DNA from: Escherichia coli
GTDB lineage: Bacteria; Pseudomonadota; Gammaproteobacteria; Enterobacterales; Enterobacteriaceae
Strand: one strand, 5' to 3'
NCBI RefSeq assembly: GCF_024700885.2
Contig: NZ_CP117016.1
Length of the DNA stretch: 64,000 nucleotides
Shown here: piece by piece, positions 1 to 64,000 of the stretch
How positions within the stretch are numbered: the first letter of the stretch is position 1
Layout of the letters: each line of letters begins with the position of its first letter
Position numbers and translations under genes: made by a program
The notes under the pieces: model-generated
What the model saw: the letters and a program-made list of their open reading frames with translations, nothing else
Told to the model about the DNA's origin: nothing
The model's database searches: none

Positions 1-63
1 CATCAGAGCAAAAAAGAAGCTCAGCAATCCACACTCTCCGTCGAATCACCGGTACAACGTTAG
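1..63 (+). CDS. yfgG: C-terminal 20 codons of a small protein gene entering from upstream of the window
   Basis: Open from base 1 in frame 1 (HQSKKEAQQSTLSVESPVQR, TAG at 61-63). Matches my recollection of the YfgG C-terminus and the yfgG-yfgH-yfgI order. Confidence 0.5.
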   Translation, partial: HQSKKEAQQSTLSVESPVQR

Positions 64-373
64 CGGTTACCTTCTCCACTTTTACAGAACATAACGGCAC
101 CTCGCTGTCGGATGCTTTTGCTCTTTGGGATTATCAAAGCGGCAGATATTCTTTCATCTTAAATTTTACGTCTTTGTCCTGACTGATGTTTATCCTGTTT
201 GGCTGCGAAATAAATATAAAATTAATACATATGTTTTAATGATGTATTTTTATAAATTATTTTCCACATGAATTTTAATAAATTTAATCTATTCCTTTAT
301 ACGCAATACATTTACTTTCCTCTTTTGATGATCTTAAATGTCTTATTTTTCGTAATGTGTATAACAAGGAATA

Positions 374-892
374 GTGATGAAATTTAAAAAATGTCTTCTG
401 CCTGTGGCAATGTTAGCGTCATTCACTCTGGCAGGATGCCAGTCAAATGCTGATGATCATGCCGCCGATGTTTATCAAACCGATCAACTGAATACCAAAC
501 AAGAAACTAAAACCGTTAATATTATTTCCATTCTTCCCGCAAAAGTTGCCGTAGACAACTCCCAAAATAAACGAAACGCACAAGCCTTCGGCGCGCTTAT
601 TGGTGCAGTCGCTGGCGGTGTTATTGGCCACAACGTCGGGTCTGGCAGCAATTCCGGAACGACGGCAGGTGCAGTTGGCGGCGGAGCTGTTGGCGCGGCA
701 GCGGGTTCTATGGTGAATGATAAAACCTTAGTGGAAGGTGTTTCTCTAACGTATAAGGAAGGCACCAAAGTGTATACCTCCACCCAGGTGGGTAAAGAGT
801 GCCAGTTTACGACAGGTTTAGCCGTTGTTATTACCACGACGTATAACGAAACGCGTATTCAGCCAAATACCAAATGTCCTGAAAAGAGCTAA
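374..892 (+). CDS. yfgH: outer-membrane lipoprotein with glycine-zipper segment
   Basis: 172-aa ORF with signal peptide and lipobox LAGC, plus a Gly/Ala zipper (GALIGAVAGGVIGHNVG). AAGGA at 366-370. The ORF-track start is GTG 374; ATG 377 is an equally good start. Confidence 0.85.
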   Translation: MMKFKKCLLPVAMLASFTLAGCQSNADDHAADVYQTDQLNTKQETKTVNIISILPAKVAVDNSQNKRNAQAFGALIGAVAGGVIGHNVGSGSNSGTTAGAVGGGAVGAAAGSMVNDKTLVEGVSLTYKEGTKVYTSTQVGKECQFTTGLAVVITTTYNETRIQPNTKCPEKS

Positions 893-907
893 TGATCAGG
901 AGGAGTC

Positions 908-1447
908 ATGAAGAAAGTTTTTCTTTGCGCCATCTTAGCCTCCTTAAGCTATCCGGCTATCGCCTCATCATTGCAGGATCAACTCTCTGCTGTCGCAGAA
1001 GCGGAACAGCAAGGTAAAAATGAAGAGCAAAGGCAGCATGACGAATGGGTCGCGGAGCGCAACAGGGAAATCCAGCAAGAGAAGCAACGTCGCGCAAACG
1101 CCCAGGCCGCCGCTAACAAAAGAGCGGCAACGGCAGCGGCAAATAAGAAAGCTCGTCAGGATAAACTGGACGCCGAAGCCTCTGCGGACAAAAAACGCGA
1201 TCAAAGTTATGAAGATGAGCTACGCAGCTTAGAGATTCAGAAACAAAAACTGGCGCTGGCGAAAGAAGAAGCCCGCGTTAAGCGAGAAAACGAATTTATC
1301 GATCAGGAACTGAAGCACAAAGCTGCGCAAACCGATGTGGTGCAATCTGAAGCTGACGCAAACAGGAATATGACTGAGGGCGGTCGAGATCTGATGAAAA
1401 GCGTGGGCAAAGCAGAAGAGAACAAATCGGACAGCTGGTTTAATTAA
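908..1447 (+). CDS. yfgI: periplasmic/secreted charged coiled-coil protein YfgI
   Basis: 179 aa with N-terminal signal peptide (AIASS) and a Lys/Glu/Ala/Gln-rich body. GGAGGAG RBS directly upstream. Synteny with yfgH. Confidence 0.85.
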   Translation: MKKVFLCAILASLSYPAIASSLQDQLSAVAEAEQQGKNEEQRQHDEWVAERNREIQQEKQRRANAQAAANKRAATAAANKKARQDKLDAEASADKKRDQSYEDELRSLEIQKQKLALAKEEARVKRENEFIDQELKHKAAQTDVVQSEADANRNMTEGGRDLMKSVGKAEENKSDSWFN

Positions 1448-1485
1448 TCGATGTAAGTAACTTCAAGCCTATAATTCTTGAAGAT

Positions 1486-1516
1486 AAAAAACCCTCTGTA
1501 GTAACAGAGGGTTTTG
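1486..1516. terminator. bidirectional rho-independent terminator (yfgI on +, originally guaA on -)
   Basis: AAAAA-CCCTCTG-tagtaa-CAGAGGG-TTTT: perfect 7-bp stem flanked by an A-run and a T-run. Confidence 0.7.
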
Positions 1517-1538
1517 TTCATTCATAGTGCAGGGATCA

Positions 1539-1555
1539 AATCACTCCCACTCAAT
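1539..1555. repeat. attL core (aatcaCtcccactcaat)
   Basis: Identical to 40555-40571 except C/T at position 6. Corresponds to the last codons plus stop of guaA read on the minus strand. Confidence 0.7.
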
Positions 1556-1665
1556 TATTTACGACAAGCATAACCAATTGAGTGACAACATTTTTCCAAA
1601 ACTTAATTATTACCGTACCGTTTTATATACCGTCACCGAAAATCAGTACCATGAAAAATGCCATG

Positions 1666-2148
1666 CTATCTGGTCAAAGTGTCGTACTGTTTTTCGCAGA
1701 CTCTTCCGGCTTCGGCTGCCCGGTCAGCATACTCTGCCAGTTGTCTGTTTCTCTCGAGAGATTTGCTGAACACGTCGGCAAGCAAAACTCCGGTGTCTGC
1801 GGCTGACGACCCAGCGCCGACAATGGCGTTATACTGCCTGAGCTGCTCACGGATGGCAACGAGCTGTTGCTGCAACCGGCCAGCGCGAGCGGCAGCATCA
1901 AGAGCATCATTGCGCGCCTGGTCGATCCTCTGCTGAGCTTCACGTTCATTGGTCGCTTTCTCCTGTTCGTAGTGCTGACGAACTATCTCATCTTCAGCTT
2001 TGCGGTCTTCCTTCGCCTGCGCATACCCGGCGTCGTACTGACGACTGCCGTGTGCATTCCAGGCTACAACTCCTGATATGACCAGAACAGCAAGCATCGC
2101 CATGATAACCAACTGTTTCCAGTATGCTTTTGCGAATGCCAAGATCAT
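1666..2148 (-). CDS. Rz-like inner-membrane spanin (i-spanin)
   Basis: 160 aa with an N-terminal TM helix ([18 protein letters not shown]) followed by a long charged coiled coil. Last gene of the lysis cassette; start overlaps the endolysin stop. Confidence 0.75.
1674..1910 (-). CDS. Rz1-like outer-membrane lipoprotein spanin (o-spanin) embedded in the Rz frame
   Basis: Alternative frame inside 1666-2148. [14 protein letters not shown] lipobox followed by a Pro/Ser-rich mature part. Start chosen at the Met preceding the signal peptide. Confidence 0.55.
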   Translation of the reverse strand: MMLLMLPLALAGCSNSSLPSVSSSGSITPLSALGRQPQTPEFCLPTCSANLSRETDNWQSMLTGQPKPEESAKNSTTL

Positions 2149-2774
2149 ACCGCCAGCACCTTACTGGCAGTGATGTACCGCGCGCGCCGGTCGTCGATGC
2201 CGTTCCGGCCACCATTGATAATCAGAGTTACACGTGCAATATCGCCGGTATACTTCATGCATCCTTTGCTGGCGAAGAACCACGCCGCGCTACGAGCCGC
2301 ATATTCGTCCTGCGCCAGCAGTTCAGGGCTCTCCAGCAGGTCAACCTTCAGACCGTTTCCGCAATCACGATAGTTATTCAAACCGGTAATCTGGATAAGT
2401 CCGCGCCCTCGGTAATTCCAGCCATCACCAGGGGCATTGTTCCCCATGCGTTTGCTGTATACCAGATTTGCGATCGCGCGCTGGCGCTCAAGTGGCAATG
2501 GTGGTTCACCAGCACGGCGCCCCAGTGCATTAGCCTGTCCCTGGGTGAGGCGTCCAGTCCTGACAAAGCTCGCCAGTCCGGTAACGCTGTAGTTGAAATT
2601 CTCCTGCAACCTGGTGAAGCCACCAGACTCATGCCCGACTTGAGCAATAAACATTGCCTGATCTTCGGGCTTGCTGATACCAAACTCTTTCATCGCAGAA
2701 GTGATATGCGAGAACCAGCGTGCGGCCAGCGCCTCGCTGATACTAGCAGCTCGCTGGAATTGTTTAATCTCCAT
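2145..2774 (-). CDS. endolysin, glycoside hydrolase family 19 (chitinase-like) type
   Basis: Motifs QVGHESGGF and [15 protein letters not shown] are typical of GH19 phage lysozymes. Start moved to ATG 2774 (MEIKQFQ) because GAGG lies 7 nt upstream. Confidence 0.85.
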
Positions 2775-3072
2775 GTTTAGACCTCGATACTTTGAAAATT
2801 TGAACGACGTTACCGCGCGTTTTAATAACCGCAGCAAGCATGACAGCGTTGATAATGACCTCAGATAAATCAGCTACCATTGGCGTACGAAACCAGATTG
2901 CATAGGCGACGCGAACAGGAATACTTGCCGCAGCAACAATCAGGAAATAAGCAAGCCACCCACCCCATCTTCGGTGTTGGGAGCCGTTACGCCGGAATGT
3001 AACAACGCGAACTGCAATGCCAGTACAAATAACTGCATTGGTGATAAGCAAAAAAAGCTCATGAGTTACCAT
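2764..3072 (-). CDS. holin (three predicted TM helices)
   Basis: 102 aa, three hydrophobic segments and a charged C-terminus (KVSRSKHGD). Immediately upstream of the endolysin and overlapping it. Confidence 0.6.
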
Positions 3073-3463
3073 CGTCTTTTCTCCCCGGAATTAAGTCGCG
3101 TGGATTATCGGAGCGGTGATAGAGCCATATTCCAATACGCACTGCTACAATCGCTGACACGAATGCGCCAGCAGAGAAGACAACCCCTTTCTCGAAAGAA
3201 TCCTGCGTAATGGTGGGGATTAGACTGGCTATGCCTATAAGAATTGATGCTGTTGGTTTGTAAAAGAGAAGACCACAAAGAAAGCTGAGTATCGACAAGA
3301 GTACACGACGACGAACAGGATACTCTACAGCAGAGGTAACAAAAATTACCGAACCAGAGAGTGAACCCAATGCAACTTCAGGTGGAACACCAGCAAGTAC
3401 CGATACAAGCGAACACGCACTAAGATATTGATTTAAAGAAAAACTTGTAAATTGCAATGACAT
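3059..3463 (-). CDS. multi-pass membrane protein of the lysis cassette (holin/antiholin-like)
   Basis: Four hydrophobic segments; overlaps the holin start. The ORF-track start 3484 is TTG; ATG 3463 is preceded by GGTGA and was preferred. Confidence 0.45.
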   Translation of the reverse strand: MSLQFTSFSLNQYLSACSLVSVLAGVPPEVALGSLSGSVIFVTSAVEYPVRRRVLLSILSFLCGLLFYKPTASILIGIASLIPTITQDSFEKGVVFSAGAFVSAIVAVRIGIWLYHRSDNPRDLIPGRKDDGNS

Positions 3464-3643
3464 AAAAGTCACCATTTTTATCAATCAAACACAAATTCAA
3501 TTCATGAATTCACCGCCTCAATTAAACCATATTTGGTTTGCTCTTGCCTAGTGTCATTATTATTTATATAGTGACATACCAACTTTCAAATTATAATTTA
3601 TATATTTTAGGACCAAACCCAATACATTTTAAAAGGTGTAACA

Positions 3644-4768
3644 ATGGAATCTAATGCACTAAAAAAAGCACGACTATTTATAAATGACATAAAATATTGT
3701 GTTGAAAACTTTAATATCGATTCAACTTTATATACCGCTTTCAAGCCAAGTGATATTGGTGTTAAAGGAGATGAAAGCAATACAATATATGTTGCTGACG
3801 GTAAGCTTCCGGAAAAACTGATAATTGCTTTTGGAGAAAAGGCAAAAGACAGTAAAATATTTATTGGAAAAAATGTAAAATGCAGGGGATCGAGAATTGT
3901 AATAACTCACGGTGAAAGCCTTTGTTACATCGGAAATAACTCACAACTAAATAATGTAACTATGCATATATGGTGCAAATGGGATTTTGTAGTGGTTGGA
4001 GAAGGTGTATCAGTTACCTCAACAAGTAATTGGACTACTGGAATAAACCCTGGCAATCCTTGTAACGGCATTATTATTGGTGATCACTGCCTTATGAGCC
4101 AAGAAATATCTATTAGACCTGCAGATGGACACCAAATTATCGAACTCACCACGCGAAAAGTAGTCAACGCTGCAACATCACCTATTATAATCGAACCATA
4201 TTGCTGGATCGGACAGCGCACAGCAATACTAAAAAATGTAAGAATTGGTGCATGCTCCATCGTTTCACTTGGTGCTGTAGTTACAAAATCATGTAAAAAA
4301 TTCAGCGCGCTAAGTGGCGTACCAGCAAAAGCAAGATGCATTGAAGGAAAAATGTGGCTAAGAAACAATGGGGAAGAAGCCAAGAGAATAATGCTTATGT
4401 ATGAAAAAAGATTTGCAGGCACAGCAGCACAGCAGCACAGCAGCACAGCAGCACAGCAGCACAGCAGCACAGCAGCACAGCAGCACAGCAGCACAGCAGC
4501 ACAGCAGCACAGCAGCACAGCAGCACAGCAGCACAGCAGCACAGCAGCACAGCAGCACAGCAGCACAGCAGCACAGCAGCACAGCAGCACAGCAGCACAG
4601 CAGCACAGCAGCACAGCAGCACAGCAGCACAGCAGCACAGCAGCACAGCAGCACAGCAGCACAGCAGCACAGCAGCACAGCAGCACAGCAGCACAGCAGC
4701 ACAGCAGCACAGCAGCACAGCAGCACAGCAGCACAGCAGCACAGCAGCACAGCAGCACAGTGATATAA
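3644..4768 (+). CDS. hexapeptide-repeat (left-handed beta-helix) acetyltransferase with a C-terminal (AAQQHSST)x14 tail
   Basis: LbH signature runs (IIIGDHCLMSQEISI; IIIEPYCWIGQRTAILKNVRIGACSIVSLGAVV). AGGTG RBS. AT-rich, and 7 of 11 Arg codons are AGA. Opposite strand to all neighbours. Sits where, as I recall, related phages carry serotype-conversion genes. Confidence 0.8.
   Translation: MESNALKKARLFINDIKYCVENFNIDSTLYTAFKPSDIGVKGDESNTIYVADGKLPEKLIIAFGEKAKDSKIFIGKNVKCRGSRIVITHGESLCYIGNNSQLNNVTMHIWCKWDFVVVGEGVSVTSTSNWTTGINPGNPCNGIIIGDHCLMSQEISIRPADGHQIIELTTRKVVNAATSPIIIEPYCWIGQRTAILKNVRIGACSIVSLGAVVTKSCKKFSALSGVPAKARCIEGKMWLRNNGEEAKRIMLMYEKRFAGTAAQQHSSTAAQQHSSTAAQQHSSTAAQQHSSTAAQQHSSTAAQQHSSTAAQQHSSTAAQQHSSTAAQQHSSTAAQQHSSTAAQQHSSTAAQQHSSTAAQQHSSTAAQQHSSTVI
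4421..4760. repeat. perfect tandem repeat, ACAGCAGC x 42.5 (340 bp)
   Basis: Read directly: every 8-nt unit from 4421 to 4756 is identical, plus a partial acag at 4757-4760. Confidence 0.98.
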
Positions 4769-4776
4769 TTATAATA

Positions 4777-4797
4777 ATGGCCGTAATGCGCGGCCAT
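4777..4797. terminator. hairpin between the convergent acetyltransferase and tailspike genes
   Basis: ATGGCCG-taatgcg-CGGCCAT in an AT-rich context. No clean U-run on either side. Confidence 0.4.
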
Positions 4798-4818
4798 TAC
4801 ATATTATTCATTATAGCA

Positions 4819-7800
4819 TTAACTTATTAGATCCGCTATTTTCTTTTCTTGATATGCCATCCTTATTATTTCAAATTCATCCATACGCATCATGTAAATA
4901 GATCTTGTCAATACCAAATTTCCATGTTTATCTTCTTTAATTTCATCTGCACCTTCTATTAATTTAATAATCCCAAATTCATTAACTGGAATTGGACAAG
5001 ACTCAATATCAATAGGATAAAAATCACCAGATTCGTTTTCTCTTACCAAAACACTGGTTTCTTCATACGTAATAAGACCATACTTCTTCCAATCAAGACC
5101 AGCTTTTGTAATTGCATCCTTAACTTGCTGCGCTACAACTCCAAAATGATATCTGGCATGTTCACTTCCTTTTCGTAATATTTCATCCTTCATCTTCCAC
5201 ATTTGAAATTTTACACTACCCACGGCTTCAATAAGTTCAGTCGGTATATCCGAGAATTCATCTTTGTAATTAACATCTGAAACAACAGTGACAGCATTCT
5301 TGCTATATATGTTATTCCAGTATGCTGTCGTTGTACCATTATTAACTGTTCCTATCTGCCCTGTGGGAGCAAAATAAGGATTATCATTAACTGGATTAGC
5401 TATCTCGACAAGAACTTGAGTACCGCCAAAGCTCCCGCCAGGGAACATACGAAACCTGTTTGGTAAGCGATAGTCATTAGAACCATAAGCATTCCAGCCA
5501 GCCCCATTTTCTACAGTACCACGACACCTAAATTCAACAACTTCTTGTATCTGCGGTGTTACATCATATCCACCACGTATAGACCAGTACTTATTATTGT
5601 CAGATTCTCTGCGGGAATCATGAACACGAAAAGCACCATTACTAGCATACTGAATGGCTTTTTTATATTCTGAAGTATTTTCTGAATACCCCCCCAATAT
5701 CCAGTTCTCTCCTAATTTAAAGGAAACATCAAAAGCAGAACTTATAGAAGAAAGTGGTGAGTTATTAACACGAGTTGTCAAGGCGGAATTCAATGGTAGT
5801 TCATTAGCAACCCCACGCGATTGTGAAATAAGAAATATCTGTTTTCCTCGTTTCGAATACACTCCATCGCTGTACTTTTTATCATTCGAGTATTCCCCAC
5901 CACTAACTTTATTTGTTATCGCCCACATTCTAAATCCATCGGGATCATCCGGAGCAATACCAGAAGCAGTAGAAAAAGCGGAATAATTCTTTCCTTTGTA
6001 AGTTATAATAGATGCTCCAGAATCCCAATTATCCATAGTTAGAATAATAAGGTCTCCTTCATACATATCTATACCTTCAGGTTCAAATGAATGGGGGGTC
6101 CCATACTTTGGATTATCCATAAGATTTTTGTATCCATAAAGAGAACGAGCCCCCTCAAATGAAAATTCAGCAAGAATATTACCAGAATAATCAAACTTCT
6201 GAATAATATGCAACATGAACGGATGTGTATATCCCCTTAATATATAGATGTACTTACCATCACTGGCAACATCTTGAATAACATGAGTATCAGTTCCGCG
6301 CTGCGGATGTGGAATCCTGAAATAATACAATGGTCTTGCGTCCAAACTATTGTCAAGGGATTCTACGTGTATCCTGCTGTAAACAAATACATACCAGGCA
6401 TCATCATCTGCTGTGCTATCAGTTGCAACAAGAACAACATACCTTCCATCTGAAGATACACACGGGGTTGCTGAATTATAATTCTGATAAGGATGACCAG
6501 AACCAGAATATCCAAAAAGCTGATAAGTAATCACATCAGATTCAGATGTGCTGCTCCCTTTCCAAATTAATTTTGAATAACCTTTTCCTCCATCATTTCC
6601 TCGATATGTAGGCTGGGTAACCATTTGGGTATAAATAAAAAGGTCATCATCAATAACTATCGTAGATATTCCCTGATGGTTATTTAATATTGGTGCAGTG
6701 TAAGTAGTATTTTGCACTACTGAACCATCATCAGAAAACGAGTATTCAACCAGCCTGCGCTTCTCTAAAGCAGCTGCTGTTCCTGTACCAACCCCTGGAC
6801 CATTCGCCGTAAATCGTACACCAATATTATTTTCAGCAGCCCCTATAGTTGTAAAATCAGTTGAACCTATACTTACTATTTCATATTCAATTCCGGTTAT
6901 GAAGTCACCAGCTGATGTTACTTTAGAGTTGAAGTTTCCACTACCTTCAGCACTGCCAACAACCGTTTGTAAAATAAATAATTTTTTACCATTATAATTC
7001 GCATAAGCACACCCTTGACTTGTAGCCTCACCATTTGGAAAAACTTGGGACTCACCAAAACCCATAAATGCTTCCATTAAATGGCGTTGCACCAATGTAT
7101 TACTGATATTATTACGAAGAGAAAGTAGATGACCAGTTTTGGAAAGAATCATCCCTTCCCCTGTCATTTTGCTTACATCTACTTTCAACGTATCAACAAG
7201 ATATACTCCAGGTGGAACATAAGCATTTTCAGGAGCCAGAATAAAAGAATTCGTATCATCAGTTATACCATCTCCAACAGCAGCATAATCTTTCACACTT
7301 ACTGTATCACGCATCTTATCCTGGAACGTTCTGTATACAGCTCCAGCACCATACTGGATAAACCATCCGAAACCACCGACAACACCAGCAATTGCAGCAT
7401 CCACATACTTACGCATTGAACGATTATTTACAGCGTCCTGCTCAAGTGATGGATCTGCAAGGTTAGAAATTTTGTTTTGCTTTGCATCGTAATATTTTGC
7501 AAGCAGCGAGGGCTTCATCAATGCACGTCTGAACCACCCAAAACATCGCTGGATCAGCATCGTCAGGTAGTCGAATGCATCCTCATGAACTTCGGGGAAA
7601 AATTTTCCCTGATTGCGAAGATCAGTCTCCTGCACCACATCAAGCACACGCTCTATCGTAATTCGCCAGCCAGCAGCAAGCGGCGACGGAAGAACCACTT
7701 CACCGCCACTATAAGTGCCCGCTCCAGTTACCTTATAACCGGTATCAAGCACCAATTCTGTTACGTTCCCGTTCAGATCAGACACCTGAACAACCAGGTC

Positions 7801-7893
7801 GGATTTTTTGAAAATACGGAAGGTATACGGAAATGATGTCGTAACTCCGTTACCGGTGTATTCGTTGTGGTCAACTTCGGTTGAGACCGTCAT
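4819..7893 (-). CDS. tailspike / receptor-binding depolymerase with C-terminal intramolecular-chaperone (peptidase S74-like) domain
   Basis: 1024 aa. The N-terminus MTVSTEVDHNEYTGNGVTTSFPYTFRIFKKSDLVVQV matches the conserved particle-binding domain I recall for epsilon15/phiV10 tailspikes. The C-terminal 153 aa begin SDVNYKDEF, the S74 auto-cleavage pattern. Confidence 0.85.
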   Translation of the reverse strand: MTVSTEVDHNEYTGNGVTTSFPYTFRIFKKSDLVVQVSDLNGNVTELVLDTGYKVTGAGTYSGGEVVLPSPLAAGWRITIERVLDVVQETDLRNQGKFFPEVHEDAFDYLTMLIQRCFGWFRRALMKPSLLAKYYDAKQNKISNLADPSLEQDAVNNRSMRKYVDAAIAGVVGGFGWFIQYGAGAVYRTFQDKMRDTVSVKDYAAVGDGITDDTNSFILAPENAYVPPGVYLVDTLKVDVSKMTGEGMILSKTGHLLSLRNNISNTLVQRHLMEAFMGFGESQVFPNGEATSQGCAYANYNGKKLFILQTVVGSAEGSGNFNSKVTSAGDFITGIEYEIVSIGSTDFTTIGAAENNIGVRFTANGPGVGTGTAAALEKRRLVEYSFSDDGSVVQNTTYTAPILNNHQGISTIVIDDDLFIYTQMVTQPTYRGNDGGKGYSKLIWKGSSTSESDVITYQLFGYSGSGHPYQNYNSATPCVSSDGRYVVLVATDSTADDDAWYVFVYSRIHVESLDNSLDARPLYYFRIPHPQRGTDTHVIQDVASDGKYIYILRGYTHPFMLHIIQKFDYSGNILAEFSFEGARSLYGYKNLMDNPKYGTPHSFEPEGIDMYEGDLIILTMDNWDSGASIITYKGKNYSAFSTASGIAPDDPDGFRMWAITNKVSGGEYSNDKKYSDGVYSKRGKQIFLISQSRGVANELPLNSALTTRVNNSPLSSISSAFDVSFKLGENWILGGYSENTSEYKKAIQYASNGAFRVHDSRRESDNNKYWSIRGGYDVTPQIQEVVEFRCRGTVENGAGWNAYGSNDYRLPNRFRMFPGGSFGGTQVLVEIANPVNDNPYFAPTGQIGTVNNGTTTAYWNNIYSKNAVTVVSDVNYKDEFSDIPTELIEAVGSVKFQMWKMKDEILRKGSEHARYHFGVVAQQVKDAITKAGLDWKKYGLITYEETSVLVRENESGDFYPIDIESCPIPVNEFGIIKLIEGADEIKEDKHGNLVLTRSIYMMRMDEFEIIRMAYQEKKIADLIS

Positions 7894-7997
7894 GTTAAAT
7901 CTCCAGATAGTCGCAGCACCCGTTGCGCCGCATATCTGGTCATTCTATTACCTAAAAAACCACATATGGATAGACAACCCATAAATACGAACAGATA

Positions 7998-8012
7998 TTA
8001 CCTTTCAGGTAA
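7998..8012. promoter_or_regulatory. operator TTACCTTTCAGGTAA
   Basis: Perfect TTACC-N5-GGTAA palindrome. Overlaps a +strand TAGACA(7971)-N17-GATATT(7994) promoter-like pair. Confidence 0.55.
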
Positions 8013-8088
8013 TTCGCAAAACGTGCTGGATAGCAAACAAATTATTTGGTACTGTATAAATATACAGTTATTGCATGGAGAAGATAAG

Positions 8089-8346
8089 ATGCAGCAGTAT
8101 CACTATCCACTGGAAGACGGATTTACCGAAAGGATTCACACGCCGGGAGGCGTCAGGTCACTGGTGGATGGATCGCACTTGATGAAATTACTCCGGGATC
8201 TCGATAAGGATGGATTTAATGTCGATGGCCCACTTGCCGAACTGACTGCACTGATTAACTACGTCACCAGCTCACAGATGTCTATGCAGGATCTGCAAAC
8301 ACATCTCGACTATTGTGCCGAACAATTACGAAAACAAACTACATAA
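8089..8346 (+). CDS. hypothetical protein (opposite-strand moron, 85 aa)
   Basis: ATG 8089 is preceded by GGAGAAG. The ORF-track start 7966 lies inside the regulatory region and was rejected. No recognisable motifs. Confidence 0.5.
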   Translation: MQQYHYPLEDGFTERIHTPGGVRSLVDGSHLMKLLRDLDKDGFNVDGPLAELTALINYVTSSQMSMQDLQTHLDYCAEQLRKQTT

Positions 8347-8351
8347 AGAAA

Positions 8352-8369
8352 AGGCCGCGAAAGCGGCCT
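8352..8369 (-). terminator. rho-independent terminator ending the ejection-protein operon
   Basis: AGGCCGC-gaaa-GCGGCCT, followed on the minus strand by TTTTCTTT. Confidence 0.6.
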
Positions 8370-8377
8370 GTGACATG

Positions 8378-8674
8378 TCACGTTCCTTTTCTGAATGATA
8401 GCCATTCGAAAAATGATGACATTCCACCGCAGACAATAGCAAAGATGATCCCACCAAAGAAGAGAAGGCCAGCCTGCCACCACTCCCACCGCCATACATC
8501 CACAGCGCCAACCATACCAACAATCGCTCCAACAAATGGAATATAGCTCACGATGAAAGCGATGGGGGCTGCAATTATCCAGTGCAATCCCCACCATGAT
8601 TCAAGCCCAGCCATAATTGCTGCCAACTGAAAAAGACCAACGACGATATAAACAATGAATCCTATAGCTTGCAT
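8378..8674 (-). CDS. small integral membrane protein (3 TM, Trp-rich)
   Basis: 98 aa, almost entirely hydrophobic. AGGTGA RBS. Last gene of the leftward virion operon. Confidence 0.6.
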   Translation of the reverse strand: MQAIGFIVYIVVGLFQLAAIMAGLESWWGLHWIIAAPIAFIVSYIPFVGAIVGMVGAVDVWRWEWWQAGLLFFGGIIFAIVCGGMSSFFEWLSFRKGT

Positions 8675-8686
8675 GTAGTCACCTAT

Positions 8687-8860
8687 TTACCCAGTAAAAA
8701 TAAGAGGCCTCCCCTCAATAAGGCTTGCAACAAGAACTACTCCCTGCACAACAAAGATGAACCAGCAAATAGCTTGAGTCTGAGGGTTAAGAAAATATTT
8801 GTAGCGGTCAATAAATAACAATCCACCAGAAATTATCACACTCAAAATAATTAAAAACAC
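8687..8860 (-). CDS. small membrane protein (57 aa, GTG start), not in the ORF track
   Basis: Hand translation: (M)FLIILSVIISGGLLFIDRYKYFLNPQTQAICWFIFVVQGVVLVASLIEGRPLIFTG. AAGGAAG lies 4 nt upstream of the GTG. It fills the gap between two genes. Confidence 0.4.
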   Translation of the reverse strand: MFLIILSVIISGGLLFIDRYKYFLNPQTQAICWFIFVVQGVVLVASLIEGRPLIFTG

Positions 8861-8869
8861 AACACTTCC

Positions 8870-11344
8870 TTATTGCGGAGTGACATCCTGAGGTCGCCAC
8901 CAGTATGTCTGGTTAAACTCTTTCTTCGAACGTTGCTCCATTTTACGCAAATAGCCTGGTGAAAAATACTCCTGCATCTGGTTAAAGATCATGTGATCGA
9001 GAGCCGCCTTCAAGTACCAGAGATTCGCACCAGGCATCAAACCTTTCCCCAGCTTCACCAGATCACCACCAGTCTGCTCACTCTTCCCTTCCACAGCATT
9101 TAACGGTATGCCCTGAGCAATCTTCACTACGTCATCAACCAGACCAGCTACCGGGCCAAGCATCGACGCCAGCGCGCCGCTTCCGTACCTAGTGTGATCT
9201 GACAATAAAAAGTCACCGTACAGGCCAAGACCACCACCTTTCAGTAGAGCACCAAGCCAGAATTTTGCGGCATCTTCTCCTGTCATCTCTCGAGGATTAC
9301 GACCAGACGCAAGGTCGTTAAGTTGCTGCGACAAAGCGCCAAGAATGGTCGTACTGGCAATAAACGTCGCAATATATGCCGCACGCCCACCAGCAGACGG
9401 CATACCCATAGCGCGTGACCAGTGACGCATAACAACCGAGATAGGGAACGATTTAAACAGGAAAACACTTCTCGTTAATTCACCTTTCCATGTTCCACGC
9501 TGAATACCAGAACCGGTTATCAGTTGCTCACGTGCTCCCGGTGTAATAACAGCCATATCAACTTCTTCAGTTACGGCACCGAGCAGTTTACGCATTGCCT
9601 CAAATTTCACGCGTTCAGGCTCACCAAGATGTTTAACTGCTGAATCAGGGATACGCATAATGCTTTCCGGCGTCAGCATCGTATTATTACCGTTCCCCCA
9701 GTCCTCCTGTTGCGCCAACTTCCATACGCTCCAGTCTGTGTCAGTAATCCCTTTGCTTTTCAGGATACGAAAATCAGAGTCATCAAGGCTACGAAGGTCT
9801 GGTGTCCGTGACACTACTTCTCCCAGGCTTCCCATCATGGTTACGCCATAGGCGCGCTTGTGCGCATCTGACCATGCTGTAAGCCCACTGGCACGCATTA
9901 CCGCCGTTGCCGCCCAACGAGACACTGACGGCCCCATATTATCCATCGCCCAGCGGTTAACGCTGCCAAGTAGAGATTCCATCGCCAGACCAGCGCGGCG
10001 CGCCCGCACAAGTTCTGTACGGTTCGTTGGGTCCATAGCTTCAAGCTGGTTGCGGAATAACTGGTTCATTGGAAGGTTGGTAACCTTCGCAGACAGATAC
10101 ATGGTTCCAAGATCAGAGAACGATGACAGCAACGCGGATCCGAGCCTGCTGGCAACCAGCCAGTTGCGGATATTGTCAGACCATCGCGCGATGTGCGGAT
10201 TCGCTACAGGCTGTGTCTTTCCGGAAATAAAGTTGTACAGATTCTCTGTGTTGTTCGCCAGCCGCTCGACTTTACCGGTTTTACTCGGGTTAGCTGTTGC
10301 CGTTTCTGCCTTAACCTGATCAAGAAGGGAGCGGAAAACATGATCGGGGTTTGGACCATATGTTTCCACCAGAGCAATATCTTTACTGATACCTTCCAGG
10401 TGACCGACCATGATTTCCCATAGAGAGCGATCGCCATAAAGTTGTTGATATTGGAGATAGGAATCTGCATCTTTGAAATGTATCTGTCGTGATGCATTAC
10501 CACGGTTAGCACGTGCGCCGGAAATTCGCATTCCGGTATCAGTAAGCTTATTCAGCCCACCAGTAGCGATCGTGTTATAAGCCTCTCCAAGAAATGCAGA
10601 CAACTCGGCATCGTTCATCAGTTGTCCATCGGCTCTGGTATAATATTTGCGATCCAGCTTACCTATAACATCGCTAACCCACTTATCCTTTGATACCGCC
10701 CCAACCTTTTCCATAGAATGATGTTGAGGGATCCCCCAGTTTTCGAGATAGCCAATGTCCCCACCAGCATCATTAAACCGGCGGCGCAGCAGCTCTGCAA
10801 CTTCTCTCCACGCTTTAGCACCTTTTCTTGCTTTAGCATTGCCAGTATTTTGCCCCCGCATTTCATATACCAGGTCACGTACGCCCGCTTCATCTTCAAA
10901 CAGGCCAAAAAAGCGAGGATCAACTGCTTCAAATGCCTCCTGCAATTGACTCAATGCATAATCACGAGTGGCTTTTGTTCTGGATTCAACAGAGAGGAAA
11001 TTCGATTTACCGTCTGCATTAAAAGCAATAGTACGGTTAAGAGCGCCAAGTTTCCCATCAGCCCCTTGATAGCTATTGATAAATTTATCCAATCTCTGAC
11101 GTGCGGCTATAGTGAGAGCCACACGACGTTTCTTTAATGCCGCTTCTCGCTGTAATTCTTCAGATGCCAATTGTGCTGCACGATACAACCGTTCTGATTC
11201 GGAAAGTTGTCGCCACGACATCGGGTCATCACGAGCAATGGAGCGCATATTTCGATAAATGCGGTCTTCAATGTTCTGTATTTCTCGCGCCGTTAACGTG
11301 CGCTGCGCCGCCTGCTGGACCGCTTGTATACATTCCTGTCTCAT
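8870..11344 (-). CDS. large internal virion (ejection) protein
   Basis: 824 aa. Position and size fit the third of three large proteins downstream of the tail-tube genes in this phage group. Hydrophobic Gly/Ala-rich C-terminal segments. Confidence 0.6.
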   Translation of the reverse strand: MRQECIQAVQQAAQRTLTAREIQNIEDRIYRNMRSIARDDPMSWRQLSESERLYRAAQLASEELQREAALKKRRVALTIAARQRLDKFINSYQGADGKLGALNRTIAFNADGKSNFLSVESRTKATRDYALSQLQEAFEAVDPRFFGLFEDEAGVRDLVYEMRGQNTGNAKARKGAKAWREVAELLRRRFNDAGGDIGYLENWGIPQHHSMEKVGAVSKDKWVSDVIGKLDRKYYTRADGQLMNDAELSAFLGEAYNTIATGGLNKLTDTGMRISGARANRGNASRQIHFKDADSYLQYQQLYGDRSLWEIMVGHLEGISKDIALVETYGPNPDHVFRSLLDQVKAETATANPSKTGKVERLANNTENLYNFISGKTQPVANPHIARWSDNIRNWLVASRLGSALLSSFSDLGTMYLSAKVTNLPMNQLFRNQLEAMDPTNRTELVRARRAGLAMESLLGSVNRWAMDNMGPSVSRWAATAVMRASGLTAWSDAHKRAYGVTMMGSLGEVVSRTPDLRSLDDSDFRILKSKGITDTDWSVWKLAQQEDWGNGNNTMLTPESIMRIPDSAVKHLGEPERVKFEAMRKLLGAVTEEVDMAVITPGAREQLITGSGIQRGTWKGELTRSVFLFKSFPISVVMRHWSRAMGMPSAGGRAAYIATFIASTTILGALSQQLNDLASGRNPREMTGEDAAKFWLGALLKGGGLGLYGDFLLSDHTRYGSGALASMLGPVAGLVDDVVKIAQGIPLNAVEGKSEQTGGDLVKLGKGLMPGANLWYLKAALDHMIFNQMQEYFSPGYLRKMEQRSKKEFNQTYWWRPQDVTPQ

Positions 11345-11349
11345 TTAAT

Positions 11350-13152
11350 TTAACCTCTCAAGAAACACGCCACAGCAACATCAAACAGGCTGGAATCCTG
11401 TATTGCCTGCTCACTTTCCCTGTTCGCTTCATCCAGTACTTCTCGCGCGCTGCGCGATTGTGGATTACCATCATCATCCAGCACGGTGATTATCATGTCA
11501 GGTGATTCAAGCAGCGAGTCTTCAGCTATGCGAAGATCAATACCTCCCGCCTGATCCGCCATCATTTTTTGTTCTGCCTGTTGCAATATTTTACCAGGCT
11601 CAAAAGGAGCTACTTCGTCTGGCGTCCTGACCTCTGCTGTTTTATAGAATGAAACAGCCTGAGCATTAAGTTCACTTTCTGCCTGCTGTCTCCGAGCCAG
11701 TTCTGCTCGAGCTTCAAAAAACTGACCGCCAGGCTCGTGCGGTGCCAACGCGTTACGGGAAAATTCCAGGCGTTCTTGTGCCTGCCGGATTCGTTGATCA
11801 ATATCGCGAAGTCTGGCCTGTTTATCTGATCGAGCACGAGACAAAGCTTTACCGCTACCGGTTGGCTCTTCTGCAAGAATTTGTGCCCGCTGTTCAGTGA
11901 GATTTTCAATAATTCGTTGGCTATTAGCGATTTCAGACTGGTAAACCTGTCTATCGCCACGCGGCAAAAGCTGCGCGGCCTGTTCTTCAAGCAACCGATT
12001 TTCTATAGCGCGCGCCGTTACTCCATCATCTACAGATGACAGAGCCTCATTAACTGCCTGAGACAGCAGACTCTTGCGCCCAGGAATTTCACTGAAAGAT
12101 GCAGACTCAACAATGCTGGCAACGTCTACAGGTCTCCCCTGGCTAACATCAGACATAGCTTTTCGCAGAGCCTGAATGTGAGAATTGCGCGAAAGCACGT
12201 TGATCGGCACGCCGGGCGCAATATCAATTTCAGCATGATGAGCGGCATTCGCCGCCAGTGCAGCATCGATATCAACTGGTGAAAAATTTGGTGCGTTTGT
12301 AGACTCGCCGCGAGAGTTAATAAATCTGCCGACACCACCAAACGCCACCCCAAGAACAGCATCAATAGCAATTGACTGTCGATCCAACACATCATACTGG
12401 TTAGCCATTTCGCTATAGCCACCATCACGAAGCGTTTTTGCAGTAAGCCCACGCTGTGCCATACCGAACGCAATATTTGTACCTGCGGCATAGGCAATAT
12501 CTGGCGTTGCACGTACTGCTGTTGCTGCGGCGCGTCGCACTGAACTCTCACCCGTCCGCGCAAGCTGAGCCGCCACACCTTCCGCCAGCGCACCACCAGC
12601 ACGTAACCCGAGGCTCATAGGGATCAGTGTTCCGACACCAGCAGTAATGCCCTGCACTAATCCCGCTTCCTGCGCCGTCCTGAAATCAACACCCTGTGCT
12701 GTCAGCCGTTCAAACTCAGAAAAACCCTGTAGCGAAGTTACCGCCGCTGCACCTCCGACAGGACCACCGAGCGTTGTACCGACAACAGCCTGCCCGCCCA
12801 TATCGAACAACCCATAAAGAACCTGCCCGGCGGTTCCGGTTGTCGCGGCATCAGGCGTCAGCCGCTTAACCTGCTGCTCTGCTAGTTTTCTCTGCTCGGC
12901 AATGTATGAAACTGAAGTGTCATTGAGCGAGGTGTTTTCGTTAACAAACTGAGCAATCGGGGATACGATTTTATCCATCCCTGCCCAGAGCAACTGATCT
13001 GGCTTTGCCACCAGCCCGGAGTACAAACCAGACAATGCCGCTCCTACAGCATTGTCGAAAAAACCAACATCGCTGTTAAAGCCAGCTGGATTTGATGCTG
13101 CTTCGTCAAGCTGCTGATTCTGGTTTACTGGATTAAGGCCAAAGTAACTCAT
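11350..13152 (-). CDS. internal virion (ejection) protein, Gly/Ala-rich
   Basis: 600 aa. N-terminal half has TM-like Gly/Ala stretches; C-terminal half is a charged coiled coil. Confidence 0.6.
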
Positions 13153-15956
13153 TGCGGAATATCTCCGGAGAATCTCTGACGCTTCTGTGTCAGATTAAGA
13201 ACAACGGGAGAACCATCATCTTTCAGCAGATAACCAGTACCAAGTTTCACCAGGTACTGACTATCGCCGTAACTTTGCAAACCATACTGACCAGGCGGTG
13301 TTTTTATCCCGGAGCCGACAACTTGTTCATTCCAAGCCTGATTAACCTGCTTATCGAATTGCTCTGCAGACATTCCCCACGGCAAAAGGACATTCCCCAT
13401 TCCGTTATAGTCATGCACGCCACCTGTAGCTACGTTAACAGCCTGTTTCCAGATATCATTGTCAATTTCGCCTGATACCACGCCTTTTTTCGCCATCACA
13501 CCAGCGTAATAATCCTTTGCGATCTCGTATGCCATTGATGCCCCCTGAGCGTCACCAGCAAATGCATCCTTCACCATGTCAGAAAACTCAAGGCGAAGAT
13601 CAGCATCTTTAGGCATCGGAATACCTTTCGCATCATCAGTACCTTTACGAGCCGCCGCGCCAGCAAGAATTGTCTGCGCAGCGGTTTCAGGAGACACGGA
13701 AACATCCGGATTAAACCAGTTTTTTTCTGCCAAAATACCACCAGGCTTATCCATCAGTATCCCGGCAACGGCAGCAGATGGAGCGTTGGCACTGATCTGC
13801 TGTAGTGCTGACATATACACCTGCCCACCACCAGTGCTCTGCCTGATGGTATCGAGATATGCTGCCTGTTGGGAAACTGGAGCATCACGAAAGAAAACAC
13901 CGATCTGATTGGCCTCGTCTTTGGAAAAGAACGTCAGTGGAGTGCCATATGACTTAGCAAGGTCACTGACCTGAGCGGCACGCAAGGCAACGCTCTGTCC
14001 AAAGTTATCCTTATTGCTCATGTCGATAGGCTTTGCCTGTCCGGAGGCAAGAGAGAACTGCACAGGATCCGACTGCCGCTGCTTTATCACCTGATTTGCA
14101 GCCGAAACAACGTTGTCATAAAGAGCTGCTCGTGCCGCATAGCCCTCCCCTGTATCACCAGTATCCGGGCGTAATTGCTCAACATATGCTGTAATGCTGC
14201 TTGTCGGCATGTTGCGGAAAGAGCCTATATACTGTCCAGCGATCTGCGTATTCTTAAACTCGGTATATCGCAGGTTTCCTTCTCTGACTCCATAAGCTGC
14301 AATAAAATCATCCTCACCAGGTGGGTTAGGAAATTCAACGCCACGCATATATGCAGCTGTCGCATCGCGAACCTGGCTGTCAATCATCGTTTTATATTCA
14401 GCCTGCTGCTGCCGACGCAGTTGATCCGCCTGTCGCATAAAACTTGCCTGCGCCTCAGGAGATGCCGCATCGAATGCTGCATTACCGGTATAGCGTTTGG
14501 TGTTGGTTGGAATTGTTGATAAACCAAGTGCTGCACTGACACCAGCAGTTAACTGCTGATCACTGTATGGCTGGCTACCGTTCTCATGATGGATAATGGC
14601 TGCACAAAGCGCCTTCAGGGTATCAGGATTTGATGCATCGAGAGGCTCATCAGCAGAAACGCCAAGTTGTTCGCACACTGCTTTGATATATGACATAGTG
14701 TCATTTTTATCAGTAGGCGGTGCCCAGCGATTAATTATCTCGCTGACTGTATCAATACCCTGCCGCTGATACGACATCAGGTTCCGCCCTAATGCACGAA
14801 TCCCGTGTTCAGGTGTTTCGAATTTAGCAAATCGACCATCATCACCGGTCTGGCCTACCCACGGATTAGTTTTGCTGTATTCGAGATTTCCTGGGTTGTT
14901 ATTACGGATACCGCGAGCACCACCTTTTACGTAATACTGATCCTGCTGTTCGTGAAGTTTCTCAGCATAGGCGGTCGCATTCTCAGGGTTATCGAATATT
15001 CCAAGGTGTTTTCCAGTTTTTTCATACAGAGCAATAGCTTCGTCATCGGAAAGCAATTTTCCATCATCACTGACGGTGGGAATGAGAACTTCTCCAGCTT
15101 CCGTGCCTATAGAAATTGTTCGAACGGTACTGATAGTCCCATCTTCATTTTTGACAGATGGGCGGTTGAAGAGATTAATATTTCCTTGAACAACCATTCC
15201 CTTTGTGGACTTTGGCTCTCCACCATAAGGATTAACAATAGCCCGCTTTGATCCAGCAGCAGTATCGCTTAGCTCGCCATTACTTTGGATAAATGAGATC
15301 GCATTGTTTGCCGACCACTGGGACAATGCTGCATCAGCAACCTTCTCTTTAAACTCGATTTTCTTGGCCTGTATTTGCTCGTCGCTCCAGCCATGTGCAG
15401 CACCGTACTCCTCAATTTGCTGGAAAGTTTGCTTATTAGCCAATATGTATGCGGCATTGTCGCCATACAATGCTGCGGCATTTTTACCATTGTTCAGCAG
15501 CGTCGCCTGAAACTGACCTTCTTCGTAGGCATTAATTTGCCCTATCTCGTGCCGCCCGGCCTGCGTAGTGAACTGAATGCGCTGCTGCTGTGCCTGCTGC
15601 ATGAAAGCATTACGAGTCTGTTCATCCGGCAGCGACATAGCCAGTTGTTCGACCTGAGCATCAAACTGCTGCGTATACTCCTGACCTTTTCCAATAGCAT
15701 TTTTCCCTTTCAGGTTAAGCAATCCTGTTTCAGTATTATTCAGCAGATCACTGCTTATCTGACTGAGGTTAAGAGATGCCTCCTGAGCCAGAGCGATATT
15801 GGCACGCTGTTTTGCCTGCCCCAAAACATCAATTGCCTCTGTCCCTGCCCGAACAAAAGCATCACTAATACCTGGCTGAGAAAACGTCTGCAAGCCTGCT
15901 GACTGAACTCCACGACTCTCAACCTGACGTCCGGATACTGTTGGTACGACTGGCAT
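13149..15956 (-). CDS. large internal virion protein with conserved central RNNNPGN domain (possible cell-wall-degrading function)
   Basis: Start set at ATG 15956 (MPVVPTVSG), overlapping the upstream stop as TAATG. Central motif [12 protein letters not shown]...GIRALGRNL...WAP. The enzymatic assignment is unverified. Confidence 0.6.
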
Positions 15957-16501
15957 TATAATCCTCCGGGTAATCTGGTTCCTGCTGCTGCCCCGATTGG
16001 CGCAGGGGTGCTTTGAGTAAACGGACTCCACGTCCCACCAAACATCTGGTACGCACCGTATGCCTTCAGAGGCGCAGTGAGCAATGTTGTTGCTGCTCCC
16101 ACATTCCCCTGTTTACGGGCTGAACTGGCTTCTGCTTTATAGTTGGCAGCCTGAACCTGATAACCGTAAGCCTCGCGTTGCGCGTTATTCACCGTCGTCA
16201 GCGAATCAAGAGCGCCAAACTGGGCAGTGTCGCCAAATATATCCAGCGCGTTACCGGTAGATAAATCGGCGCCGGTCGCCCCCATTGTCGCCGCCTGTGT
16301 ACCAAGCCGCTGTCGGGTCTCTCTGCGCCGTTGCTCAGCTTCAGCGTTACCTCTGTTTATTGCATCATTTGCCTGAGCTGTGGCTATATCTGCGTTCGCT
16401 TCTGCAACCTTCGAGGCATACTTTCCCTGTTGGTACTGGGTGTATGCCTGAATGCCACTCATGGCGAGCATTGCGCCACCAGCAATAACCGGATCGCACA
16501 T
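15956..16501 (-). CDS. virion internal protein (Ala/Gly/Gln-rich)
   Basis: 181 aa; translationally coupled on both sides within the tail/ejection operon. Confidence 0.5.
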
Positions 16502-16965
16502 TATTTTCTCTCCATGTGAAATCTGTGGAAATTAAGACCAAGAGCACCATAAGGCGCGGCTTCTTCAAGCCTGAATCCAAGCCAGTGCAGCCATGCTTTG
16601 GCAACATGGTTTCGCTCGTCGACGTAGTTTTCCAGGCGTGGATAAACTGCCAGCATCTGCTGCAATACAGGGCGGCAGTGGCGAAGAAATGTCTTCTGAT
16701 ATTTTTCAATACGGCTGGTTCCTACCAGCCAGGGCGTACCATTGCCACCGATCATTGACGCCGGAGATACGCCAAACATGGTTACCAGTTCTCCGTTCGC
16801 AAATCCTGACCAGGCCATAGTCGCAGTGCGAAGACCAACACGCAGCGCATCTTCGGTAGTCATCAGCGATACCGCATACAGTTCGTCAATATCAGCCTGA
16901 CGAACATCCGGAAAAATCATCTGAAGATGCTCTTCGGTAGCGGGAACAATTCGAACATCGATCAT
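16501..16965 (-). CDS. conserved podovirus morphogenesis protein (acetyltransferase-fold-like?)
   Basis: 154 aa. C-terminal ...ENYVDERNHVAKAWLHWLGFRLEE resembles a GNAT-type beta-alpha-beta element. Resemblance by eye only. Confidence 0.4.
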   Translation of the reverse strand: MIDVRIVPATEEHLQMIFPDVRQADIDELYAVSLMTTEDALRVGLRTATMAWSGFANGELVTMFGVSPASMIGGNGTPWLVGTSRIEKYQKTFLRHCRPVLQQMLAVYPRLENYVDERNHVAKAWLHWLGFRLEEAAPYGALGLNFHRFHMERK

Positions 16966-19436
16966 CAGAATCCCCCAACAGTAAGGCGAGGAATAACGGC
17001 AAGAACAGACAGCGGCAACGGGTCAAGCTGACGGATTCTTACACGTCCGTTTTTGCCCCAGTTACTGTCCAGTTTCACTTCTACTTTTCCGGTAGCGTCA
17101 TCAACAGGATCATCGTAGAACTCGAATTCACGCTGTGGATATTCGTACCATTTACCGCCGGGCGTAGTCGCCCAGATGCCGCGGCTGGCATTCACAACCA
17201 GAGTAACGGATGGGATCACCTGTTTTTTGTCCAGCAGCGTTTCCTGTCCGTTAATGTTGATATCCAGTGTTTCGAATTCAGCAGTTATTGGCAGGCCGAT
17301 GTGCACTACAGCCCCCGGTGATTCCAGCGTGACGGCGCCTCCGGAAACTACTTTCTGTGGTTCCACGTTCGCATCAGAGAGGATGTTTACGGTCTGACCT
17401 TCAAGATGAGACAAGCCGCCAAATGCCCGGCGCGCCATCTGCCAGTTCGTGGTGGCCACATTCCTGAGGGATGGCGGGACGTTCCTGTTAGCACGAACCA
17501 CTACAGCGGTGTTGCTGGTTACAGAAATAATGTCGCAACGTAATTCTTTTGACACTTCATCGCCAGTATCAGGATCAGTTCCGGTATAAGGGAACTGTAG
17601 TTGCGCACCGACATCACTACTGGTGAAGTACGCACCGCCAGAAATACTGATTGTATATTCCGCGCGGTAATCCCATTCGCCAGAACCACCAGTGATGGTC
17701 ATCGTTCTGTCAGACGTATTTCTTCCATCATAGCTAAGGCCAGAATCAACAAAGAAAGCATCTTCATCGCTGGTAAATAAACGGCTGGACAGTCTCTCGA
17801 TGTATCTCACTGTTTGCCCGTTAACGGTTCGGTTAACGACGAAATACACCGCATCTTCATTTCCTTCGCTGATACTGCATGTGCTTTCATATTTTCCGGT
17901 ACTGGATTGTGGTGCCCATGCAAAAACCTGCTGATCACGCAAATAGGTCATCACCAGTAATTTACCGTCATCACGAATGCAGAAGGCGCTGGAGTAAGGG
18001 ACAATAGAGAAGCACCAGTCAACAATGCTGTGCTTCTGAAAAAGATGATTGGCAAGGATGGTCAGGTCGTTCCCCTGATAGCCGTCAACATCGAATGAGT
18101 AGGCCAGATCACGGACAACACTGCCTTTCTCCTGGACGAACAGAGCAATATTCGCCACGGCAATTGGTGGGACATTGCTCGAGCCATTTGATCCCTGAGA
18201 GCTGAATGCAAATGATGATGGGGTTAACACTTTGTTCTGGTCGCCGGTGATGACGTACTCACCTCCGGAAGTCAGTGCCACCAGCGAACCGACATCAATC
18301 AGGTGGCGGATCTCATTAACCTGACGCCCGGCATAGGTGTAGATAATTCTGTCGTTATCCTGCGTAGGATTGCTTTTGCCAAAATCCTTATAATCCCCAG
18401 TACGGCTGGCCCAGATAGTCTGAGGGAACGCAGTCGATGCGGCGAAGTAAAGACGTTGTTGATAATAAACAACAGTGCCAGGATAACCATTAACACTGTT
18501 CCAGGCATATTTAGCCCATTTATAGCTGGCATTATCCTCGCCAACGACCTGCGAAGGGATATAGGAAATCACCTCGGCAGTTGCAGTAGTGCCGTTTACA
18601 GCAGTGATACGGGCAATGCCAAACCCACTGTGCAGATACTCCCACTCAATGCCAGTATTATCATCACCGGATCCGCCCCAGCCATCCCATGATGTGCCTT
18701 CTGTATGCGAAGGGCGCAAAGTACCAGTTTTGCCTGCTGTAACGGCGCGATAGTAGTTACTGTCTGCACGGCGAATATCACCAATCGACGTACTCTTACT
18801 GGTTTCCCATACCGGCACTGAATCCACTGCTGGCTGTTCCAGATAGAACAATTTGCCTACCTGCTCCGCGCCAAAAATAGAGGCGCTTGCCGTTAACGTA
18901 ATTGTCCCGGTGCTGGCGCTGGCATAAACCGTCACTGACTCGTCAATATTGATATCTTCAAATGGCCCGTTCTTCGTTACCACATCAACCAGTTGCCAGT
19001 TGTCATGCGCATAGCGGCGCAACTCTTTCGGCGGGTATGCCGGATGAACCAGCGTAAGCACGTCTGCGCTTTGCGTGAATTTAATTCTGAACAGATCGGC
19101 TTCAGTATATGGCGTGGCAATTTCATAAATAACATTGCTGCTGTTCAGCACCAACGCACCATCTTTGATAACGCGCATGTACTGGTGTCCGAACTCCAGA
19201 GCATAAGTCTGAACCGTCGAGAACTGGAACGGGATCAGGCGGCATTTCCGATTTGGGTATTTGGCGGCACCGACAAAACGCGTACCAGGTCGATTCTCAA
19301 CGCCGCCATACTGCCGCACGATAAAGTTATCGCACTTGCGCAATGCCACCTGGTACTTCGCCATGTCGATACGACCGTACAACGACGGTCCAATCTCACC
19401 ACCGGCAAAGCTGGGCTGGATCCAACTGATAGCCAT
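16965..19436 (-). CDS. tail tubular protein B-like (nozzle)
   Basis: 823 aa. N-terminus MAISWIQPSFAGGEIGPSLYGRIDMAKYQVALRKCDNFIV is characteristic of T7 gp12-class proteins. Confidence 0.7.
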   Translation of the reverse strand: MAISWIQPSFAGGEIGPSLYGRIDMAKYQVALRKCDNFIVRQYGGVENRPGTRFVGAAKYPNRKCRLIPFQFSTVQTYALEFGHQYMRVIKDGALVLNSSNVIYEIATPYTEADLFRIKFTQSADVLTLVHPAYPPKELRRYAHDNWQLVDVVTKNGPFEDINIDESVTVYASASTGTITLTASASIFGAEQVGKLFYLEQPAVDSVPVWETSKSTSIGDIRRADSNYYRAVTAGKTGTLRPSHTEGTSWDGWGGSGDDNTGIEWEYLHSGFGIARITAVNGTTATAEVISYIPSQVVGEDNASYKWAKYAWNSVNGYPGTVVYYQQRLYFAASTAFPQTIWASRTGDYKDFGKSNPTQDNDRIIYTYAGRQVNEIRHLIDVGSLVALTSGGEYVITGDQNKVLTPSSFAFSSQGSNGSSNVPPIAVANIALFVQEKGSVVRDLAYSFDVDGYQGNDLTILANHLFQKHSIVDWCFSIVPYSSAFCIRDDGKLLVMTYLRDQQVFAWAPQSSTGKYESTCSISEGNEDAVYFVVNRTVNGQTVRYIERLSSRLFTSDEDAFFVDSGLSYDGRNTSDRTMTITGGSGEWDYRAEYTISISGGAYFTSSDVGAQLQFPYTGTDPDTGDEVSKELRCDIISVTSNTAVVVRANRNVPPSLRNVATTNWQMARRAFGGLSHLEGQTVNILSDANVEPQKVVSGGAVTLESPGAVVHIGLPITAEFETLDININGQETLLDKKQVIPSVTLVVNASRGIWATTPGGKWYEYPQREFEFYDDPVDDATGKVEVKLDSNWGKNGRVRIRQLDPLPLSVLAVIPRLTVGGF

Positions 19437-20041
19437 CAGGACAACCTCGCAATGGTAAACTCGTCAACCGGTGGCTGTGGTTCCTGTGATTCATTCTGGC
19501 TATGCGAGCCAGCACTAAGAATCACGCGATTGTACATATTGAGGGCAAACGTACCGAGGTCTGCATTCCCAGTCAGCGCCATGTTAATAGCTGCCGCAAG
19601 ACGCCAGGCCAACGCCTCCATAAAAATGGCATCAAACATGTTCACATCTGTAACACGAGAGACATACTTGAGCCATGCCTGAGGCTGGTCTGTGTAGATC
19701 AACTTTCCTGTTCCGTTGGTGTCTACACCTACTTCGTACTGAACGCGCATTGCTGCTGTTGGATTGCGTACACCAGGAAGCATAATTTCAGTAATGCGCA
19801 GACAATCGGACGGGTACTGATACGCATATTCCCAGTCAGGCGGTAGATTGCTCGTATCTGCAAGCGCCACGCGTTTGGTAGCAAAGTTCCAGTCAAAATC
19901 AGAAAGCACAGCATCACGGCAGGCCTCAAAGTGCAGCGAACATTCCCCCGCTTCCTTGCTGGCTTCCGTCAGGCTGTTAATGCTGCGGCTATTGCCAATA
20001 TTGGACAGCGCACGATTGCAGATCTCTACTACAGAGGCCAT
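19436..20041 (-). CDS. tail tubular protein A-like (adaptor/gatekeeper)
   Basis: 201 aa. N-terminus MASVVEICNRALSNIG...FDWNFA is typical of T7 gp11-class proteins. ATGA-type coupling with the neighbouring gene. Confidence 0.65.
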   Translation of the reverse strand: MASVVEICNRALSNIGNSRSINSLTEASKEAGECSLHFEACRDAVLSDFDWNFATKRVALADTSNLPPDWEYAYQYPSDCLRITEIMLPGVRNPTAAMRVQYEVGVDTNGTGKLIYTDQPQAWLKYVSRVTDVNMFDAIFMEALAWRLAAAINMALTGNADLGTFALNMYNRVILSAGSHSQNESQEPQPPVDEFTIARLS

Positions 20042-20370
20042 TACTCACCCCCATTGCCGTACAGGGTTTCAGCCGCTGATTTTTCTACATCCCCGGAAAC
20101 AGGAGCGATCGCCATATCAGTGATCTGCAGATCGGCACTGCGATTAACACCATCGTCAGTTTCTCTGGCAGACAGGCCTCGAATAACAGCCTTTGCAGTT
20201 ATCATCACTTCTGTTCCGACGCCCTGAGGTTGCGCCTTCAGCTTATTCAATGTGTCGTTATTAAGAGTGATGCACAGCCCCCACGGGTATTCATCGCGAG
20301 TTCTGGTTTCTCCGCTCTCATCCTGGTAGCTGTCAGTGCCGGTTTTGAGGTTTACGAGTTCCATATACAC
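20041..20370 (-). CDS. hypothetical head/tail-joining protein
   Basis: 109-aa ORF in the structural operon. Confidence 0.45.
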   Translation of the reverse strand: MYMELVNLKTGTDSYQDESGETRTRDEYPWGLCITLNNDTLNKLKAQPQGVGTEVMITAKAVIRGLSARETDDGVNRSADLQITDMAIAPVSGDVEKSAAETLYGNGGE

Positions 20371-20414
20371 TCCTGCAATAAAGGGGCCGAAGCCCCTTGT
20401 CTGATCCGCGAGGC

Positions 20415-20759
20415 TTACACGCCCAGTTCTTTACGCTTATCTGCGATCTTCTCGCGGAGCGTTTCGGCTTTGGCGTTATGGTGTGGCTTCTCGTTAAAGA
20501 GCAATTCGTACTCTTCACGGAGCTTATCCAGTTCACCATCATCTGACACATCGTTGATGATTTTGGTGCTGGTTGCTGCCATTGACACCTTTCCTGCAAC
20601 TTTTGCTTTTGCCTGTCTGGCTGCATCGTTAACAGGTTCCAGTGCGCTACCAGGCTCACCTTCGTATTCGATTTCTGCCCCCTCCGGCCACAGTGTGTTA
20701 TGGATATGAGAGAGGCGCAGAACGCGGTATCTTGGTTTCTCACCTGACATCGATATCAC
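20415..20759 (-). CDS. hypothetical structural-module protein
   Basis: 114-aa ORF, preferred over the overlapping alternative frame 20333-20743 for its acidic, coding-like composition. Confidence 0.45.
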   Translation of the reverse strand: MISMSGEKPRYRVLRLSHIHNTLWPEGAEIEYEGEPGSALEPVNDAARQAKAKVAGKVSMAATSTKIINDVSDDGELDKLREEYELLFNEKPHHNAKAETLREKIADKRKELGV

Positions 20760-20760
20760 C

Positions 20761-21198
20761 TTAACCAGTTACTTTTGAGCGGATCGGGTACGGCGTATTG
20801 GCATCAACATCCAGACTGATACCAGCAGTGAATTTGCCATCCGTTAGTGGGCCAGTTGCGACGGAGTAGTTAACACGCAGATATCGCTGAACACCGGCTG
20901 GCACCTTTGCAGAAACAACTCGCTTACCTGCTGTCAGGGTGGCCTTTGCCAGTGCGCCACTATCATAAATAGTGGTCCAAGAGCTGTTATTCTCACTCGT
21001 CTGCAACTGGATGTTTACAGTTGCCTCACCACTTGCCGTGGCGGCTTCGTTAACCAGCGCCCAAAACTCAAGCGGGTAACCCACGTCGATATCGCGACGG
21101 TTTCCATCAATTGGACCGAGATCGATTACGTCAGTAGAAGCCGCGGTATCAGTTACCGCCTGTGCTTCGGAGAACATCAACAGTTTGTCGGTGATCAT
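20761..21198 (-). CDS. capsid accessory/decoration-like protein
   Basis: 145 aa, directly downstream of the major capsid gene, with beta-rich composition. Confidence 0.5.
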   Translation of the reverse strand: MITDKLLMFSEAQAVTDTAASTDVIDLGPIDGNRRDIDVGYPLEFWALVNEAATASGEATVNIQLQTSENNSSWTTIYDSGALAKATLTAGKRVVSAKVPAGVQRYLRVNYSVATGPLTDGKFTAGISLDVDANTPYPIRSKVTG

Positions 21199-21249
21199 CT
21201 TCTTTCTCCATTAGTGGGTCTGTTACGACCCACAGGTTAATAACAGGCG

Positions 21250-22242
21250 TTACACCACGCGGGCTTCTGTTTCCAGAAGCGCATCAGTTTCACGGATTGG
21301 TACACCACGGAATGACGTCCACCACTCGCCTTCTGTCTCTTTTACGCTGATAGCCAGAGATGTTTTCTCCAGAGACTGCAGATCAAGAGCCTGGCCTACA
21401 GTGCGGTTCATGTAGAACACCGGGCGGCCCATGCCACGGTTTGGAATGCGATGTAGTGCTTTAACCATCAACTTCGCAATATTTGCGGCAGAGGAAGGTT
21501 CTGAAAGATTGCTGACATCGATGTTTGCAATGCGAACAACATAACGCCAGTCACGCAGAGCAAGCCCGTTGTCCCATTTGTAATGGGTACGGTAGCCTTC
21601 GTACTTGCCGCCATTCGCATCTTCCAGTGTCACCTGGCCTTTATCTTCCATCTGGATGCCAGCCTTCTGCCCTTTCGGGAAGATGCCATGCACGGTGTTT
21701 TCACCCCACACCACTAACCAGATTGAGGTGTTATCTGTACCCGTGCCACCAGCATCAATGATGTTCTGAGCATTACCCGCAGACAGGCTGGAATAGCGGG
21801 AGGACAGTCCCATAAACTGCTGAGGGTTAACGCTGGAATCACCATAAAACAACGTCTGCGCCATCTGCTGATTCATCGCTTCAATAAATGCGCGGTCTTC
21901 AGACAGGCGGAACTCGGCGGTATTGCCGTTCAGATCAGCCAGTGACTTATCGACTTCAGCATAGGTTTCCAGCATGCCAACGGAATCGGTTACCTGCACT
22001 GTGGTTGATTTGCTTGGCTGTACGCCATAGTTCAGCAAACGCCAGGTAGCTGAAGGTAAACCAGAACGAATGGTGGTTCGGTGTCCGGTAGGAAGGTTCC
22101 CTTCGACAAAAGGCATATCCTGAAGGATCGGGTTAGTTTGACCGAGAAGCTCGATAATCTTATCGACTTTCCCGTTTGGATCGACGCGCTTACCCCAGTC
22201 AGCCAGCGTTAGCGCAGTTAAGCCTTTAACAGCCATTGTCAT
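21250..22242 (-). CDS. major capsid protein
   Basis: 330 aa. Lies between the scaffold and decoration genes; size and position fit the epsilon15-type capsid gene. Confidence 0.8.
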   Translation of the reverse strand: MTMAVKGLTALTLADWGKRVDPNGKVDKIIELLGQTNPILQDMPFVEGNLPTGHRTTIRSGLPSATWRLLNYGVQPSKSTTVQVTDSVGMLETYAEVDKSLADLNGNTAEFRLSEDRAFIEAMNQQMAQTLFYGDSSVNPQQFMGLSSRYSSLSAGNAQNIIDAGGTGTDNTSIWLVVWGENTVHGIFPKGQKAGIQMEDKGQVTLEDANGGKYEGYRTHYKWDNGLALRDWRYVVRIANIDVSNLSEPSSAANIAKLMVKALHRIPNRGMGRPVFYMNRTVGQALDLQSLEKTSLAISVKETEGEWWTSFRGVPIRETDALLETEARVV

Positions 22243-22250
22243 TTCCTCTC

Positions 22251-22952
22251 TTATTTGCCATAGAGCACTTCGGCCGCACTACGCTGGCCTTCATTACCAC
22301 CGGTGACCATGCCATCTTCAGACATCGCCTTTCCGATTTTCACGAACGTTTTGACCAGATCAGGGTGATTACCCAGCCCGGTGGTGTTCAGATATTCTTT
22401 GAGTTCAGGTGTCCCGAACTGGTCAAGCGCACGCTGTGCGGCGCTAAGGTTAGAAATCAACTTGTCGCCACCGATTTCTTTGTCAGCTTTTACATCCGCA
22501 GCCCACTGCTCGGTTGTTTTCTGCCAGGCTTCTGCCTGGCGCTGCTGAACACCTGCCAGAATCTTCGGATAAGCATCAACCAGCTTTTGCGCTTGCTCGT
22601 TGGTCAGGTTAAGTTCTCGCGCCACTGGCTCGAATTCCTTCAACGCTTCTGTATCCAGCTCTACGCCTTCGGCAGCATGAAATTCGTACTTCTCCGGCGC
22701 ACCCTCTGGTTTATCGCCGTCCTTTTTTTCACCCTGCTTATCGTTTTCAGATTTTTTTTCATCATCAGGTTTATCGACATCAACAACAGGTTGTGGCTTA
22801 TCACCTTCCTGTTGTGATGGATCACCAGCTGGAGCAGGGTTATCACCTGCATGCGCTGACGGTTCTGACGCAGCCGGAGCTGCCCCACCATCGACTTGTT
22901 GCTCATTGCAAAGACGGCGATACAGCAAACGCTCAAATAAACTCATGATCAC
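22251..22952 (-). CDS. scaffolding protein
   Basis: 233 aa, acidic, Pro/Ala/Glu/Lys-rich N-terminal half. Lies between portal and capsid genes. Confidence 0.65.
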   Translation of the reverse strand: MIMSLFERLLYRRLCNEQQVDGGAAPAASEPSAHAGDNPAPAGDPSQQEGDKPQPVVDVDKPDDEKKSENDKQGEKKDGDKPEGAPEKYEFHAAEGVELDTEALKEFEPVARELNLTNEQAQKLVDAYPKILAGVQQRQAEAWQKTTEQWAADVKADKEIGGDKLISNLSAAQRALDQFGTPELKEYLNTTGLGNHPDLVKTFVKIGKAMSEDGMVTGGNEGQRSAAEVLYGK

Positions 22953-23245
22953 TCCTGTTCACTGGCCTCTTTGGCCATCTTCAAATACTGTTCAGGGCAA
23001 TGCGCCATAACGCGCTGAAACAGTTCCAGCGCCAGATTGCGTTGCCCCTCATTAAATGCCATTGCCATAGCATCCATCGGAGAGATAGCGGAAAACACCC
23101 GGCCTTTCTCCAGCACCGACCAGACAACGCGACGCCCCTGTTCACTGCTCATGACAAAGCGAATGTCATCAATTTCACGCTGTGCCATGTCACGTTGCTT
23201 ACGGGCGTTTTCTTCTTTCAGTTGATCGTCTTCGTAATCTGTCAT
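22949..23245 (-). CDS. small conserved head-module protein
   Basis: 98 aa, coupled to the portal stop and the scaffold start. Confidence 0.5.
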   Translation of the reverse strand: MTDYEDDQLKEENARKQRDMAQREIDDIRFVMSSEQGRRVVWSVLEKGRVFSAISPMDAMAMAFNEGQRNLALELFQRVMAHCPEQYLKMAKEASEQE

Positions 23246-24921
23246 TGTGATTGCCCACCCTGACCACTAACTGCATTCGCCATAGCTGACAAAACACTCG
23301 GATCCGAAGTTTTAGCTTCGCTTAGCGTCTTGGCACCCTGTGCCGCCGCCATCCCCATCGCCATCATTTGTTGCTGCTGTTGTTGCTGTGCCCGTTGCTG
23401 GCGAGCCTGCTCAACCTGTTCCTGCGGAACAATGACGGTTGGAGACACTCCGGACATATCAGCGAATGCATCGATCGCCTGATCAACGTTGAGTTTGTCG
23501 AGAGCTTCTGGTTTCGCTTGCGCAAGTTGACCAATAAAGTTGACCGTGGATGCCAGACTGGACAGGCCGATAGACTTCTGCGCCTGAGCCATGACGGAAA
23601 TGTATTCGACCTTCAGGGGCATACCTTCCATCGCGTCAGGCGGTGGCGGCAGCATGTTTTTACGCACCATCATCGAGAAAGCGCGGTCAATGAGAGGATT
23701 AAGACATTCGTCGTTCAGACGCTCCAGAACCGGCCCCAACATCAGAAGTTTTTCTTCTTTCATTTCGATCACCGCTTCAACAGGCATCGAGCGGGTATTG
23801 ATGTTCTGCAACATCATGAACAGATCGACAAAGTAGGCGCTGTTAATGATTTGACGAGTGTCCTGAATGTCTGCCACCAAATCTGCTGTACTGGGGTTAA
23901 CCAGATAAGCAGGCCTGAAACCATCCTGACCAGTAATCTGATCGATATACGTGATGTCGCCAGGAAGAAGGGAGGCACGCTGATTCTTGAGGGAAATCGG
24001 AGCAACCATCGGCGGATTGGTGGCTTTATCAATCAACTGCGACTTGCGCTTCTGGAGAAGCTGCAATGCCTTAACAGGTCCAAGCGCCAGCATACCCGGG
24101 CATGATGATCCATAAACATCTTCGCCGTTAACTTCCCAGCGCGGAGCCATAATTGGAAACTCATCGAATCCGGACTCACGCAACAACTTGTCGTTATCGC
24201 CACCAACCTCGTAATAAACCGATTTGAATGGCTTGTTCTTGCTATCCAGCTTCGATGTATCGCGGTCAATGTTCGGGTAAACCGAATGCATCACTTCAAT
24301 CCACTTCTCGTAGGTGCCGCTTTCCCACATGCTTTTTACGGATTCGCTGACGTTATTTAGCCCGAACTCCTGAACAAGCTGACGAACAGTCATAGAGAAC
24401 TTGCGAAAACAGGTGTCAACACTGCCACGAGGTGAGTTAGCCAGGTAGTAACTTCCTATCGGGAATGGCATTGTACGAATGATGTCCTCGTCATCCTCCA
24501 GCACCGCCATTGCGCCAGTGCTGTATGTGCCGAGGCTTCCGTATAACTGCGGCAGCGACTGATAGAGATTCGACTTATTGAACATATCGTTCATGCGGTT
24601 CTGCACCGCCTCAAGCCACAACTTAACAGGGCCATAATCCATCATTTCAGGATCTGGCGTAGCCAGGCGAAACCACGGACGCGCTGGGCTTGTGATGCCT
24701 GACATCATGCCGCTGGCGAGAGTGCGCGCCGCCATAGTCCCGGTCGAATCAATAATGCGTGTATTGCGTCGATCGTTACGGTTGACCTCAGAAGTCAGAA
24801 AGCGGGAACCACGCGGGTTGATGTAATCACTCAACTCGCGCCAGTGCGGCTCGAACGACTGACGCTCGCTTTCAAGTTGTGCGAACTGTTTGTTCAATCG
24901 CTCTTTAGTTGTTTCCGCCAT
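23242..24921 (-). CDS. portal protein
   Basis: 559 aa. Near the start of the leftward head operon, with a Gln/Ala-rich C-terminus; size and position are typical of portals. Confidence 0.85.
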   Translation of the reverse strand: MAETTKERLNKQFAQLESERQSFEPHWRELSDYINPRGSRFLTSEVNRNDRRNTRIIDSTGTMAARTLASGMMSGITSPARPWFRLATPDPEMMDYGPVKLWLEAVQNRMNDMFNKSNLYQSLPQLYGSLGTYSTGAMAVLEDDEDIIRTMPFPIGSYYLANSPRGSVDTCFRKFSMTVRQLVQEFGLNNVSESVKSMWESGTYEKWIEVMHSVYPNIDRDTSKLDSKNKPFKSVYYEVGGDNDKLLRESGFDEFPIMAPRWEVNGEDVYGSSCPGMLALGPVKALQLLQKRKSQLIDKATNPPMVAPISLKNQRASLLPGDITYIDQITGQDGFRPAYLVNPSTADLVADIQDTRQIINSAYFVDLFMMLQNINTRSMPVEAVIEMKEEKLLMLGPVLERLNDECLNPLIDRAFSMMVRKNMLPPPPDAMEGMPLKVEYISVMAQAQKSIGLSSLASTVNFIGQLAQAKPEALDKLNVDQAIDAFADMSGVSPTVIVPQEQVEQARQQRAQQQQQQQMMAMGMAAAQGAKTLSEAKTSDPSVLSAMANAVSGQGGQSQ

Positions 24922-24935
24922 TTCAATGACTCCGG

Positions 24936-25142
24936 TTACTGACCAAGCAGCGTTTTACCGCTGGTATTAGCGGTTGATGTGTCGCCCTGAGAACCGGTAA
25001 GCAGCGTAGAACTACGACCAGCAGCAGCGCGACGGCGACGAGTTTCTTCGTCGCGGGCATCAACAACGGCGGCATCCTGCTCCTGTGGTGCTGCCTGAAC
25101 TTCTGGTGTTGCAGGCACTGATGGTGAGCTACCCATGCACAT
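24936..25142 (-). CDS. small Ala/Arg-rich protein preceding the portal
   Basis: 68 aa with ACGGAG RBS. The overlapping frame 24923-25162 was rejected. Confidence 0.45.
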   Translation of the reverse strand: MCMGSSPSVPATPEVQAAPQEQDAAVVDARDEETRRRRAAAGRSSTLLTGSQGDTSTANTSGKTLLGQ

Positions 25143-25232
25143 ATCAATGACTCCGTACGCAATTAAATTATTACCAATTTAACCACATATGATTTATTTA
25201 TCGTAGATAGTTGACATTTAACGCACAAATTA

Positions 25233-25247
25233 TTACCTTTAAGGTAA
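25233..25247. promoter_or_regulatory. operator TTACCTTTAAGGTAA with adjacent TTGACA (25211-25216)
   Basis: Perfect TTACC-N5-GGTAA. A consensus -35 lies 17 nt upstream on the + strand. Confidence 0.55.
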
Positions 25248-25569
25248 CTAAAGAGTTCATTCCGGTTACTAACCTGACTGGCTTGTCGTTAAATTGAACA
25301 GGTGGAGTGAGCTTTTATTTTGAGCAGTACGGCGTATGGCACATGCGCCGATAGCGGTCTGGATACGTTTAAGGGGCACCCTCCCTTGCTCGGGCAAACG
25401 AACCAGGTAGCCGGAATGTGCAAGTCGAGCGGTTTTATTCCGCGCACGGGGATTCACCATCCCGGCTATTCGGTGTGACGCCTCGGAATAGACGAGGGTA
25501 CAACGATGAGAGCATTTATGGAGCTGCGACAAAGTGTGGCGCATTAACAGGCTAAGTGCTCTCAGCGTT

Positions 25570-25646
25570 GTGGCATTAGCTCAGCTGGACAGAGCAACCG
25601 CCTTCTAAGCGGTTGGTCGCAGGTTCGAATCCTGCATGCCACGCCA
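25570..25646 (+). tRNA. tRNA-Arg (anticodon UCU, reads AGA)
   Basis: Hand-folded cloverleaf: acceptor GTGGCAT/ATGCCAC, D-arm GCTC/GAGC, anticodon arm ACCGC-CTTCTAA-GCGGT, T-arm GCAGG-TTCGAAT-CCTGC, discriminator G, encoded CCA. Confidence 0.9.
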
Positions 25647-25689
25647 GAATCACGCCTAAGGACCGTGATGCCAGAAGTTCCAGGTGCTT

Positions 25690-25732
25690 GGCGGTGATGG
25701 TTTCCCTTGAAGGACTATCACCGCCCTTTTTT
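25690..25732 (+). terminator. rho-independent terminator after the tRNA
   Basis: GGCGGTGAT...ATCACCGCC followed by CTTTTTT. Confidence 0.7.
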
Positions 25733-25810
25733 ACAGCAGGACGCCATTGCGATGACTTCATGCTGTAAACCCGTACAGCCACGGAAGGCATAACTCATTG
25801 CTTCCAGTTC

Positions 25811-25834
25811 GCCCGGTTCGCCGGGCATTTTTTT
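25811..25834 (+). terminator. second rho-independent terminator
   Basis: GCCCGG-ttcg-CCGGGC followed by ATTTTTTT. Confidence 0.65.
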
Positions 25835-25942
25835 GGCGTGATACGTCACAATTATGATATCGATGCAGATTACGACATACATGAAAAACATGTCATAGTA
25901 TCTCCTGAGGTTAATCTCGATTCAAAAAGAGGATGATTTATA

Positions 25943-26290
25943 ATGATTAAAATCAATAACGTACGTGGTGCTAACGTTAGCGTCAACGGAGAAGACTTCA
26001 CTGGTCATCATATTACGATTAACAATGGAAAAGTGATCGTTGATGGTGTCGAAAAAAATAGCAATCTTGACGGACAGATTAACGTAACAATTAATGGAAG
26101 CGTGGAAGGCGTTGAGATTGAAAATGGATCAGTGACTGTAAGCGGTGATGCACATTATGTGAAAACTATGTCTGGTGATGTCCATTGTTCCAATGTATTG
26201 GGAAATGTAAACACCATGTCTGGAGATGTAATCTGCGAAACTGTTGGTGGAAACGCCAGCACAATGTCTGGAAATATTATCAAGAAATAA
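25943..26290 (+). CDS. beta-strand-repeat protein with three 16-aa TMSG(D/N)(V/I) repeats (function unknown)
   Basis: 115 aa with AAGAGGA RBS. Alternating V/I-x-V/I-x-G pattern; 48-bp DNA periodicity (ATG of TMSG at 26168, 26216, 26264). A hairpin-like GC-rich element and TTTGTTTT follow the stop. Confidence 0.6.
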   Translation: MIKINNVRGANVSVNGEDFTGHHITINNGKVIVDGVEKNSNLDGQINVTINGSVEGVEIENGSVTVSGDAHYVKTMSGDVHCSNVLGNVNTMSGDVICETVGGNASTMSGNIIKK

Positions 26291-26375
26291 TTATTTAAAA
26301 ATAAAGCCCGCCAAATGCGCGCGCTTTGTTTTATCCTCACCAGAGGATATCAACGACATTATCCCCACCAGCGGA

Positions 26376-27851
26376 TTAAGCATAGGGATCGTAATCTGTA
26401 ATGGCCTTGCCTTGCTGGTTCTGCTGACCTGGAATTCGCAGACGCTTCGACACAGGGAACGCAAACGTCAGCAGTAGCGCATCGCCTTTACCCGGCGAAC
26501 GCCCAAGCCGCTCCTTGATATCCTCCTTCGGTTCGATAACGATTTTACCGTCCACGCGAACTTTGTACTCTGCCGCCGACAGGTCGTCTGCAGTTTCCTG
26601 GTCATCCAGCATGCCGCCCAGCCTCAGCCATGTCTTGCATGAGTTGAACATCTCCCCGCGCTTGTTGAGCATCTGAGGGTCAGTTGACGCGCCACCGAAC
26701 GGAACAAGTTGCCATGTGCGCCCCCAGCCGTCACCGATTGACTTCAGGCCAGTACCGTAACCGAAGTCGATGAACACCGCGTCGGCCTGATACTGGTCTT
26801 CAAAGTCAGCGATACGCTTCGCCATAATCAGATCGTCGGTGGTCTTGTTGCCAGTCCACAGCACCTTACTGTGCAGCCCCTGCCGCAGGTATATCACCGC
26901 GTCATCAACGCCGGAGTATGCCGGGTCAACTCCGATTATCACCGGAGCATGTGCCACCTGCGCAGCGGTTACCACCCGTTTCATTGCCTCGTCAGTAAGA
27001 CCGGTAGGGATAAACTGCAATTCAGATGCATCAGGGAATATGCCACGCACACGGATTTTAACGAAGTCGCTGTCTTCCCCGTAGTCATCAACCCATTTCT
27101 GCAACTGCTGTTTGTTAGTGCCTTCCACCGTCCGGCTGTCAATCTGCGCAGTTTTCCAGCGGTGTTTATATTTGCGGAAACATTCTCGGAAACGTCCGGT
27201 ATTACGCGTCGGGTTTCCGAACGCCACCCAGATAATCTCAGTGTCTTCGTCCGTAAGCGCACCCTCGGCAACTTCCCACACCAGATCCGCAATGTTCGAC
27301 GCTTCATCGAATACCACGATGATACGTTTGCGCTCGTTGTGTAGTCCGGCGAACGCCTCAGTATTGTGCTCAGACCAGGGGATTGCGTCAGCTCGCCACC
27401 GCTTGTCGTGCCCAGGATCATTGCTGTACATCGCGGTAGCGGTACAGGTGAACCAGTCTTTCGTGATAGCAAGGTTCGACCACTTGATAATTTCCGGCCA
27501 GGTCTTCGTTCGTAGCTGGTTGTCGGTGTTGGCGGTCACCACGATCTTACAATCCTCGCAAGTGGACATGCCCCAGTTGATCAGCATTGAGATGAATGCG
27601 GATTTACCAATACCGTGACCAGAAGCGCGTGCCAGCATAAGCGGCTGATAGCGCGTCTCTGGATTCTGCAGGTGATCACGTATCTCTCGGAACGCATCAG
27701 CCTGCCACTGACGTGGGCCGGTGGCATGTGCCAGTTCAGTCCCCTCTTCCCCCCACGGGAACGCATAGAGGGCATAGCCAAGCGGATCGTGAGTGAACCC
27801 TGCAATATCCTCGATCAACTGCTCTTCAGGAGATAACGCTGTATCTGTCAC
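26376..27851 (-). CDS. terminase large subunit
   Basis: 491 aa with Walker A-like ASGHGIGKS. Overlaps the terS stop. Confidence 0.9.
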   Translation of the reverse strand: MTDTALSPEEQLIEDIAGFTHDPLGYALYAFPWGEEGTELAHATGPRQWQADAFREIRDHLQNPETRYQPLMLARASGHGIGKSAFISMLINWGMSTCEDCKIVVTANTDNQLRTKTWPEIIKWSNLAITKDWFTCTATAMYSNDPGHDKRWRADAIPWSEHNTEAFAGLHNERKRIIVVFDEASNIADLVWEVAEGALTDEDTEIIWVAFGNPTRNTGRFRECFRKYKHRWKTAQIDSRTVEGTNKQQLQKWVDDYGEDSDFVKIRVRGIFPDASELQFIPTGLTDEAMKRVVTAAQVAHAPVIIGVDPAYSGVDDAVIYLRQGLHSKVLWTGNKTTDDLIMAKRIADFEDQYQADAVFIDFGYGTGLKSIGDGWGRTWQLVPFGGASTDPQMLNKRGEMFNSCKTWLRLGGMLDDQETADDLSAAEYKVRVDGKIVIEPKEDIKERLGRSPGKGDALLLTFAFPVSKRLRIPGQQNQQGKAITDYDPYA

Positions 27852-28444
27852 TGATTACCATCCTGACGTTCTTTGAGTCGCTTCCTGGCTGCTGCTATGC
27901 GATCAGCAATTGTCACATTCACATTAACATCCAGACGTTCTTTGAACGCGTTGACATCAACATGCTTACCAATCAGCTCAAGGTTCTTCACCTTGTCAGG
28001 CCATTTAATTTTTTTGAGGATTGTCTCTATCGAATCCTCGTTCATGTTCATGATGGTCGATGACAGATCAAAGCCACTAAGCGTAGTGCGCCAGATTTTC
28101 GGCCACTCGCGGATTGGCTTAAGGCTCCCATCGTCGTTGAGGATGTCGATCACATCCATCTGGTCGATCTCCACCAGGCGCATAAGAACGTAATCGGCAC
28201 TGACGCGCATTCGTTTGTTGCGCTCCTCCATCAGCTCGGCAATCCGTTTTTGAATGCGTTCATCGCGCATCATGACACTGGCTTTAACTGCCGCTGTATT
28301 TGGGGAGAATCCTGCGTTAATCGCTGCCTGAGTCTGGTTTTCAGGCGTTTTGATGTATGACTGGCAATAAGCCTCCTGCATTGCTGTTAGTGGCTTAAAT
28401 TGCGTTGATTTGCGTTTATAGGTTTTAGGTTCAGCAGGCATCAT
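27848..28444 (-). CDS. terminase small subunit
   Basis: N-terminal HTH-like region (AMQEAYCQSYIKTPENQTQAAINAGFSPNTAAVKA). Start moved to ATG 28444 (MMPAEPK), which has GGTGG upstream. Confidence 0.75.
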   Translation of the reverse strand: MMPAEPKTYKRKSTQFKPLTAMQEAYCQSYIKTPENQTQAAINAGFSPNTAAVKASVMMRDERIQKRIAELMEERNKRMRVSADYVLMRLVEIDQMDVIDILNDDGSLKPIREWPKIWRTTLSGFDLSSTIMNMNEDSIETILKKIKWPDKVKNLELIGKHVDVNAFKERLDVNVNVTIADRIAAARKRLKERQDGNQ

Positions 28445-28452
28445 AACCACCG

Positions 28453-28483
28453 TGGTAATAGTTACCGTTTTGGTAATAGTACC
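28453..28483. repeat. two direct copies of tGGTAATAGT(T)ACC, each an inverted pair of operator half-sites
   Basis: 28453-28466 and 28471-28483, between a terminator and the terS start. Confidence 0.6.
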
Positions 28484-28484
28484 A

Positions 28485-28513
28485 TGCAAAACAAAGCCGC
28501 CATAGTTGGCGGC
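28485..28513 (-). terminator. rho-independent terminator between the regulator-like gene and terS
   Basis: Minus strand reads GCCGCC-aactat-GGCGGC-TTTGTTTTG. Confidence 0.55.
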
Positions 28514-28562
28514 AGTATTCAAAACCCATCAAATTCATCATGCATAATCTACTCGTGACATG

Positions 28563-28904
28563 TCACACTATTAATTTCGTTTCATGCCAGCCTTTAGTCA
28601 CCCAGCATTGCGAGTCACCATTACACGGGCATGAATTAACTGGAACTCTCCCGCCGCACTTACCGCAACGTTTTCTGCTGATCGATTTTATACGCCCGCG
28701 CACGCGTGCATCATCCTGGCGGATCAGTAACGCTATATACTCACCAAATTCGTAAGGCGCACGCCCGGGGCGACGCGTGGCACAGTTACGCTCCAGCATT
28801 TCAATTTCCTGAGCATCAAGCACAATTTCCAGCTTACGCACACCAGATGCAGCTTGTCTGGCTCTCTGAGCGGCTTTGCGCTCTGCTGCTGATTTAGCCA
28901 TCAA
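28563..28904 (-). CDS. putative DNA-binding regulator (basic N-terminus plus C-terminal Cys cluster), candidate late-gene regulator
   Basis: 113 aa: MMAKSAAERKAAQRARQAASGVRKLEIVLDAQEIEMLE..., then CGKCGG-x8-CPC-x5-C. It is the last early-operon gene before the packaging genes. Confidence 0.45.
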   Translation of the reverse strand: MMAKSAAERKAAQRARQAASGVRKLEIVLDAQEIEMLERNCATRRPGRAPYEFGEYIALLIRQDDARVRGRIKSISRKRCGKCGGRVPVNSCPCNGDSQCWVTKGWHETKLIV

Positions 28905-28936
28905 TATTTACCTTTATCGCGAACACCTTTACCGGT

Positions 28937-29179
28937 TTATCTCCTTTGCATGGCACGTAATTTTTTCAGATGGTTCTCCTGTTCTGTTTCAGCCAGGATC
29001 TGGTGATATTCTCTGTGATCAATGTGTTCGAATAAATTATTGAATTTTCTGATGCACACCCTTCCAGGATAGCCATCCATCCTCTTGAAGAACACTGAGT
29101 GATCAGTACTACGAATGATTTTTACTGGATAGCCGGCGCTATCGGTGTATATCTGACCACGTTGAATCAGAGAGAACAT
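28937..29179 (-). CDS. hypothetical early protein
   Basis: 80-aa ORF in the leftward early operon. Confidence 0.5.
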   Translation of the reverse strand: MFSLIQRGQIYTDSAGYPVKIIRSTDHSVFFKRMDGYPGRVCIRKFNNLFEHIDHREYHQILAETEQENHLKKLRAMQRR

Positions 29180-29240
29180 TCGCTTATCCCCAGATAAAAA
29201 TATAGCAATACCAATTACATAAAATACTTCAGGCCAAGCA

Positions 29241-30026
29241 TCATTTCACCTCCTGCGGCGGTTCTGGTAGAGGCATCCAGTGTGACGGTTTCCACGACGC
29301 ACCAGGAATTATCCACCCATCATTAGCGTCAGGATGCCCGGGGATGTAAGTAGCCCATTTCATTCGCCAGTCACCTTTCCTGTCAAACTCCACGGCAACA
29401 AGAACGGCTGTTTTGGTATTCGGCATTCGCTCACTACAGCTTATCCAACCATCCGGAGTTACCGGAGAGTTGACAGCCAGTCTGCGCAAAACAGCCTTAA
29501 CAGCCTCAATACGGTCATCATCGCAATTTTCCAGCGTATCTATGCGGTCGAGCATGATGATGGCGTTATCAATATCAGGATTGCCAGTCCACTCATTACT
29601 GCGATTGGATTCGGCAGCCTGGTTGCCAGATGCTGGTTGATTGTCGGCTTGGCTATAGCTAACAGCACGGCAGGCATCCTCTACGCCTTTAACTGCATCT
29701 GCGCAGTAGTTATAGCGATTGCATTCCACTAACTTCTGCTTGAGGTTTTCAATTGCTTGCGCGACATTAGCCTGTGTTACCGGCACAGGTGGAGCGGCGA
29801 ATAGATATCCTCCAAAGTCAGGAAGCTCTCCAATGGCCTGTACGAACTTTTGTTTGCCTACGTCAATTCCTAATGGGTAGTGAGCTATAATTTTTGCCAC
29901 TGGCTCTGCCTCCAGCGATGCCAGAGCAATTTCATAAGCACGGCGCTCAATATTGTCTCGCACGTCCAGGCTGCCGATTCGCTCTTTGATTTCTTTAATC
30001 AGTTCTTTGTCGGTTAAAGTGGTCAT
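29241..30026 (-). CDS. early protein with C-terminal DUF551-like domain
   Basis: C-terminus WISCSERMPN...VLVAV...W...SHWMPLPEPP matches the DUF551 pattern I recall from lambdoid prophages. Confidence 0.6.
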   Translation of the reverse strand: MTTLTDKELIKEIKERIGSLDVRDNIERRAYEIALASLEAEPVAKIIAHYPLGIDVGKQKFVQAIGELPDFGGYLFAAPPVPVTQANVAQAIENLKQKLVECNRYNYCADAVKGVEDACRAVSYSQADNQPASGNQAAESNRSNEWTGNPDIDNAIIMLDRIDTLENCDDDRIEAVKAVLRRLAVNSPVTPDGWISCSERMPNTKTAVLVAVEFDRKGDWRMKWATYIPGHPDANDGWIIPGASWKPSHWMPLPEPPQEVK

Positions 30027-30232
30027 TTGTTAATCCTCAAAACTTTATGCCCGGGCGCAAAAGCACGCGTTTTGTCTTTGCTTATTCGCCACCCGTCTTT
30101 ACGGGCCTCTTTTGCACAACCAGACCATGACGTACCGATATACTCACCGAAGTTTGGCACTGGATATACACCTTCCGTACACTGGCGACAATCACAATAG
30201 AGATGCATGGTGTAACTTGCGGCAATAGCCAT
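30023..30232 (-). CDS. hypothetical small Cys-rich early protein
   Basis: Start set at ATG 30232 (MAIAASYTMHLYCDCRQC). Confidence 0.45.
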   Translation of the reverse strand: MAIAASYTMHLYCDCRQCTEGVYPVPNFGEYIGTSWSGCAKEARKDGWRISKDKTRAFAPGHKVLRINK

Positions 30233-30233
30233 A

Positions 30234-30422
30234 TCACTCTCCTTTAGTACGCAAGTGGTTTTTCCAGCGGTTTTGCGCCGCGCTGGGCTTTTTGCAAAAA
30301 CCACAATCCATCATCCCGTAATGTTTCATTAACCCCATCCGTCGGTTGCTGAGTCTCACCCACTGCCAGACGCCAGGACCGTTTCTGCGAACTAATAGGA
30401 TTTTTGCTTTACGGTTTTTCAT
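30234..30422 (-). CDS. hypothetical small basic protein
   Basis: 62 aa from the internal Met of ORF 30234-30587 (MKNRKAKILLVRRNG). Begins 5 nt after the upstream stop. Confidence 0.35.
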   Translation of the reverse strand: MKNRKAKILLVRRNGPGVWQWVRLSNRRMGLMKHYGMMDCGFCKKPSAAQNRWKNHLRTKGE

Positions 30423-30426
30423 CGCT

Positions 30427-31158
30427 TTACTCTTCTTCCTCACGCCCAAGATATGAAAGAGATGTGACTGCTGTTGCATGGAAACAACAAACCTTGCTAA
30501 GTGCGCTTTTAAACTCTTCAAGGTCGGATTGCGATTTGATTCTGAAAGGTGACTGCGCAATCCCGGACATGGTAATGCCGCTAACATTGCTCACTGCGCT
30601 GTAGTGATATACGTGCCTATTAGCTGATTGAGCCACGTGTTCCTGTTGGCTGTTTATATTGGCGTCCTGTCTTGTGTTGGCCTGCTCCAACTCTTCGATA
30701 CGTTCAGCCATCGCAGCACACTCTTCAAAGTTGCTTAATGCTTTTCGCTCCGATTCAGCGCATTGTTTTTCCAGTTCTGCTATGCGCTTACCTCCATCCA
30801 CGATTACTCCCTCGTAATGCTCGCGCTGCTCGTTGAGTTTTGATTTTGCCGACTCCAGTTGTTTTGTTAGTTCCGCAATACGGCAAACATCGTTGATACG
30901 CGTTTCCTCTAATGCGTTGATCTCATCCAGTAGTGCCAGCGCAACTTTTGGTGGGATAGCCGCGATATAACGGGCATTAGCACCAGCATTCCTTTGCCCA
31001 TCAATGCCAGGCCAGTCAATAAAGTATCCGCAATGCCTACCCTCAGACGTGCGCGCAGGATAAATGCCGTTATGACCCGGCAAAATATATGCTACCCATT
31101 CATCTTGCGTTGCCTGTTCCGCCGCCTCGCGCAGTGCCTGATAATTAATCTTGCTCAC
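30427..31158 (-). CDS. Ea22-like coiled-coil early protein
   Basis: 243 aa. The N-terminal YQALREAAEQATQDEW... and central coiled coil resemble the ead/Ea22-like family. Confidence 0.5.
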   Translation of the reverse strand: MSKINYQALREAAEQATQDEWVAYILPGHNGIYPARTSEGRHCGYFIDWPGIDGQRNAGANARYIAAIPPKVALALLDEINALEETRINDVCRIAELTKQLESAKSKLNEQREHYEGVIVDGGKRIAELEKQCAESERKALSNFEECAAMAERIEELEQANTRQDANINSQQEHVAQSANRHVYHYSAVSNVSGITMSGIAQSPFRIKSQSDLEEFKSALSKVCCFHATAVTSLSYLGREEEE

Positions 31159-31808
31159 TGGCTGCCTCCTTTGCGAAGCTGTTCAGCGATATCTTCGAGA
31201 ACGCCATCAGAGAATGAGCGGTCAAAATCGCCTTCCCGCGCATTAGCCATAAACTCAGTAGAGGTAAGAATCATCCGGGCAATATCCGCGGCGTTCTTCG
31301 CAGTATCATCAATAAAACCAGCTTCCCAAGCAGCCAGCATTCTGTTCGCCACAAAGTAAGCGCCCTCCTTGCGTGCTTCAGTCTTCACTTCATCCAGGAA
31401 AGTGTCGGTCGCAGGAGTGGTTTTTTGTGGTGATAGGGCGATACGAATTGTTTCAAGAGCTGGATCTATTTCCACTGTTGGCACTTTGATAAAACCAAGC
31501 TGCACGCCATTCATAATGAACGTGCGGCGATCCTCACATATCGCCTTCAGCGCCGCATTCTCCGCTGCCAGCGCCGAAAACTTCTCATGTGCCAACTTAA
31601 CAGCCGAATCAGCCTGCTTAATTGACTCAATCGCTCTCTGGTGGTCTTCGGCCAGCGCATTAGCACGCACCAGTTGCACTTCAAGTTGCGTTGCCAAATC
31701 GCTGATCAGCTTTGCCACACTGCGCATATCAACGGCACCACATTCTGCTTTCAGTTCCGAAGCCATCTCATGCCCGGTGGAAACTAACCCTTTGATATTA
31801 CTTTCCAT
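31155..31808 (-). CDS. coiled-coil early protein
   Basis: 217-aa ORF with GAGGG RBS. Confidence 0.5.
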   Translation of the reverse strand: MESNIKGLVSTGHEMASELKAECGAVDMRSVAKLISDLATQLEVQLVRANALAEDHQRAIESIKQADSAVKLAHEKFSALAAENAALKAICEDRRTFIMNGVQLGFIKVPTVEIDPALETIRIALSPQKTTPATDTFLDEVKTEARKEGAYFVANRMLAAWEAGFIDDTAKNAADIARMILTSTEFMANAREGDFDRSFSDGVLEDIAEQLRKGGSQ

Positions 31809-31869
31809 CTTTACCCTCGCTTATCCACATAACTTATTGATAACATTGATAACTAAAAAGATCGTCGAT

Positions 31870-32214
31870 TCAGAACTCTTCGATTTTCCATCCGCCACCT
31901 GCTTTCTTTGGCTTAACCGTTACCCCGATGATTCGGAACGGATACTGATCTGCGGCGATTTTGGTTTTCACCCTGGCGTCGTCTGTCCAGAAACCTTTCA
32001 CTTCGTGCAGTTCCATCTCTCCGGTGGCGAGCATCACAGCAAAATCTGGCGTATAGAACGTGTTGTCAGCTAACCGCAGCTTGATACCCTCGAATCGATA
32101 CCAGGCGATTTCCCCTGCACGTTTACGCTGCTCAAGGTGCTGGCAATACGCAGATTCTGTTTTGTTCATCTGGCCTGTTTTGAGTCGACCAAGAGCCTGC
32201 ATCTGTTTTCTCAT
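31870..32214 (-). CDS. DUF1064-like protein (RecU/resolvase-like fold family)
   Basis: 114 aa. The pattern SAYCQHLE...YTPDF...ELHEVKG... fits my recollection of DUF1064. Confidence 0.55.
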   Translation of the reverse strand: MRKQMQALGRLKTGQMNKTESAYCQHLEQRKRAGEIAWYRFEGIKLRLADNTFYTPDFAVMLATGEMELHEVKGFWTDDARVKTKIAADQYPFRIIGVTVKPKKAGGGWKIEEF

Positions 32215-32217
32215 GAT

Positions 32218-32232
32218 TTACCTCTGAGGTAA
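32218..32232. promoter_or_regulatory. operator TTACCTCTGAGGTAA
   Basis: Perfect TTACC-N5-GGTAA, 4 nt upstream of start codon 32214. It contains that gene's GAGG RBS. Confidence 0.5.
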
Positions 32233-32279
32233 TTAAAAACCACATAAGACACGAAATCAATAGAGTTTAGAATATTTTA

Positions 32280-32294
32280 TTACCTGATGGGTAA
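32280..32294. promoter_or_regulatory. operator TTACCTGATGGGTAA
   Basis: Perfect TTACC-N5-GGTAA. A minus-strand TTGATT-N17-TTTAAT promoter-like pair lies between it and 32218-32232. Confidence 0.5.
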
Positions 32295-32331
32295 TTATTT
32301 GAGCGTAAAAAAATGCGCTATCGCGCTGGTA

Positions 32332-33117
32332 TTACTTGATAAATCCTGCCGCCTTTCCCCGCCTGTATTCCTCCATCAGCCACTGCGCCGGTGTTATTCC
32401 CCCAAGGGTGGCGGCGTTAGGCATGCATCCGAAACTTCGCCCTGGTGGATGGTAAACGTCTCTCCCTGTGTCCGGAGGTGTACTCATGGGCTCTGGCTTT
32501 GCCTGTATGCTGATCACCGGATCGGGTATCTGCTGTCCGGAAGCCACCTTTTTCGCCCAATCATCGAGCAGCCTGCGCGCGTGTTTCTCAACCTCAATCT
32601 CGCTAAGCTGGCGCTGATACATTGCACGGCGGGTATCACATACGACCCAGTACATAACCGGATGTCGCCACGGGAATCTTTCGGGACCACCAGGATATAA
32701 ACTTTTTTCCTTGCTGTACCGGTGAAACTCCGCCATCACATCGTCAATGGTGACGCCAAGAACCATCTTGCTGTCTTTACACCACTTGATGAATTGCCCA
32801 GGCGACGGCCAGAACGGAGATTCACTGGCGCGGGCGTGGCGCATACCAGCAGAAACCTGTTCACGGGTTCGGATCCCCCCTTCGGCAAACGCAGCAATCC
32901 ACTGCTGTTTTGCAGCTACTTCCTGCCCTGGCGTCTTCAGGTTGGTTACCACTGCCGCCGGAAACAGTTGTTTCAGCTGTTTGAAAAGGGCATCAACAAG
33001 CCTCTCTGCTGACATGTTAACCACATTGTCATTGTTGACGTACTGATGCTCATAACCTGACATGCGAGAAAGGGCTTCTCCGTCACGGTTTTGTATCGCG
33101 GTAAAAACGTTGTTCAC
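32332..33117 (-). CDS. lambda P-like replication (helicase loader) protein
   Basis: Alignable by eye to lambda P (QWI.AF.E.GI.T.EQV.AGMR.AR....PF.PSPGQF..WC). GTG 33117 overlaps the O-like stop as GTGA, with GGAGGA upstream. Confidence 0.75.
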   Translation of the reverse strand: MNNVFTAIQNRDGEALSRMSGYEHQYVNNDNVVNMSAERLVDALFKQLKQLFPAAVVTNLKTPGQEVAAKQQWIAAFAEGGIRTREQVSAGMRHARASESPFWPSPGQFIKWCKDSKMVLGVTIDDVMAEFHRYSKEKSLYPGGPERFPWRHPVMYWVVCDTRRAMYQRQLSEIEVEKHARRLLDDWAKKVASGQQIPDPVISIQAKPEPMSTPPDTGRDVYHPPGRSFGCMPNAATLGGITPAQWLMEEYRRGKAAGFIK

Positions 33118-33929
33118 AAGAAATCCTCCCATGCTTCAGGGCTGTTCCAGTGCGGAACGTTGTTATCAGGTAATGTTGATTGCTTCTGTCTGCTAATCTG
33201 CAGCCGCCTTGCCAGCTTCTGCTCCCACTGTGCCTGATGGTATGCCTTACCCTCAGCCATCCAGTAAATTCTGAACTCTGCAAGTTCCTGTGCCGTTGGC
33301 AGACTGTCCAGGTAGATCCCCTGCAATGAGCTTTTCCGAAGAAAGTCATCTGATGGCTGCCATTGTTCATGCATGACAAATTTTCCTAATTGCCCTGGTC
33401 CACCAGGAGGAACAAAGTTATTCATCACGGCGTTGTTTGCTCCGGGGTCATGAGGCACAGAATCCCCGCTTTTTGTCCTGCTCTCCCTCTCTTGGTTAAA
33501 TGACTGGTTATATGACTGGTTCTGGATCCCGTTTTTGGGATCATTCAACATCCCGTTTTTGGGATCATTCAACATCCCGTTTTTGGGTATATTCCCGTTT
33601 TCGGGAACATTACCGTTTTCGGGTTCATTACGTCCTTCTAGGTTGCCTTTAATGTTCCCTTTTTTGGTTATATTAAGAGAGAAAACCCGCACTCTTTTCG
33701 TCGCTCCCTTTCTCTCTCCGGTATCTGAAATAAGCCCCATTTTCATGAGCGATATAAGCCCGGCCTGCACGGTTTTTTTATTCAGGCAAGTGTCTTTAAC
33801 GAGGCGTTCTATGCTGGGGTAGCAGAGGTTATATTCATCGGCTCTGTCAGCCATCGAGAGCAGTATGAGCTTTAATGACGAGCTACCTGGATCTGTCTCC
33901 CAGGCCCAATCTGTTGCATGTCTGCTCAT
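33114..33929 (-). CDS. lambda O-like replication initiator (N-terminal winged-HTH), contains the origin iterons
   Basis: 271 aa. N-terminal DNA-binding-like region and an internal NG-rich repeat encoded by the iterons. Immediately upstream of the P-like gene. Confidence 0.7.
   Translation of the reverse strand: MSRHATDWAWETDPGSSSLKLILLSMADRADEYNLCYPSIERLVKDTCLNKKTVQAGLISLMKMGLISDTGERKGATKRVRVFSLNITKKGNIKGNLEGRNEPENGNVPENGNIPKNGMLNDPKNGMLNDPKNGIQNQSYNQSFNQERESRTKSGDSVPHDPGANNAVMNNFVPPGGPGQLGKFVMHEQWQPSDDFLRKSSLQGIYLDSLPTAQELAEFRIYWMAEGKAYHQAQWEQKLARRLQISRQKQSTLPDNNVPHWNSPEAWEDFL
33528..33623. repeat. origin iterons: five copies of (C/A)CCGTTTT(T/C)GGG spaced 24, 24, 18, 18 bp
   Basis: Cores at 33528, 33552, 33576, 33594 and 33612, inside the O-like gene as in ori-lambda. 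Confidence 0.7.
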
Positions 33930-33944
33930 GATTAATCTCCGCTA

Positions 33945-34145
33945 TCAGCTTGAATGTTGTGGGGAGGAATTAATCATGATCTGCTTAATCTCAGCCCTGA
34001 TGCGACGGTTTGATTCCATGGTGCACTCAACACAGTGTCCGTTGTAAACCCAGCGTTCACTGTCATGTCCGTGCTTACATGGTTTTCCGGTGTAGTAGCG
34101 TTTAAGTCCGCGCTTTGCGGCATCAATACGTGTAATGATTTCCAT
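33945..34145 (-). CDS. small zinc-ribbon-like protein
   Basis: MEIITRIDAAKRGLKRYYTGKPCKHGH...NGHCVEC. The ORF-track start 34214 falls inside a regulatory box, so ATG 34145 was preferred. Confidence 0.45.
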   Translation of the reverse strand: MEIITRIDAAKRGLKRYYTGKPCKHGHDSERWVYNGHCVECTMESNRRIRAEIKQIMINSSPQHSS

Positions 34146-34225
34146 GGTAAGCCCTGTTATTAGTATTGGGATTACGGTCATTTTGTGCTGACACAAAAAA
34201 AAGATCAACCACATTTGGTTTTTTA

Positions 34226-34240
34226 TTACCCTTAAGGTGC
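34226..34240. promoter_or_regulatory. imperfect operator TTACCCTTAAGGTGC
   Basis: One half-site degenerate. Adjacent to the AACCACATTTGGTT box at 34207-34220. Confidence 0.4.
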
Positions 34241-34295
34241 GAATAGATATGAAAAGACCGCCGGATGGCGGTCTACAGAGGGTTGTGGCTGGATA

Positions 34296-34526
34296 TCATG
34301 AGTAGAAGAAGTATGCCAATTCTGCTTTTGAGCGCAGCCATTGTCTTGTTTTACAGGCTTTAAAAAGCCCATTCATCAATACCTTACCTGGCATTTTGCG
34401 CTTACCTGTTAAGTGAGTCTGGATATAGTGACTCGTCGTTCCGGCTTCCTGTGCGAAGGCTTCACGCTCATCCGGAGTAAGTGCAAGCCAGTGCTTTTTG
34501 AAATCGAAATGTCCGTTATCGCTCAT
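34296..34526 (-). CDS. Cro-like HTH regulator, first gene of the leftward early operon
   Basis: 76 aa with HTH candidate AQEAGTTSHYIQTHLTG. Divergent from the repressor gene across the tripartite operator. Confidence 0.6.
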   Translation of the reverse strand: MSDNGHFDFKKHWLALTPDEREAFAQEAGTTSHYIQTHLTGKRKMPGKVLMNGLFKACKTRQWLRSKAELAYFFYS

Positions 34527-34562
34527 AGCTATTGCCTGATATTTATTTCAGATAATAAATAT

Positions 34563-34625
34563 TCACCCATAAGGTAACAAAAATCAAGGATAGTTACCCA
34601 TGAGGTGCATTTACCTGTTGGGTAA
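34563..34625. promoter_or_regulatory. tripartite operator region between the cro-like and repressor genes
   Basis: Three sites: TCACCCATAAGGTAA (34563), TTACCCATGAGGTGC (34594), TTACCTGTTGGGTAA (34611). A minus-strand TTGATT(34587-34582)-N17-GAATAT overlaps the first site. Confidence 0.65.
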
Positions 34626-34680
34626 TATTGCTTTAAATTGAATCATCTTCTGATTCATATATGAGGCGATTTTCCAGAAA

Positions 34681-35265
34681 ATGAAAAGTATCCAAGACGT
34701 CCGCAGGCAAAATCTCAACGACTTGATCGACCGTGAATTCAATGGTGTTCAGACGCGGATGGCTGAAAAACTTGGAACTCAGGCAAATCTGGTAAACCGC
34801 TGGGCTCTTGGCAAGAAGGTTATCGGCGACCAGGTTGCGCGAAAAATTGAAGCTGCCGCCAATAAACCACGTAACTGGCTTGATATCGATCGCTCGCTTT
34901 CTCAGGAGGGTTTTCAGCCTGTCGGACCAAGCGACATTGGTCAGCTGGCGGCTCACAACCTGGAACGCTGGATGAGCGAAAGCCGCGACCTTTCAACACA
35001 GGGAAAACTTCACCGCGCATCCGGCGTCGCCCAAGTGACAATCAGCCGCCTGTTAAACAATGAGGTCAGCGTTTCCATTTCCACCCTGGAGAATGTTGCA
35101 TCTGCATTCGGACGTCACGGATATGAACTACTGATTCACCCGCACGACCCTGCAACTATCAACTATGACCGCTCGCGCTACGCATTGTTACCTGAAACCG
35201 AGAAAGCAAAGATCGAAAGTTACATTGAATTTGTCATCAACCAGAACGAAAAAAACAAACAATAA
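34681..35265 (+). CDS. prophage repressor with two tandem XRE-type HTH domains, no S24 peptidase domain
   Basis: 194 aa. HTH1 is TRMAEKLGTQANLVNRWALGKK; HTH2 is KLHRASGVAQVTISRLLNNE. No Ala-Gly / Ser-Lys autocleavage module is visible. Confidence 0.75.
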   Translation: MKSIQDVRRQNLNDLIDREFNGVQTRMAEKLGTQANLVNRWALGKKVIGDQVARKIEAAANKPRNWLDIDRSLSQEGFQPVGPSDIGQLAAHNLERWMSESRDLSTQGKLHRASGVAQVTISRLLNNEVSVSISTLENVASAFGRHGYELLIHPHDPATINYDRSRYALLPETEKAKIESYIEFVINQNEKNKQ

Positions 35266-35286
35266 AATCATATTTTTCAGTAAGTA

Positions 35287-35309
35287 AGCCGCCAAATGGC
35301 GGCTTTTTT
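35287..35309 (+). terminator. rho-independent terminator after the repressor gene
   Basis: AGCCGCC-aaat-GGCGGCT-TTTTT. Confidence 0.7.
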
Positions 35310-35322
35310 ATTGTCTATTTAA

Positions 35323-35399
35323 TTACCTTGCAGGTAATTTTTTCAACTCATACCTATTGACATCAAACCAAATACGCATAATCATTACCTCAACGGTAA
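35323..35399 (+). promoter_or_regulatory. rightward early promoter flanked by two operators
   Basis: TTACCTTGCAGGTAA (35323-35337); TTGACA (35357-35362)-N17-AATCAT (35380-35385); TTACCTCAACGGTAA (35385-35399). Confidence 0.55.
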
Positions 35400-35418
35400 C
35401 AAGCTGAGGTAACAAGTT

Positions 35419-35571
35419 ATGCAGTGGAAAATCATCAACGGTTGGTACTGCGTTACTGCATGCGGATTCATGAGCTGGAAGTTCCGCACCTTACAGGAAG
35501 GCATTAAGTGGGCTTTCGTCAGCAAAGAAGCTCGCGATGTGGCCAACGATAACGAGATATGGGAGGGCTGA
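35419..35571 (+). CDS. possible 50-aa ORF (not in the ORF track)
   Basis: Hand translation MQWKIINGWYCVTACGFMSWKFRTLQEGIKWAFVSKEARDVANDNEIWEG. It is the first ORF after the rightward promoter. No clear RBS. Confidence 0.3.
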   Translation: MQWKIINGWYCVTACGFMSWKFRTLQEGIKWAFVSKEARDVANDNEIWEG

Positions 35572-35573
35572 TA

Positions 35574-35873
35574 ATGAACGTTAATCAGCAGCAAAATCTT
35601 CAAAAAATCATGCTGGCATTCGACAAGGACTACCGCCTGTCAGAACAGCTATATGACCGACAAGTTGAACTGATCGAAAGCATCCGGCTTCATCAACTAG
35701 CCTCAACTTTCGACGCTGTAACAGGTAAAGGCGTTCGCCAGGAAGTACTGGAGGCCGCTAAAGACAGTCCAGAGTTCGAAGAACTGATGGATTCCTACCG
35801 GCGCGAGGCAATGGCAATTATCGCCCGCTGGGATCTGGCTGATCAGCTTGATGGGCAGAGGGACGCGGCATGA
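35574..35873 (+). CDS. hypothetical protein at the Gam-equivalent position
   Basis: ATG 35574 is preceded by GGGAGGG. 99 aa, acidic and helical. No similarity to lambda Gam is visible. Confidence 0.5.
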   Translation: MNVNQQQNLQKIMLAFDKDYRLSEQLYDRQVELIESIRLHQLASTFDAVTGKGVRQEVLEAAKDSPEFEELMDSYRREAMAIIARWDLADQLDGQRDAA

Positions 35874-36691
35874 AGCCGGGAATTTATTTCGACATCAGCA
35901 ACGAAGACTACCACGCCGGGGACGGCGTGAGTAAGTCGCAACTGGACATGGTTGCCAAGAATCCGGCGCTTCTTAAATGGGTTCAGGCAGCACCAGAAGA
36001 CGAAGAGAAAAAGTCTGCACTGGATATGGGAACCGCATTGCACTGTCTGCTTCTGGAGCCTGGAGAATTCAACAAACGCTTCATTGTTTCACCGAAATTC
36101 GATCGTCGGACGAAACAAGGTAAAGCTGACGAAGAAGCATTTCTTCGTGATGTAGCGGATATGGGGATTACGGTACTTGATGCCGAGCAGTGGCGGAAAC
36201 TGGAGCTGATGCGTGATAGCGCAATGGCTCACCCGGCGGCACGCTGGATGCTGGAAGCACCTGGTTACTGCGAAGCATCAATGTACTGGAATGATGAAGA
36301 GACTGGTGAGTTGTGCCGCATTCGTCCAGACAAATGGCTGAACGAGCACAACGTGATCGTCGACGTGAAAAAGGTTGCAGATATGGACCGTTTTGCACGC
36401 CACATCGAGGAATTCCGCTACCACGTGCAGGACGCAATGTACCGCGAAGGAGCGATGAGGGTTACTGGTCAGTCGCATGGTTTTTTCTTTCTTGCCGTGA
36501 GCGAAAGCATTGATTGTGGTCGGTATCCGGTACGCGTGTTCGAGCTGGATGCGCCGGATGTCGATGCCGGGCACGCTCTGTTCCGCCGGGATCTGAATAC
36601 CTATCACGAATGCCGCATCAATGATGAATGGGGCGGCGTGGAAATTATTAAACGCCCTGACTGGGCACGTAAACAGGATATGTACGTATGA
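35870..36691 (+). CDS. PD-(D/E)XK recombination exonuclease (RecE C-terminal / DUF3799-like)
   Basis: N-terminal GIYFDISNEDYH and a D...(D/E)xK-like IVDVKKV. Directly upstream of, and overlapping, recT. Confidence 0.7.
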   Translation: MKPGIYFDISNEDYHAGDGVSKSQLDMVAKNPALLKWVQAAPEDEEKKSALDMGTALHCLLLEPGEFNKRFIVSPKFDRRTKQGKADEEAFLRDVADMGITVLDAEQWRKLELMRDSAMAHPAARWMLEAPGYCEASMYWNDEETGELCRIRPDKWLNEHNVIVDVKKVADMDRFARHIEEFRYHVQDAMYREGAMRVTGQSHGFFFLAVSESIDCGRYPVRVFELDAPDVDAGHALFRRDLNTYHECRINDEWGGVEIIKRPDWARKQDMYV

Positions 36692-37569
36692 GCAATGATA
36701 TCGCAATCACATCACAACCAGGCGCAACTGTAGGTACTGCTGCGGCAATCTTCAGCCCGGAGGGCATGAATCAACTGGTGCGTTTCGCGGAGTTGATGTC
36801 ACAAAGCAAAGCGACTGTACCGAAACATCTTGAAGGCAAACCTGCCGATTGTCTGGCGGTGACCATGCAGGCGGCACAGTGGGGAATGAACCCTTTCGCC
36901 GTGGCGCAGAAAACGCATGTGGTAAACGGAACGTTAGGCTACGAAGCACAGTTGGTAAACGCGGTCGTATCCTCTTCCAGCCTGCTAGCGACACGCCTGA
37001 ATTATCGCTGGAGCGGTGACTGGTCGAATGTTAACGGCAAAACAGATAAATCACCGAATCTGACGGTAACTGTGTCAGCAGTTCTTAAAGGAGAAGCAGA
37101 ACCCCGTGAGCTTACCATCAGTATGGCGCAAGCCGGAGTGCGTAACTCTCCATTGTGGGAACAGGATCCGCGCCAGCAGCTTGCCTATCTTTGCACGAAA
37201 CGATGGGCTCGCCTGCACGCTCCTGATGTACTTCTCGGTGTTTACACCCCTGACGAATTACAGGAAACGGCACCGCGCGTTGAGCGAGACATTACTCCGC
37301 AAACGACTACTGCTGCGGGAATGAACAGTCTGATCAACGCTAAACCAGTGAAAAAGCCTGATGAGCAAACGCGTAAAGCGGATAGCCGTGATCCAGAAGA
37401 AATGCTGATGGCCTTTACCAGCGCAGCGATGAATTACAGCACTGTCTCCGAACTGGATAAGGCTTACAAATACATTGCACAAAAACTTTCAGATGATGAC
37501 GAACTGCTGGCAAAAGCCACCGACGTTTACAGCGTTCGTCGGGAAGAATTAAACGAAACATCTATGTAA
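36688..37569 (+). CDS. recT: RecT-family single-strand annealing protein
   Basis: 293 aa. QLVRFAELMSQSKATVPKHLEGKPADCLAVTMQAAQWGMNPFAVAQKTHVVNGTLGYEAQL is typical of RecT. Confidence 0.85.
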   Translation: MSNDIAITSQPGATVGTAAAIFSPEGMNQLVRFAELMSQSKATVPKHLEGKPADCLAVTMQAAQWGMNPFAVAQKTHVVNGTLGYEAQLVNAVVSSSSLLATRLNYRWSGDWSNVNGKTDKSPNLTVTVSAVLKGEAEPRELTISMAQAGVRNSPLWEQDPRQQLAYLCTKRWARLHAPDVLLGVYTPDELQETAPRVERDITPQTTTAAGMNSLINAKPVKKPDEQTRKADSRDPEEMLMAFTSAAMNYSTVSELDKAYKYIAQKLSDDDELLAKATDVYSVRREELNETSM

Positions 37570-37618
37570 CCACCACCGCGGCGCCACGCGCGCCGCACTG
37601 CAACCAAGAGAGGTATTT

Positions 37619-37867
37619 ATGAAAGGTGCATTAGGTAAGAAGGAACTCCTGGCGGTGGTGCCACTGTCATGGAGCACTATCGACCGTATGGAGCGCGCAG
37701 GGGAATTTCCTAAACGCTGGTATATCACCGATAAACGCTGCGCATGGAACCGTGATGAAGTTGAGCGTTGGCTTGATGAACGTCAGGCAGCAAGCCCGGC
37801 AGAGTTCCAGGGTAAAAAACCTCCTGTTCAGCAACGTGTATATCGTCCTGTGAGCAACGCGGCATGA
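37619..37867 (+). CDS. AlpA-family HTH protein (excisionase/regulator)
   Basis: 82 aa; the pattern ...STIDRMERAGEFPKR...W...EVERWL fits AlpA/Xis-type MerR-like HTH. Confidence 0.65.
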   Translation: MKGALGKKELLAVVPLSWSTIDRMERAGEFPKRWYITDKRCAWNRDEVERWLDERQAASPAEFQGKKPPVQQRVYRPVSNAA

Positions 37868-38009
37868 GTGTGCTGCTAAGGCACTGGAGCAAATGGTCAG
37901 GATGGTACTTATTCCTGGCCTCTGTTTCAGCATGGCTTTATCTGCTGGCATTAATTTTCAGAGAGGGTTGGATTAAGTGAGAAAGTTAAGCCGACTTGAA
38001 AAATATCAC

Positions 38010-38276
38010 ATGAACAAGGTTTCAATGCGCAGCCCTTCAAAGGTTGTTGCCGTTACTCCTGCGGCGATAGAGATCGAAAAACGCGCGATTGAAAGAGAGA
38101 AAAAAGGGCAGTTCCGCATTGCCGCCCACCTTTGGCTTCAGTGTATGGATGTTGCTTCTGGTGATGTTGAACGTGCAAGGATCGCGGTTCGCAGGGACCA
38201 ATGTATCACAAAAGGTAACGGCCTTCGCCGTGGCGACTATAGCGGCATAGGATGTTGTGGGGTGGTTTATGACTAA
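38010..38276 (+). CDS. PerC/ANR-like small regulator
   Basis: IEKRAIEREKKGQFRIAAHLWLQCMDV...ERARIAVRRDQCI follows the LE..G..R.AA..W...ER..I..RR.QC pattern I recall for PerC/Pch proteins. Start uncertain (GTG 37977 or ATG 38010). Confidence 0.4.
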   Translation: MNKVSMRSPSKVVAVTPAAIEIEKRAIEREKKGQFRIAAHLWLQCMDVASGDVERARIAVRRDQCITKGNGLRRGDYSGIGCCGVVYD

Positions 38277-38919
38277 GAAATACACACTAATCTATGCAGA
38301 TCCACCCTGGGCATACCGGGACAAAGCCACAGATGGTAATCGCGGTGCCGGTTTTAAATATCCGGTTATGAGTGTGCTGGATATCTGCCGCCTTCCTGTG
38401 TGGGATTTGGCCGGTGAAAACTGTCTGTTGGCCATGTGGTGGGTGCCAACACAACCACTCGAAGCACTAAAAGTTGTTGAAGCCTGGGGATTCCGTCTGA
38501 TGACCATGAAGGGCTTCACGTGGATAAAATGTGGTAGTCGACAACCAGATAAACTGGTTATGGGGATGGGACACATGACTCGCGCCAACAGTGAAGATTG
38601 CCTGTTTGCGGTAAAGGGAAAACTACCTCCGCGCATTAATGCAGGTATCGTTCAGTCATTTACCGCACCGCGGCTTGAGCATTCAAGAAAACCAGATGTC
38701 GTTCGTGAAAAACTTGTGCAATTGTTAGGCGATGTTTCTCGCATTGAACTGTTCGCCCGCCAGTCGTCTCATGGCTTCGATGTTTGGGGTAATCAGTGCG
38801 AAGACCCGGCAGTGCAACTACACCCAGGATACGCGTTGGATATTGCCGGATTAACAAATGCATTCAGCAATGCTCCGCTGTCACCAACAGACAACCAGGG
38901 GCGGGAGCGTGCAGCATGA
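38269..38919 (+). CDS. MT-A70-family N6-adenine DNA methyltransferase (orphan)
   Basis: DPPW catalytic motif (IYADPPWAY). ATG 38269 is preceded by GGGGTGG. Confidence 0.8.
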   Translation: MTKKYTLIYADPPWAYRDKATDGNRGAGFKYPVMSVLDICRLPVWDLAGENCLLAMWWVPTQPLEALKVVEAWGFRLMTMKGFTWIKCGSRQPDKLVMGMGHMTRANSEDCLFAVKGKLPPRINAGIVQSFTAPRLEHSRKPDVVREKLVQLLGDVSRIELFARQSSHGFDVWGNQCEDPAVQLHPGYALDIAGLTNAFSNAPLSPTDNQGRERAA

Positions 38920-39110
38920 ACAGGGCATCACCAGCAGATTTAAGGAAATGCCTTGAAACTGCAAACATGCTTGCACACAGCGGGATCAGGTTTGTTCCAA
39001 TTCCCGCTGTCACTGATGCTGAATTTGCAACACTGTCAGCAATATTCACAGATAAAATTGAATCACTGGCAGCAGAAGCCGAGATGGAAGAAAATCAGCA
39101 GAACTATTAA
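38916..39110 (+). CDS. hypothetical small protein
   Basis: 64 aa from ATG 38916, which overlaps the methylase stop (ATGA). Confidence 0.5.
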   Translation: MNRASPADLRKCLETANMLAHSGIRFVPIPAVTDAEFATLSAIFTDKIESLAAEAEMEENQQNY

Positions 39111-39113
39111 ACG

Positions 39114-40364
39114 TTATTCCCCCGCCATCCACTTCTCAAACTTCGACGGGGAGAACGGAATCAGATCCGTATGCTCCCCGTTAATCCAGGAATCAATCAT
39201 ATCGGCCCACTGCTGCAACATGTAGGCGCGCTGTCTGGCGTATTCCGCTTTGTTATATACGGCGCGCACACCTTTCTGCTCATGTGCCAGAGCCTTTTCA
39301 ATCCAGTCTGAAGGATAACCAGCCTCATGCAACAACGTACTGGCTGTACGGCGCATATCGTGTACGGTGAAGTCCTGAATATGCTCACCATCTTCATTTA
39401 TTATTTTCACCGTTCTGTCGATCAGAGAGTTCAGCGCGGCATTAGATAATGGCTTCCGGAAATTGTAACGACCAGGAACCAGATATTCACTTCCACCAGC
39501 GCACATCTGCAACCCGACCAATATATCCTGAACCTGTTTAGGCAGGTAAATAACATGCGCCCGGCTTCCCTTCATGCGGTCTGAAGGAATTGTCCATGTC
39601 CATTTTTTAAAATCTATTTCATCCCACGTTGCATTGGTGAATTCGCCCTTACGAACCATAGTGATAAGCACCAGTTTTAAAGCCATTTTCATAGTGCCCA
39701 TAGCACCAATGGCATCCAACGTGCGGAAGAACAGGCCAATTTCTTCTGGTGTCAGTGTTCGCTCTCGTGGTTTAAATATGGCGATAGACGAAGGTTTAAT
39801 GTCAGCCGCAGGATTAAACAAACCATGACCACGGTCATTGGCGTGACGGTATACGCTGCTGATGATCTCCCTGGCCTGTACTGCTGTTGCCCGACCACCG
39901 CGTTCGACAATCCGGTCACACAAATCACGAACCATCGATGTGGTAATTTCAGCCATCATTTTGTTGCCAAGAACCGGAAGTATGTCACGGTCGATCACCG
40001 CCTGCTTCATTGCGCGGGTACTGTCAGCCAGGATGACGTGTTTCATATAACTGTCGGTATGTACCGCAAACGTCTCGGCACCACGAATTTTTTTGATACC
40101 GTCACGTTTAGCCGCAGCCGGCGACTGGCCTGCTTTAAGCAGCTTCTTTGCAGCAATCAGTTCTTCTCGCGCTTCTGCCAGGCTGATACCGTCACGCCCA
40201 TACTGCCCGATTACCAGTGTTTCGCGGCGACCGTTGATACGGTAGTCATAGCGAAACGAGACCGTGCCTGACGTAAGCACAGCTACATACAGCCCGTCAC
40301 GATCGGAGACCTTGTACAGTTTGTCCTGCGGCTTGAGGTTTTTTAATTTTGTATCGGTAAGCAC
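39114..40364 (-). CDS. int: tyrosine integrase, P4-like
   Basis: 416 aa. N-terminal MLTDTKLKNLKP..LYKVSD..GLYV arm-binding-type domain. C-terminal catalytic residues R...HDMRRT...H...Y. Confidence 0.9.
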   Translation of the reverse strand: MLTDTKLKNLKPQDKLYKVSDRDGLYVAVLTSGTVSFRYDYRINGRRETLVIGQYGRDGISLAEAREELIAAKKLLKAGQSPAAAKRDGIKKIRGAETFAVHTDSYMKHVILADSTRAMKQAVIDRDILPVLGNKMMAEITTSMVRDLCDRIVERGGRATAVQAREIISSVYRHANDRGHGLFNPAADIKPSSIAIFKPRERTLTPEEIGLFFRTLDAIGAMGTMKMALKLVLITMVRKGEFTNATWDEIDFKKWTWTIPSDRMKGSRAHVIYLPKQVQDILVGLQMCAGGSEYLVPGRYNFRKPLSNAALNSLIDRTVKIINEDGEHIQDFTVHDMRRTASTLLHEAGYPSDWIEKALAHEQKGVRAVYNKAEYARQRAYMLQQWADMIDSWINGEHTDLIPFSPSKFEKWMAGE

Positions 40365-40406
40365 AATTCACCCGTATAGAAACCATTTTCATGACGGTAT
40401 GAGAGT

Positions 40407-40421
40407 ATACCTTTAAGGTAA
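40407..40421. promoter_or_regulatory. imperfect operator ATACCTTTAAGGTAA nested in a larger palindrome upstream of int
   Basis: Flanked by TGACGGTAT (40392-40400) and ATACCGTCA (40421-40429). Confidence 0.4.
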
Positions 40422-40477
40422 TACCGTCACCTGTACCGCCGAAAAATATGGTGTAGAGTGAATAGAAATGAATACAT

Positions 40478-40510
40478 AAAAACAAAAACCCCCTGCAAAA
40501 ACAGAGGGTT
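40478..40510 (-). terminator. phage-supplied rho-independent terminator for guaA
   Basis: Minus strand reads CCCTCTG-tttttg-CAGGGGG-TTTTTGTTTTT, about 50 nt after the guaA stop. Confidence 0.55.
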
Positions 40511-40554
40511 GAGTTGGCATCTGAATAGGAATGATTTGCTATGAGTTAGCTGTT

Positions 40555-40571
40555 AATCATTCCCACTCAAT
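40555..40571. repeat. attR core (aatcaTtcccactcaat)
   Basis: Direct repeat of 1539-1555. Contains the guaA stop codon and last four codons. Confidence 0.7.
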
Positions 40572-42134
40572 GGTAGCTGGCGGCTTGCCGCTGATGTCAT
40601 ACACCACGCGGGAAATACCGTTCACTTCATTGATAATGCGGTTGGAAACGCGACCGAGGAAATCGTACGGCAGATGCGCCCAGTGTGCGGTCATAAAGTC
40701 GATGGTTTCGACAGCACGCAGAGAAACAACCCAGTCATACTTACGACCATCGCCCATTACACCAACGGAACGTACCGGCAGGAAGACGGTGAACGCCTGG
40801 CTGACTTTGTCGTACAGGTCCGCTTTACGCAGTTCTTCAATAAAGATGGCGTCAGCACGGCGCAGCAGGTCGCAGTACTCTTTCTTCACTTCGCCCAGTA
40901 CACGAACGCCGAGGCCTGGTCCCGGGAACGGGTGACGGTACAGCATGTCGTACGGCAGGCCCAGCTCCAGACCAATCTTACGCACTTCGTCTTTGAACAG
41001 CTCTTTCAGCGGTTCAACCAGCCCCATCTTCATCTCTTTCGGCAGGCCGCCCACGTTGTGGTGAGATTTGATGACGTGTGCTTTACCGGTTGCAGACGCC
41101 GCAGATTCGATAACGTCAGGGTAGATAGTACCCTGCGCCAGCCACTTCACGTCTTCCAGTTTCAGCGCTTCTTCATCGAATACTTCAACGAAAACGCGCC
41201 CGATGATTTTACGTTTTGCTTCCGGATCGTTTTCGCCGGCCAACGCTGACAGGAAGCGATCTTCTGCCGGAACGTGAACAATGTTCAGACCAAAGTGATC
41301 GCCAAACATATCCAGAACCTGCTCTGCTTCGTTGAGACGCAGCAGGCCGTTGTCGACGAATACGCAAGTCAGGTTTTTACCGATAGCGCGGTGCAGCAGC
41401 ATTGCGGTTACGGAGGAATCCACACCACCAGAGAGGCCGAGGATGACTTTATCGTCGCCTACCTGCTCGCGGATGCGAGCTACAGCATCGTCGATAATTT
41501 TCGCTGGCGTCCACAGGGCTTCACACTGGCAGATATCTCGCACAAAGCGCTCCAGCATGCGCATACCCTGGCGGGTGTGAGTCACTTCCGGGTGGAACTG
41601 TACGCCATAGAAGCGTTTTTCTTCGTTAGCCATAATGGCAAACGGGCAGCTTTCGGTGCTGGCTACGGTGACGAAGTCGGACGGGATAGCGGTAACTTTA
41701 TCGCCGTGGCTCATCCAGACATCGAGCAGAGGTTTACCGTCTGCGGTCAGAGCATCTTCAATACCGCGAACCAGTGCGCTGTCGTTTACGACTTCAACCT
41801 GCGCGTAGCCAAATTCACGTTCGTTAGAGGCTTCAACGTGACCGCCCAACTGCATTGCCATGGTCTGCATGCCATAGCAAACGCCGAATACCGGTACGCC
41901 TGCTTCAAAAACATACTGCGGCGCACGCGGGCTGTTTTCTTCGGTGGTGCTTTCCGGGCCGCCGGAAAGAATAATGCCGCTTGGGTTGAAGTCACGAATT
42001 TGTGCTTCTGTCACATCCCACGCCCACAGTTCGCAGTAAACGCCCAGCTCACGCACGCGGCGCGCAACCAGTTGAGTATACTGGGAACCGAAGTCCAGAA
42101 TGAGGATGCGATGCTTATGAATGTTTTCCGTCAT
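40557..42134 (-). CDS. guaA: GMP synthase (glutamine-hydrolysing)
   Basis: 525 aa with an N-terminal class-I amidotransferase domain and the SGGVDSS ATP-pyrophosphatase motif. Ends ...PATIEWE. Confidence 0.95.
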
Positions 42135-42202
42135 TGACGCTTATTCCGAGGCAAGTGAAACAGATAATATAAATCGCCCGACATGAAGTCGGGCGAAGAG
42201 AA

Positions 42203-43669
42203 TCAGGAGCCCAGACGGTAGTTCGGGGACTCTTTAGTAATGGTCACGTCGTGAACGTGGCTTTCCTGAATGCCCGCACCGCTGATACGTACAAACTCCG
42301 CTTTAGTACGCAGTTCGTCGATAGTACCACAGCCGGTCAGGCCCATACAGGAGCGCAGGCCGCCCATCTGCTGGTGAATGATCTCTTTCAGGCGACCTTT
42401 ATAAGCTACGCGACCTTCGATACCTTCCGGCACCAGTTTGTCGGCAGCGTTATCGCTCTGGAAATAACGGTCAGAAGAACCTTTGGACATCGCGCCCAGG
42501 GAACCCATACCACGGTAAGATTTGTAAGAACGGCCCTGGTAGAGTTCAATTTCTCCCGGAGATTCTTCAGTACCTGCCAGCATGGAACCCACCATTACCG
42601 CGCTTGCGCCAGCGGCGATAGCTTTGGCGATATCGCCTGAGAAACGGATACCACCGTCAGCGATAACCGGAATACCGGTGCCTTCCAGGGCTTCTACTGC
42701 ATCAGCAACGGCGGTGATCTGCGGAACACCTACGCCAGTCACGATACGAGTCGTACAGATAGAGCCAGGGCCGATACCGACTTTAACCGCGCTGCAACCA
42801 GCTTCTGCCAGAGCGCGTGCCCCCGCAGCTGTTGCCACGTTGCCGCCGATGATTTGCAGATCCGGATATTTAGCACGAGTTTCACGGATACGCTGCAGAA
42901 CGCCTTCAGAGTGACCGTGAGAGGAGTCGATCAGCAGAACGTCAACGCCTGCGGCAACCAGCGCATCAACACGTTCTTCGTTACCCGCACCTGCGCCAAC
43001 CGCTGCACCAACACGCAGACGACCTTGTTCGTCTTTACAGGCGTTCGGTTTACGTTCTGCTTTCTGGAAATCTTTCACGGTGATCATGCCGATCAGGTGG
43101 AATTCGTCATCAACCACCAGCGCCTTTTCAACGCGTTTTTCGTGCATTTTTGCCAGCACCACTTCACGGGCTTCGCCTTCACGCACGGTGACCAGACGCT
43201 CTTTCGGCGTCATGTAAACGCTAACCGGTTGATTCAGATCGGTCACAAAACGCACGTCACGACCGGTGATGATGCCGACCAGTTCGTTTTCTTCGGTAAC
43301 GACCGGGTAACCCGCAAAGCCGTTACGTTCAGTCAGTTCTTTCACTTCGCGCAGCGTCGTGGTTGGCAAAACAGTCTGCGGGTCAGTTACCACGCCAGAT
43401 TCGTGTTTTTTCACACGGCGAACTTCTTCTGCCTGGCGTTCAATGGACATGTTTTTGTGGATAAAGCCGATACCGCCTTCCTGAGCCAGAGCAATAGCCA
43501 GGCGCGCTTCCGTTACGGTATCCATTGCTGCGGAAAGCATAGGGATATTCAGACGAATAGTTTTCGTCAGCTGGGTGCTGAGGTCAGCAGTATTCGGCAG
43601 AACGGTAGAATGAGCAGGAACGAGGAGAACGTCGTCAAACGTCAGAGCTTCTTTAGCGATACGTAGCAT
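42203..43669 (-). CDS. guaB: IMP dehydrogenase
   Basis: Start at [18 protein letters not shown] (488 aa). CBS pair and catalytic loop [11 protein letters not shown]. Confidence 0.95.
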
Positions 43670-43800
43670 GGGCAATATCTCGACCAGAGTGGTTAATAAA
43701 TATTGCCGCGGCATTATACAGAGCGTAACCGATTGCATCTACCCCTTTTTGCAAAAAATGCTTGCTATCCCCGGAGGGCGGGTTACTATCGACTGAATAA

Positions 43801-45413
<1,613 letters not shown>

Positions 45414-45482
45414 ATGAATTCCTCCGGTAGCCATTCCCTCTACATTTATAGAGGGAATGGCAGATAAAATACTTACGGATAA

Positions 45483-46955
45483 TTATTTATTTTTCTTGAT
45501 ATGCTTCATCAGGCGCTTACGCTTGCGCATCTGGGTTGGCGTCAGGGTATTACGCTTGTTCGCATACGGGTTTTCCCCTTCTTTGAACTGAATACGAATC
45601 GGCGATCCCATTACGTCCAGCGATTTGCGGAAGTAGTTCATCAGGTAACGCTTGTAGGAATCAGGCAGGTCTTTCACCTGGTTACCGTGAATCACCACAA
45701 TCGGCGGGTTATAACCACCGGCGTGGGCATATTTCAGCTTCACACGACGACCGCGTACCAGCGGCGGTTGGTGATCTTCAACAGCCATCGTCATGATGCG
45801 CGTCAGCATAGAGGTCCCCACACGACGGGTGGAGCTGTCATACGCTTCACGTACTGATTCAAACAGGTTACCAACACCACTGCCGTGCAAGGCTGAGATA
45901 AAATGCACACGAGCAAAATCGATAAAGCCCAGACGGAAGTCCAGCGTTTCTTTCACCTGCTCTTTCACTTCCTGGCTCAGGCCATCCCACTTATTCACCA
46001 CAATGACAAGTGAGCGCCCACTATTGAGAATAAAGCCCAGCAGGGAGAGATCCTGATCGGAAATACCTTCGCGCGCATCAATCACCAACATCACCACGTT
46101 GGCATCTTCAATGGCCTGCAACGTTTTGATTACCGAGAATTTCTCTACAGCATCGGTGATTTTGCCGCGTTTACGTACGCCTGCGGTGTCAATGAGCACA
46201 TACTCACGTCCATCGCGCTCCATTGGAATGTAGATACTGTCACGCGTCGTGCCAGGCATGTCGTAAACAACAACGCGCTCTTCACCAAGAATACGGTTAG
46301 TGAGTGTAGACTTACCTACGTTCGGACGACCCACAATCGCCAGTTTGATCGGCAGACTTTGCGGGTCGAAGTCATCTTCCTCTTCTTCTTCGCCGTTTTC
46401 TTCTGCTTCAAATTGCGCCCAGTATTCAGCATCTTCGTCGACTTCTTCTTGCGGTGCGAGATCTTCCATCCACGGCAGCAGCACGTGCTCCAGCAGACTT
46501 AATACGCCACGACCGTGAGACGCGGCGATCGGGTAGATTTCCCCTAAACCAAGCGAGTAGAAATCAACCACTGCCTGATCGGGATCCAGACCGTCAGTTT
46601 TGTTTGCCACCAGGAAGGTCGGTTTTTCACGGGAGCGCAGATGTTTAGCAATCGCTTCATCCGCCGGCATCAGGCCCGCGCGCGCATCCACCATAAACAG
46701 TACGACGTCCGCTTCTTCAATCGCCAGCAGCGACTGTTCCGCCATGCGGGTTTCTACACCGTCTTCTGTGCCATCAATCCCGCCGGTATCAATGCAGATA
46801 AACTCACGGCCTTCAATTTCTGCACGACCGTACTTACGGTCACGAGTCAGACCCGGGAAATCCGCAACCAGCGCATCTCGGGTGCGAGTTAGACGGTTAA
46901 ATAACGTGGATTTTCCTACGTTAGGGCGCCCGACAAGCGCGACCACAGGTACCAT
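45483..46955 (-). CDS. der: ribosome-associated GTPase Der (EngA)
   Basis: 490 aa from [16 protein letters not shown]. Second G-domain at [10 protein letters not shown]. Lys-rich C-terminus. Confidence 0.95.
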
Positions 46956-47072
46956 GTTTAAAGCCTCATTTTTATAAATCATCAGACAACGCACGCTATA
47001 TTCGTGTCGTTGTTAAAAACAGGAAAACGGCCCCTGTCCAGGAGCCGTTTTCAAAGTGAACGACAGAGACGA

Positions 47073-48251
47073 TTAACGTGTAATAGAGTACACGGTTCCG
47101 TCTTTTGCCTGGATCAGCAGTTTGCCGTCAGCGGCAACCGGTTCAGTCTGGAAACCGGAACTATCAACTTTTTGCTGGGCAACGAAACGACCATCTTCGA
47201 CGTTAATCCAGTGCAGATAACCTTCACTGTCACCTACCACCAGGTTGCCATTATACAGCACCGGAGAAGTCAGCAGGCGATGCAACAGATCGCTTTGTGT
47301 CCACAGCGTAACGCCGCCATCAATGGTCAACGCCATCACCCGGTCATTTTGATCGACCAGATAGATGCGATTGCCGTCGACGATGAAATCATTCACCGAA
47401 CCCAGTTCGCGTTTCCACATAATCTGACCACTGCGCAGATCAAGCGCCGTCAGGTTACCATTATAGGCCAGCGCGAAAACAACGCCGTTAACAACGACGG
47501 GAGTCGTGTCAACATCGCTCAGACGGTCAATTTCGGTAGAACCGGTCGCCTGGGAAATACGCTGCTGCCAAATCATCTGGCCCTGTTCCATCAGCACTGC
47601 GCTGACGCGACCATTATCGCCACCCACGACAGCCGCACCAAAAGCCGTTGCCGGCGCAGACTCGCCACGCAAAGAGAGCGAAGGCATATCGAGGTTAACT
47701 GTCCATTTGACAGCGCCGTCAGCTTCGTTCAGCGCTTGTAACTGACCGTTACTGGTGTGGATTAACACCAGACCGTCGCTGACCACCGGGCGAGAAAGAG
47801 CTTCACCCGCGACTTTAGTTTGCCATGCCACAGTACCATCGCTGGTATTCAGCGCGTAAACCTGCGCCTTTTCACTGCCAATGTAGACATGCCCGCCAGA
47901 CACGGTCACGCCGCCAGAAAGTAATGCAGGCTCTTTAGAGAACCAGCCATCTTTCTCGGCCAGGCTGACAGACCAGATTTCTTTGCCATCATCCGCATTC
48001 AGCGCTTTTACTAAACCAGCGCGGTCCGCTGCATAGACAACGTTGTCCGCCAGTGCCGGATGAAGATTGGAATAGAAGTTGCCAATGCCGCTACCAACGG
48101 AAGTACTCCACGCCGTGGTCGGCGTAAACTGGTTTTCAACGGTCGGCAATGGGGACATCTTTACCACATCTTCTTCGCTGTTAAACAGCGAACAGCCGCT
48201 TAAAAGGGTAACGGAAAGCAGTCCTGGCAGCAGTAATTTACGCAATTGCAT
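47073..48251 (-). CDS. bamB: BAM complex lipoprotein BamB
   Basis: 392 aa with lipobox LLSGCS and PQQ-like beta-propeller repeats. Confidence 0.95.
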   Translation of the reverse strand: MQLRKLLLPGLLSVTLLSGCSLFNSEEDVVKMSPLPTVENQFTPTTAWSTSVGSGIGNFYSNLHPALADNVVYAADRAGLVKALNADDGKEIWSVSLAEKDGWFSKEPALLSGGVTVSGGHVYIGSEKAQVYALNTSDGTVAWQTKVAGEALSRPVVSDGLVLIHTSNGQLQALNEADGAVKWTVNLDMPSLSLRGESAPATAFGAAVVGGDNGRVSAVLMEQGQMIWQQRISQATGSTEIDRLSDVDTTPVVVNGVVFALAYNGNLTALDLRSGQIMWKRELGSVNDFIVDGNRIYLVDQNDRVMALTIDGGVTLWTQSDLLHRLLTSPVLYNGNLVVGDSEGYLHWINVEDGRFVAQQKVDSSGFQTEPVAADGKLLIQAKDGTVYSITR

Positions 48252-48261
48252 CGGGTCCCTC

Positions 48262-48882
48262 TCAGATGGACAAATTATTAATTTTCATCTGCATCATTTC
48301 GCTCAGTGCCGGGGTAACATCGCTTTTCACGCCTGCTTCCCATGCACTACGCGCACCTTGCTTATCACCTTTGCTCAGCAATGCTTCACCACGCAGGTCG
48401 GCAACAATGGCAGCCCACCCTTCACCTTTGATGGTATCAAGGGTTTTCAGCGCGGCATCAGCCTGCTTGAGCTGAACCTGAACGCGAGCAAGACGCAGAT
48501 TTATCACGGCTTTGAGATTTTCATCGCTCGTGTCTGCCAGCCCCTGTTGTAACTGGGCGGCAGCTTTCTCTAGTTCATTTTTGTCAACAAATTGCTGCGC
48601 AAGTTCCAAAGAAGCCAGCGCACCATAAGTATTTTTATTTTCAGCAGCAAATTTTTCCGCCGCCGGGATGCTATCCGGTTTGCCTTCGCTCACTGCGGTA
48701 ACCGCATTTTGATAGGCAAGAGAAGCGGAGCGTGCAGAATCAACCTGATGGCTGTTCCAGTAGCGCCAGCCAATTAGTGCGCCAACGCCCAAAATCACCC
48801 CAACAGCCAGTGCTTTGCCATTTTCAGCAAAAAAGCGTTTAACCGCTTCTACCTGGTCGTTTTCGTTCTCGTAAATTTCCAC
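48262..48882 (-). CDS. yfgM: membrane-anchored TPR-like ancillary SecYEG protein YfgM
   Basis: 206 aa, single N-terminal TM, helical-repeat periplasmic domain. Synteny with bamB and hisS. Confidence 0.9.
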   Translation of the reverse strand: MEIYENENDQVEAVKRFFAENGKALAVGVILGVGALIGWRYWNSHQVDSARSASLAYQNAVTAVSEGKPDSIPAAEKFAAENKNTYGALASLELAQQFVDKNELEKAAAQLQQGLADTSDENLKAVINLRLARVQVQLKQADAALKTLDTIKGEGWAAIVADLRGEALLSKGDKQGARSAWEAGVKSDVTPALSEMMQMKINNLSI

Positions 48883-48899
48883 GCTGTCCTTCTCCTTCC

Positions 48900-50174
48900 T
48901 TAACCCAGTAACGTGCGCAAATGCGCGGCTACGCTATCCTGCGCAACTGCTGTTTGCTCACCAGAGCGCAAATCCTTCACTACTGCTGTGCCGTTAGCCA
49001 CTTCAGACTCACCCAGCACCACAGCAACGCGGGCACCCCATTTATCAGCACGGGCAAACTGTTTCTTAAAGTTGCCGCCGCCGTGGTTGGTCATCAATTT
49101 CACGCCCGGTAATTCATCACGCAGACGCTCAGCTAATGCCATAGCCGCAGATTGTGTATCAGCACCTGAAGCCACCAGGTATATATCGACAACAGGATCG
49201 GCTTTAAATTCCGGATTAACGGCCTGTACTAACAATACAAGACGTTCGAGGCCCATCGCAAAACCGACAGCCGGTGTTGCACGACCGCCCAGTTGTTCCA
49301 CCAGACCGTCATAACGACCGCCTGCACACACGGTGCCCTGGGAGCCGAGACTGTTAGTCACCCACTCGAAAACGGTACGGTTATAGTAATCCAGACCACG
49401 CACCAGACGCTGGTTTACGGTGTAAGCGATCCCCGCGCTCTCCAGCAGTTTGCACAGACCGGCAAAATGCTCACGAGATTCCTCGTCCAGATAATCGCCT
49501 AATGCCGGAGCGTCGTTGAGAAGCGCCTGCACTTCCGGATTTTTTGAATCCAGCACGCGCAGCGGGTTAGTGTACATGCGGCGTTTGCAGTCTTCGTCCA
49601 GCTTTTCTTTATGCTGCTCAAGGAATGCCACCAGCGCATCGCGGTAATTGGCTCGTGCTTCCAGCGAACCGATAGAGTTCAGCTCAAGAGTTACGTGCTC
49701 GGAGATACCCAGCGCGCGCCACCAGCGGGCGGTGAGCATAATCAGTTCAGCGTCGATATCCGGACCTTGCAGACCGAAAACTTCGCAGCCCAACTGATGG
49801 AACTGACGATAACGCCCTTTCTGCGGACGCTCGTGACGGAACATCGGCCCGATATACCACAGACGCTGTTCCTGATTGTACAGAAGACCATGCTCGATGC
49901 CGGCGCGTACACAGCCCGCCGTCCCTTCAGGGCGCAGAGTCAGGCTGTCGCCATTGCGATCCTCAAAGGTGTACATCTCTTTTTCAACCACGTCGGTGAC
50001 TTCACCAATCGCACGTTTGAATAGCGGGGTCTGCTCTACAATCGGCAAGCGGATTTCACTGTAACCGTAGCTGCCGAGCACGTTTTTCAGTGTGCCTTCA
50101 ATGCGCTGCCAGATGGCCGTTTCGCCAGGCAGGTAATCGTTCATGCCGCGAATGGCTTGAATGTTTTTTGCCAC
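48900..50174 (-). CDS. hisS: histidine--tRNA ligase
   Basis: 424 aa with class II motifs ([24 protein letters not shown]). Confidence 0.95.
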
Positions 50175-50284
50175 GTTTATTCTCTTTCTGAATATAAAAA
50201 TGAACCCTCAACGCTTCCCTCAATGTTTCGGGAGCCATGCGGGTTCAATCATACACGGGAAGCGAGGCGCTTCCCATCACGTTA

Positions 50285-51403
50285 TTATTTTTCAACCTGC
50301 TGAACGTCAATTCGACGCGCTTCGTCCAGCTGACTGGCTTTCGCACGAATGCGCGCTTCCAGCTGGTCGATCATATCGTTGTTGTCCAGACGGTCTTTGC
50401 GCACGCCATCTTCATAGAGGCCGCTTTTCTTGTTACCGCCGGTGACGCCGAGTGTAGAAACCAGCGCCTCACCTGGGCCATTCACCACACAGCCGATAAT
50501 CGAAACGTCCATCGGAGTGATGATATCTTCCAGGCGTTGCTCCAGCGCGTTAACCGTACCGATAACATCAAACTCCTGACGCGAACAGGTTGGACAGGCG
50601 ATGAAGTTGATCCCGCGCGAACGGATACGCAGCGATTTCAAAATATCGAAACCGACTTTGATCTCTTCGACCGGATCAGCCGCCAGCGATACGCGCAGCG
50701 TGTCGCCGATGCCTTCAGACAGCAGCAGACCTAAACCAATGGAGGATTTAACCGCCCCGCTGCGCGCACCACCCGCTTCGGTGATCCCCAGATGCAGCGG
50801 CTGATCGATCTGTTTTGCCAGCAAACGATAAGACTCAACAGCGAGGAATACGTCTGACGCTTTCACGCTGACTTTGAACTGATCGAAGTTCAGGCGATCG
50901 AGATGATCAACATGACGCATGGCGGATTCCAGCAACGCCTGCGGCGTCGGTTCGCCATACTTTTCTTGCAGATCTTTTTCCAGCGATCCGGCGTTAACGC
51001 CAATACGGATCGGAATGTTTTTATCGCGCGCACAGTCAACCACCATGCGAATACGCTCTTCATTACCGATATTGCCAGGGTTAATACGCAGACAATCGAC
51101 GCCGTATTCCGCTACTTTCAGCGCAATGCGATAGTCGAAATGGATGTCAGCCACCAGCGGCACGTTAACCTGCTGTTTGATGAGTTTGAACGCTTCTGCC
51201 GCGTCCATCGTCGGTACTGAGACACGAACGATATCAGCGCCAACGCGTTCCAGCGCCTTGATTTGATTGACCGTTGCTTCGACATCTGTCGTGCGCGTAT
51301 TGGTCATGGACTGTACGGCGATGGGAGCACCATCGCCAATCGGCACATTCCCAACGTAAATACGTGTTGATTTTCTACGTTGAATTGGAGCCTGGTTATG
51401 CAT
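50285..51403 (-). CDS. ispG: 4-hydroxy-3-methylbut-2-enyl diphosphate synthase
   Basis: 372 aa, GcpE family, with Cys ligands in ACPTCSR and [11 protein letters not shown]. Confidence 0.95.
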
Positions 51404-51429
51404 GAAAAATCTCCCGCGTTACCCGTCTG

Positions 51430-52443
51430 TTACTGCGCCGGTGATTGTTCGGCATTGAGGGTCAGACGCGCAACCTGGTTAGTTCTGATAAAACGACTCA
51501 GATCGACAGGTTTCCCTTGATACTGGATCTGTACTGCGGCTGGCGCACCAATTTTCAGTTTGTACGGTGCCTGGCCGGTTAAGTTCAAATTACCGTCTTT
51601 ACGTTGCATACCGCTAAACAATTTTTTACCGGTAGCATCAGTGACCTCCAGCCAGCAATCGGCAGTAAAGTTCATCACCAGCGCATTCGGATCAGCCGCC
51701 GGCGTAGTCACGCCTGCCTGATCGGTTGGCAACGGCGCAGCGCCATCTGGCGTTGTTGTTGCCGTTGGTGCCGGGGTCGCGGCGGTATCCACATTTGCCT
51801 GCGAAGGCGAAACAACCGCATTCTGTTGCGGATCAACAGCTGGTGCTGGCGCAGTTACGGCAGGTGTTTGCGTGTTGGTTGCGGTAGTATCCACAGACGC
51901 TGGCGGCGTGGACGTTGTAGCCGGGTCTGTAGTTGTCGACGTATTTAACGGAACACTCTGCCCCTGCTCACTATTACTGCTTAGTTCCGCCGAAGATTGA
52001 TCGGCCATAGTGGTGATCTCTTCCTGCTGAGCCTTGTGGTCTTGCCACCACCAGGCACCGCTCAGGCCAATGACAACAAACAACACCAGCCAGGTGAAGG
52101 TCATCAGCCAGCCGTCGCGTTTTTTGCGGCGTTTACCGAGGGAAAAACTCTGCATCGGCGCAACTTTTGCAGCCCGTAGTGGAGCCTGCTTTTCCAGCCC
52201 TGGCAGCAGTTCTTCTTCTGGAATATGTACCAGACGCGCATAAGAGCGGATATATCCGCGCAGGAATGTTGAAGCAAGATCGGCGGGGGCCTTATCTTCT
52301 TCAATGTCGCGTACCGTGGAAACCTTCAGGCAAAGTCGCTCGGCAACGGCCTGCTGACTAAGTCCTAGTTGTTCGCGAGCATTACGCAGGCGAGCGCCGG
52401 TAGTAAGTGCTTCATTTTGGTCGTGCGTGGCTTCAGTATTCAT
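51430..52443 (-). CDS. rodZ: cytoskeleton protein RodZ
   Basis: 337 aa: N-terminal HTH, central TM helix, Thr/Pro/Ala-rich linker. Confidence 0.9.
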
Positions 52444-52687
52444 TCGCTGCAGGTACGTTTAAATGAGAATTGAGATGCCGGTGAACCATCATGCTCACCC
52501 ACACCGCGAAACATCCGTTAAGTTAACCGTTATCATACAGTATAAGACCGTCTGTGTGCTCGTGACAAAGCCCACATTCACTAAGGCTAACTTACTGTTG
52601 CATCGTTACATACTGCCTTAAAGTCAGCAAAAACGCACCGTTAATATTGACCAGACAATTGCAACTTAATACTTCATTCATAAAAGA

Positions 52688-52721
52688 TTACGCCACGGTA
52701 CATAAAGTAACCGTGGCGTAA
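52688..52721 (-). terminator. terminator downstream of rlmN
   Basis: 12-bp stem TTACGCCACGGT / ACCGTGGCGTAA, with a T-rich tract on the minus strand. Confidence 0.65.
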
Positions 52722-52727
52722 TGGCTA

Positions 52728-53882
52728 TCAGACCGCTTTAATGTCGATGGCTTCACCCTGCATCCGTTTACGCAGAGTACGTTTCGTACGGTCGATAACA
52801 TCGCCCGCCAACTGTCCACAGGCAGCATCGATATCATCACCACGAGTTTTACGCACAATAGTGGTGAAACCGTAGCTCATCAGCACTTTTGAGAAACGGT
52901 CGATACGGCTGTTCGAACTGCGTCCATACGGCGCGCCAGGGAACGGGTTCCACGGGATCAGGTTGATCTTACACGGCGTATCTTTCAGTAGCTCCGCCAG
53001 TTGGTGCGCGTGTTCAGTGCCGTCGTTAACGTGGTCAAGCATCACGTATTCAATAGTGACTCGGCCCTGATTGGCGTTGGATTTCTCCAGATAACGGCGC
53101 ACCGCAGCAAGGAACGTTTCGATATTGTACTTTTTGTTGATCGGCACAATTTCGTCACGAATTTCATCGTTCGGCGCGTGCAGGGAAATTGCCAGTGCAA
53201 CGTCGATCATATCGCCCAGTTTATCCAGCGCCGGAACTACACCGGAAGTGGAAAGCGTCACGCGACGTTTAGACAGACCAAAGCCAAAGTCATCCAACAT
53301 GATTTCCATCGCCGGAACGACGTTGTTCAGGTTGAGCAGCGGCTCGCCCATGCCCATCATCACTACGTTAGTGATTGGGCGCTGACCGGTGACTTTTGCT
53401 GCGCCGACAATTTTCGCCGCACGCCACACCTGGCCGATAATTTCCGATACCCGCAGGTTGCGGTTAAAGCCCTGCTGGGCGGTGGAACAGAATTTACACT
53501 CCAGCGCACACCCTACCTGCGAAGAGACGCAGAGCGTGGCACGGTCGTCTTCCGGGATATACACCGTTTCAACGCGCTGATCGCCAACGGCGATCGCCCA
53601 TTTAATGGTGCCGTCAGATGAACGCTGTTCTTCAACCACTTCCGGTGCACGGATTTCCGCCACCTCTTTCAGTTTGCCGCGCAACACTTTATTGATGTCG
53701 GTCATCTCATCAAAGTTGTCGCAGCAATAGTGATACATCCACTTCATCACCTGATCGGCGCGGAAGGGTTTTTCACCTAAATCTTTAAAAAACTCCCGCA
53801 TCTGCTGACGGTTGAGATCCAGCAGGTTGATTTTTCCATCTTTCGTGGTGACGTTTTCAGGTGTGACTAATTGTTCAGACAT
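52728..53882 (-). CDS. rlmN: 23S rRNA/tRNA A2503/A37 C2-methyltransferase (radical SAM)
   Basis: 384 aa with radical-SAM cluster [10 protein letters not shown]. Confidence 0.95.
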
Positions 53883-54031
53883 ATGCTATTCCGGCCTCGT
53901 TATTACACGTTATGGCCCCTGGAGGGTTGAAAAAAGAAACGCCCCGGTGAGCGGCTGCTCGTCCGGGGGCGCTGCATTGTACAAATTCTGGCGCATGGAT
54001 GCCACGTTTGCACGCGGCATTTACGAAATTA

Positions 54032-54463
54032 TTAACGGGTGCGCGGGCACACTTCGCCTTCGCCGAAGAAATAAGCGATTTCGCGAGCGGCAGATTCGAC
54101 GGAATCAGAACCGTGGGTACCGTTTTCGGTCAGGCTGTCAGCGTAATCAGCGCGCAGAGTACCGGCCAGTGCATTTGCCGGATTGGTCGCGCCCAGCAGA
54201 TCGCGGTGACGCTGAACGGCGTTTTCACCTTCCAGCACGGAAACCACGATCGGGCCAGAGGTCATGAATTCAACCAGACCATCAAAGAACGGTTTTCCAT
54301 CGTGTTCAGCATAAAAGCCACGAGCCTGTTCAACGGTCAGGTGCAGCATTTTGGTGCCGACAATTTTGAACCCTGCAGCTTCAAAGCGCGCAAAGATATT
54401 ACCAATGACGTTTTTTGCTACCGCGTTCGGTTTGATGATGGAAAAAGTACGTTCAATAGCCAT
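54032..54463 (-). CDS. ndk: nucleoside diphosphate kinase
   Basis: 143 aa with active-site NGTHGSDS. Confidence 0.95.
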
Positions 54464-54611
54464 TTTTACCTCTGTAAATTGTTCTGTTGTTGTCTGTACC
54501 AGCGTACGAGATGGCGCGGATTATAATGAGCAACAGGGCCGTTGACTATTGATGAAGGTAACATTTTTTTAAAATAAACCTAGTTTAAGCAACAATCAGG
54601 GACAAAACAGA

Positions 54612-56924
54612 CTATTGCATGACAAATTTCACTGTCGCGATTTGCCCCACCTCATCCATCACCAGCAATTGATAATCGCCTTTATCCATCAAATGCAGGG
54701 TCACGTTGCGCCCGCGTTCAGTTAACGGTTCGCCATTCAGAAACCACCAGCGTTCACCTGCCCCTCCACTTGATTGCAACGGCAAAGTCGCTTCCGCTGC
54801 GCCCGGTAAACGTTTAATAATCGCGCCATCGCGAACACCTGTCAGCTGCAGTGGGAGTTGTGCATCGTGACCGTATGGCGGGCAAATTGTCGAGGCCGGT
54901 GGTAAGCGCACAGCGCGGCGTTCTGATGCGGGCAACCAGGGTTCCAGCGGTAGCGGCCAGACATTTATCATTTCTTGTCGCGCTTGCGGGCAATCAGCGG
55001 CAACACGTTTGCCATTTTCATCCAGCCAGATGGGGAAACGAATGCCATTAATGCCTTCCTGCTCCGGCAGTAATAGAGTTGGCGGCTGGCTCCCGTCCAG
55101 CAGCCAGGTTGCCAGGCGGCGGCGACAGTTACCGTCACCTTCCGGCAAAGACTGTCCGCCCGGCCAGCAGATAACACCACGACTTACAGAGTCAGGACGT
55201 GGGTCTTCCGGCAGATTCGCACTGCGCGACAGTAAGATATTATTAACCTGATTCAACAATGGTACGGCGCTGGCAAAGCCAAACTGACCAACAACGGGCG
55301 TGCCGTCCGGTCTGCCAGTCCAGATCCCAATAACATAGCGAGCGTTAACCCCAATCGCCCAGGCGTCACGATAGCCATAGCTGGTGCCCGTTTTCCATGC
55401 CAGTGGGGCGACGCGCGGCAAGGCACTATCCGGCAAGGGTTGCGCTTCATCAGCCATAATCCGGCGGATGATCCACGCAGCCCCCGACGACATTAAAGGC
55501 CGTTCAAGCAGCGGATCGTCAGGCTGTAAGCGCAATTTACCTGCCTTGCCGTGGCGAGCAAACGCGGTATACGCTGCCGCCATATCTTCCAGTTTTGCAC
55601 CAGCGCCGCCGAGAATGAGCGAAAGATTCGGTGCAGCACCGTTGGGCAAATATAGCGGCAATCCAACATTGCGTAACTTTGCCGCAAACCGTTTCGGTCC
55701 ATAGGCTTCCAGCACCTGCACAGCAGGTAAGTTCAGCGAGCGCACCAGCGCCTCACTCATGCTGATCGGGCCATGAAAACCGCTGTCAAAGTTGCCAGGT
55801 CGGTAATCACCGGTGCGCCGGGGTACGTCTTGCAACAGCGATGCCGGGTGGATCAAGCCTTCATCCAGCGCCAGACCATAAACAAACGGTTTGAGCACCG
55901 ATCCTGGCGATCGGATCGCATTGACCATATCAACATGACCAAAGCGTGAATCATCGTTGAGATCAACCGATCCCACCCAGCCGCGAACACGCATATCGGT
56001 ATGATCAACAACGATCATCGCCAGTGAGCTGCGCGGTGGTAATCGTCCTTTCCAGTTTTGCGCCAGTTCTTCCAGACGTCGTTGAAGACCGGCATCCAGC
56101 GTCGTAACGATTTTGTCGCTTTTGCTTTTACCGAGCATCATGCGCGAAAACAGCGGTGCCAGTTGCGGCATTTGTCGGGGTGCCAGCCAGATGGGTTCTT
56201 CCCTTGACTCTTTTACCTGCTCACGGGACCACACACCTTGCACGGCCATCCGTTCGAGCACTTTATTACGCGCGGCTTCGGCACGCTCCGGCCAACGATC
56301 CGGGCGTAGTCGGCTGGGTGCTTGCGGCAAAACCGCCAGCATTGCCGCCTCGGAATAGCTTAAATTCGCAGGCGACTTTCCGAGATAAGCCCAACTTGCC
56401 GCACCGATCCCCTGCAACGTACCGCCAAACGGAGCGCGGTTAAGATACAAGGTCAGAATTTCACGCTTAGGCAGATGCCATTCCAGTTGCAACGCGCGCC
56501 AGAGCTGGCGAATTTTGCCGCCAAATGTTTTGGGGTGAGGATCAAGCAGACGAGCAACCTGCATAGTGAGCGTGCTGCCACCGGAAATAACCCGTCCCGA
56601 AGTGAGATCTTGCCATGCTGCGCGCGCCACCGAGAATGGATTCACCCCCGGATGCTTCCAGAACCAGCGATCTTCATAATTGATCAGCGCTTCAAGGTAA
56701 CGTGGAGAAACATCTTCGATTGTTACCGGATAACGCCAGATGCCGTCAGCATCGGCGAAGCGCCAGAGCGGCGTCCCATCCTGAGCCACAACCACTCGTG
56801 CGGGATTGACTTCATGCAGCGGTAGAGGCCAGAGTTTATCTGCTCCCCACGCTGCAAGAAAAAGGAGAAAGGGCGCGGCTGCCAGCGTTATCCAGCAGCC
56901 GCGTTTGGTTAACAGGCGAGGCAT
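54612..56924 (-). CDS. pbpC: penicillin-binding protein 1C
   Basis: 770 aa with glycosyltransferase motif EDRWFWKHPGVNP and a transpeptidase module. Abuts the yfhM stop. Confidence 0.9.
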   Translation of the reverse strand: MPRLLTKRGCWITLAAAPFLLFLAAWGADKLWPLPLHEVNPARVVVAQDGTPLWRFADADGIWRYPVTIEDVSPRYLEALINYEDRWFWKHPGVNPFSVARAAWQDLTSGRVISGGSTLTMQVARLLDPHPKTFGGKIRQLWRALQLEWHLPKREILTLYLNRAPFGGTLQGIGAASWAYLGKSPANLSYSEAAMLAVLPQAPSRLRPDRWPERAEAARNKVLERMAVQGVWSREQVKESREEPIWLAPRQMPQLAPLFSRMMLGKSKSDKIVTTLDAGLQRRLEELAQNWKGRLPPRSSLAMIVVDHTDMRVRGWVGSVDLNDDSRFGHVDMVNAIRSPGSVLKPFVYGLALDEGLIHPASLLQDVPRRTGDYRPGNFDSGFHGPISMSEALVRSLNLPAVQVLEAYGPKRFAAKLRNVGLPLYLPNGAAPNLSLILGGAGAKLEDMAAAYTAFARHGKAGKLRLQPDDPLLERPLMSSGAAWIIRRIMADEAQPLPDSALPRVAPLAWKTGTSYGYRDAWAIGVNARYVIGIWTGRPDGTPVVGQFGFASAVPLLNQVNNILLSRSANLPEDPRPDSVSRGVICWPGGQSLPEGDGNCRRRLATWLLDGSQPPTLLLPEQEGINGIRFPIWLDENGKRVAADCPQARQEMINVWPLPLEPWLPASERRAVRLPPASTICPPYGHDAQLPLQLTGVRDGAIIKRLPGAAEATLPLQSSGGAGERWWFLNGEPLTERGRNVTLHLMDKGDYQLLVMDEVGQIATVKFVMQ

Positions 56925-59900
56925 TTACGGTCTGACAATCAGCAAATCTTCAGCCGCGCCGGTCGCCCGCCATTGGGGAACATACATTGATTCCACCATC
57001 GGTTGCGGTACCTGATACGTTCCCGGCGTCACCGCCCGCGCCAGATACACCAGCGTTACCGGTTGGTATTCATCAACGGCAACCGCCGCCACAAAGCGAT
57101 CGTCACGGAACTCAATGTGCTTAATGCTCGCCTGCTGCATCTGGTTCAGTAAGTTTTGCACTTCGCCACCACTTTGCTCCAGGCTGGCGCTACCGTTCGC
57201 CAGATTCTGGTTTTCCAGTTCCAGACCCGCAGGCAGCAGATCCACGACTAACGCATCCGGCACGCTGTTACTGGCTTTAACCTGCAACCAGACCAGCACC
57301 AGATCGCCGCTACGTAACGAGTCCAGCGATTTGCTCTTACCATCAGTACCAAGAATATGACGCTCGATTTGCAGCACATTGTTCGCCGGTAAAGGTGCGG
57401 ATTGCGGATAACCGTTGGCATCCACACGCAGCCATAACGGCTGATCGCCACTGTTGGTCACCTGCAAGGTGGCAAGTTGATCGCTATTCAGATTGCTGTT
57501 TTGCGCTTTCTCGCCTGTCAGCGGCTCAGCTGAGAAAGAGGTTTGCGCCTGCCATTTACCCGGTAAATCCTGGATCGTACGGGCAGCCATGAACAACGCG
57601 TTGCTTTCCTGCGTCGATAGCCAGCGTTCACCAAACGCCTGCTGCGAAAGCGTGTTCAGCAAAGTGTTTTGCTCATCGGGTAGCAGTTTATTTTCTTCCA
57701 GCAAGGAGAGCATTAACGCGTTGTCGCGCAGTGGGCTACCGTAATCACCCAGCCATTTCCGCTCATCATTACGCGGCGTTTTCAGCGCCAGCGCAATCGC
57801 TTCTTCACTACGCGTCGCATCCCCCATGGTTTTCAGCGCAACGCCAAGTTGCAGCAGCGGTAATCCAGACGCAGCATCTGCACGATGCTCCCAGATTTCA
57901 CGCAGCGCACCCAGTGGTGCTTTTTGCTGACGGGCCAGCACCAGCGCAGCGTAAGACTGTACGGCGAATTTACTGGCTTTGAGATTATCCGCGTACGGGA
58001 TCGACATCATGCCCGGATCTTGTAAATAGCGCAGCAGACGCTCATTTCCCCGGTTAATGACGTCTGTCGGCACGCTGTAACCCTGCTCACCTGCGCGGAC
58101 CAGGAAATCCATCACGTAAGCCGTCAGCCAGTACTCTTCGTCACCGTTTTTATCCCACAGCGCAAAGCCGCCGTTATCACGTTGCATTTGCAGCAAACGG
58201 GAAATGCCGATATCGACCGATGCACGGCGCTTCTCATCACTGTCGCCTTTGATGCCCAACGCCTGCAGTTGGGCTGCGTTGGTATAAAGTGACGGGAACA
58301 GGCCGCTGGCGGTTTGCTCAAGACAGCCGTACGGATACGCTTTTAACTCTTTGATATAACGTGCGATGTTCAGCGGTGGTTTGCCGCTCAACAACAATTG
58401 CCCTTCCAGTGTAACAGGCGAGAAGTTTTGCAATCCATCCGCCGGAATCGCCCATGTCTCACCAGGCTGCAACGCCGTACCGTAATTAACCGTTTGTGCC
58501 GGGAACGCCGGACGGACGCCGATTTTCCACTGCTTATGCTGATCGGCAACGGTTTCACCCGGTAACGCTAACCCGCTAATGGTGGCCTGAATTTCTCCAT
58601 CGCCATAACCCGGCAATGCTCGCACCGGGATAAACAGCGTAGTACGCACACCTGGCGCTAATTCAACGGCTGCGGGTGAAACGCTGACCAGTTCAAGCAA
58701 ACCACTGGCGGTCAGGGCAACGTTCAGTTTTTGCGGTTTATCGGTAAGATTAGTGATATCCAGCGTCAGACGCGAGGTATCGCCACTCGCCATAAAGCGC
58801 GGCATGTTCAGTTCAGCAATCACCGGTGCGGCAACTATCACTTTGCTTTCGTTGCTACCGAAGTCATCTGCCGTCCAGGCTTGCGCCATGACGCGTAGTT
58901 CACCGTTAAAATCGCCAATCGGCAGTGTAACCGAGCCTTCGCCCTGTTCGTTGAGCGTTACCGGCAGCGCCTGCTGCGCGACAATATTGACGTGATTGAC
59001 CGGCGGTTTACCACCACGTTTCAGCTCATCACCATCGCCACCAAAACGCAGAGCTGCCAGACGCCCCTGACCTTCAATGACCTGACCGTAAATATCGTAA
59101 ATGTCTGCACCATAGCGTTTCTGACCAAAGAACGCCTGCCACGGATCGGGGGTAACGTAATCAGTAATATTCAGCACACCGCTATCAACGGCAGACACCA
59201 GCACATTCACCTGTTTTGGCATCTCACCATTTTTATTGCTGGCTTTAATTTTCACGGTTAATGGCTGATTGGGGCGCATTTTGGTGGGGGTTTCCAGCGC
59301 CAGATCGAGACGACGGTTTTCATCGCCAAGCGGCAGATGCAACACCCCAACTGCGCGTTTTGGCGTCGCAGAGCGAGATTTATCGCCAGGACGTACCACC
59401 AGCGTACTTAAATACAAATCATGACGATTCCAGGTTTTATCGACCGGAATCGTCAGATCCAGCCCTTGAGCCGGAACATCAATCTCTTGCCACCACAGCG
59501 GCCCTTCACTGGACTCGACCATCGCATAACCTTTACCCGCCGTTGGCGCGGCGATATGCAACTTAATGGTGTCGCCAGGGCGATAACTGGCTTTATCCAG
59601 TTTCAGCGTGACACGGTCCGGACGCACTGCGCCGCTCCCGTCGCTGTTGTCCTGCCAGCTATAGCCAGCCCAGAAACGCACACTACTGACCGCTTCATTC
59701 GGCGCTTTGACTTCCAGACGATAAGCGCCCCACTCTACCGGGAAACTGACCTTGCCGGTTTCGTCCGCTTTCAGATCCAGAGTTTGTTCATTTTCAATCA
59801 GATCTTTTTGATCAAACTGTGATTGCCAGCCTTCATCTTCTGACCAGTTCCAGTAGTAATCGCGGCGTTCGCGAATCAGGCGCACCTGCAAGCCCGACAC

Positions 59901-61883
59901 GGCTTTTTTCACGCCTTGCGCATCGCTATAAACGATGTCAAAAGCGGCGTTACTGCCTTCATCAACAATGGGCTGTTTCACCGTGCTGTCAGTGCGATAA
60001 TCGTAAACCGATTTCGAGGCGAACTGCGGACGGATCCCCGGCAATGCATCGGCAGGCCAGATAGCCTGCTCAGCGCGGCGCGTCACCGGGCGACCGCCCG
60101 ATTCCAACAAACTACCCTGGAAAATAACCTGTAATGGGGAATGCGTTTCCTTCCACTGGCTTTCTGTAGAAACTTCGCCACGCCCTTTATCATCCAGCGT
60201 CAACTGAACTTCATCCAGCGTGCGGGAAAGATTTTCGGCAGCTATATCGCCGAATTCGAAACCAGGTAAGGCTGACACAGCTTCACGCAGTGGGCGCAGG
60301 AAAAGTTGCCCTTGCAAAGTATTACCATTAGCAGGCGCACCATACAGGTAGTACCCCACCACGGAAAATCTCACTTCATCTTTCGGCGTTAGCGGGGTTT
60401 TCTCACCAGTCAGATTCAGCGCCATGCGCTCTGGCATAAAATCTTCGACGTGGAAATCCCACATCCGGTACTGGTTATCGCCCGTGTTAGCGCGAATATG
60501 CCACATACCGGTTGCCGCATTGCTATCGAGTGGCCAGGTAAAGTGGTAGAGGCCATTCTCCGGCTGACTAACGACGCTCCTGAGTACCTGCCCGTCGGGT
60601 TTAATCACGTCTAACTTGATGGGTTGATCGGGCAATGCTTTACCATCTGCATCACGCAATAAACCATTGAGGATAACTGTTTCACCAGGGCGATAAAGAT
60701 CGCGCGGGCCAAACATGAAAAACTGTTTGCTATAGCCTGGCGCGCCAGCAATGATAAATTCTGCTAAGTCCAGCGCCGGAAGTTTTAAATCGAGTAGCGT
60801 TGTCTGACCGTCTTTACGCGCCAGCAGTAATGCCGCGTTTTTATCATTTTCCAGCTGCACATGCCCCTGAGCATCACTGGTTGCCTGAGTCAGAGTCTGC
60901 CCTTTCTCATTTAATAAAGAGACTTCTATTCCTTGCTGGGCCGCGCCGTTTTCCAGACTTTGGGTAAAGATATCCAGACGATTGTGATAACGGTGAGCTG
61001 AAACGCCGATATCACTTAACGTAAACAGCGTCGCGGGATTACTGTAATCGTAACGTCCAGCCTGATTCATCACAGCCAGGTACACGCCTGCCTGCTGAAG
61101 CGGTTTGATATCGCCCAACGGCAGCAATAATTTTTCACGGGTGTTACGCGCAGGATTGAGATCAAACCGTCCGGTGTAGACCAGATCCGCCATCTGCAGC
61201 AGTTTGTCAGACTGCCAGTTCGCCAGCGAATTGCGGTATTCCCATTGGCTAATGAATGCTGGCAGAGATTCTGGCTTAACACGGAAGAAGTTAACATCGA
61301 CATTATTAACATTGAGCGCCATTACCGGCAGCCCTTCAATAACTTTACCAGGTAACAACGAGCCACGGCTGGCAAAACCGACGCTGGGTTGGATATCGCG
61401 GGTAGTTATAGTTTTTTCGTAATCTTTACTGAAGGTTGCGTTGTTGAGTGCTTTGACCTCCTTGCCAATAGTGACGATCAAATCACGTTTCGGTTCGAGG
61501 TGGCGTAAACGCAACTCTTTAAGATTATCTGACAGCTCCCAGGCACCATCCACTTTGCCGCTTTTCTTATCGACGACATGGATAACGCGTGAGAAATCCT
61601 GATCCGGGTCGAGAGGGATGGAGAACGTCAGCACCAGCGTGGCTGCGCCATCAAGTTGAACTTCAGAGAGATCCAGCAATGTCAGCGCCTTACCGGCACT
61701 CTGTTGTGCCAGTTTTTGTCGCTCCGGCACGGAGAGTTTTGCTGAACTCGCGTTTTCTGAAGAGACCGCTTTAGTAACTTCAGAAGGCGCATCTTTTTTC
61801 ACCGCTGTTGGCGCGTTATCGTTGTTGTCGCACCCTGCCAGCGCCAGCATTAGCATGCAGGCGGCTACGCGTAACTTTTTCAT
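56925..61883 (-). CDS. yfhM: bacterial alpha-2-macroglobulin lipoprotein
   Basis: 1652 aa with lipobox LAGC and thioester motif GCLEQ (YPYGCLEQT). Confidence 0.9.
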   Translation of the reverse strand: MKKLRVAACMLMLALAGCDNNDNAPTAVKKDAPSEVTKAVSSENASSAKLSVPERQKLAQQSAGKALTLLDLSEVQLDGAATLVLTFSIPLDPDQDFSRVIHVVDKKSGKVDGAWELSDNLKELRLRHLEPKRDLIVTIGKEVKALNNATFSKDYEKTITTRDIQPSVGFASRGSLLPGKVIEGLPVMALNVNNVDVNFFRVKPESLPAFISQWEYRNSLANWQSDKLLQMADLVYTGRFDLNPARNTREKLLLPLGDIKPLQQAGVYLAVMNQAGRYDYSNPATLFTLSDIGVSAHRYHNRLDIFTQSLENGAAQQGIEVSLLNEKGQTLTQATSDAQGHVQLENDKNAALLLARKDGQTTLLDLKLPALDLAEFIIAGAPGYSKQFFMFGPRDLYRPGETVILNGLLRDADGKALPDQPIKLDVIKPDGQVLRSVVSQPENGLYHFTWPLDSNAATGMWHIRANTGDNQYRMWDFHVEDFMPERMALNLTGEKTPLTPKDEVRFSVVGYYLYGAPANGNTLQGQLFLRPLREAVSALPGFEFGDIAAENLSRTLDEVQLTLDDKGRGEVSTESQWKETHSPLQVIFQGSLLESGGRPVTRRAEQAIWPADALPGIRPQFASKSVYDYRTDSTVKQPIVDEGSNAAFDIVYSDAQGVKKAVSGLQVRLIRERRDYYWNWSEDEGWQSQFDQKDLIENEQTLDLKADETGKVSFPVEWGAYRLEVKAPNEAVSSVRFWAGYSWQDNSDGSGAVRPDRVTLKLDKASYRPGDTIKLHIAAPTAGKGYAMVESSEGPLWWQEIDVPAQGLDLTIPVDKTWNRHDLYLSTLVVRPGDKSRSATPKRAVGVLHLPLGDENRRLDLALETPTKMRPNQPLTVKIKASNKNGEMPKQVNVLVSAVDSGVLNITDYVTPDPWQAFFGQKRYGADIYDIYGQVIEGQGRLAALRFGGDGDELKRGGKPPVNHVNIVAQQALPVTLNEQGEGSVTLPIGDFNGELRVMAQAWTADDFGSNESKVIVAAPVIAELNMPRFMASGDTSRLTLDITNLTDKPQKLNVALTASGLLELVSVSPAAVELAPGVRTTLFIPVRALPGYGDGEIQATISGLALPGETVADQHKQWKIGVRPAFPAQTVNYGTALQPGETWAIPADGLQNFSPVTLEGQLLLSGKPPLNIARYIKELKAYPYGCLEQTASGLFPSLYTNAAQLQALGIKGDSDEKRRASVDIGISRLLQMQRDNGGFALWDKNGDEEYWLTAYVMDFLVRAGEQGYSVPTDVINRGNERLLRYLQDPGMMSIPYADNLKASKFAVQSYAALVLARQQKAPLGALREIWEHRADAASGLPLLQLGVALKTMGDATRSEEAIALALKTPRNDERKWLGDYGSPLRDNALMLSLLEENKLLPDEQNTLLNTLSQQAFGERWLSTQESNALFMAARTIQDLPGKWQAQTSFSAEPLTGEKAQNSNLNSDQLATLQVTNSGDQPLWLRVDANGYPQSAPLPANNVLQIERHILGTDGKSKSLDSLRSGDLVLVWLQVKASNSVPDALVVDLLPAGLELENQNLANGSASLEQSGGEVQNLLNQMQQASIKHIEFRDDRFVAAVAVDEYQPVTLVYLARAVTPGTYQVPQPMVESMYVPQWRATGAAEDLLIVRP

Positions 61884-62089
61884 TTTTCATCCCTGCCACA
61901 ATGGCCCGTTAGCAACGTCGAATAATTATTATGCGTGAGAATTTACGTTATGTAATTCAGTATCACGCCCATACAATCCGAATTTTAGTGAGAATTGTGG
62001 CTCAGACAGCCAAATCAGCCTCTTTTGCTTGTCGCTTTTCACTAAACATCCGACAATTTAGCCTAACCCCGGCAAAAATGGAGATGCCT

Positions 62090-62935
62090 ATGTCCACGAC
62101 ATGGTTTGTAGGAGCCGACTGGCTCGCCGAACATATTGATGACCCGGAAATTCAGATTATCGATGCCCGCATGGCGTCGCCTGGACAGGAAGATCGTAAC
62201 GTTGCTCAGGAGTATCTGAATGGACATATTCCCGGCGCAGTGTTTTTTGATATAGAAGCGCTTTCTGATCACACTTCCCCGCTTCCGCACATGCTGCCGC
62301 GCCCGGAAACGTTCGCCGTGGCGATGCGTGAATTAGGCGTTAACCAGGACAAGCACCTGATTGTCTATGACGAAGGTAATCTTTTCTCAGCCCCACGAGC
62401 ATGGTGGATGCTGCGCACCTTTGGTGTAGAGAAAGTGTCGATTCTGGGTGGTGGACTTGCAGGCTGGCAGCGCGATGATCTGCTGTTAGAAGAAGGTGCA
62501 GTAGAGCTGCCGGAAGGAGAGTTTAACGCCACGTTTAATCCTGAAGCCGTGGTGAAAGTCACCGATGTGTTATTGGCAAGCCATGAAAATACGGCGCAAA
62601 TTATTGATGCCCGCCCGGCTGCACGTTTTAACGCAGAAGTTGATGAACCTCGCCCAGGTTTACGTCGCGGACATATTCCCGGTGCATTGAACGTTCCGTG
62701 GACGGAACTGGTGCGCGAAGGCGAACTAAAAACGACCGATGAACTGGATGCTATATTTTTTGGTCGCGGCGTCAGCTATGACAAACCGATTATCGTCAGC
62801 TGCGGCTCTGGTGTAACGGCAGCCGTGGTTTTGTTGGCACTCGCGACGCTGGATGTGCCAAACGTGAAAATGTACGACGGCGCATGGAGTGAATGGGGCG
62901 CACGGGCAGATTTACCGGTTGAGCCAGTGAAATAA
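62090..62935 (+). CDS. sseA: 3-mercaptopyruvate sulfurtransferase
   Basis: 281 aa from MSTTWFVGADW (ATG 62090). Tandem rhodanese domains; catalytic CGSGVTA. Confidence 0.9.
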   Translation: MSTTWFVGADWLAEHIDDPEIQIIDARMASPGQEDRNVAQEYLNGHIPGAVFFDIEALSDHTSPLPHMLPRPETFAVAMRELGVNQDKHLIVYDEGNLFSAPRAWWMLRTFGVEKVSILGGGLAGWQRDDLLLEEGAVELPEGEFNATFNPEAVVKVTDVLLASHENTAQIIDARPAARFNAEVDEPRPGLRRGHIPGALNVPWTELVREGELKTTDELDAIFFGRGVSYDKPIIVSCGSGVTAAVVLLALATLDVPNVKMYDGAWSEWGARADLPVEPVK

Positions 62936-62951
62936 GCTTTTTACAGGCAAT

Positions 62952-62980
62952 AAAAAACCGCCGAATTTGGCGGTTTTTTA
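62952..62980 (+). terminator. sseA rho-independent terminator
   Basis: AAAAAACCGCC-gaattt-GGCGGTTTTTT. Confidence 0.7.
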
Positions 62981-62983
62981 TTG

Positions 62984-63695
62984 TGCACAGAAAACCCCCA
63001 GCTAGGCTGGGGGTTCCGGAAAGCTTTCAGCTTTGAGCCAGTTATTAAAACCCCTTTTGATTTGTTAAAACACCTTGCGGTCTGGCAACTGCAAGTGTCA
63101 AACAAGAAATCAAAAGGGGGTCCCAATGGGGGACGAAAAGAGCTTAGCGTACACCCGCTGGAACTGTAAATATCACATAGTTTTTGCGCCGAAATACCGA
63201 AGACTGGCGTTTTACGGAGAGAAGCGTAGGGCGATAGGCAGTATTTTGAGAAAGCTGTGTGAGTGGAAAAGCGTACGGATTCTGGAAGCAGAGTGCTGCG
63301 CAGATCATATCCATATGCTTGTGGAAATCCCACCCAAAATGAGCGTATCCGGCGTTATGGGATATCTGAAAGGGAAAAGCAGTCTGATGCTTTACGAGCA
63401 GTTTGGGGATTTGAAATTCAAATACAGAAACAGGGAGTTCTGGTGCCGAGGGTACTATGTCGATACGGTGGGTAAGAACACGGCGAAGATACAGGACTAC
63501 ATAAAGCACCAGCTTGAAGAGGATAAAATGGGGGAGCAGTTATCGATTCCATATCCGGGCAGCCCGTTTACGGGCCGTAAGTAACGAAGTTGAATGCAAA
63601 TGTCAGATCGTATGCGCCTGTTAGGGCGCGGCTGGTAACAGAGCCTTACAGGCGCATTTGAAAAACCTCCGGCTATGCCGGAGGATATTTATTTG
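62984..63695 (+). mobile_element. IS200 insertion sequence (~712 bp)
   Basis: Contains a Y1 transposase gene. Left-end hairpin CCCCCAGC-tag-GCTGGGGG (62995-63013) and right-end hairpin CCTCCGGC-tat-GCCGGAGG. Boundaries were inferred by comparison with the uninterrupted duplicate module at 63931-63993. Confidence 0.75.
63126..63584 (+). CDS. tnpA: IS200/IS605-family Y1 transposase TnpA
   Basis: 152 aa from MGDEKSLAYTRWNCKYHIVFAPKYRR, with the HUH motif (DHIHMLV) and catalytic Tyr region. Confidence 0.9.
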   Translation: MGDEKSLAYTRWNCKYHIVFAPKYRRLAFYGEKRRAIGSILRKLCEWKSVRILEAECCADHIHMLVEIPPKMSVSGVMGYLKGKSSLMLYEQFGDLKFKYRNREFWCRGYYVDTVGKNTAKIQDYIKHQLEEDKMGEQLSIPYPGSPFTGRK

Positions 63696-63726
63696 CTGGT
63701 CTGGTTCGCGGCCTTTCCAGCAGGTT
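63696..63726. repeat. 31-nt box ctggtCtggttcgcggcctttccagcaggtt, copy 1
   Basis: Repeated at 63963-63993 with one C/T difference. In both copies it follows an AAAACCGCC...GGCGGTTTTTT hairpin; in copy 1 the IS200 separates them. Confidence 0.8.
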
Positions 63727-63962
63727 GTATTACTGCAAGTGTATCTCGTCTACTCAATACTCGCTTTATGCATCAACGATGTCAAGTAGATAAAAAAGGA
63801 TAGATTTTGAATTCATTTGGCTTATCAGTCCGAATTCAGACAAATATAAACAAATCCCGCTTAATATTAAAATATACTAACTGGTAAAAGATATTACTTA
63901 AACGTGTAATTTCACTTTCTTTAAACAACAAAAAACCGCCAAAATCAGGCGGTTTTTTGTTG

Positions 63963-63993
63963 CTGGTTTGGTTCGCGGCCTTTCCAGCAGGTT
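63963..63993. repeat. 31-nt box, copy 2 (with its terminator-like hairpin at 63931-63958)
   Basis: Direct sequence comparison with 63696-63726. Confidence 0.8.
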
Positions 63994-64000
63994 CACTTGT

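Follow-up and report, generated by a model that had tools for sequence, protein, structure and literature searches.

The closest described counterpart of the locus studied here is NeuO, a soluble left-handed beta-helix (LbH) acetyltransferase with a conserved catalytic His and Trp. NeuO is carried by a temperate podovirus prophage (P22-like Lederbergvirus), and its gene follows, in tandem, an adjoining gene for a capsule-specific S74-type tailspike. The host capsule, polysialic acid, belongs to group 2 and is of the ABC-transporter type. The neuO gene contains a coding repeat of a 7-nt unit (AAGACTC), translated into a basic, disordered peptide repeat (RLKTQDS), which starts 2 nt after the start codon and acts as an on/off switch (PMC3046976). 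A second counterpart is phiV10 Oac, an integral-membrane acyltransferase that acts on the O157 O-antigen; the phiV10 record (NC_007804) annotates oac as acetylating the host O-antigen and providing superinfection immunity. With respect to receptor recognition, Gp45 of the S. aureus phage phi11 (PDB 5EFV) recognises GlcNAc on the ribitol-phosphate wall teichoic acid of its Gram-positive host.

The window, by which we mean the whole analysed stretch of 64,000 nucleotides of Escherichia coli contig NZ_CP117016.1, carries a phiV10-like prophage (Uetakevirus) seated between yfgI and guaA. In genome AST19, guaA directly follows yfgI, which represents the empty attachment site. The following features are relevant (positions in the window):

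908-1447: yfgI, adjoined by the lysis-cassette end of the prophage
1666-3484, minus strand: lysis cassette of two holins, a GH19 endolysin and a DUF2514 Rz-like protein (Pfam and annotation of identical loci)
3544-3572, plus strand: candidate sigma-70 promoter of the acetyltransferase gene, TTGCCT-17-TATAGT, in a spacer of 28% GC (consensus match only)
3633-3638: Shine-Dalgarno sequence of the acetyltransferase gene, AAGGTG (read from the sequence)
3644-4768, plus strand: complete acetyltransferase ORF, 374 aa, with a tail ending in ...SSTVI and a stop codon
3644-4417, plus strand: catalytic domain of the acetyltransferase, aa 1-258, with an N-terminal helix, a left-handed beta-helix and a C-terminal helix ending in ...MYEKRFAG
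4419-4760, plus strand: octanucleotide array (GCACAGCA)x42.8 (TRF, 100% matches)
4775-4799, no strand assigned: GC-rich hairpin, TAATGGCCG-TAATGCG-CGGCCATTA, with a 10-bp stem (terminator scan)
4819-7893, minus strand: complete tailspike ORF, 1024 aa
5095-5280, minus strand: Peptidase_S74 intramolecular chaperone domain of the tailspike, aa 872-933 (Pfam PF13884, E=9.6e-9, above cutoff)
5281-7320, minus strand: receptor-binding region of the tailspike, aa 192-871, predicted five-bladed beta-propeller
7321-7893, minus strand: N-terminal particle-anchoring domain of the tailspike, aa 1-191 (DNA identity, spike alignment and PDB match)

Like NeuO, the acetyltransferase is thus encoded next to an S74-type tailspike on a temperate podovirus prophage. 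In contrast to the tandem arrangement of neuO, the two genes are convergent, their stop codons lying 50 nt apart. The ORF and Pfam layout agrees with the preliminary description of this DNA, in which no plus-strand gene other than that of the acetyltransferase separates the lysis cassette from the tailspike. The hairpin between the convergent stops is retained beside both tailspike types described below, with 1-2 substitutions, and judging from its sequence it is probably a bidirectional terminator. The gene also occupies, as previously suggested, the slot of phiV10 oac, which has the same orientation in NC_007804, between a holin-like membrane protein gene and the convergent tail fibre gene. 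Outside the acetyltransferase/tailspike module, prophage and phiV10-like phages share 95% identity.

The claim that the acetyltransferase gene is much more AT-rich than its neighbours needs qualification. GC content is 36.5% in its catalytic part and 28.3% in the spacer upstream, which is indeed low compared to the lysis genes (50.9%) and the whole prophage (48.5%), but not compared to the receptor-binding part of the tailspike (37.3%), while its own 3' repeat reaches 62.6%. Since the receptor-binding part is equally low in GC, the low-GC island consists of the acetyltransferase and the tailspike head domain, not of the acetyltransferase alone.

Despite the shared slot, the enzyme differs from phiV10 Oac: it has no membrane domain and does not belong to Acyl_transf_3 (Pfam). 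RefSeq labels it 'acyltransferase' or 'hypothetical protein', and its Pfam Hexapep match was below threshold (19.4 bits; cutoff 27). However, a phmmer search against the PDB gave NeuO (3JQY) as the top match (E=2.7e-18) and OatWY as the next, and a Foldseek search with the AlphaFold (AF2) model (pLDDT 91.5) also placed NeuO and OatWY on top, with TM up to 0.83. These sequence and model comparisons support the earlier view that it is a soluble LbH O-acetyltransferase, and place it in the NeuO/OatWY structural class, even though identity to NeuO is only ~30% over the LbH core. Its His163 and Trp188 align with His147 and Trp171 of NeuO, and R158, D161, H163 and W188 are invariant across 43 homologues. 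Antibiotic or xenobiotic acetyltransferases, the family that the preliminary description had set against a glycan substrate, gave only weak matches (E ~0.01).

The preliminary description held that the target glycan could not be named from the sequence. Sequence context now allows a proposal: the likely target is the ribosyl-ribitol-phosphate group 2 capsule of kps type K18_K22, a capsule of the same group and transporter type as that of NeuO hosts. In the host AST205, the kps locus is ordered kpsFEDUCS, a 378-aa protein, CDP-ribitol synthase, a 1107-aa TagF-like polymerase and kpsTM. Region 2 of this type (at least 99% identity) was found in 18 of 5426 complete genomes, which may represent few lineages and include two O types. 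The 10 complete E. coli genomes in which the acetyltransferase was found all fall within these 18 (Fisher p=7e-27; 8.5e-17 with EC0026B counted once), as against 0 of 113 genomes with the 88%-identical K100-type variant of region 2. The kps type was assigned by agreement of percent identities with published values, not by direct comparison with a reference: AST205 shows identities of 96.8, 98.906 and 81.9% to EC958, which is O25b:K100:H4 (PMC6881718), and the published values for K18_K22 versus K100 are 97.098, 98.908 and 82.13% (PMC13171606 supplement). A 2026 paper describes K18 as the acetylated form of K22 and places the gene responsible, not yet identified, outside kps. On sequence grounds, the prophage acetyltransferase is a strong candidate for, and probably is, this long-missing gene for the conversion of K22 to K18.

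An alternative explanation might be that the enzyme, like phiV10 Oac, has the O-antigen or its precursor as substrate, and that the tailspike is an O-antigen-specific spike. The slot shared with oac, the classical use of O-antigen by epsilon15/phiV10-type phages and the established presence of LbH O-acetyltransferases in O-antigen clusters too would fit this explanation. Yet we consider it very improbable, because the module is not tied to an O type. The host O-antigen is O7 in AST205, E100341 and EC0026B and O15 in MLI114; the MLI114 module is 100% identical over the compared flanks and differs only in repeat copy number, a near-identical module occurs in the O7 hosts, and the gene is missing from ~80 other O7 genomes. 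It is this occurrence in both O7 and O15 hosts that speaks against an O-antigen as the target. Furthermore, the enzyme is soluble rather than of the Acyl_transf_3 type, and its homologues lie in ABC-transporter capsule loci, not in Wzy-type clusters.

The genomic context of the homologues is consistent with a capsule target. Eight of the nine homologues examined adjoin a TagF-like Glyphos_transf polymerase, seven of them within KpsMT/KpsCS capsule loci. The two closest (71-72% identical) are located in ribitol-phosphate capsule clusters, in the order polymerase, CDP-ribitol synthase, 380-aa protein and acetyltransferase, and the first three of these proteins are 64%, 73-75% and 50-51% identical, respectively, to E. 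coli K18_K22-type region 2 proteins. The in-locus acetyltransferases of TagF-type capsule clusters (Aeromonas, Pantoea, Castellaniella and an E. coli kps type) are 45-72% identical to the prophage enzyme over their full length and share its invariant residues. In contrast to the prophage gene, which is phage cargo with a repeat tail, they are chromosomal capsule region 2 genes without such a tail, their products ending in 5-25 unrelated residues instead. The searched literature contained no characterised member of this family, from which the prophage gene was probably captured. That the family is native to ABC-transporter capsule loci lends computational support to the NeuO-like action on capsule polymers suggested earlier.

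Alternatively, the link with the K18_K22 type might merely reflect a phage host range set by the tailspike, with the acetyltransferase being a moron that has another substrate (a small sugar, a xenobiotic or another polymer) or is inactive. A relationship to maltose, galactoside and streptogramin acetyltransferases can be detected (E 1e-6 to 1e-2), the homologue P0006 lies outside capsule loci and P0020 in a flagellar cluster, and the oxyanion residue Arg137 of NeuO is replaced by Gln153. Nevertheless, this explanation seems unlikely to us, because the best sequence and structure matches are two capsule-polymer acetyltransferases, the closest homologues reside in ribitol-phosphate capsule clusters orthologous to that of the host, and the catalytic residues are invariant. 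In addition, the gene is retained in decayed prophages, both in SW070919 (IS3 in the tailspike gene) and in AST205 (structural genes lost).

The tailspike combines a widespread anchor with a more specific head. Its anchor domain recurs in roughly 490 E. coli genomes (DNA identity ~90%) and, as alignment with the phiV10 and phiv142-3 spikes indicates, is found in spikes of the phiV10/epsilon15 type and of many further E. coli prophages; aa 1-212 match Dpo31 in the PDB (E=1.4e-32). The S74 chaperone domain mentioned in the preliminary description is confirmed by its Pfam match. It opens with an SDVNYK motif at Ser872 and has PDB chaperone-domain matches (6EU4, 3GUD and 3GW6); by analogy, self-cleavage at Ser872 would yield a mature spike of aa 1-871. 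However, the domain is not a pointer to a capsule-specific depolymerase, as had been argued, since S74 domains are not specific to such enzymes. The informative part is the propeller: a predicted model, built from only 24 sequences, shows a five-bladed propeller resembling teichoic-acid-binding staphylococcal phage proteins. Sequence identity to phi11 Gp45 and its relatives 80alpha, P68 and NF5 is only 10-14%, and the podovirus anchor and S74 chaperone set the E. coli spike apart from Gp45. We predict that the receptor-binding region binds, and possibly cleaves, ribosyl-ribitol-phosphate capsule. GlcNAc decorations, as bound by Gp45, are however not known from the K18/K22 polymer.

An identical tailspike protein (WP_077763239.1) is annotated in four genomes. 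Across genomes, acetyltransferases that are 99.7% identical are paired with two unrelated head domains, and both head types are confined to genomes that have K18_K22-type region 2 and the acetyltransferase. Hence, the pairing is with the capsule type and not with one particular spike.

The preliminary description regarded the two genes as a receptor-modification and receptor-recognition module, and the NeuO/OatWY-like fold, the oac slot and the capsule-locus family agree with this. We think the chances are somewhat better than even that they form a serotype-conversion and host-recognition module of a phiV10-like prophage in E. coli with a K18_K22-type teichoic-acid-like group 2 capsule. The conserved N-terminal domain would fix the spike to the virion, the propeller head would recognise the ribosyl-ribitol phosphate capsule, and the self-cleaving S74 chaperone would mature the spike. 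The acetyltransferase, soluble, probably trimeric and acetyl-CoA-dependent, would be expressed in the lysogen from its own putative promoter and may modify the capsule polymer in the cytoplasm ahead of KpsMT export. Acetylated in this way, the K22 structure could become that of K18, and adsorption of the same or related phages would be reduced. The proposed logic, in which a phage modifies the glycan that its own spike recognises, is that of phiV10 Oac, although the context here suggests a cytoplasmically assembled capsule.

The most unusual feature of the module is the 3' octanucleotide array, which was not mentioned in the preliminary description. The array, absent from phiV10 oac, makes up the final 116 codons of the acetyltransferase ORF and reads as (AAQQHSST)n in each of the three forward frames. 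As in NeuO, the unit is not divisible by three and is translated into a peptide repeat predicted to be disordered (pLDDT below 50), but here the peptide is uncharged. Copy number varies: other E. coli genomes have 42, 43, 52, 50, 16, 22 or 3 imperfect units, and MLI114 has 43 units versus 42 here with 0 differences across 8.2 kb of flank. One 90% protein cluster of the acetyltransferase contains 125 distinct sequences, and the commonest public allele is not expanded (FA[G/D]TADSSTAK before the stop; 71 contigs). Replication slippage would explain the changes in array length. All three exit frames are seen among genomes, ending in TVI, AAQ or a 23-residue hydrophobic tail. Since the unit of 8 is not divisible by three and contains no stop in either of the frames, a full catalytic domain is made whatever the copy number, as was also the case in simulated alleles of n, n+1 and n+2 repeats. 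In contrast to the 5' array of neuO, the 3' array therefore cannot serve as an on/off switch, and may at most tune activity, stability or localisation of the enzyme.

Because the commonest allele is unexpanded and all three phases are present, the array may be a selectively neutral microsatellite, without effect on enzyme function or phage biology and tolerated owing to its position behind the catalytic domain. The very different lengths are consistent with this explanation, as are the absence of such a tail from ~45 homologues of other species and the lack of a special predicted fold of the repeat DNA. We give neutrality slightly less than an even chance. Against it stands that independent strains on four continents have kept long perfect arrays, with as many as 52 units (416 bp), beside both tailspike types. 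Moreover, NeuO, the only other known prophage capsule acetyltransferase of E. coli, has a coding repeat whose length scales its activity (PMC3046976), and in its prophage, too, the array occupies that end of the acetyltransferase gene which is directed towards the 3' end of the tailspike gene.

The prophage, which spans about 39 kb of the window, lies in the E. coli chromosome between yfgI (908-1447) and guaA. The features discussed here are:

1666-3484, - strand: lysis cassette at the yfgI-proximal prophage end (DUF2514 Rz-like protein, GH19 endolysin, two holins)
3644-4768, + strand: acetyltransferase ORF of 374 aa, the single + strand ORF after the lysis cassette
4819-7893, - strand: tailspike ORF of 1024 aa, convergent with the acetyltransferase ORF
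Tailspike aa 1-191, - strand ORF: conserved particle anchor
Tailspike aa 872-933, - strand ORF: Peptidase_S74 chaperone (PF13884, 35.9 bits; cutoff 22), with SDVNYK from Ser872

This layout agrees with the anatomy given in the preliminary description, where a lone + strand acetyltransferase gene stood between the lysis cassette and the tailspike gene. Outside this module, DNA comparison gave 94.7-96.6% identity to the Uetakevirus phages phiV10, phiv142-3 and HEMP4 over 53-63% of 10.5 kb. Both the backbone similarity and the gene order (injection proteins, tail fibre, conversion slot, holins, GH19 endolysin, Rz, att) place the prophage with the phiV10/epsilon15-like uetakeviruses. The O-antigen conversion slot of phiV10 had been named correctly: oac occupies it, likewise convergent with the tail fibre gene, and is annotated in the phiV10 record as serving host O-antigen acetylation for superinfection immunity. 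The acetyltransferase gene had also been described as more AT-rich than its neighbours. This holds in comparison with the lysis genes (36.5% GC in the catalytic part versus 51%), but not in comparison with the tailspike head domain (37.3%). Because both are low in GC, the foreign-looking island is the acetyltransferase and tailspike pair rather than the enzyme gene alone. None of 50,697 sequenced phage records carries the acetyltransferase gene; the best match, neuO of CUS-3, aligned with a third of the query at 36% identity. No protein on record matched the 374-aa product exactly.

Two related prophages have decayed around an intact acetyltransferase gene. In E. coli SW070919, an IS3 element lies within the tailspike gene (locus L003, 7937-9150), and the acetyltransferase retains 50 units of its 3' repeat. 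The prophage of strain AST205 has lost the whole virion-structural block, its tailspike gene abuts a truncated replication gene (locus L004, 8280-8762), and the acetyltransferase is again intact, with 16 units. Retention of the gene in these decayed prophages fits a cargo that is useful to the host.

Pfam returned only a Hexapep match below threshold and no Acyl_transf_3, and hence would not by itself call the enzyme. The best PDB sequence match was NeuO (3JQY, E=2.7e-18), with OatWY also among the top matches, whereas antibiotic acetyltransferases came far lower, at E around 0.01. NeuO is the polysialic acid O-acetyltransferase of prophage CUS-3, and OatWY the meningococcal capsule acetyltransferase. 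In the PDB sequence alignment, His147 and Trp171 of NeuO align with His163 and Trp188 of the window enzyme, which are invariant across 43 aligned homologues. In the AlphaFold model built on these homologues (pLDDT 91.5), a left-handed beta-helix is preceded by an N-terminal helix and followed by a C-terminal one that ends at residue 258, and residues after 262 are disordered. A Foldseek search with this model ranked NeuO and OatWY first. This is the NeuO type of left-handed beta-helix acetyltransferase, with a catalytic His and a Trp lining the acetyl-CoA tunnel. The earlier proposal of a soluble rather than a membrane enzyme is in line with these matches, and assignment to a xenobiotic acetyltransferase family, named beforehand as a refuting outcome, was not seen. 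In contrast, Oac of phiV10 is of the integral-membrane Acyl_transf_3 type, while the window enzyme is a soluble beta-helix in the AF2 model.

Homologues of the enzyme share 45-72% identity at 94-100% coverage. Genomic neighbourhoods were inspected for nine of them, including Aeromonas caviae, Pantoea anthophila, Castellaniella, an E. coli kps type and metagenomic contigs. A TagF-like Glyphos_transf polymerase adjoins eight of the nine, and seven of these eight lie inside KpsM/KpsT/KpsD/KpsC/KpsS capsule loci. Directly upstream of the two closest homologues (71-72% identical) are genes for a polymerase, for a CDP-ribitol synthase and for a protein of 380 aa, with identities of 64%, 73-75% and 50-51%, respectively, to capsule proteins of the E. 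coli host; both clusters are orthologous to region 2 of the K18_K22 type. The enzyme is thus a member of a family, itself unnamed, of polyol-phosphate (TagF-type) capsule acetyltransferases.

The capsule genes of the hosts point in the same direction. Region 2 of the group 2 kps locus that AST205 carries at pheV codes for a protein of 378 aa, a CDP-ribitol synthase and a TagF-like polymerase of 1107 aa. Of 5426 complete genomes, only 18 contain this region 2 at an identity of at least 99%. The acetyltransferase gene was present in 10 of these 18 and in none of the other 5408 (Fisher p 8.5e-17, with five derivatives of strain EC0026B collapsed), nor in any of the 113 genomes with an 88%-identical variant of region 2. 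One member of the variant group is EC958, of serotype O25b:K100:H4 (PMC6881718). The region 2 proteins of AST205 and EC958 are 96.8, 98.906 and 81.9% identical, which reproduces the published values of 97.098, 98.908 and 82.13% for K18_K22 versus K100 (PMC13171606, supplement). Hence, the hosts fit K18_K22, the kps genotype common to serotypes K18 and K22, which we assigned by this match of identities to K100. Among complete genomes, the gene therefore shows the restriction to the K18_K22 kps genotype expected of a K18 determinant. The O-antigen, by contrast, varies between carriers: AST205, E100341 and EC0026B are O7, whereas MLI114 is O15. The module of MLI114 is identical to that of the window except for one repeat unit, with 0 SNPs across 8.2 kb of flank. 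Since the module resides in both O7 and O15 hosts, it tracks the capsule rather than the O-antigen, and the latter was rejected as the acetylation target.

Assembly of capsules exported by ABC transporters ends in the cytoplasm, which puts the polymer within reach of a soluble acetyltransferase; the same applies to NeuO and OatWY. Family context, host genotype and the O-antigen mismatch converge on a teichoic-acid-like capsule as the predicted target. It had been stated that the target glycan could not be named; these three lines do point to a candidate, a capsule of the K18_K22 type.

K18 and K22 capsule clusters are 100% identical and contain no candidate acetyltransferase, and the authors who recently rebuilt E. 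coli K antigen typing on genomics list K18 versus K22 as a case that they cannot resolve because the acetyltransferase lies outside the kps locus (PMC13171606). All three antigens, K18, K22 and K100, belong to the ribosyl-ribitol phosphates (Rodriguez et al. 1988, cited in PMC13171606), and K18 is acetylated K22. The prophage gene is a specific candidate for this gap flagged by the field, and the K18 versus K22 typing question is now testable through a concrete gene. Reference assemblies exist for K18a, K18ab and K22 (GCA_977946865, GCA_977946875 and GCA_977947955, respectively; PMC13348134); none of the three was among the matches in the complete-genome collection searched here. Natural comparators are available as well: AST19 is an O7 strain of K18_K22 type from the same series as AST205, in which yfgI is followed directly by guaA, an empty attachment site, to be set against the AST205 lysogen. 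In the literature that we searched, drawn largely from outside subscription journals, no paper names or describes the prophage acetyltransferase gene.

The tailspike carries the S74 chaperone domain expected from the preliminary description, C-terminal and with the Ser...Lys motif at the predicted cleavage site. No PDB sequence match spans aa 213-847, where only a marginal 19-residue stretch was found. A model of aa 192-871 based on 24 homologues, including a Shouchella clausii prophage protein, reached a pLDDT of 82.7 and contains a predicted five-bladed beta-propeller platform domain of the type known from Gp45 of phi11, a teichoic-acid-binding receptor-binding protein. Foldseek agreed with this propeller and added proteins of 80alpha and P68. 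The wall teichoic acid of S. aureus is a poly-ribitol-phosphate. Adsorption of phi11 needs GlcNAc on wall teichoic acid (PMC4901313).

Strains PAR and EC0026B combine the same acetyltransferase with a second, unrelated 923-aa tailspike head, also with S74. Past the anchor, the two head types (A and B) have no significant similarity, and a shared fold cannot be claimed for them. Each head type was found only in genomes with both the K18_K22-type region 2 and the acetyltransferase, an indirect sign that the spikes may bind a polyol-phosphate polymer. The constant partner of the acetyltransferase is the capsule type. Hence, the idea that the phage modifies the polysaccharide recognised by its own tailspike holds at the level of capsule type, but not for one specific spike.

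Comparisons of sequence, fold, slot and capsule context thus support the earlier interpretation of a receptor-modification and receptor-recognition module, and the observation behind it is real. In the mechanism that we consider fairly probable, the spike would recognise the K18/K22 capsule and the enzyme would O-acetylate this capsule in the lysogen. Acetylation would turn K22 into K18 and lower re-adsorption, the latter by analogy with phiV10 Oac and NeuO. Capsule O-acetylation alters antigenicity and phage susceptibility, and is therefore relevant to glycoconjugate vaccines and phage therapy. A predicted teichoic-acid-type propeller on the spike of a Gram-negative phage also offers a lead for enzymes or binders specific for ribitol-phosphate capsules, among them relatives of the K100 and Hib polymers.

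The window locus resembles neuO in several respects. Both genes are prophage-encoded, both adjoin a tailspike gene (predicted to be capsule-specific in the window), and both contain a coding tandem repeat whose copy number varies between strains. In CUS-3, the tailspike gene spans 2526-5471 and the neuO repeat 2235-2367; the array likewise lies at the gene end facing the tailspike 3' end, a parallel geometry despite the opposite gene orientation. There are also clear differences. The heptanucleotide array of neuO starts two bases after the start codon, the enzyme is on only at multiples of three, and array length scales catalytic efficiency (PMC3046976). In contrast, the window array is at the 3' end and does not act as a 5' on/off phase-variation switch, with all three phases found in nature. 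Moreover, NeuO acts on the alpha-2,8 polysialic acid of K1 hosts, whereas region 2 of the AST205 kps locus lacks neu genes and has the CDP-ribitol synthase and TagF-like polymerase instead, and this region 2 is identical in all 10 carriers. The window locus is probably a NeuO-like mobile capsule-modification locus of other construction and for another capsule. NeuO reportedly raises phage resistance (PMC13001214). If confirmed, the window locus would join NeuO/CUS-3 as the second E. coli example of a prophage that rewrites a group 2 capsule beside the spike reading it. Both designs include a hypermutable coding repeat, in the window an 8-nt, 3'-terminal and frame-neutral one, and their comparison would reveal the essential features of 'mobile contingency loci'.

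The array, which the preliminary description leaves unmentioned, occupies 4419-4760 of the acetyltransferase ORF, after codon 258, and consists of 42.8 perfect copies of GCACAGCA. Three units span 24 nt, a whole number of codons, so each forward frame is translated into the same octapeptide, AAQQHSST, without a stop. At the same locus, the number of units differs across six independent complete E. coli genomes.

Array length at the acetyltransferase locus in six complete E. coli genomes
E100341: 52 repeat units
SW070919: 50 repeat units
MLI114: 43 repeat units
PAR: 22 repeat units
AST205: 16 repeat units
EC0026B: 3 imperfect units (GCACAGCA-GACAGCA-GCACAGCG)

The 90% protein cluster comprises 125 distinct sequences, and the 15 listed vary mainly in tail length and ending; many copies in draft short-read assemblies are 'partial', and their copy numbers were not used quantitatively. 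Array length modulo three selects the residues before the stop codon: ...TVI, ...AAQ, or a 23-residue hydrophobic ending, ...SDIIIIMAVMRGHYILFIIALTY. All three endings occur in nature, each with an intact catalytic domain, and simulated alleles of 42, 43 and 44 units likewise gave the full catalytic domain every time with different tails. One IMG/VR allele (IMGVR_UViG_2585427789_000028; locus L028, 1778-2021) has an interrupted array of 16 units, GCACTGTGATAA and 13 more units. The insert repeats part of the downstream end, stop codons included, and the allele is a true duplication-type variant or else an artefact of assembly.

Array length probably changes through slippage. Compared with shuffles, the repeat DNA showed no extra secondary-structure stability (z = +0.8 and -0.4), which leaves a structural role of the DNA without support. 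Selective neutrality of the array has close to an even chance of being correct. A tuning of enzyme activity, stability or localisation by the array is possible but doubtful. More speculative still, and in our view improbable, the 3' array would be a new frame-neutral contingency element, a 'rheostat' with three C-termini (one of them hydrophobic) rather than an on/off switch, which would set the level or location of capsule O-acetylation. The serological factors K22, K18a and K18ab share identical kps loci, and the chemical difference between K18a and K18ab is poorly defined. K22 versus K18a/K18ab would then reflect absence or presence, and repeat-length states, of one prophage gene, and the two tailspike heads would fit acetylated and non-acetylated capsule. 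In total length, the reference assemblies of K18a and K18ab are 310 bp apart (5,068,856 versus 5,069,166; PMC13348134, Table 1), nearly the size of 39 octanucleotide units (312 bp). However, this match may be coincidence, since the two assemblies come from different sequencing technologies.

Several minor observations concern the homologues. A gene for a protein of ~300 aa lies immediately upstream of the homologue in Pantoea (locus L012, 9091-9996) and in a metagenomic TagF-type capsule locus (L030, 8051-8953). The Pantoea protein (301 aa) has a near-threshold match to PF21311, a phage five-bladed propeller receptor-binding domain (23.1 versus 23.7 bits), and the L030 protein has no Pfam match on record. 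BLASTP of this propeller-like Pantoea protein with the tailspike gave no significant match (E about 1-3). A GDSL/SGNH esterase gene overlaps the 3' end of the homologue in Aeromonas caviae and in one metagenomic contig (loci L009, 10776-11474, and L013, 10788-11444), and the two may form an acetylation/de-acetylation pair. Homologue P0020, of Enterobacterales bacterium CwR94, lies within a flagellar gene cluster next to Glyphos_transf, GT2 and FliB-like genes (L031, 9001-14026), which hints at polyol-phosphate modification of flagellin rather than capsule. Another E. coli capsule type has, within its kps region 2, a 51%-identical paralogue with a GT2 gene and a gene for a TagF-like polymerase of 1249 aa as neighbours (L033, 8950-9800). 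Nine complete genomes carry this paralogue, and since CFT073 (O6:K2) is absent from that set, it is not shown to belong to K2. The idea of homologue P0017 as the K2ab acetyltransferase found no support either, as just 9 complete genomes have its gene and CFT073 is again missing.

Other observations concern the prophages and their surroundings. In the prophage early region, 33493-33631 contains three short tandem arrays side by side, which may be iterons or operator repeats (period 12, 2.4 copies; period 24, 2.6 perfect copies of ATCCCGTTTTTGGGATCATTCAAC; period 18, 3.1 copies). Beside the attachment site, yfgH (window 374-892; 890-1409 in loci L001, L004 and L006) is annotated as frameshifted in E100341, AST205, EC0026B and AST19, and is intact in MLI114, SW070919 and PAR. 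AST205 also has a second prophage, degraded and P22-like, near dacD/sbcB (locus L018, 25761-28346), with an 861-aa tailspike that combines Head_binding, endosialidase N-terminal extension and S74 domains.

Follow-up and report, generated by a model that had tools for sequence, protein, structure and literature searches.

A 14-bp box recurs in the control regions of an epsilon15/phiV10-type prophage of Escherichia coli. Because it is conserved over about ten bacterial genera, it very probably represents a regulatory protein-binding site that has not been described before. Most likely, a phage regulator specific to this lineage binds it and either cooperates with the phage repressor Rep or opposes it. 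As the leading possibility, we propose that the box functions as a protein-binding element in the core promoters from which the delayed and late units of epsilon15/phiV10-type phages are transcribed. The prophage (Uetakevirus) occupies approximately 1.5–40.6 kb of the window, that is, the whole stretch of 64 000 nucleotides analyzed here, and adjoins guaA. On the transcribed strand the box consensus reads A-W-Y-C-R-T-A-T-R-T-G-G-T-T, with partial dyad symmetry and a near-invariant gene-proximal half (TGGTT). Over 28 unique sites, it was asymmetric and its orientation was constant, pointing to the gene. The first-pass annotation of this DNA had listed six strings as copies of one motif. All six could be located exactly where it placed them and five of them are members, whereas that at 31823 is not.

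The bare 8-mer AACCACAT was not significant alone, with 5 matches versus 2.6 expected and 10 of 100 shuffles reaching 5. We ranked the window with a weight matrix trained solely on sites from non-E. coli phages. The best matches were the boxes at 25181–25194 (22.9 bits), 7958–7971 (22.7), 3525–3538 (16.5/15.5) and 34207–34220 (15.5); shuffled sequence gave a mean of 0.32 matches of at least 15.5 bits and a top score of 18.5, and thus the extended 14-mer is significant. The motif is not equally frequent in coding DNA, where it was nearly absent: across five other phage genomes (∼200 kb), 2 of about 24 loci scoring at least 13 bits fell within clearly coding sequence, both among the weakest. Two further boxes of phage Tyrion overlap small annotated ORFs, gp21 and gp39. 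Two copies had been described as true palindromes, and two window copies indeed have perfect AACCA/TGGTT arms, but the symmetry is only partial when all 28 unique sites are considered. Such perfect 5-bp inverted repeats, together with a predicted RNase III site at 24755–24817 of the epsilon15 record that overlaps the lysis box, could suggest that the box acts as nucleic acid, either by folding into a hairpin, by being cut by RNase III or by causing a pause in read-through transcription. This appears extremely improbable: no compensatory double change was seen in any of the five stem pairs over the 28 sites, and pairs 2/13, 3/12 and 5/10 were complementary in only 7, 14 and 13 of them, respectively. 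The absence of covariation argues against action at this level, and an Rfam search found no family at the box positions.

The position of the box is kept in related phages. The five promoters that bear it are the same in six reference phages (phiV10, epsilon15, SPN1S, 65FD, BUCT711 and Tyrion; BUCT711 lacks the lysis box) and in prophages of ten genera of Enterobacteriaceae and Erwiniaceae, that is, Scandinavium, Superficieibacter, Kluyvera, Pseudocitrobacter, Citrobacter, Buttiauxella, Pseudescherichia, Pantoea, Erwinia and Klebsiella. As the first-pass annotation had noted, the boxes lie in control regions that restart leftward transcription past terminators or opposite-strand morons, and this position is conserved. 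Klebsiella phage BUCT711, which has neither a moron between its tailspike and lysis genes nor a lysis box, provides a natural control that agrees with the idea of re-initiation. The statement that a box precedes every leftward unit was too broad, however: a box is missing both from P_R/cro and from the terS-terL unit, where two operators lie in tandem. The motif stays invariant in phages from many host genera even as their proteins diverge, so that its binder might also be a host protein, either a transcription factor or a nucleoid protein, common to Enterobacteriaceae and Erwiniaceae. In addition, the presence of Rep operators at the late promoters suggests that these could fire without a phage activator, which counts against the regulator model that we prefer. 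Nevertheless, a host factor is improbable. No copy of at least 12 bits was present in the 23 kb of the window that are host DNA, no box-like dyad was recognized at the portal promoter of Morganellaceae prophages with the same late genes, and we know of no E. coli factor (including CRP, FNR, IHF, Fis, LexA and DnaA) whose consensus matches the box.

The relation of the box to the promoter elements fell into three classes, with the box centered at approximately −40.5, −27 (about −26.5 to −30 at late promoters) or −19.5; all −10 and −35 assignments are readings of the sequence. First, at the portal and tailspike promoters, and at the lysis promoters of relatives, the box takes the place of the −35 region (approximately −34 to −20), with a putative −10 present and a −35 absent, and a consensus scan found no canonical sigma-70 promoter at the tailspike or portal sites. 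The box of the gp3-portal (head and tail) operon (AATCATATGTGGTT; 25181–25194, minus strand) is kept in 12 genomes of 10 genera, and the putative −10 AATAAT (25167–25172, minus strand) lies 8 nt past it, giving the layout box-N8-(A/G)ATAAT; Buttiauxella has GATAAT at this place, and Pantoea has AATTAT with a shift of +2. The tailspike box (ATCCATATGTGGTT; 7958–7971, minus strand) is found in all six reference phages and is followed after 10 nt by a putative −10 TAGAAT (7942–7947, minus strand), which is TAGAAT or TACAAT in all relatives (box-N9/10-TA(G/C)AAT). The lysis promoter of relatives reads box-N7-TATAAT or box-N7-TATGAT. The window copy upstream of the lysis cassette (AACCAAATATGGTT; 3525–3538, minus strand), a weight-matrix match with perfect arms, is an orphan with neither an operator nor a −10 at N7, and this also counts against our preferred explanation. 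The DNA flanking it (3480–3700) had no homolog in the phage database, and its arrangement was present in 10 of 5426 E. coli genomes.

Second, the box of the DUF1064/RuvC unit (unit 3; TGTCTTATGTGGTT; 32238–32251, minus strand) fills the 17-bp spacer between a putative −35 TTGATT (32255–32260) and −10 TTTAAT (32232–32237). This promoter, proposed in the first-pass annotation, can be read in the sequence, and epsilon15 has a conserved version, TTGAAA-N17-TTAAAT. The box scored 8.2 bits only and its left half deviates; it was accepted because it occupies the same position in every relative, and the spacer layout is shared with epsilon15, SPN1S, 65FD, Tyrion, BUCT711 and a K. pneumoniae prophage. 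An inverted and degenerate seventh copy, absent from the original list, lies at P_L (ATGCGTATTTGGTT on the minus strand; 35366–35379; 11.9 bits), where it likewise fills a 17-bp spacer (TTGACA 35357–35362, AATCAT 35380–35385); Tyrion has a full dyad, AACCATATATGGAT, in the same register. Third, the box of the gp42/replication-gene promoter (unit 2; AACCAAATGTGGTT; 34207–34220, minus strand) overlaps the −35, its last two bases starting TTGATC (34203–34208), with a putative −10 CAAAAT at 34180–34185. The layout TTGATC-N16/17-(C/A)AAAAT is kept in phiV10, Tyrion and epsilon15, and the Morganellaceae unit-2 promoter reads TTGAxx-N17-TAGCAT or TAATCT.

The boxes are closely associated with the operators of Rep. 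The operator dyad TTACC-N5-GGTAA occurred eight times in the window versus 0.04 expected, and homologous sites are annotated as ‘repressor' in the epsilon15 record AY150271.2. It had been reported to lie upstream of four boxes in a repeated operator-box-gene architecture; both observations hold, with the qualification that one of the four operators (34227–34241) is imperfect, and the architecture is positionally conserved in relatives. The tailspike operator (TTACCTTTCAGGTAA; 7998–8012) is centered 40.5 bp from its box, the portal operator (25233–25247) 52.5 bp and the imperfect unit-2 operator TTACCCTTAAGGTG 19.5 bp. At unit 3, one operator lies upstream (32280–32294, 42.5 bp from the box) and another downstream (32218–32232, 19.5 bp from the box), the latter covering the −10/+1 region. 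These two are 62 bp apart, the same distance that separates the P_L operators at 35323–35337 and 35385–35399, of which the downstream one adjoins the P_L box. The distance between box and operator centers is fixed for each locus at 19.5, 40.5, 42.5, 43.5 or 52.5 bp, roughly 2, 4 or 5 helical turns, and resembles the spacing between operators. The portal distance of 52.5 bp was invariant in 12 genomes, including that of Pantoea with its unrelated spacer sequence. The distance from box to −10 is less rigid: the tailspike promoter of SPN1S has 1 nt less and the portal promoter of Pantoea 2 nt more. The box is thus tied more tightly to Rep than to RNA polymerase, a further point against the regulator model.

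Such rigid spacing raises the possibility that a Rep operator has the box as its non-canonical partner on the promoter-proximal side, with one tetramer gripping both sites in a purely repressive manner. Rep (34681–35265, plus strand) is a two-HTH repressor and a homolog of the Rep protein of the related phage SPC32H (PDB 5D50), which has a tetrameric DNA-binding state with DNA-binding pairs formed from different dimers (PMC9638917), so that Rep is the alternative candidate for binding the box. Operator and box, either adjacent (19.5 bp) or joined via a small loop (40–52 bp), would occlude a core promoter that the distal operator could not reach; the late-promoter operators lie near −68 to −80, too distant to block polymerase alone. 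The canonical operator pairs 62 bp apart at P_L and unit 3 agree with this, and a single function would account for every promoter class. The two motifs also share an ACC/GGT core, are dyads of similar size and occur in the same intergenic regions. However, the box does not fit the operator dyad when tested against it. Its core is ACC-N6-GGT, one base longer than the ACC-N5-GGT of the operator, and its left half is asymmetric. GG stood at positions 11–12 in all 28 unique sites, followed by T or A and then T (GGTT in 27, GGAT in one), and the GGTAA of the operator was seen in none of them. This flank and the N6 core point to a separate recognition protein; the box consensus is distinct and selected rather than a degenerate operator. 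The constant orientation of an asymmetric box also speaks against a Rep partner site, and the firing of promoters without a −35 would be left unexplained. We consider a purely repressive partner site unlikely. A tentative alternative, still doubtful on the present evidence, is a new bipartite switch, in which two different dyads 2, 4 or 5 turns apart would be read either by a tetrameric two-unit repressor or by Rep plus a partner confined to this lineage, for example the Cro-like protein, and the proximal dyad would serve as a surrogate −35 for all late operons. If true, this would be late-gene control without a recognized Q, N, Ogr, Mor or Lpa homolog, which is undescribed for any podovirus.

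Under the regulator model that we prefer, the inactivation of Rep would allow a lineage-specific phage regulator to be made early and to bind the box. At the portal and tailspike promoters and the lysis promoters of relatives, the bound regulator would activate transcription by providing the upstream contact that these promoters lack. At P_L and the DUF1064 unit, by contrast, the box lies within the 17-bp spacer of promoters that are good matches to sigma-70, and binding of the same protein would reduce transcription there. In the lysogen, Rep on its phased operator would hold each module shut. It should be noted that the three box positions relative to the hexamers would require two signs of action from a single protein, which counts against this explanation. 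The first candidate regulator would be the 76-residue Cro-like HTH protein (34296–34526, minus strand). Its recognition helix TTSHYIQTHL is invariant in five genomes at 58–84% overall identity, its family is tiny (48 clusters, all Enterobacteriaceae), and it is confined to Uetakevirus or Uetakevirus-like phage records, save for a weak partial match in a Psychrobacter phage. Next would come two proteins of the P_L operon, an AlpA-family protein (37619–37867, plus strand), which may instead be an excisionase, and a PerC-family protein (37977–38276, plus strand). The Cro, AlpA-like, PerC-like and phrog_856 proteins are limited to essentially the same 36–37 phage records that carry the box.

Previously, the gp49/gp55-like product of 28563–28904 (minus strand) was suggested to be the binder, and a role for it as late activator acting on the box could be supported by several features. 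It is encoded by the last gene before the packaging genes, occurs in all Uetakeviruses at 73–98% identity and is named ‘transcriptional regulator' by PHROGs and RefSeq; judging from its sequence, it may have a strand-helix region at the N terminus and a tail rich in Cys. On the other hand, the family is wide (723 clusters), and 81%-identical copies are present in lambdoid prophages of Salmonella and Edwardsiella that use Q antiterminators, with no box or operator within 20 kb, even though these copies keep the putative DNA-contact strand GERKLELVLD of epsilon15 and Tyrion. A 65%-identical copy occurs in Pectobacterium phage ZF40, which has no box, and the gene is kept in the Morganellaceae prophages whose portal promoter showed no dyad. 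Thus, this protein is disfavored and very improbable as the binder.

Among known systems, the Lpa-dependent late promoters of phage P1 are similar in that P1, also a temperate phage, has a conserved short inverted repeat just upstream of the −10 of each of its late operons, where no −35 is present. Annotated in the P1 record are a 9-bp ‘−22 region' and a −10 (LPhot, AAGTTACTT-N9-AATAAT; LPpac, ATGTGACTT-N4-TACCCT). A −10-like hexamer 7–10 nt past the box, with no −35, is likewise predicted at the portal and tailspike promoters and the lysis promoters of relatives. However, the 9-bp AAGTTACTT repeat centered near −22 is not what is found here: the box has 14 bp of other sequence and its center lies farther upstream. 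Unlike the P1 elements, the boxes have a repressor operator as partner at a constant spacing, and they are also found within the spacers of normal sigma-70 promoters. A tblastn search with P1 Lpa against positions 1–41000 of the window gave just a 13-residue match (E = 3).

At the CII-dependent promoters of lambda (P_RE, P_I and P_aQ), the regulator site straddles the −35 position and there is no usable −35 hexamer. The CII sites are direct repeats (TTGC-N6-TTGC) that drive lysogeny promoters, whereas the box is a partial inverted repeat at late genes, and no Phage_CII domain (PF05269) was detected among the ten candidate proteins scanned. At the middle promoters of T4, an oriented and asymmetric motif near −30, the MotA box (a/t)(a/t)TGCTT(t/c)A, replaces the −35 upstream of a normal −10 and is used by MotA with AsiA. 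Its sequence differs from that of the box, which belongs to a temperate phage with repressor-coupled sites, and the Pfam scan of the ten candidate proteins found no MotA- or AsiA-like domain. MerR-type sites, with a dyad in an over-long spacer of 19–20 bp, have no counterpart here, where the late promoters lack a −35 and the P_L and unit-3 spacers are 17 bp. Protein p4 of phi29 represses early promoters on core elements and activates the late promoter, which is the dual role proposed for the box binder; this is an analogy only, with no sequence or protein similarity, and p4 binds far upstream, near −82, aided by p6.

The string at 31823 was rejected as a box, its position not being conserved as such in relatives, which read TTATACGGGTAAG or TTAAACGGGTAAG there. 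It is overlapped by a perfect DnaA box, TTATCCACA, at 31821–31829. This DnaA box is probably fortuitous; the same position reads TTATACGGG or TTAAACGGG in Salmonella, Enterobacter and Klebsiella relatives.

A 14-bp box recurs on the transcribed strand at promoters of the prophage in the window, and it is very probably a functional protein-binding element of these promoters that acts together with the operator (TTACC-N5-GGTAA) of the two-HTH repressor Rep (34681-35265, + strand). The prophage occupies ~1.5-40.6 kb and shares 97% identity over most of its length with the phiV10-type phages PAS61, phiv142-3, TL-2011b and phiV10, and ~79% with Salmonella phage epsilon15 (genus Uetakevirus). Phages of the epsilon15/phiV10 type are common prophages in E. 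coli, Salmonella, Klebsiella and their relatives, carry serotype-converting morons and have found use as E. coli O157 reporter phages. The att core described in PMC9782041, ATTGAGTGGGAATGATT, is located at the 3' end of guaA, spanning 40555-40571. Most phage genes lie on the - strand, and the leftward map is a series of transcription units split by terminators or opposite-strand morons: the P_R and cro unit, which terminates at 34255-34274; unit 2, with gp42 and the replication genes; unit 3, running from the DUF1064 gene through the gp49-like gene to a terminator at 28496-28513; the terS and terL unit; the unit of gp3, portal, head and tail genes; the tailspike unit; and the lysis cassette unit. 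No antiterminator or known late activator was recognised among the proteins examined.

Several minor elements were recorded on the same map. A 12-bp palindrome, GTGACATGTCAC, adjoins the terminators ending unit 3 and the tail-gene operon (28555-28566 and 8370-8381) and is also present in SPN1S near 19690; it looks like a matS or CRP site, but with the wrong spacing. A tRNA-Arg gene (anticodon UCU; 25570-25646, + strand; Rfam and ARAGORN) lies among the morons that separate terL from the portal operon, on the opposite strand, and two tandem copies of a hairpin-plus-T-run, TGGGATCATTCAACATCCCGTTTTTGGG, 24 bp apart, were found within the DnaT-like gene, also on the opposite strand (33536-33579, +). 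In the chromosomal part of the window, Rfam identified the host small RNAs sroE, STnc490 and IS128 (50194-50285, 62993-63116 and 63794-63972, respectively).

The first-pass annotation had listed six strings as copies of a conserved box preceding every leftward transcription unit, and each string is indeed present where it was placed. The 8-mer AACCACAT was not significant by itself (5 matches versus 2.6 expected) and was dropped as evidence in favor of a cross-trained weight matrix; what does stand out is the extended motif. The copies, lengthened and read on the transcribed strand, align as a 14-mer with a TGGTT end. When the matrix was trained solely on sites of epsilon15, Tyrion, BUCT711, SPN1S and 65FD, the top four loci in the window were 25181-25194 (portal, 22.9 bits), 7958-7971 (tailspike, 22.7 bits), 3525-3538 (lysis, 16.5/15.5 bits) and 34207-34220 (unit 2, 15.5 bits). 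Dinucleotide shuffles gave a mean of 0.32 matches of at least 15.5 bits (best shuffle, 18.5 bits). The unit-3 copy at 32238 had a low matrix score, yet it occupies the same position in all relatives examined. In the reverse test, five other genomes were scanned with a matrix trained on the sites of the window and phiV10, and nearly all matches fell at homologous intergenic loci; two weak ones (13.6-13.7 bits) were within clearly coding sequence, and two Tyrion boxes overlapped small annotated ORFs. The outgroup phage ZF40 had a single weak match (13.0 bits), and the 23 kb of host sequence within the window gave none of 12 bits or more.

Two parts of the original proposal had to be given up. 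The copy at 31823 was rejected on conservation, relatives having TTATACGGGTAAG at that position, and the terS and cro units have no box; an inverted extra copy sits in the spacer of P_L (35366). A perfect DnaA box, TTATCCACA, occupies 31821-31829 in the window, ending 13 nt before the Eae-like gene, and is probably fortuitous; phiV10 has it too, and the Salmonella, Enterobacter and Klebsiella relatives carry a different sequence at this position. What is conserved in this intergenic region is GTTATCAA-N-AATCAATAA (IHF-like) and, after it, ACGGGTAAG. Directly after the unit-3 terminator, terS is preceded by two tandem operators 18 bp apart (28444-28476; one perfect, one with a mismatch), with no box and no obvious promoter there, and terS-terL expression may rely on read-through.

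Alignment of 28 unique sites gave the consensus A-W-Y-C-R-T-A-T-R-T-G-G-T-T, in which T8, G11, G12 and T14 are invariant. The left half is looser than the rest, and no compensatory change occurs at any stem pair. The pattern is one of protein recognition and not of a hairpin; that the box acts at the RNA level appears extremely improbable.

The same five promoters carry the box in phiV10, epsilon15, Tyrion, BUCT711, SPN1S and 65FD; the portal protein of BUCT711 is only 60% identical. A wider survey, in which one genome per species was scanned, yielded 20 related loci. Box and operator were found together at the portal promoter in Scandinavium, Superficieibacter, Kluyvera, Pseudocitrobacter, two Citrobacter species, Buttiauxella, Pseudescherichia, Pantoea, Erwinia and Klebsiella, and also at the unit-2 and unit-3 promoters of the surveyed genera where the locus extends far enough. 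A further box beside an operator-like sequence was noted in phiV10 (~20533-20546) and Tyrion (21435-21448), ahead of an opposite-strand Bro-N or anti-repressor gene; the window has neither this gene nor this copy. In the Proteus, Providencia and Morganella prophages, whose Rep and Cro (the Cro-like HTH protein, 34296-34526, - strand) are merely 33-43% identical and whose operator is TAACC-N5-GGTTA, a clear dyad box was not recognisable. With operator, Rep and Cro all diverged, these relatives were unusable as a route to the binder. Their operator has N5 spacing, yet its half-site matches that of the Enterobacteriaceae box (AACC/GGTT), a hint that box and operator are evolutionarily related, as sites for related helix-turn-helix proteins.

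The -10 and -35 hexamers were assigned from sequence. The lysis promoter of the relatives reads box-N7-TATAAT or TATGAT, the portal promoter box-N8-(A/G)ATAAT (N10 in Pantoea) and the tailspike promoter box-N10-TA(G/C)AAT (N9 in SPN1S). At these three promoters (lysis in the relatives) no -35 hexamer was found and a consensus scan returned no canonical promoter; the box would cover roughly -34 to -20 of each putative promoter. At unit 3 the arrangement is TTGAT(T/A)-N3-box-(T/A)T(T/A)AAT, the 17-bp spacer being filled by the box, and at P_L it is TTGACA-TC-AAACCAAATACGCAT-AATCAT, with the inverted box in the same register and a full dyad in Tyrion. At unit 2 the -35 of TTGATC-N17-CAAAAT begins with the last two box bases, a layout retained in Morganellaceae as TTGAxx-N17-TAGCAT or TAATCT. 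Another reading of the portal promoter, with xTGTCA as the -35 and the left half of the box as the -10, fits E. coli and Salmonella (ATGTCA-N17-AATCAT) and fails in Tyrion, Scandinavium and Erwinia as well as at the tailspike and lysis loci. Binding of the box by a host factor seems very improbable; sigma-54, CRP, IHF and DnaA readings were compared by eye with the respective consensus sequences, and none fits.

BUCT711 provides a natural control, as it has no moron between the tailspike and lysis genes and no lysis box, which fits a re-initiation role of the box. The lysis copy in the window is atypical, with neither operator nor -10, and a search of the phage database with the DNA around it (3480-3700) found no homolog. 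The usual lysis-promoter region is replaced here (3480-4800) by a + strand acyltransferase moron (3644-4768) with its flanking DNA. Of 5426 complete E. coli genomes, only 10 share exactly this arrangement, among them that of strain MLI114 (100% identity).

The operator sequence TTACC-N5-GGTAA occurs eight times versus 0.04 expected, and homologous operators are labelled 'repressor' in the epsilon15 record. The centre-to-centre distance between operator and box is invariant at each locus in all genomes examined: 19.5 bp at unit 2, 42.5 bp (upstream) and 19.5 bp (downstream) at unit 3, 40.5 bp at the tailspike, 43.5 bp at lysis and 52.5 bp at the portal, the last in 12 genomes including Pantoea, whose spacer sequence is unrelated. 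These distances approximate 2, 4 and 5 turns of the helix. Unlike them, the distance from box to -10 varies, being one base shorter at the SPN1S tailspike and two longer at the Pantoea portal. Canonical operator pairs exactly 62 bp apart flank the promoters at P_L (35323-35399) and unit 3 (32218-32294). At the portal and tailspike promoters the putative -10 is overlapped by a single GGTAA half-operator, and the resulting hybrid dyad, TGGTT-N5-GGTAA (25171-25185 and 7948-7962, respectively), lies 62 bp (portal) and 50 bp (tailspike) from the upstream operator.

Rep of the window is a homolog of SPC32H Rep (PDB 5D50), which binds DNA in tetrameric form, its DNA-binding pairs being drawn from different dimers (PMC9638917). 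In the main alternative that we considered, Rep itself would recognise the box as another dyad, a non-canonical one, either adjacent to the operator or via a loop; this would account for the rigid phasing and for the late operators lying so far upstream. We regard this alternative as rather doubtful; it leaves unexplained both the distinct oriented consensus, with GG + T/A + T where operators read GGTAA, and the core spacing, N6 in the box versus N5 in the operators. The mechanism that we prefer, tentatively and at somewhat less than even confidence as a whole, is that an early lineage-specific regulator, with Cro as first candidate, binds the box. Docked at the three late promoters, this regulator would substitute for the absent -35 contact, and at good promoters with the box in their spacer it would damp transcription; in the lysogen, Rep on the phased operator would keep the module shut.

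It was previously suggested that the box is bound by gp49 (28563-28904, - strand), a proposal not borne out by the distribution of this protein. It has no Pfam and no PDB match and belongs to PHROG 536, 'transcriptional regulator'; its family is broad, comprising 723 clusters. Copies 81% identical, with the N-terminal strand GERKLELVLD as in epsilon15 and Tyrion, occur in Salmonella and Edwardsiella lambdoid prophages that encode their own repressor, Cro and Q antiterminator, and within 20 kb neither box nor operator is present; ZF40 points the same way. Hence gp49 is an unlikely binder, and we consider this alternative very improbable. The zinc-ribbon protein gp42 was also rejected, its family being spread among unrelated phages. 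The Cro-like, AlpA-like (37619-37867, + strand), PerC-like (37977-38276, + strand) and phrog_856 proteins are limited to essentially the same 36-37 Uetakevirus-type records, and the data narrow the field without singling out one candidate. The Cro recognition helix is invariant at 58-84% overall identity. With only 48 clusters the Cro family was too narrow to trace co-variation, and an IMG/VR scan with the Cro alignment gave 80 loci with identical Cro and no added diversity. Neither TL-2011b, considered as a natural mutant of AlpA but of poor sequence quality in this region (N and indels), nor BP9, a chimeric record, was informative.

Late promoters of phage P1 are the nearest known counterpart, annotated in the P1 record as a 9-bp '-22 region' and a -10 with no -35; however, motif sequence, size and position all differ from those of the box, and no Lpa homolog was found here. 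Lambda CII and MerR-type sites each resemble the box in a single feature and failed the defining tests; the T4 MotA box, which also resembles it in a single feature, differs in sequence, and none of the ten candidate proteins scanned against Pfam was MotA- or AsiA-like. Operators and terminators are annotated in the GenBank records of epsilon15 and phiV10, and IHF sites in that of epsilon15, but neither record marks the box or any promoter. The papers examined on ZX5, phiV10 and P1 do not mention the motif. The box is a real and conserved promoter-associated motif that is apparently, though not certainly, undescribed. In helical phase with the Rep operator, it offers a concrete, testable handle on the late-gene control circuit of a common prophage genus, which it opens to direct tests, and it provides a signature with which promoters in this genus can be annotated and reporter insertions designed.

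A consensus LexA box, TACTGTATAAATATACAGT, was also observed at 8050-8068 (+ strand), directly upstream of a small + strand gene starting at ~8090 that is homologous to epsilon15 gp19 and phiV10 gp24 and is named 'anti-repressor' in the 65FD record. SPC32H reportedly has a LexA-controlled antirepressor switch, and by analogy the LexA box and this gene would fit a switch of the same type.

What the first reader, a model, noticed from the sequence alone, without database searches (positions are those of the whole stretch)
4421..4760. Mismatch-free 42.5-copy octanucleotide tract (ACAGCAGC) forms the 3' end of a prophage LbH acetyltransferase gene
Bases 4421-4760 are 340 bp of ACAGCAGC without a single deviation. 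Because 8 is not a multiple of 3, three units make one 24-bp period, giving the enzyme a C-terminal tail of about 14 AAQQHSST repeats. A tract this long and this perfect is what ongoing slipped-strand mispairing maintains, so it looks like a hypermutable contingency locus. The only close precedent I know is neuO of the K1 prophage CUS-3. That gene is also a hexapeptide-family O-acetyltransferase carried next to a tailspike, but its VNTR is heptameric and 5'-terminal, and it switches the gene on/off and tunes activity. Here the tract is octameric and 3'-terminal, so it cannot act as a simple on/off switch. I am not aware of this arrangement having been described.
Basis: partly seen in the sequence, partly recalled or inferred. 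Interest (0 to 1): 0.85.

Follow-up and report, generated by a model that had tools for sequence, protein, structure and literature searches.

The report
Variable repeat tail on prophage capsule acetyltransferase
A perfect, strain-variable 8-base repeat forms the 3' end of a NeuO-like acetyltransferase gene on an E. coli prophage; the enzyme is a strong candidate for the so far unidentified gene that turns the K22 capsule into its acetylated form, K18.

Summary
Window 4419-4760 is a flawless 342-bp period-8 tract (42.75 copies). It ends a 374-aa left-handed beta-helix (LbH) acetyltransferase gene that lies convergent with the tailspike of a phiV10/epsilon15-like prophage.

The tract is a real, fast-evolving repeat locus (VNTR). 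Six independent complete genomes carry 16.75 to 52.75 perfect copies. The window differs from strain MLI114 by exactly one unit and nothing else in 64 kb. All three exit frames occur in nature. The commonest allele is a short interrupted proto-repeat.

Because 8 is not a multiple of 3 and the tract is open in every frame, slippage never truncates the catalytic domain. It changes only the tail length and which of three C-termini is used. So the tract cannot be a classical on/off switch. Whether it tunes activity, as NeuO's repeat domain does, is inferred and not shown.

The enzyme's closest solved relative is NeuO itself, and the catalytic His and Trp are conserved. Homologues sit inside ribitol-phosphate capsule loci. 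All 10 E. coli genomes with the gene are among the 18 of 5426 that carry the K18_K22 capsule locus. A 2026 paper states that the acetyltransferase for this locus must lie elsewhere in the genome.

Verdict: a new variant of a known kind, and worth experiments.

The parts
3544..3572 (+). Sigma-70-like promoter candidate (TTGCCT-17-TATAGT) in the 28% GC intergenic region upstream of the acetyltransferase gene. An AAGGTG Shine-Dalgarno sequence lies about 7 nt before the ATG.
   Evidence: Consensus scan, (weak evidence: 9 of 12 matches). Sequence. GC content.
3644..4768 (+). NeuO-like LbH (hexapeptide-repeat) O-acetyltransferase gene, 374 aa in this allele. It is a low-GC (36.5%) cargo gene sitting in the lysogenic-conversion slot.
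   Evidence: ORF. Pfam and NCBIfam matches. PDB phmmer best hit NeuO 3jqy, E=2.7e-18. AF2 model with an LbH core at pLDDT above 90. Foldseek top hits NeuO and OatWY. RefSeq annotation 'acyltransferase'.
3644..4420 (+). Conserved catalytic domain (residues 1-259, ending ...YEKRFAG). H163 and W188 align with the NeuO catalytic residues His147 and Trp171 and are invariant in 43 family members.
   Evidence: Alignment to NeuO. Invariant columns. Residue roles from PMC3046976. Homologues are 255-292 aa long and end just after RFA.
4419..4760 (+). Perfect octanucleotide repeat tract (VNTR), unit ACAGCAGC (TRF consensus, same repeat in another register: GCACAGCA), 42.75 copies. It is open in all six frames and encodes [AAQQHSST]x14, a tail predicted to be disordered.
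   Evidence: Tail residues 291-374 have pLDDT below 50. Length polymorphism.
4761..4768 (+). Post-tract exit in this allele: ...ACA GTG ATA TAA gives -TVI*. The other two registers give -Q* (CAG TGA) or a 23-aa hydrophobic extension, SDIIIIMAVMRGHYILFIIALTY*, that reads through the terminator.
   Evidence: Sequence. Natural alleles in all three registers.
4775..4799 (.). GC-rich hairpin (TAATGGCCG-TAATG-CGCGGCCATTA) between the convergent acetyltransferase and tailspike genes. It is probably a bidirectional intrinsic terminator.
   Evidence: Terminator scan. Conserved in all related loci (right flanks).
4819..7893 (-). Tailspike, 1024 aa. The N-terminus is of the epsilon15/phiV10 type. The central region is distantly related to the Bacillus phage GA1 gp12 neck appendage.
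   Evidence: ORF. Annotation. tblastn. phiV10 synteny.
1666..3463 (-). Lysis cassette at the prophage end next to host yfgI: Rz-like DUF2514 protein (1666-2148), GH19 endolysin (2145-2774), holin (2764-3072), putative holin (3059-3463).
   Evidence: ORFs. RefSeq annotation of the identical MLI114 locus. Same gene order as phiV10.
1600..40400 (.). Whole phiV10/epsilon15-like (Uetakevirus) prophage of about 39 kb, integrated between yfgI and guaA. The integrase lies at window 39114-40364. Boundaries are approximate.
   Evidence: Megablast to phiV10 and relatives, 97.7-97.9% identity over the structural genes. MLI114 annotation. Coordinate mapping.

Best explanation
The tract is a slipped-strand repeat locus (VNTR) at the 3' end of a prophage-borne, NeuO-like cytoplasmic O-acetyltransferase.

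Shown:
- The tract gains and loses 8-bp units far faster than the flanks accumulate substitutions.
- It stays perfect.
- It is open in all frames and encodes the same cyclic octapeptide in each frame. Every slippage event therefore leaves the catalytic domain intact.
- Slippage changes only (a) the length of a disordered AAQQHSST tail and (b) which of three C-termini follows the tail: -Q, -TVI, or a hydrophobic read-through extension of about 23 aa.

Inferred:
- The enzyme O-acetylates the host's ribosyl-ribitol-phosphate group 2 capsule, converting K22 to K18. This would be lysogenic conversion and superinfection protection, as with phiV10 Oac and CUS-3 NeuO.
- The variable tail leaves the enzyme at the C-terminal segment that, in NeuO, forms part of the acceptor-binding platform. 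I infer that it acts as a rheostat or a three-way modifier of activity, stability or localisation, and not as an on/off switch. This would be the C-terminal counterpart of NeuO's N-terminal poly-psi domain.
For: Hypermutability:
- Six independent complete genomes carry 16.75, 22.9, 42.75/43.75, 50.75 and 52.75 perfect copies.
- AST205 and the window share a tailspike flank that is 100% identical over 3.2 kb, yet carry 134 and 342 bp.
- The window (protein WCP90562.1, locus tag NL415) and MLI114 (NL414) are identical over 64 kb except for one octamer. MLI114 and MLI121 came from two patients and differ by 14 of 2520 cgMLST alleles (PMC10198576).
- Protein-cluster alleles with 0-5 peptide repeats occur in all three exit registers.
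- The interrupted proto-repeat allele is invariant in five laboratory-derived lines and is the commonest allele.

Frame neutrality.

Enzyme identity:
- NeuO is the best PDB hit by sequence (E=2.7e-18) and by fold.
- His163 and Trp188 are invariant.

Substrate:
- Homologues at 50-71% identity lie inside KpsMT/KpsCS/KpsD capsule loci that have TagF-like polymerases. One of these loci (P0002) also holds a CDP-ribitol synthase.
- The host carries a kps locus whose region 2 lacks any acetyltransferase.
- That region 2 is the K18_K22 type. Its protein identities to the K100-type class are 97.09, 98.91 and 81.93%. The published K18_K22-versus-K100 values are 97.098, 98.908 and 82.13%. The other class contains strains typed 'K100?'.
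- All 10 of 10 gene-positive genomes fall within the 18 of 5426 K18_K22 genomes, and none falls within the 113 K100 genomes.
- PMC13171606 states that K18 is acetylated K22, that the loci are identical, and that the acetyltransferase is probably outside the locus.

Slot: phiV10 oac (O-antigen acetylation, superinfection immunity) sits at the same position, convergent with the tailspike.

Tail:
- The AF2 model gives pLDDT below 50 for residues 291-374.
- In NeuO, activity rises linearly with repeat number (PMC3046976).
Against: - No functional data exist. The tail may be irrelevant to activity.
- Homologues manage with short, non-repetitive tails.
- The most common E. coli allele has no expanded tract, so expansion is not required.
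- Exit registers show no clear bias in the few long alleles available (3 Q*, 1 TVI*, 1 hydrophobic, 1 long read-through). This is also what neutrality predicts.
- The AAQQHSST unit lacks the two basic residues proposed to let NeuO's heptad bind a polyanion.
- The link between the capsule type and the gene is confounded by shared ancestry. At least four chromosomal backgrounds are present, judged by pdeF alleles, but I did not build a phylogeny.
- The K18 and K22 reference genomes could not be examined.
- The one-unit difference between the window and MLI114 could be an assembly or polishing error in one of the two assemblies.
Confidence: 0.55

Rival explanations
1. Neutral, tolerated microsatellite. 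A chance proto-repeat (ACAGCAG-ACAGCAGC-ACAGC) in a dispensable, naturally variable C-terminal tail became perfect and now expands and contracts by slippage. It has no effect on enzyme function or fitness. The tract is hypermutable but is not a contingency locus.
For: - Family members have short, unconserved tails after RFA, so this region tolerates change.
- The commonest allele is the unexpanded proto-repeat.
- All three exit registers occur, and one includes a 60-aa antisense read-through into the tailspike gene. This suggests weak constraint.
- About 68% of random octamers are open in all frames (my own calculation), so frame-openness is not evidence of design.
Against: - Three of five independent long-read strains hold more than 40 copies, and all tracts are perfect.
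- Tracts this long are otherwise absent: the longest tract of this octamer in 185,579 species genomes is 114 bp.
- From general knowledge, long bacterial repeat tracts tend to contract unless selected.
- The one well-studied relative, NeuO, carries a repeat locus whose length tunes activity. Independent repeat loci in two prophage capsule acetyltransferases would be a notable coincidence.
Confidence: 0.3
2. Three-state phase switch acting through the C-terminus. One or two of the exit registers (the hydrophobic SDIIIIMAVMRGHYILFIIALTY tail, or the long read-through in strains with the PAR-type flank) destabilise, aggregate or mislocalise the enzyme. One-unit slippage would then toggle acetylation on and off despite the 3' location.
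For: - Each one-unit change shifts the register (8 mod 3 = 2).
- The three termini differ sharply in length and hydrophobicity.
- The window and MLI114, otherwise identical, sit in different registers, TVI* and Q*.
Against: - Alleles in the hydrophobic and long read-through registers persist in natural isolates (SW070919, PAR, P0076, P0080-82).
- The hydrophobic sequence is simply the translation of the AT-rich terminator region.
- There are no expression data.
Confidence: 0.1
3. The tract works at the DNA or RNA level and not through the protein. It might act as a spacer or insulator between the convergent acetyltransferase and tailspike transcripts, as a structured element, or as a recombination hotspot.
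For: The tract sits 15 bp upstream of the shared terminator hairpin, between convergent genes.
Against: - Single-strand folding of either strand is no better than shuffled controls (z = -0.33 and -0.09).
- The tract lies inside the ORF in every allele.
- The stop codon and the terminator keep the same spacing whatever the tract length.
Confidence: 0.03
4. Assembly or sequencing artefact.
For: Long perfect repeats are hard to size exactly. An IMG/VR copy of the gene has an odd interruption (CACTGTGATAAGCACAG) that looks like a mis-join. Many database proteins are truncated at contig ends inside the tract.
Against: The tract is present at the same site in six independently sequenced complete genomes from Mali, Japan, Gambia, China and Ecuador.
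Confidence: 0.02

Closest known systems
[quoted passage not shown]
   Same: - Homologous LbH enzyme: best PDB hit, E=2.7e-18, with catalytic His and Trp conserved.
- Prophage cargo gene next to the tailspike (for CUS-3).
- Acts, or is predicted to act, on a group 2 capsule whose own locus lacks an acetyltransferase.
- Carries a perfect repeat tract whose unit length is not a multiple of 3, so three units encode one peptide repeat.
- Copy number is highly polymorphic: 2-93 for neuO, and about 3 to 52.75 here.
   Different: - The unit is 8 nt (ACAGCAGC, giving AAQQHSST), not 7 nt (AAGACTC, giving RLKTQDS).
- The tract is at the 3' end, not 2 nt after the start codon.
- So two thirds of neuO alleles are off, whereas here no allele truncates the enzyme.
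- The host phage is phiV10/epsilon15-like, not P22-like.
- The predicted substrate is a ribitol-phosphate capsule, not polysialic acid.
- The peptide unit has one His and no Arg or Lys.
- The repeat tracts are unrelated in sequence, so they arose independently.
phiV10 Oac (O157 O-antigen O-acetyltransferase, superinfection immunity)
   Same: Same phage type (97.7% nucleotide identity over the structural genes). Same genomic slot: convergent with the tailspike and just before the holin/endolysin/Rz cassette. Same predicted biological role, modification of the receptor polysaccharide.
   Different: phiV10 Oac is a non-homologous 338-aa protein. From memory it is an integral-membrane acyltransferase-3 enzyme; I did not check this here. 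It has no repeat tract.
Classical simple-sequence contingency loci (for example the tetranucleotide tracts of Haemophilus, or the homopolymer and pentamer tracts of Neisseria)
   Same: A perfect tandem repeat in a surface-modification gene. Copy number varies between close relatives, which fits slipped-strand mispairing.
   Different: Those tracts lie in promoters or in the 5' part of coding regions and switch expression on and off or set its level. This tract is 3'-terminal and frame-neutral for the catalytic domain.
In-locus homologues in capsule gene clusters (Aeromonas caviae P0009, Pantoea anthophila P0018, P0002)
   Same: Same protein family (51-71% identity, full length). They are associated with KpsMT, KpsCS and TagF-like polymerase genes.
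   Different: They are chromosomal genes within capsule region 2, not on a prophage. They are 265-275 aa long with short non-repetitive tails.

Membership tests
Left-handed beta-helix (hexapeptide-repeat) acyltransferase superfamily | [quoted passage not shown] | tested here: met
   Pfam Hexapep, E=8e-4, below the gathering score. NCBIfam C-terminal matches to NeuD, WcaF, WbbJ and Maa. AF2 model with short beta-strands over residues 60-232 at pLDDT mostly above 90. All Foldseek top hits are LbH enzymes.
NeuO/OatWY-type capsule polysaccharide O-acetyltransferases | Sequence and structural homology to NeuO or OatWY | tested here: met
   phmmer against PDB: 3jqy (NeuO) E=2.7e-18 over residues 66-242; 2wlc (OatWY) E=7.7e-6. 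Foldseek ranks 1-8 are NeuO and OatWY. tblastn to CUS-3 neuO: 35.8% identity over residues 149-229.
NeuO/OatWY-type capsule polysaccharide O-acetyltransferases | Catalytic His (NeuO His147) and active-site Trp (NeuO Trp171) conserved | tested here: met
   The alignment places query H163 on NeuO H147 and query W188 on NeuO W171. Both are invariant in 43 homologues. Residue roles are from PMC3046976.
NeuO/OatWY-type capsule polysaccharide O-acetyltransferases | Acetyl-CoA-dependent O-acetylation of a capsule polymer | not testable with these tools
   Only association evidence is available: homologues lie inside capsule loci, and the gene co-occurs exclusively with the K18_K22 kps locus.
NeuO poly-psi repeat locus | Heptanucleotide AAGACTC tract in the 5' coding region; full-length translation only when the copy number is a multiple of 3 | tested here: not met
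   The unit is the octamer ACAGCAGC at the 3' end. The catalytic domain is upstream of the tract and complete in every register. So the tract works like a poly-psi tract in generating peptide repeats, but it is not a member of that family.
Simple-sequence contingency locus (phase variation by slipped-strand mispairing) | Perfect tandem repeat whose copy number differs between closely related strains | tested here: met
   Six lengths in six strains, all perfect. A one-unit difference between two isolates that are otherwise identical over 64 kb. Further alleles in the protein cluster.
Simple-sequence contingency locus (phase variation by slipped-strand mispairing) | High-frequency reversible length change within a clonal culture | not testable with these tools
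   No read-level data are available. The five EC0026B laboratory lines carry only the short interrupted allele, which is not expected to slip.
Simple-sequence contingency locus (phase variation by slipped-strand mispairing) | A change in repeat number switches gene expression on or off, or alters its level | tested here: inconclusive
   On/off switching by truncation is excluded by the sequence logic. An effect acting through tail length or the C-terminus remains possible but untested.
K18 capsule O-acetylation determinant (the gene that distinguishes K18 from K22) | Present and intact in K18 strains; absent or inactive in K22 strains that have an identical kps locus | not tested
   The reference genomes GCA_977946865 (K18a), GCA_977946875 (K18ab) and GCA_977947955 (K22) are not in the searchable collections. 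Indirect support: the gene occurs only in genomes with the K18_K22 locus, in 10 of 18 of them.
Uetakevirus (phiV10/epsilon15-like) prophage lysogenic-conversion module | Cargo gene between the tailspike and the lysis cassette, convergent with the tailspike, in a phiV10-like genome | tested here: met
   97.7-97.9% nucleotide identity to phiV10 and relatives. Identical gene order, with oac replaced by the LbH gene.

The most novel reading that the evidence does not exclude
A frame-neutral 3'-terminal repeat locus would be a new type of contingency locus. It would never switch the gene off. Instead it would stochastically set the length and the terminus of a disordered tail on a prophage acetyltransferase. 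This would grade the O-acetylation of the K18/K22 ribitol-phosphate capsule. It could underlie the unexplained K22 / K18a / K18ab serological series, and it would have evolved independently of the 5' heptamer tract in the homologous NeuO.
Probability: 0.3. Interest if true: 0.85.

Novelty: new variant of a known kind. Interest (0 to 1): 0.72.

Why it matters
1. It would be the second case, after neuO, of a prophage capsule O-acetyltransferase carrying a long coding repeat tract. It arose independently, with a different unit, at the opposite end of the gene and in a different phage family. This would suggest that selection repeatedly favours stochastic tuning of capsule acetylation.

2. The 3' frame-neutral design separates hypermutability from on/off switching. 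That makes it a clean system for asking whether repeat-encoded disordered tails can act as activity rheostats.

3. It gives a concrete, testable candidate for an open question stated in 2026 (PMC13171606): which gene outside the kps locus acetylates K22 to give K18. It could therefore allow genomic typing tools to separate K18 from K22.

4. The locus is a ready-made high-resolution strain-typing marker for this lineage.

Tried and rejected
- **Metagenome scan** for the 47-nt left flank: 0 hits, so no extra alleles came from that source.
- **The look-up of encoding contigs** for the window's exact protein: not on record.
- **Literature search** for the repeat sequence on either strand: 0 papers. 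The search for 'octanucleotide repeat' with acetyltransferase and prophage found nothing relevant.
- **Hairpin or non-B DNA idea:** folding 80 nt of either strand as DNA gives -7.3 and -13.2 kcal/mol, no better than shuffles. Rejected as a special structure.
- **The same octamer elsewhere:** 34 genome loci and 4 viral loci hold 4 or more copies, but only one viral contig (L015) carries this gene. The Aeromonas caviae tract (L023) is unrelated to the A. caviae homologue of the enzyme.
- **L015's interrupted tract** (132 + 111 bp): I judged it a probable mis-assembly and did not use it.
- **Finding the host capsule locus by coordinate walking:** this took four annotation calls (54, 56, 57, 59), and two of them landed in the aai type VI secretion and pic islands.
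- **Isolated phages:** none in the 50,697-record phage collection carries this gene. The best matches are neuO and unrelated LbH genes at 36% coverage or less.
- **O-antigen as the substrate:** considered, but not favoured, because all three homologues whose genomic context I examined sit in transporter-dependent capsule loci. It is not excluded.
Full report
**1. Observation**

Window 4419-4760 is a 342-bp tract with period 8. TRF reports 42.8 copies, 100% matches, no indels and a score of 684. Direct reading shows no deviation.

The tract is the 3' end of ORF 3644-4768(+), 374 aa. Its tail reads RFAGT-[AAQQHSST]x14-VI*. Because 8 is congruent to 2 mod 3, all three forward frames read the same eight codons in rotation. 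The tract is open in all six frames.

Among the representative genomes of 185,579 species, only 34 loci have four or more exact copies of this octamer. The longest of those tracts is 114 bp, and none lies in a relative of this gene.

**2. Genomic setting**

- The window is identical over 64 kb to E. coli MLI114 (NZ_CP117013.1) except for one 8-bp unit inside the tract.
- The gene lies in a 39-kb prophage between guaA (integrase side) and yfgI (lysis side).
- The prophage is 97.7-97.9% identical over its structural genes to phiV10 and related Uetakevirus phages.
- The gene is convergent with the 1024-aa tailspike. A GC-rich hairpin at 4775-4799 separates the two genes.
- The holin, GH19 endolysin and Rz cassette flanks the gene on its other (upstream) side.
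- In phiV10 the same slot holds oac, a non-homologous O-acetyltransferase annotated as acetylating the host O-antigen and giving superinfection immunity.
- The gene body is 36.5% GC and its upstream region 28.3%, against 49.8% for the window. This is typical of phage cargo genes.

**3. The enzyme**

Pfam gives only a sub-threshold Hexapep match. NCBIfam gives C-terminal matches to NeuD, WcaF, WbbJ and Maa.

Against all PDB sequences, the best hit is NeuO of CUS-3 itself (3jqy, E=2.7e-18, residues 66-242). The meningococcal capsule O-acetyltransferase OatWY ranks fourth, at E=7.7e-6.

An AlphaFold model built from 43 homologues has an LbH core with pLDDT mostly above 90, C-terminal helices at 244-272, and a tail below pLDDT 50 from residue 291. 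Foldseek ranks 1-8 are NeuO and OatWY.

Query H163 and W188 align with NeuO His147 and Trp171, which the NeuO structure paper identifies as active-site residues. Both are invariant across the family.

**4. Is the tract hypermutable?**

Only 10 of 5426 complete E. coli genomes carry the gene, always at the same site. The alleles in complete genomes are:

| Strain | Tract (bp) | Copies | Protein tail after RFAGT |
|---|---|---|---|
| AST205 | 134 | 16.75 | [AAQQHSST]x5-AAQ* |
| PAR | 183 | 22.9 | [AAQQHSST]x7, then a long read-through |
| window | 342 | 42.75 | [AAQQHSST]x14-VI* |
| MLI114 | 350 | 43.75 | [AAQQHSST]x14-AAQ* |
| SW070919 | 406 | 50.75 | [AAQQHSST]x16, then AAQQH + SDIIIIMAVMRGHYILFIIALTY* |
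| E100341 | 422 | 52.75 | [AAQQHSST]x17-AAQ* |
| EC0026B (five laboratory-derived lines) | about 23, interrupted (GCACAGCAG-ACAGCAGCACAGC) | about 2.9 | ADSSTAK* |

All the expanded tracts are perfect.

- AST205 and the window share a 3.2-kb right flank at 100% identity, yet differ by 26 units.
- The window's protein is WCP90562.1 (locus tag NL415_007840, on a 5,255,484-bp replicon). MLI114's locus tags begin NL414.
- The source study reports that MLI114 and MLI121, from two different soldiers, differ by 14 of 2520 cgMLST alleles.
- The window therefore probably comes from MLI121. This is my inference from the adjacent locus-tag prefix. If so, the one-unit difference arose on an epidemiological time scale. 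An assembly error of one unit cannot be excluded.
- The 125-member protein cluster adds alleles with 0-5 peptide repeats in all three exit registers. It also shows that the commonest allele (71 contigs) is the interrupted proto-repeat RFADTADSSTAK*.

Together these results give an origin (a proto-repeat made perfect by a 1-nt change, then expanded) and show rapid gain and loss of units. Heterogeneity within a culture could not be tested.

**5. What slippage does**

Every register leaves residues 1-259 intact. Homologues from other bacteria are 255-292 aa long and end a few variable residues after the conserved ...RFA motif.

Slippage changes the number of AAQQHSST units and selects one of three endings: -Q*, -TVI*, or a hydrophobic extension of about 23 aa read through the terminator. 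In strains with the alternative right flank, the endings are -AK*, a read-through of about 60 aa, or a hydrophobic tail.

The alignment to NeuO ends at query residue 242, which matches NeuO residue 224. [quoted passage not shown] By inference, the repeat tail starts from the part of the enzyme that faces the polysaccharide acceptor.

[quoted passage not shown] A comparable rheostat role here is plausible but unproven. The unit has one His and no Arg or Lys.

**6. Likely substrate and an open question it touches**

Homologues at 50-71% identity sit inside transporter-dependent capsule loci (KpsM/T, KpsC/S, KpsD) that contain TagF-like glycerol/ribitol-phosphotransferases. In one of these loci (P0002) there is also an IspD-SDR CDP-ribitol synthase and a 383-aa protein of unknown function.

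MLI114 has a group 2 kps locus whose region 2 consists of exactly such a trio and contains no acetyltransferase.

That region 2 occurs at 99% identity or more in only 18 of 5426 genomes. All 10 gene-positive genomes are among these 18. A sister class at 88% identity (113 genomes) has none.

The region 2 proteins compare as follows:

| Region 2 protein | Identity between the two classes | Published K18_K22 vs K100 |
|---|---|---|
| hypothetical, 378 aa | 97.09% | 97.098% |
| CDP-ribitol synthase (cytidylyltransferase/SDR), 457 aa | 98.91% | 98.908% |
| TagF-like polymerase, 1107 aa | 81.93% | 82.13% |

The 113-genome class contains Ecol_448 and Ecol_745, which are typed 'K100?'. So the host locus is K18_K22.

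The 2026 typing paper states that K18 is the O-acetylated form of K22, that their kps loci are 100% identical, and that the acetyltransferase is probably located outside the locus. This prophage gene is a specific candidate for it.

One further result fits a teichoic-acid-like receptor. The tailspike's central region is 24.5% identical over 86% of its length to the gp12 neck appendage of Bacillus phage GA1. I recall from the literature that the phi29-family appendage degrades wall teichoic acid; I did not check this here.

Caveats:
- The association is partly confounded by shared ancestry. At least four chromosomal backgrounds are present, judged by pdeF alleles.
- The K18 and K22 reference genomes are not in the searchable collections.

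**7. Verdict**

- **Shown:** a perfect, population-variable, frame-neutral 3' repeat tract in a NeuO-homologous prophage acetyltransferase.
- **Inferred:** O-acetylation of the K18/K22 capsule, and a tuning role for the tail.
- **Main rival:** a neutral, tolerated microsatellite.

No prior description was found. I classify it as a new variant of a known kind: a NeuO-type repeat locus with a different unit, position and logic, and an independent origin.

Noticed in passing
window 33493-33631: Three adjacent short tandem arrays (periods 12, 24 and 18; for example ATCCCGTTTTTGGGATCATTCAAC x2.6). They lie inside the prophage gene annotated as 'DnaT-like ssDNA-binding domain-containing protein', just upstream of 'replication protein P'. 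They look like origin iterons inside a lambda-O-like initiator gene.
   Followed up: partly
window 25570-25646 (+): A tRNA-Arg (anticodon TCT, reading AGA) lies within the prophage, between the terminase and portal genes. It may compensate for rare AGA codons in low-GC phage cargo genes.
   Followed up: partly
MLI114 chromosome 817980-823930 (locus L060 9981-15931): The host capsule locus is of the K18_K22 type. It is found in only 18 of 5426 complete E. coli genomes, and 8 of those 18 lack the acetyltransferase prophage gene. On the hypothesis proposed here, those 8 would be K22 and the 10 with the gene would be K18.
   Followed up: partly
L002 (AST205) 10285-10767; L010 (SW070919) 9942-11791: The prophage is decaying in some strains. 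In AST205 the tailspike directly abuts a truncated replication protein P gene, so most of the structural genes are deleted. In SW070919 an IS3 element splits a head-binding protein gene. The acetyltransferase with its long tract is kept in both.
   Followed up: no
L004 (PAR), L005-L009 (EC0026B), L010 (SW070919): tailspike genes: Three different tailspike types (1024, 923 and 825 aa) accompany an acetyltransferase that is 99.5-100% identical between strains. The receptor-binding protein has therefore been exchanged while the conversion gene stayed the same. I did not examine whether all three types target the same capsule.
   Followed up: no
L015 1909-1917 (IMGVR_UViG_2585427789_000028): This copy of the gene has its tract split into 132 and 111 bp by CACTGTGATAAGCACAG, which resembles the normal right flank. 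It is either a mis-assembly or a real duplication of the tract end.
   Followed up: no
MLI114 chromosome 860000-935000 (loci L057-L059): The host strain carries enteroaggregative E. coli markers (the aaiC type VI secretion island and the pic autotransporter) and a large chromosomal resistance island (class 1 integron with dfrA5 and sul1, mer, tetA, TEM-1), adjacent to the kps locus.
   Followed up: no
L051 4420-6423 (contig JAHZTU010024022.1): The closest non-E. coli homologue (P0002, 71% identity) sits at the end of a ribitol-phosphate capsule region 2 and is immediately followed by an IS transposase gene. This may be a snapshot of how the gene became mobile before a phage captured it.
   Followed up: no
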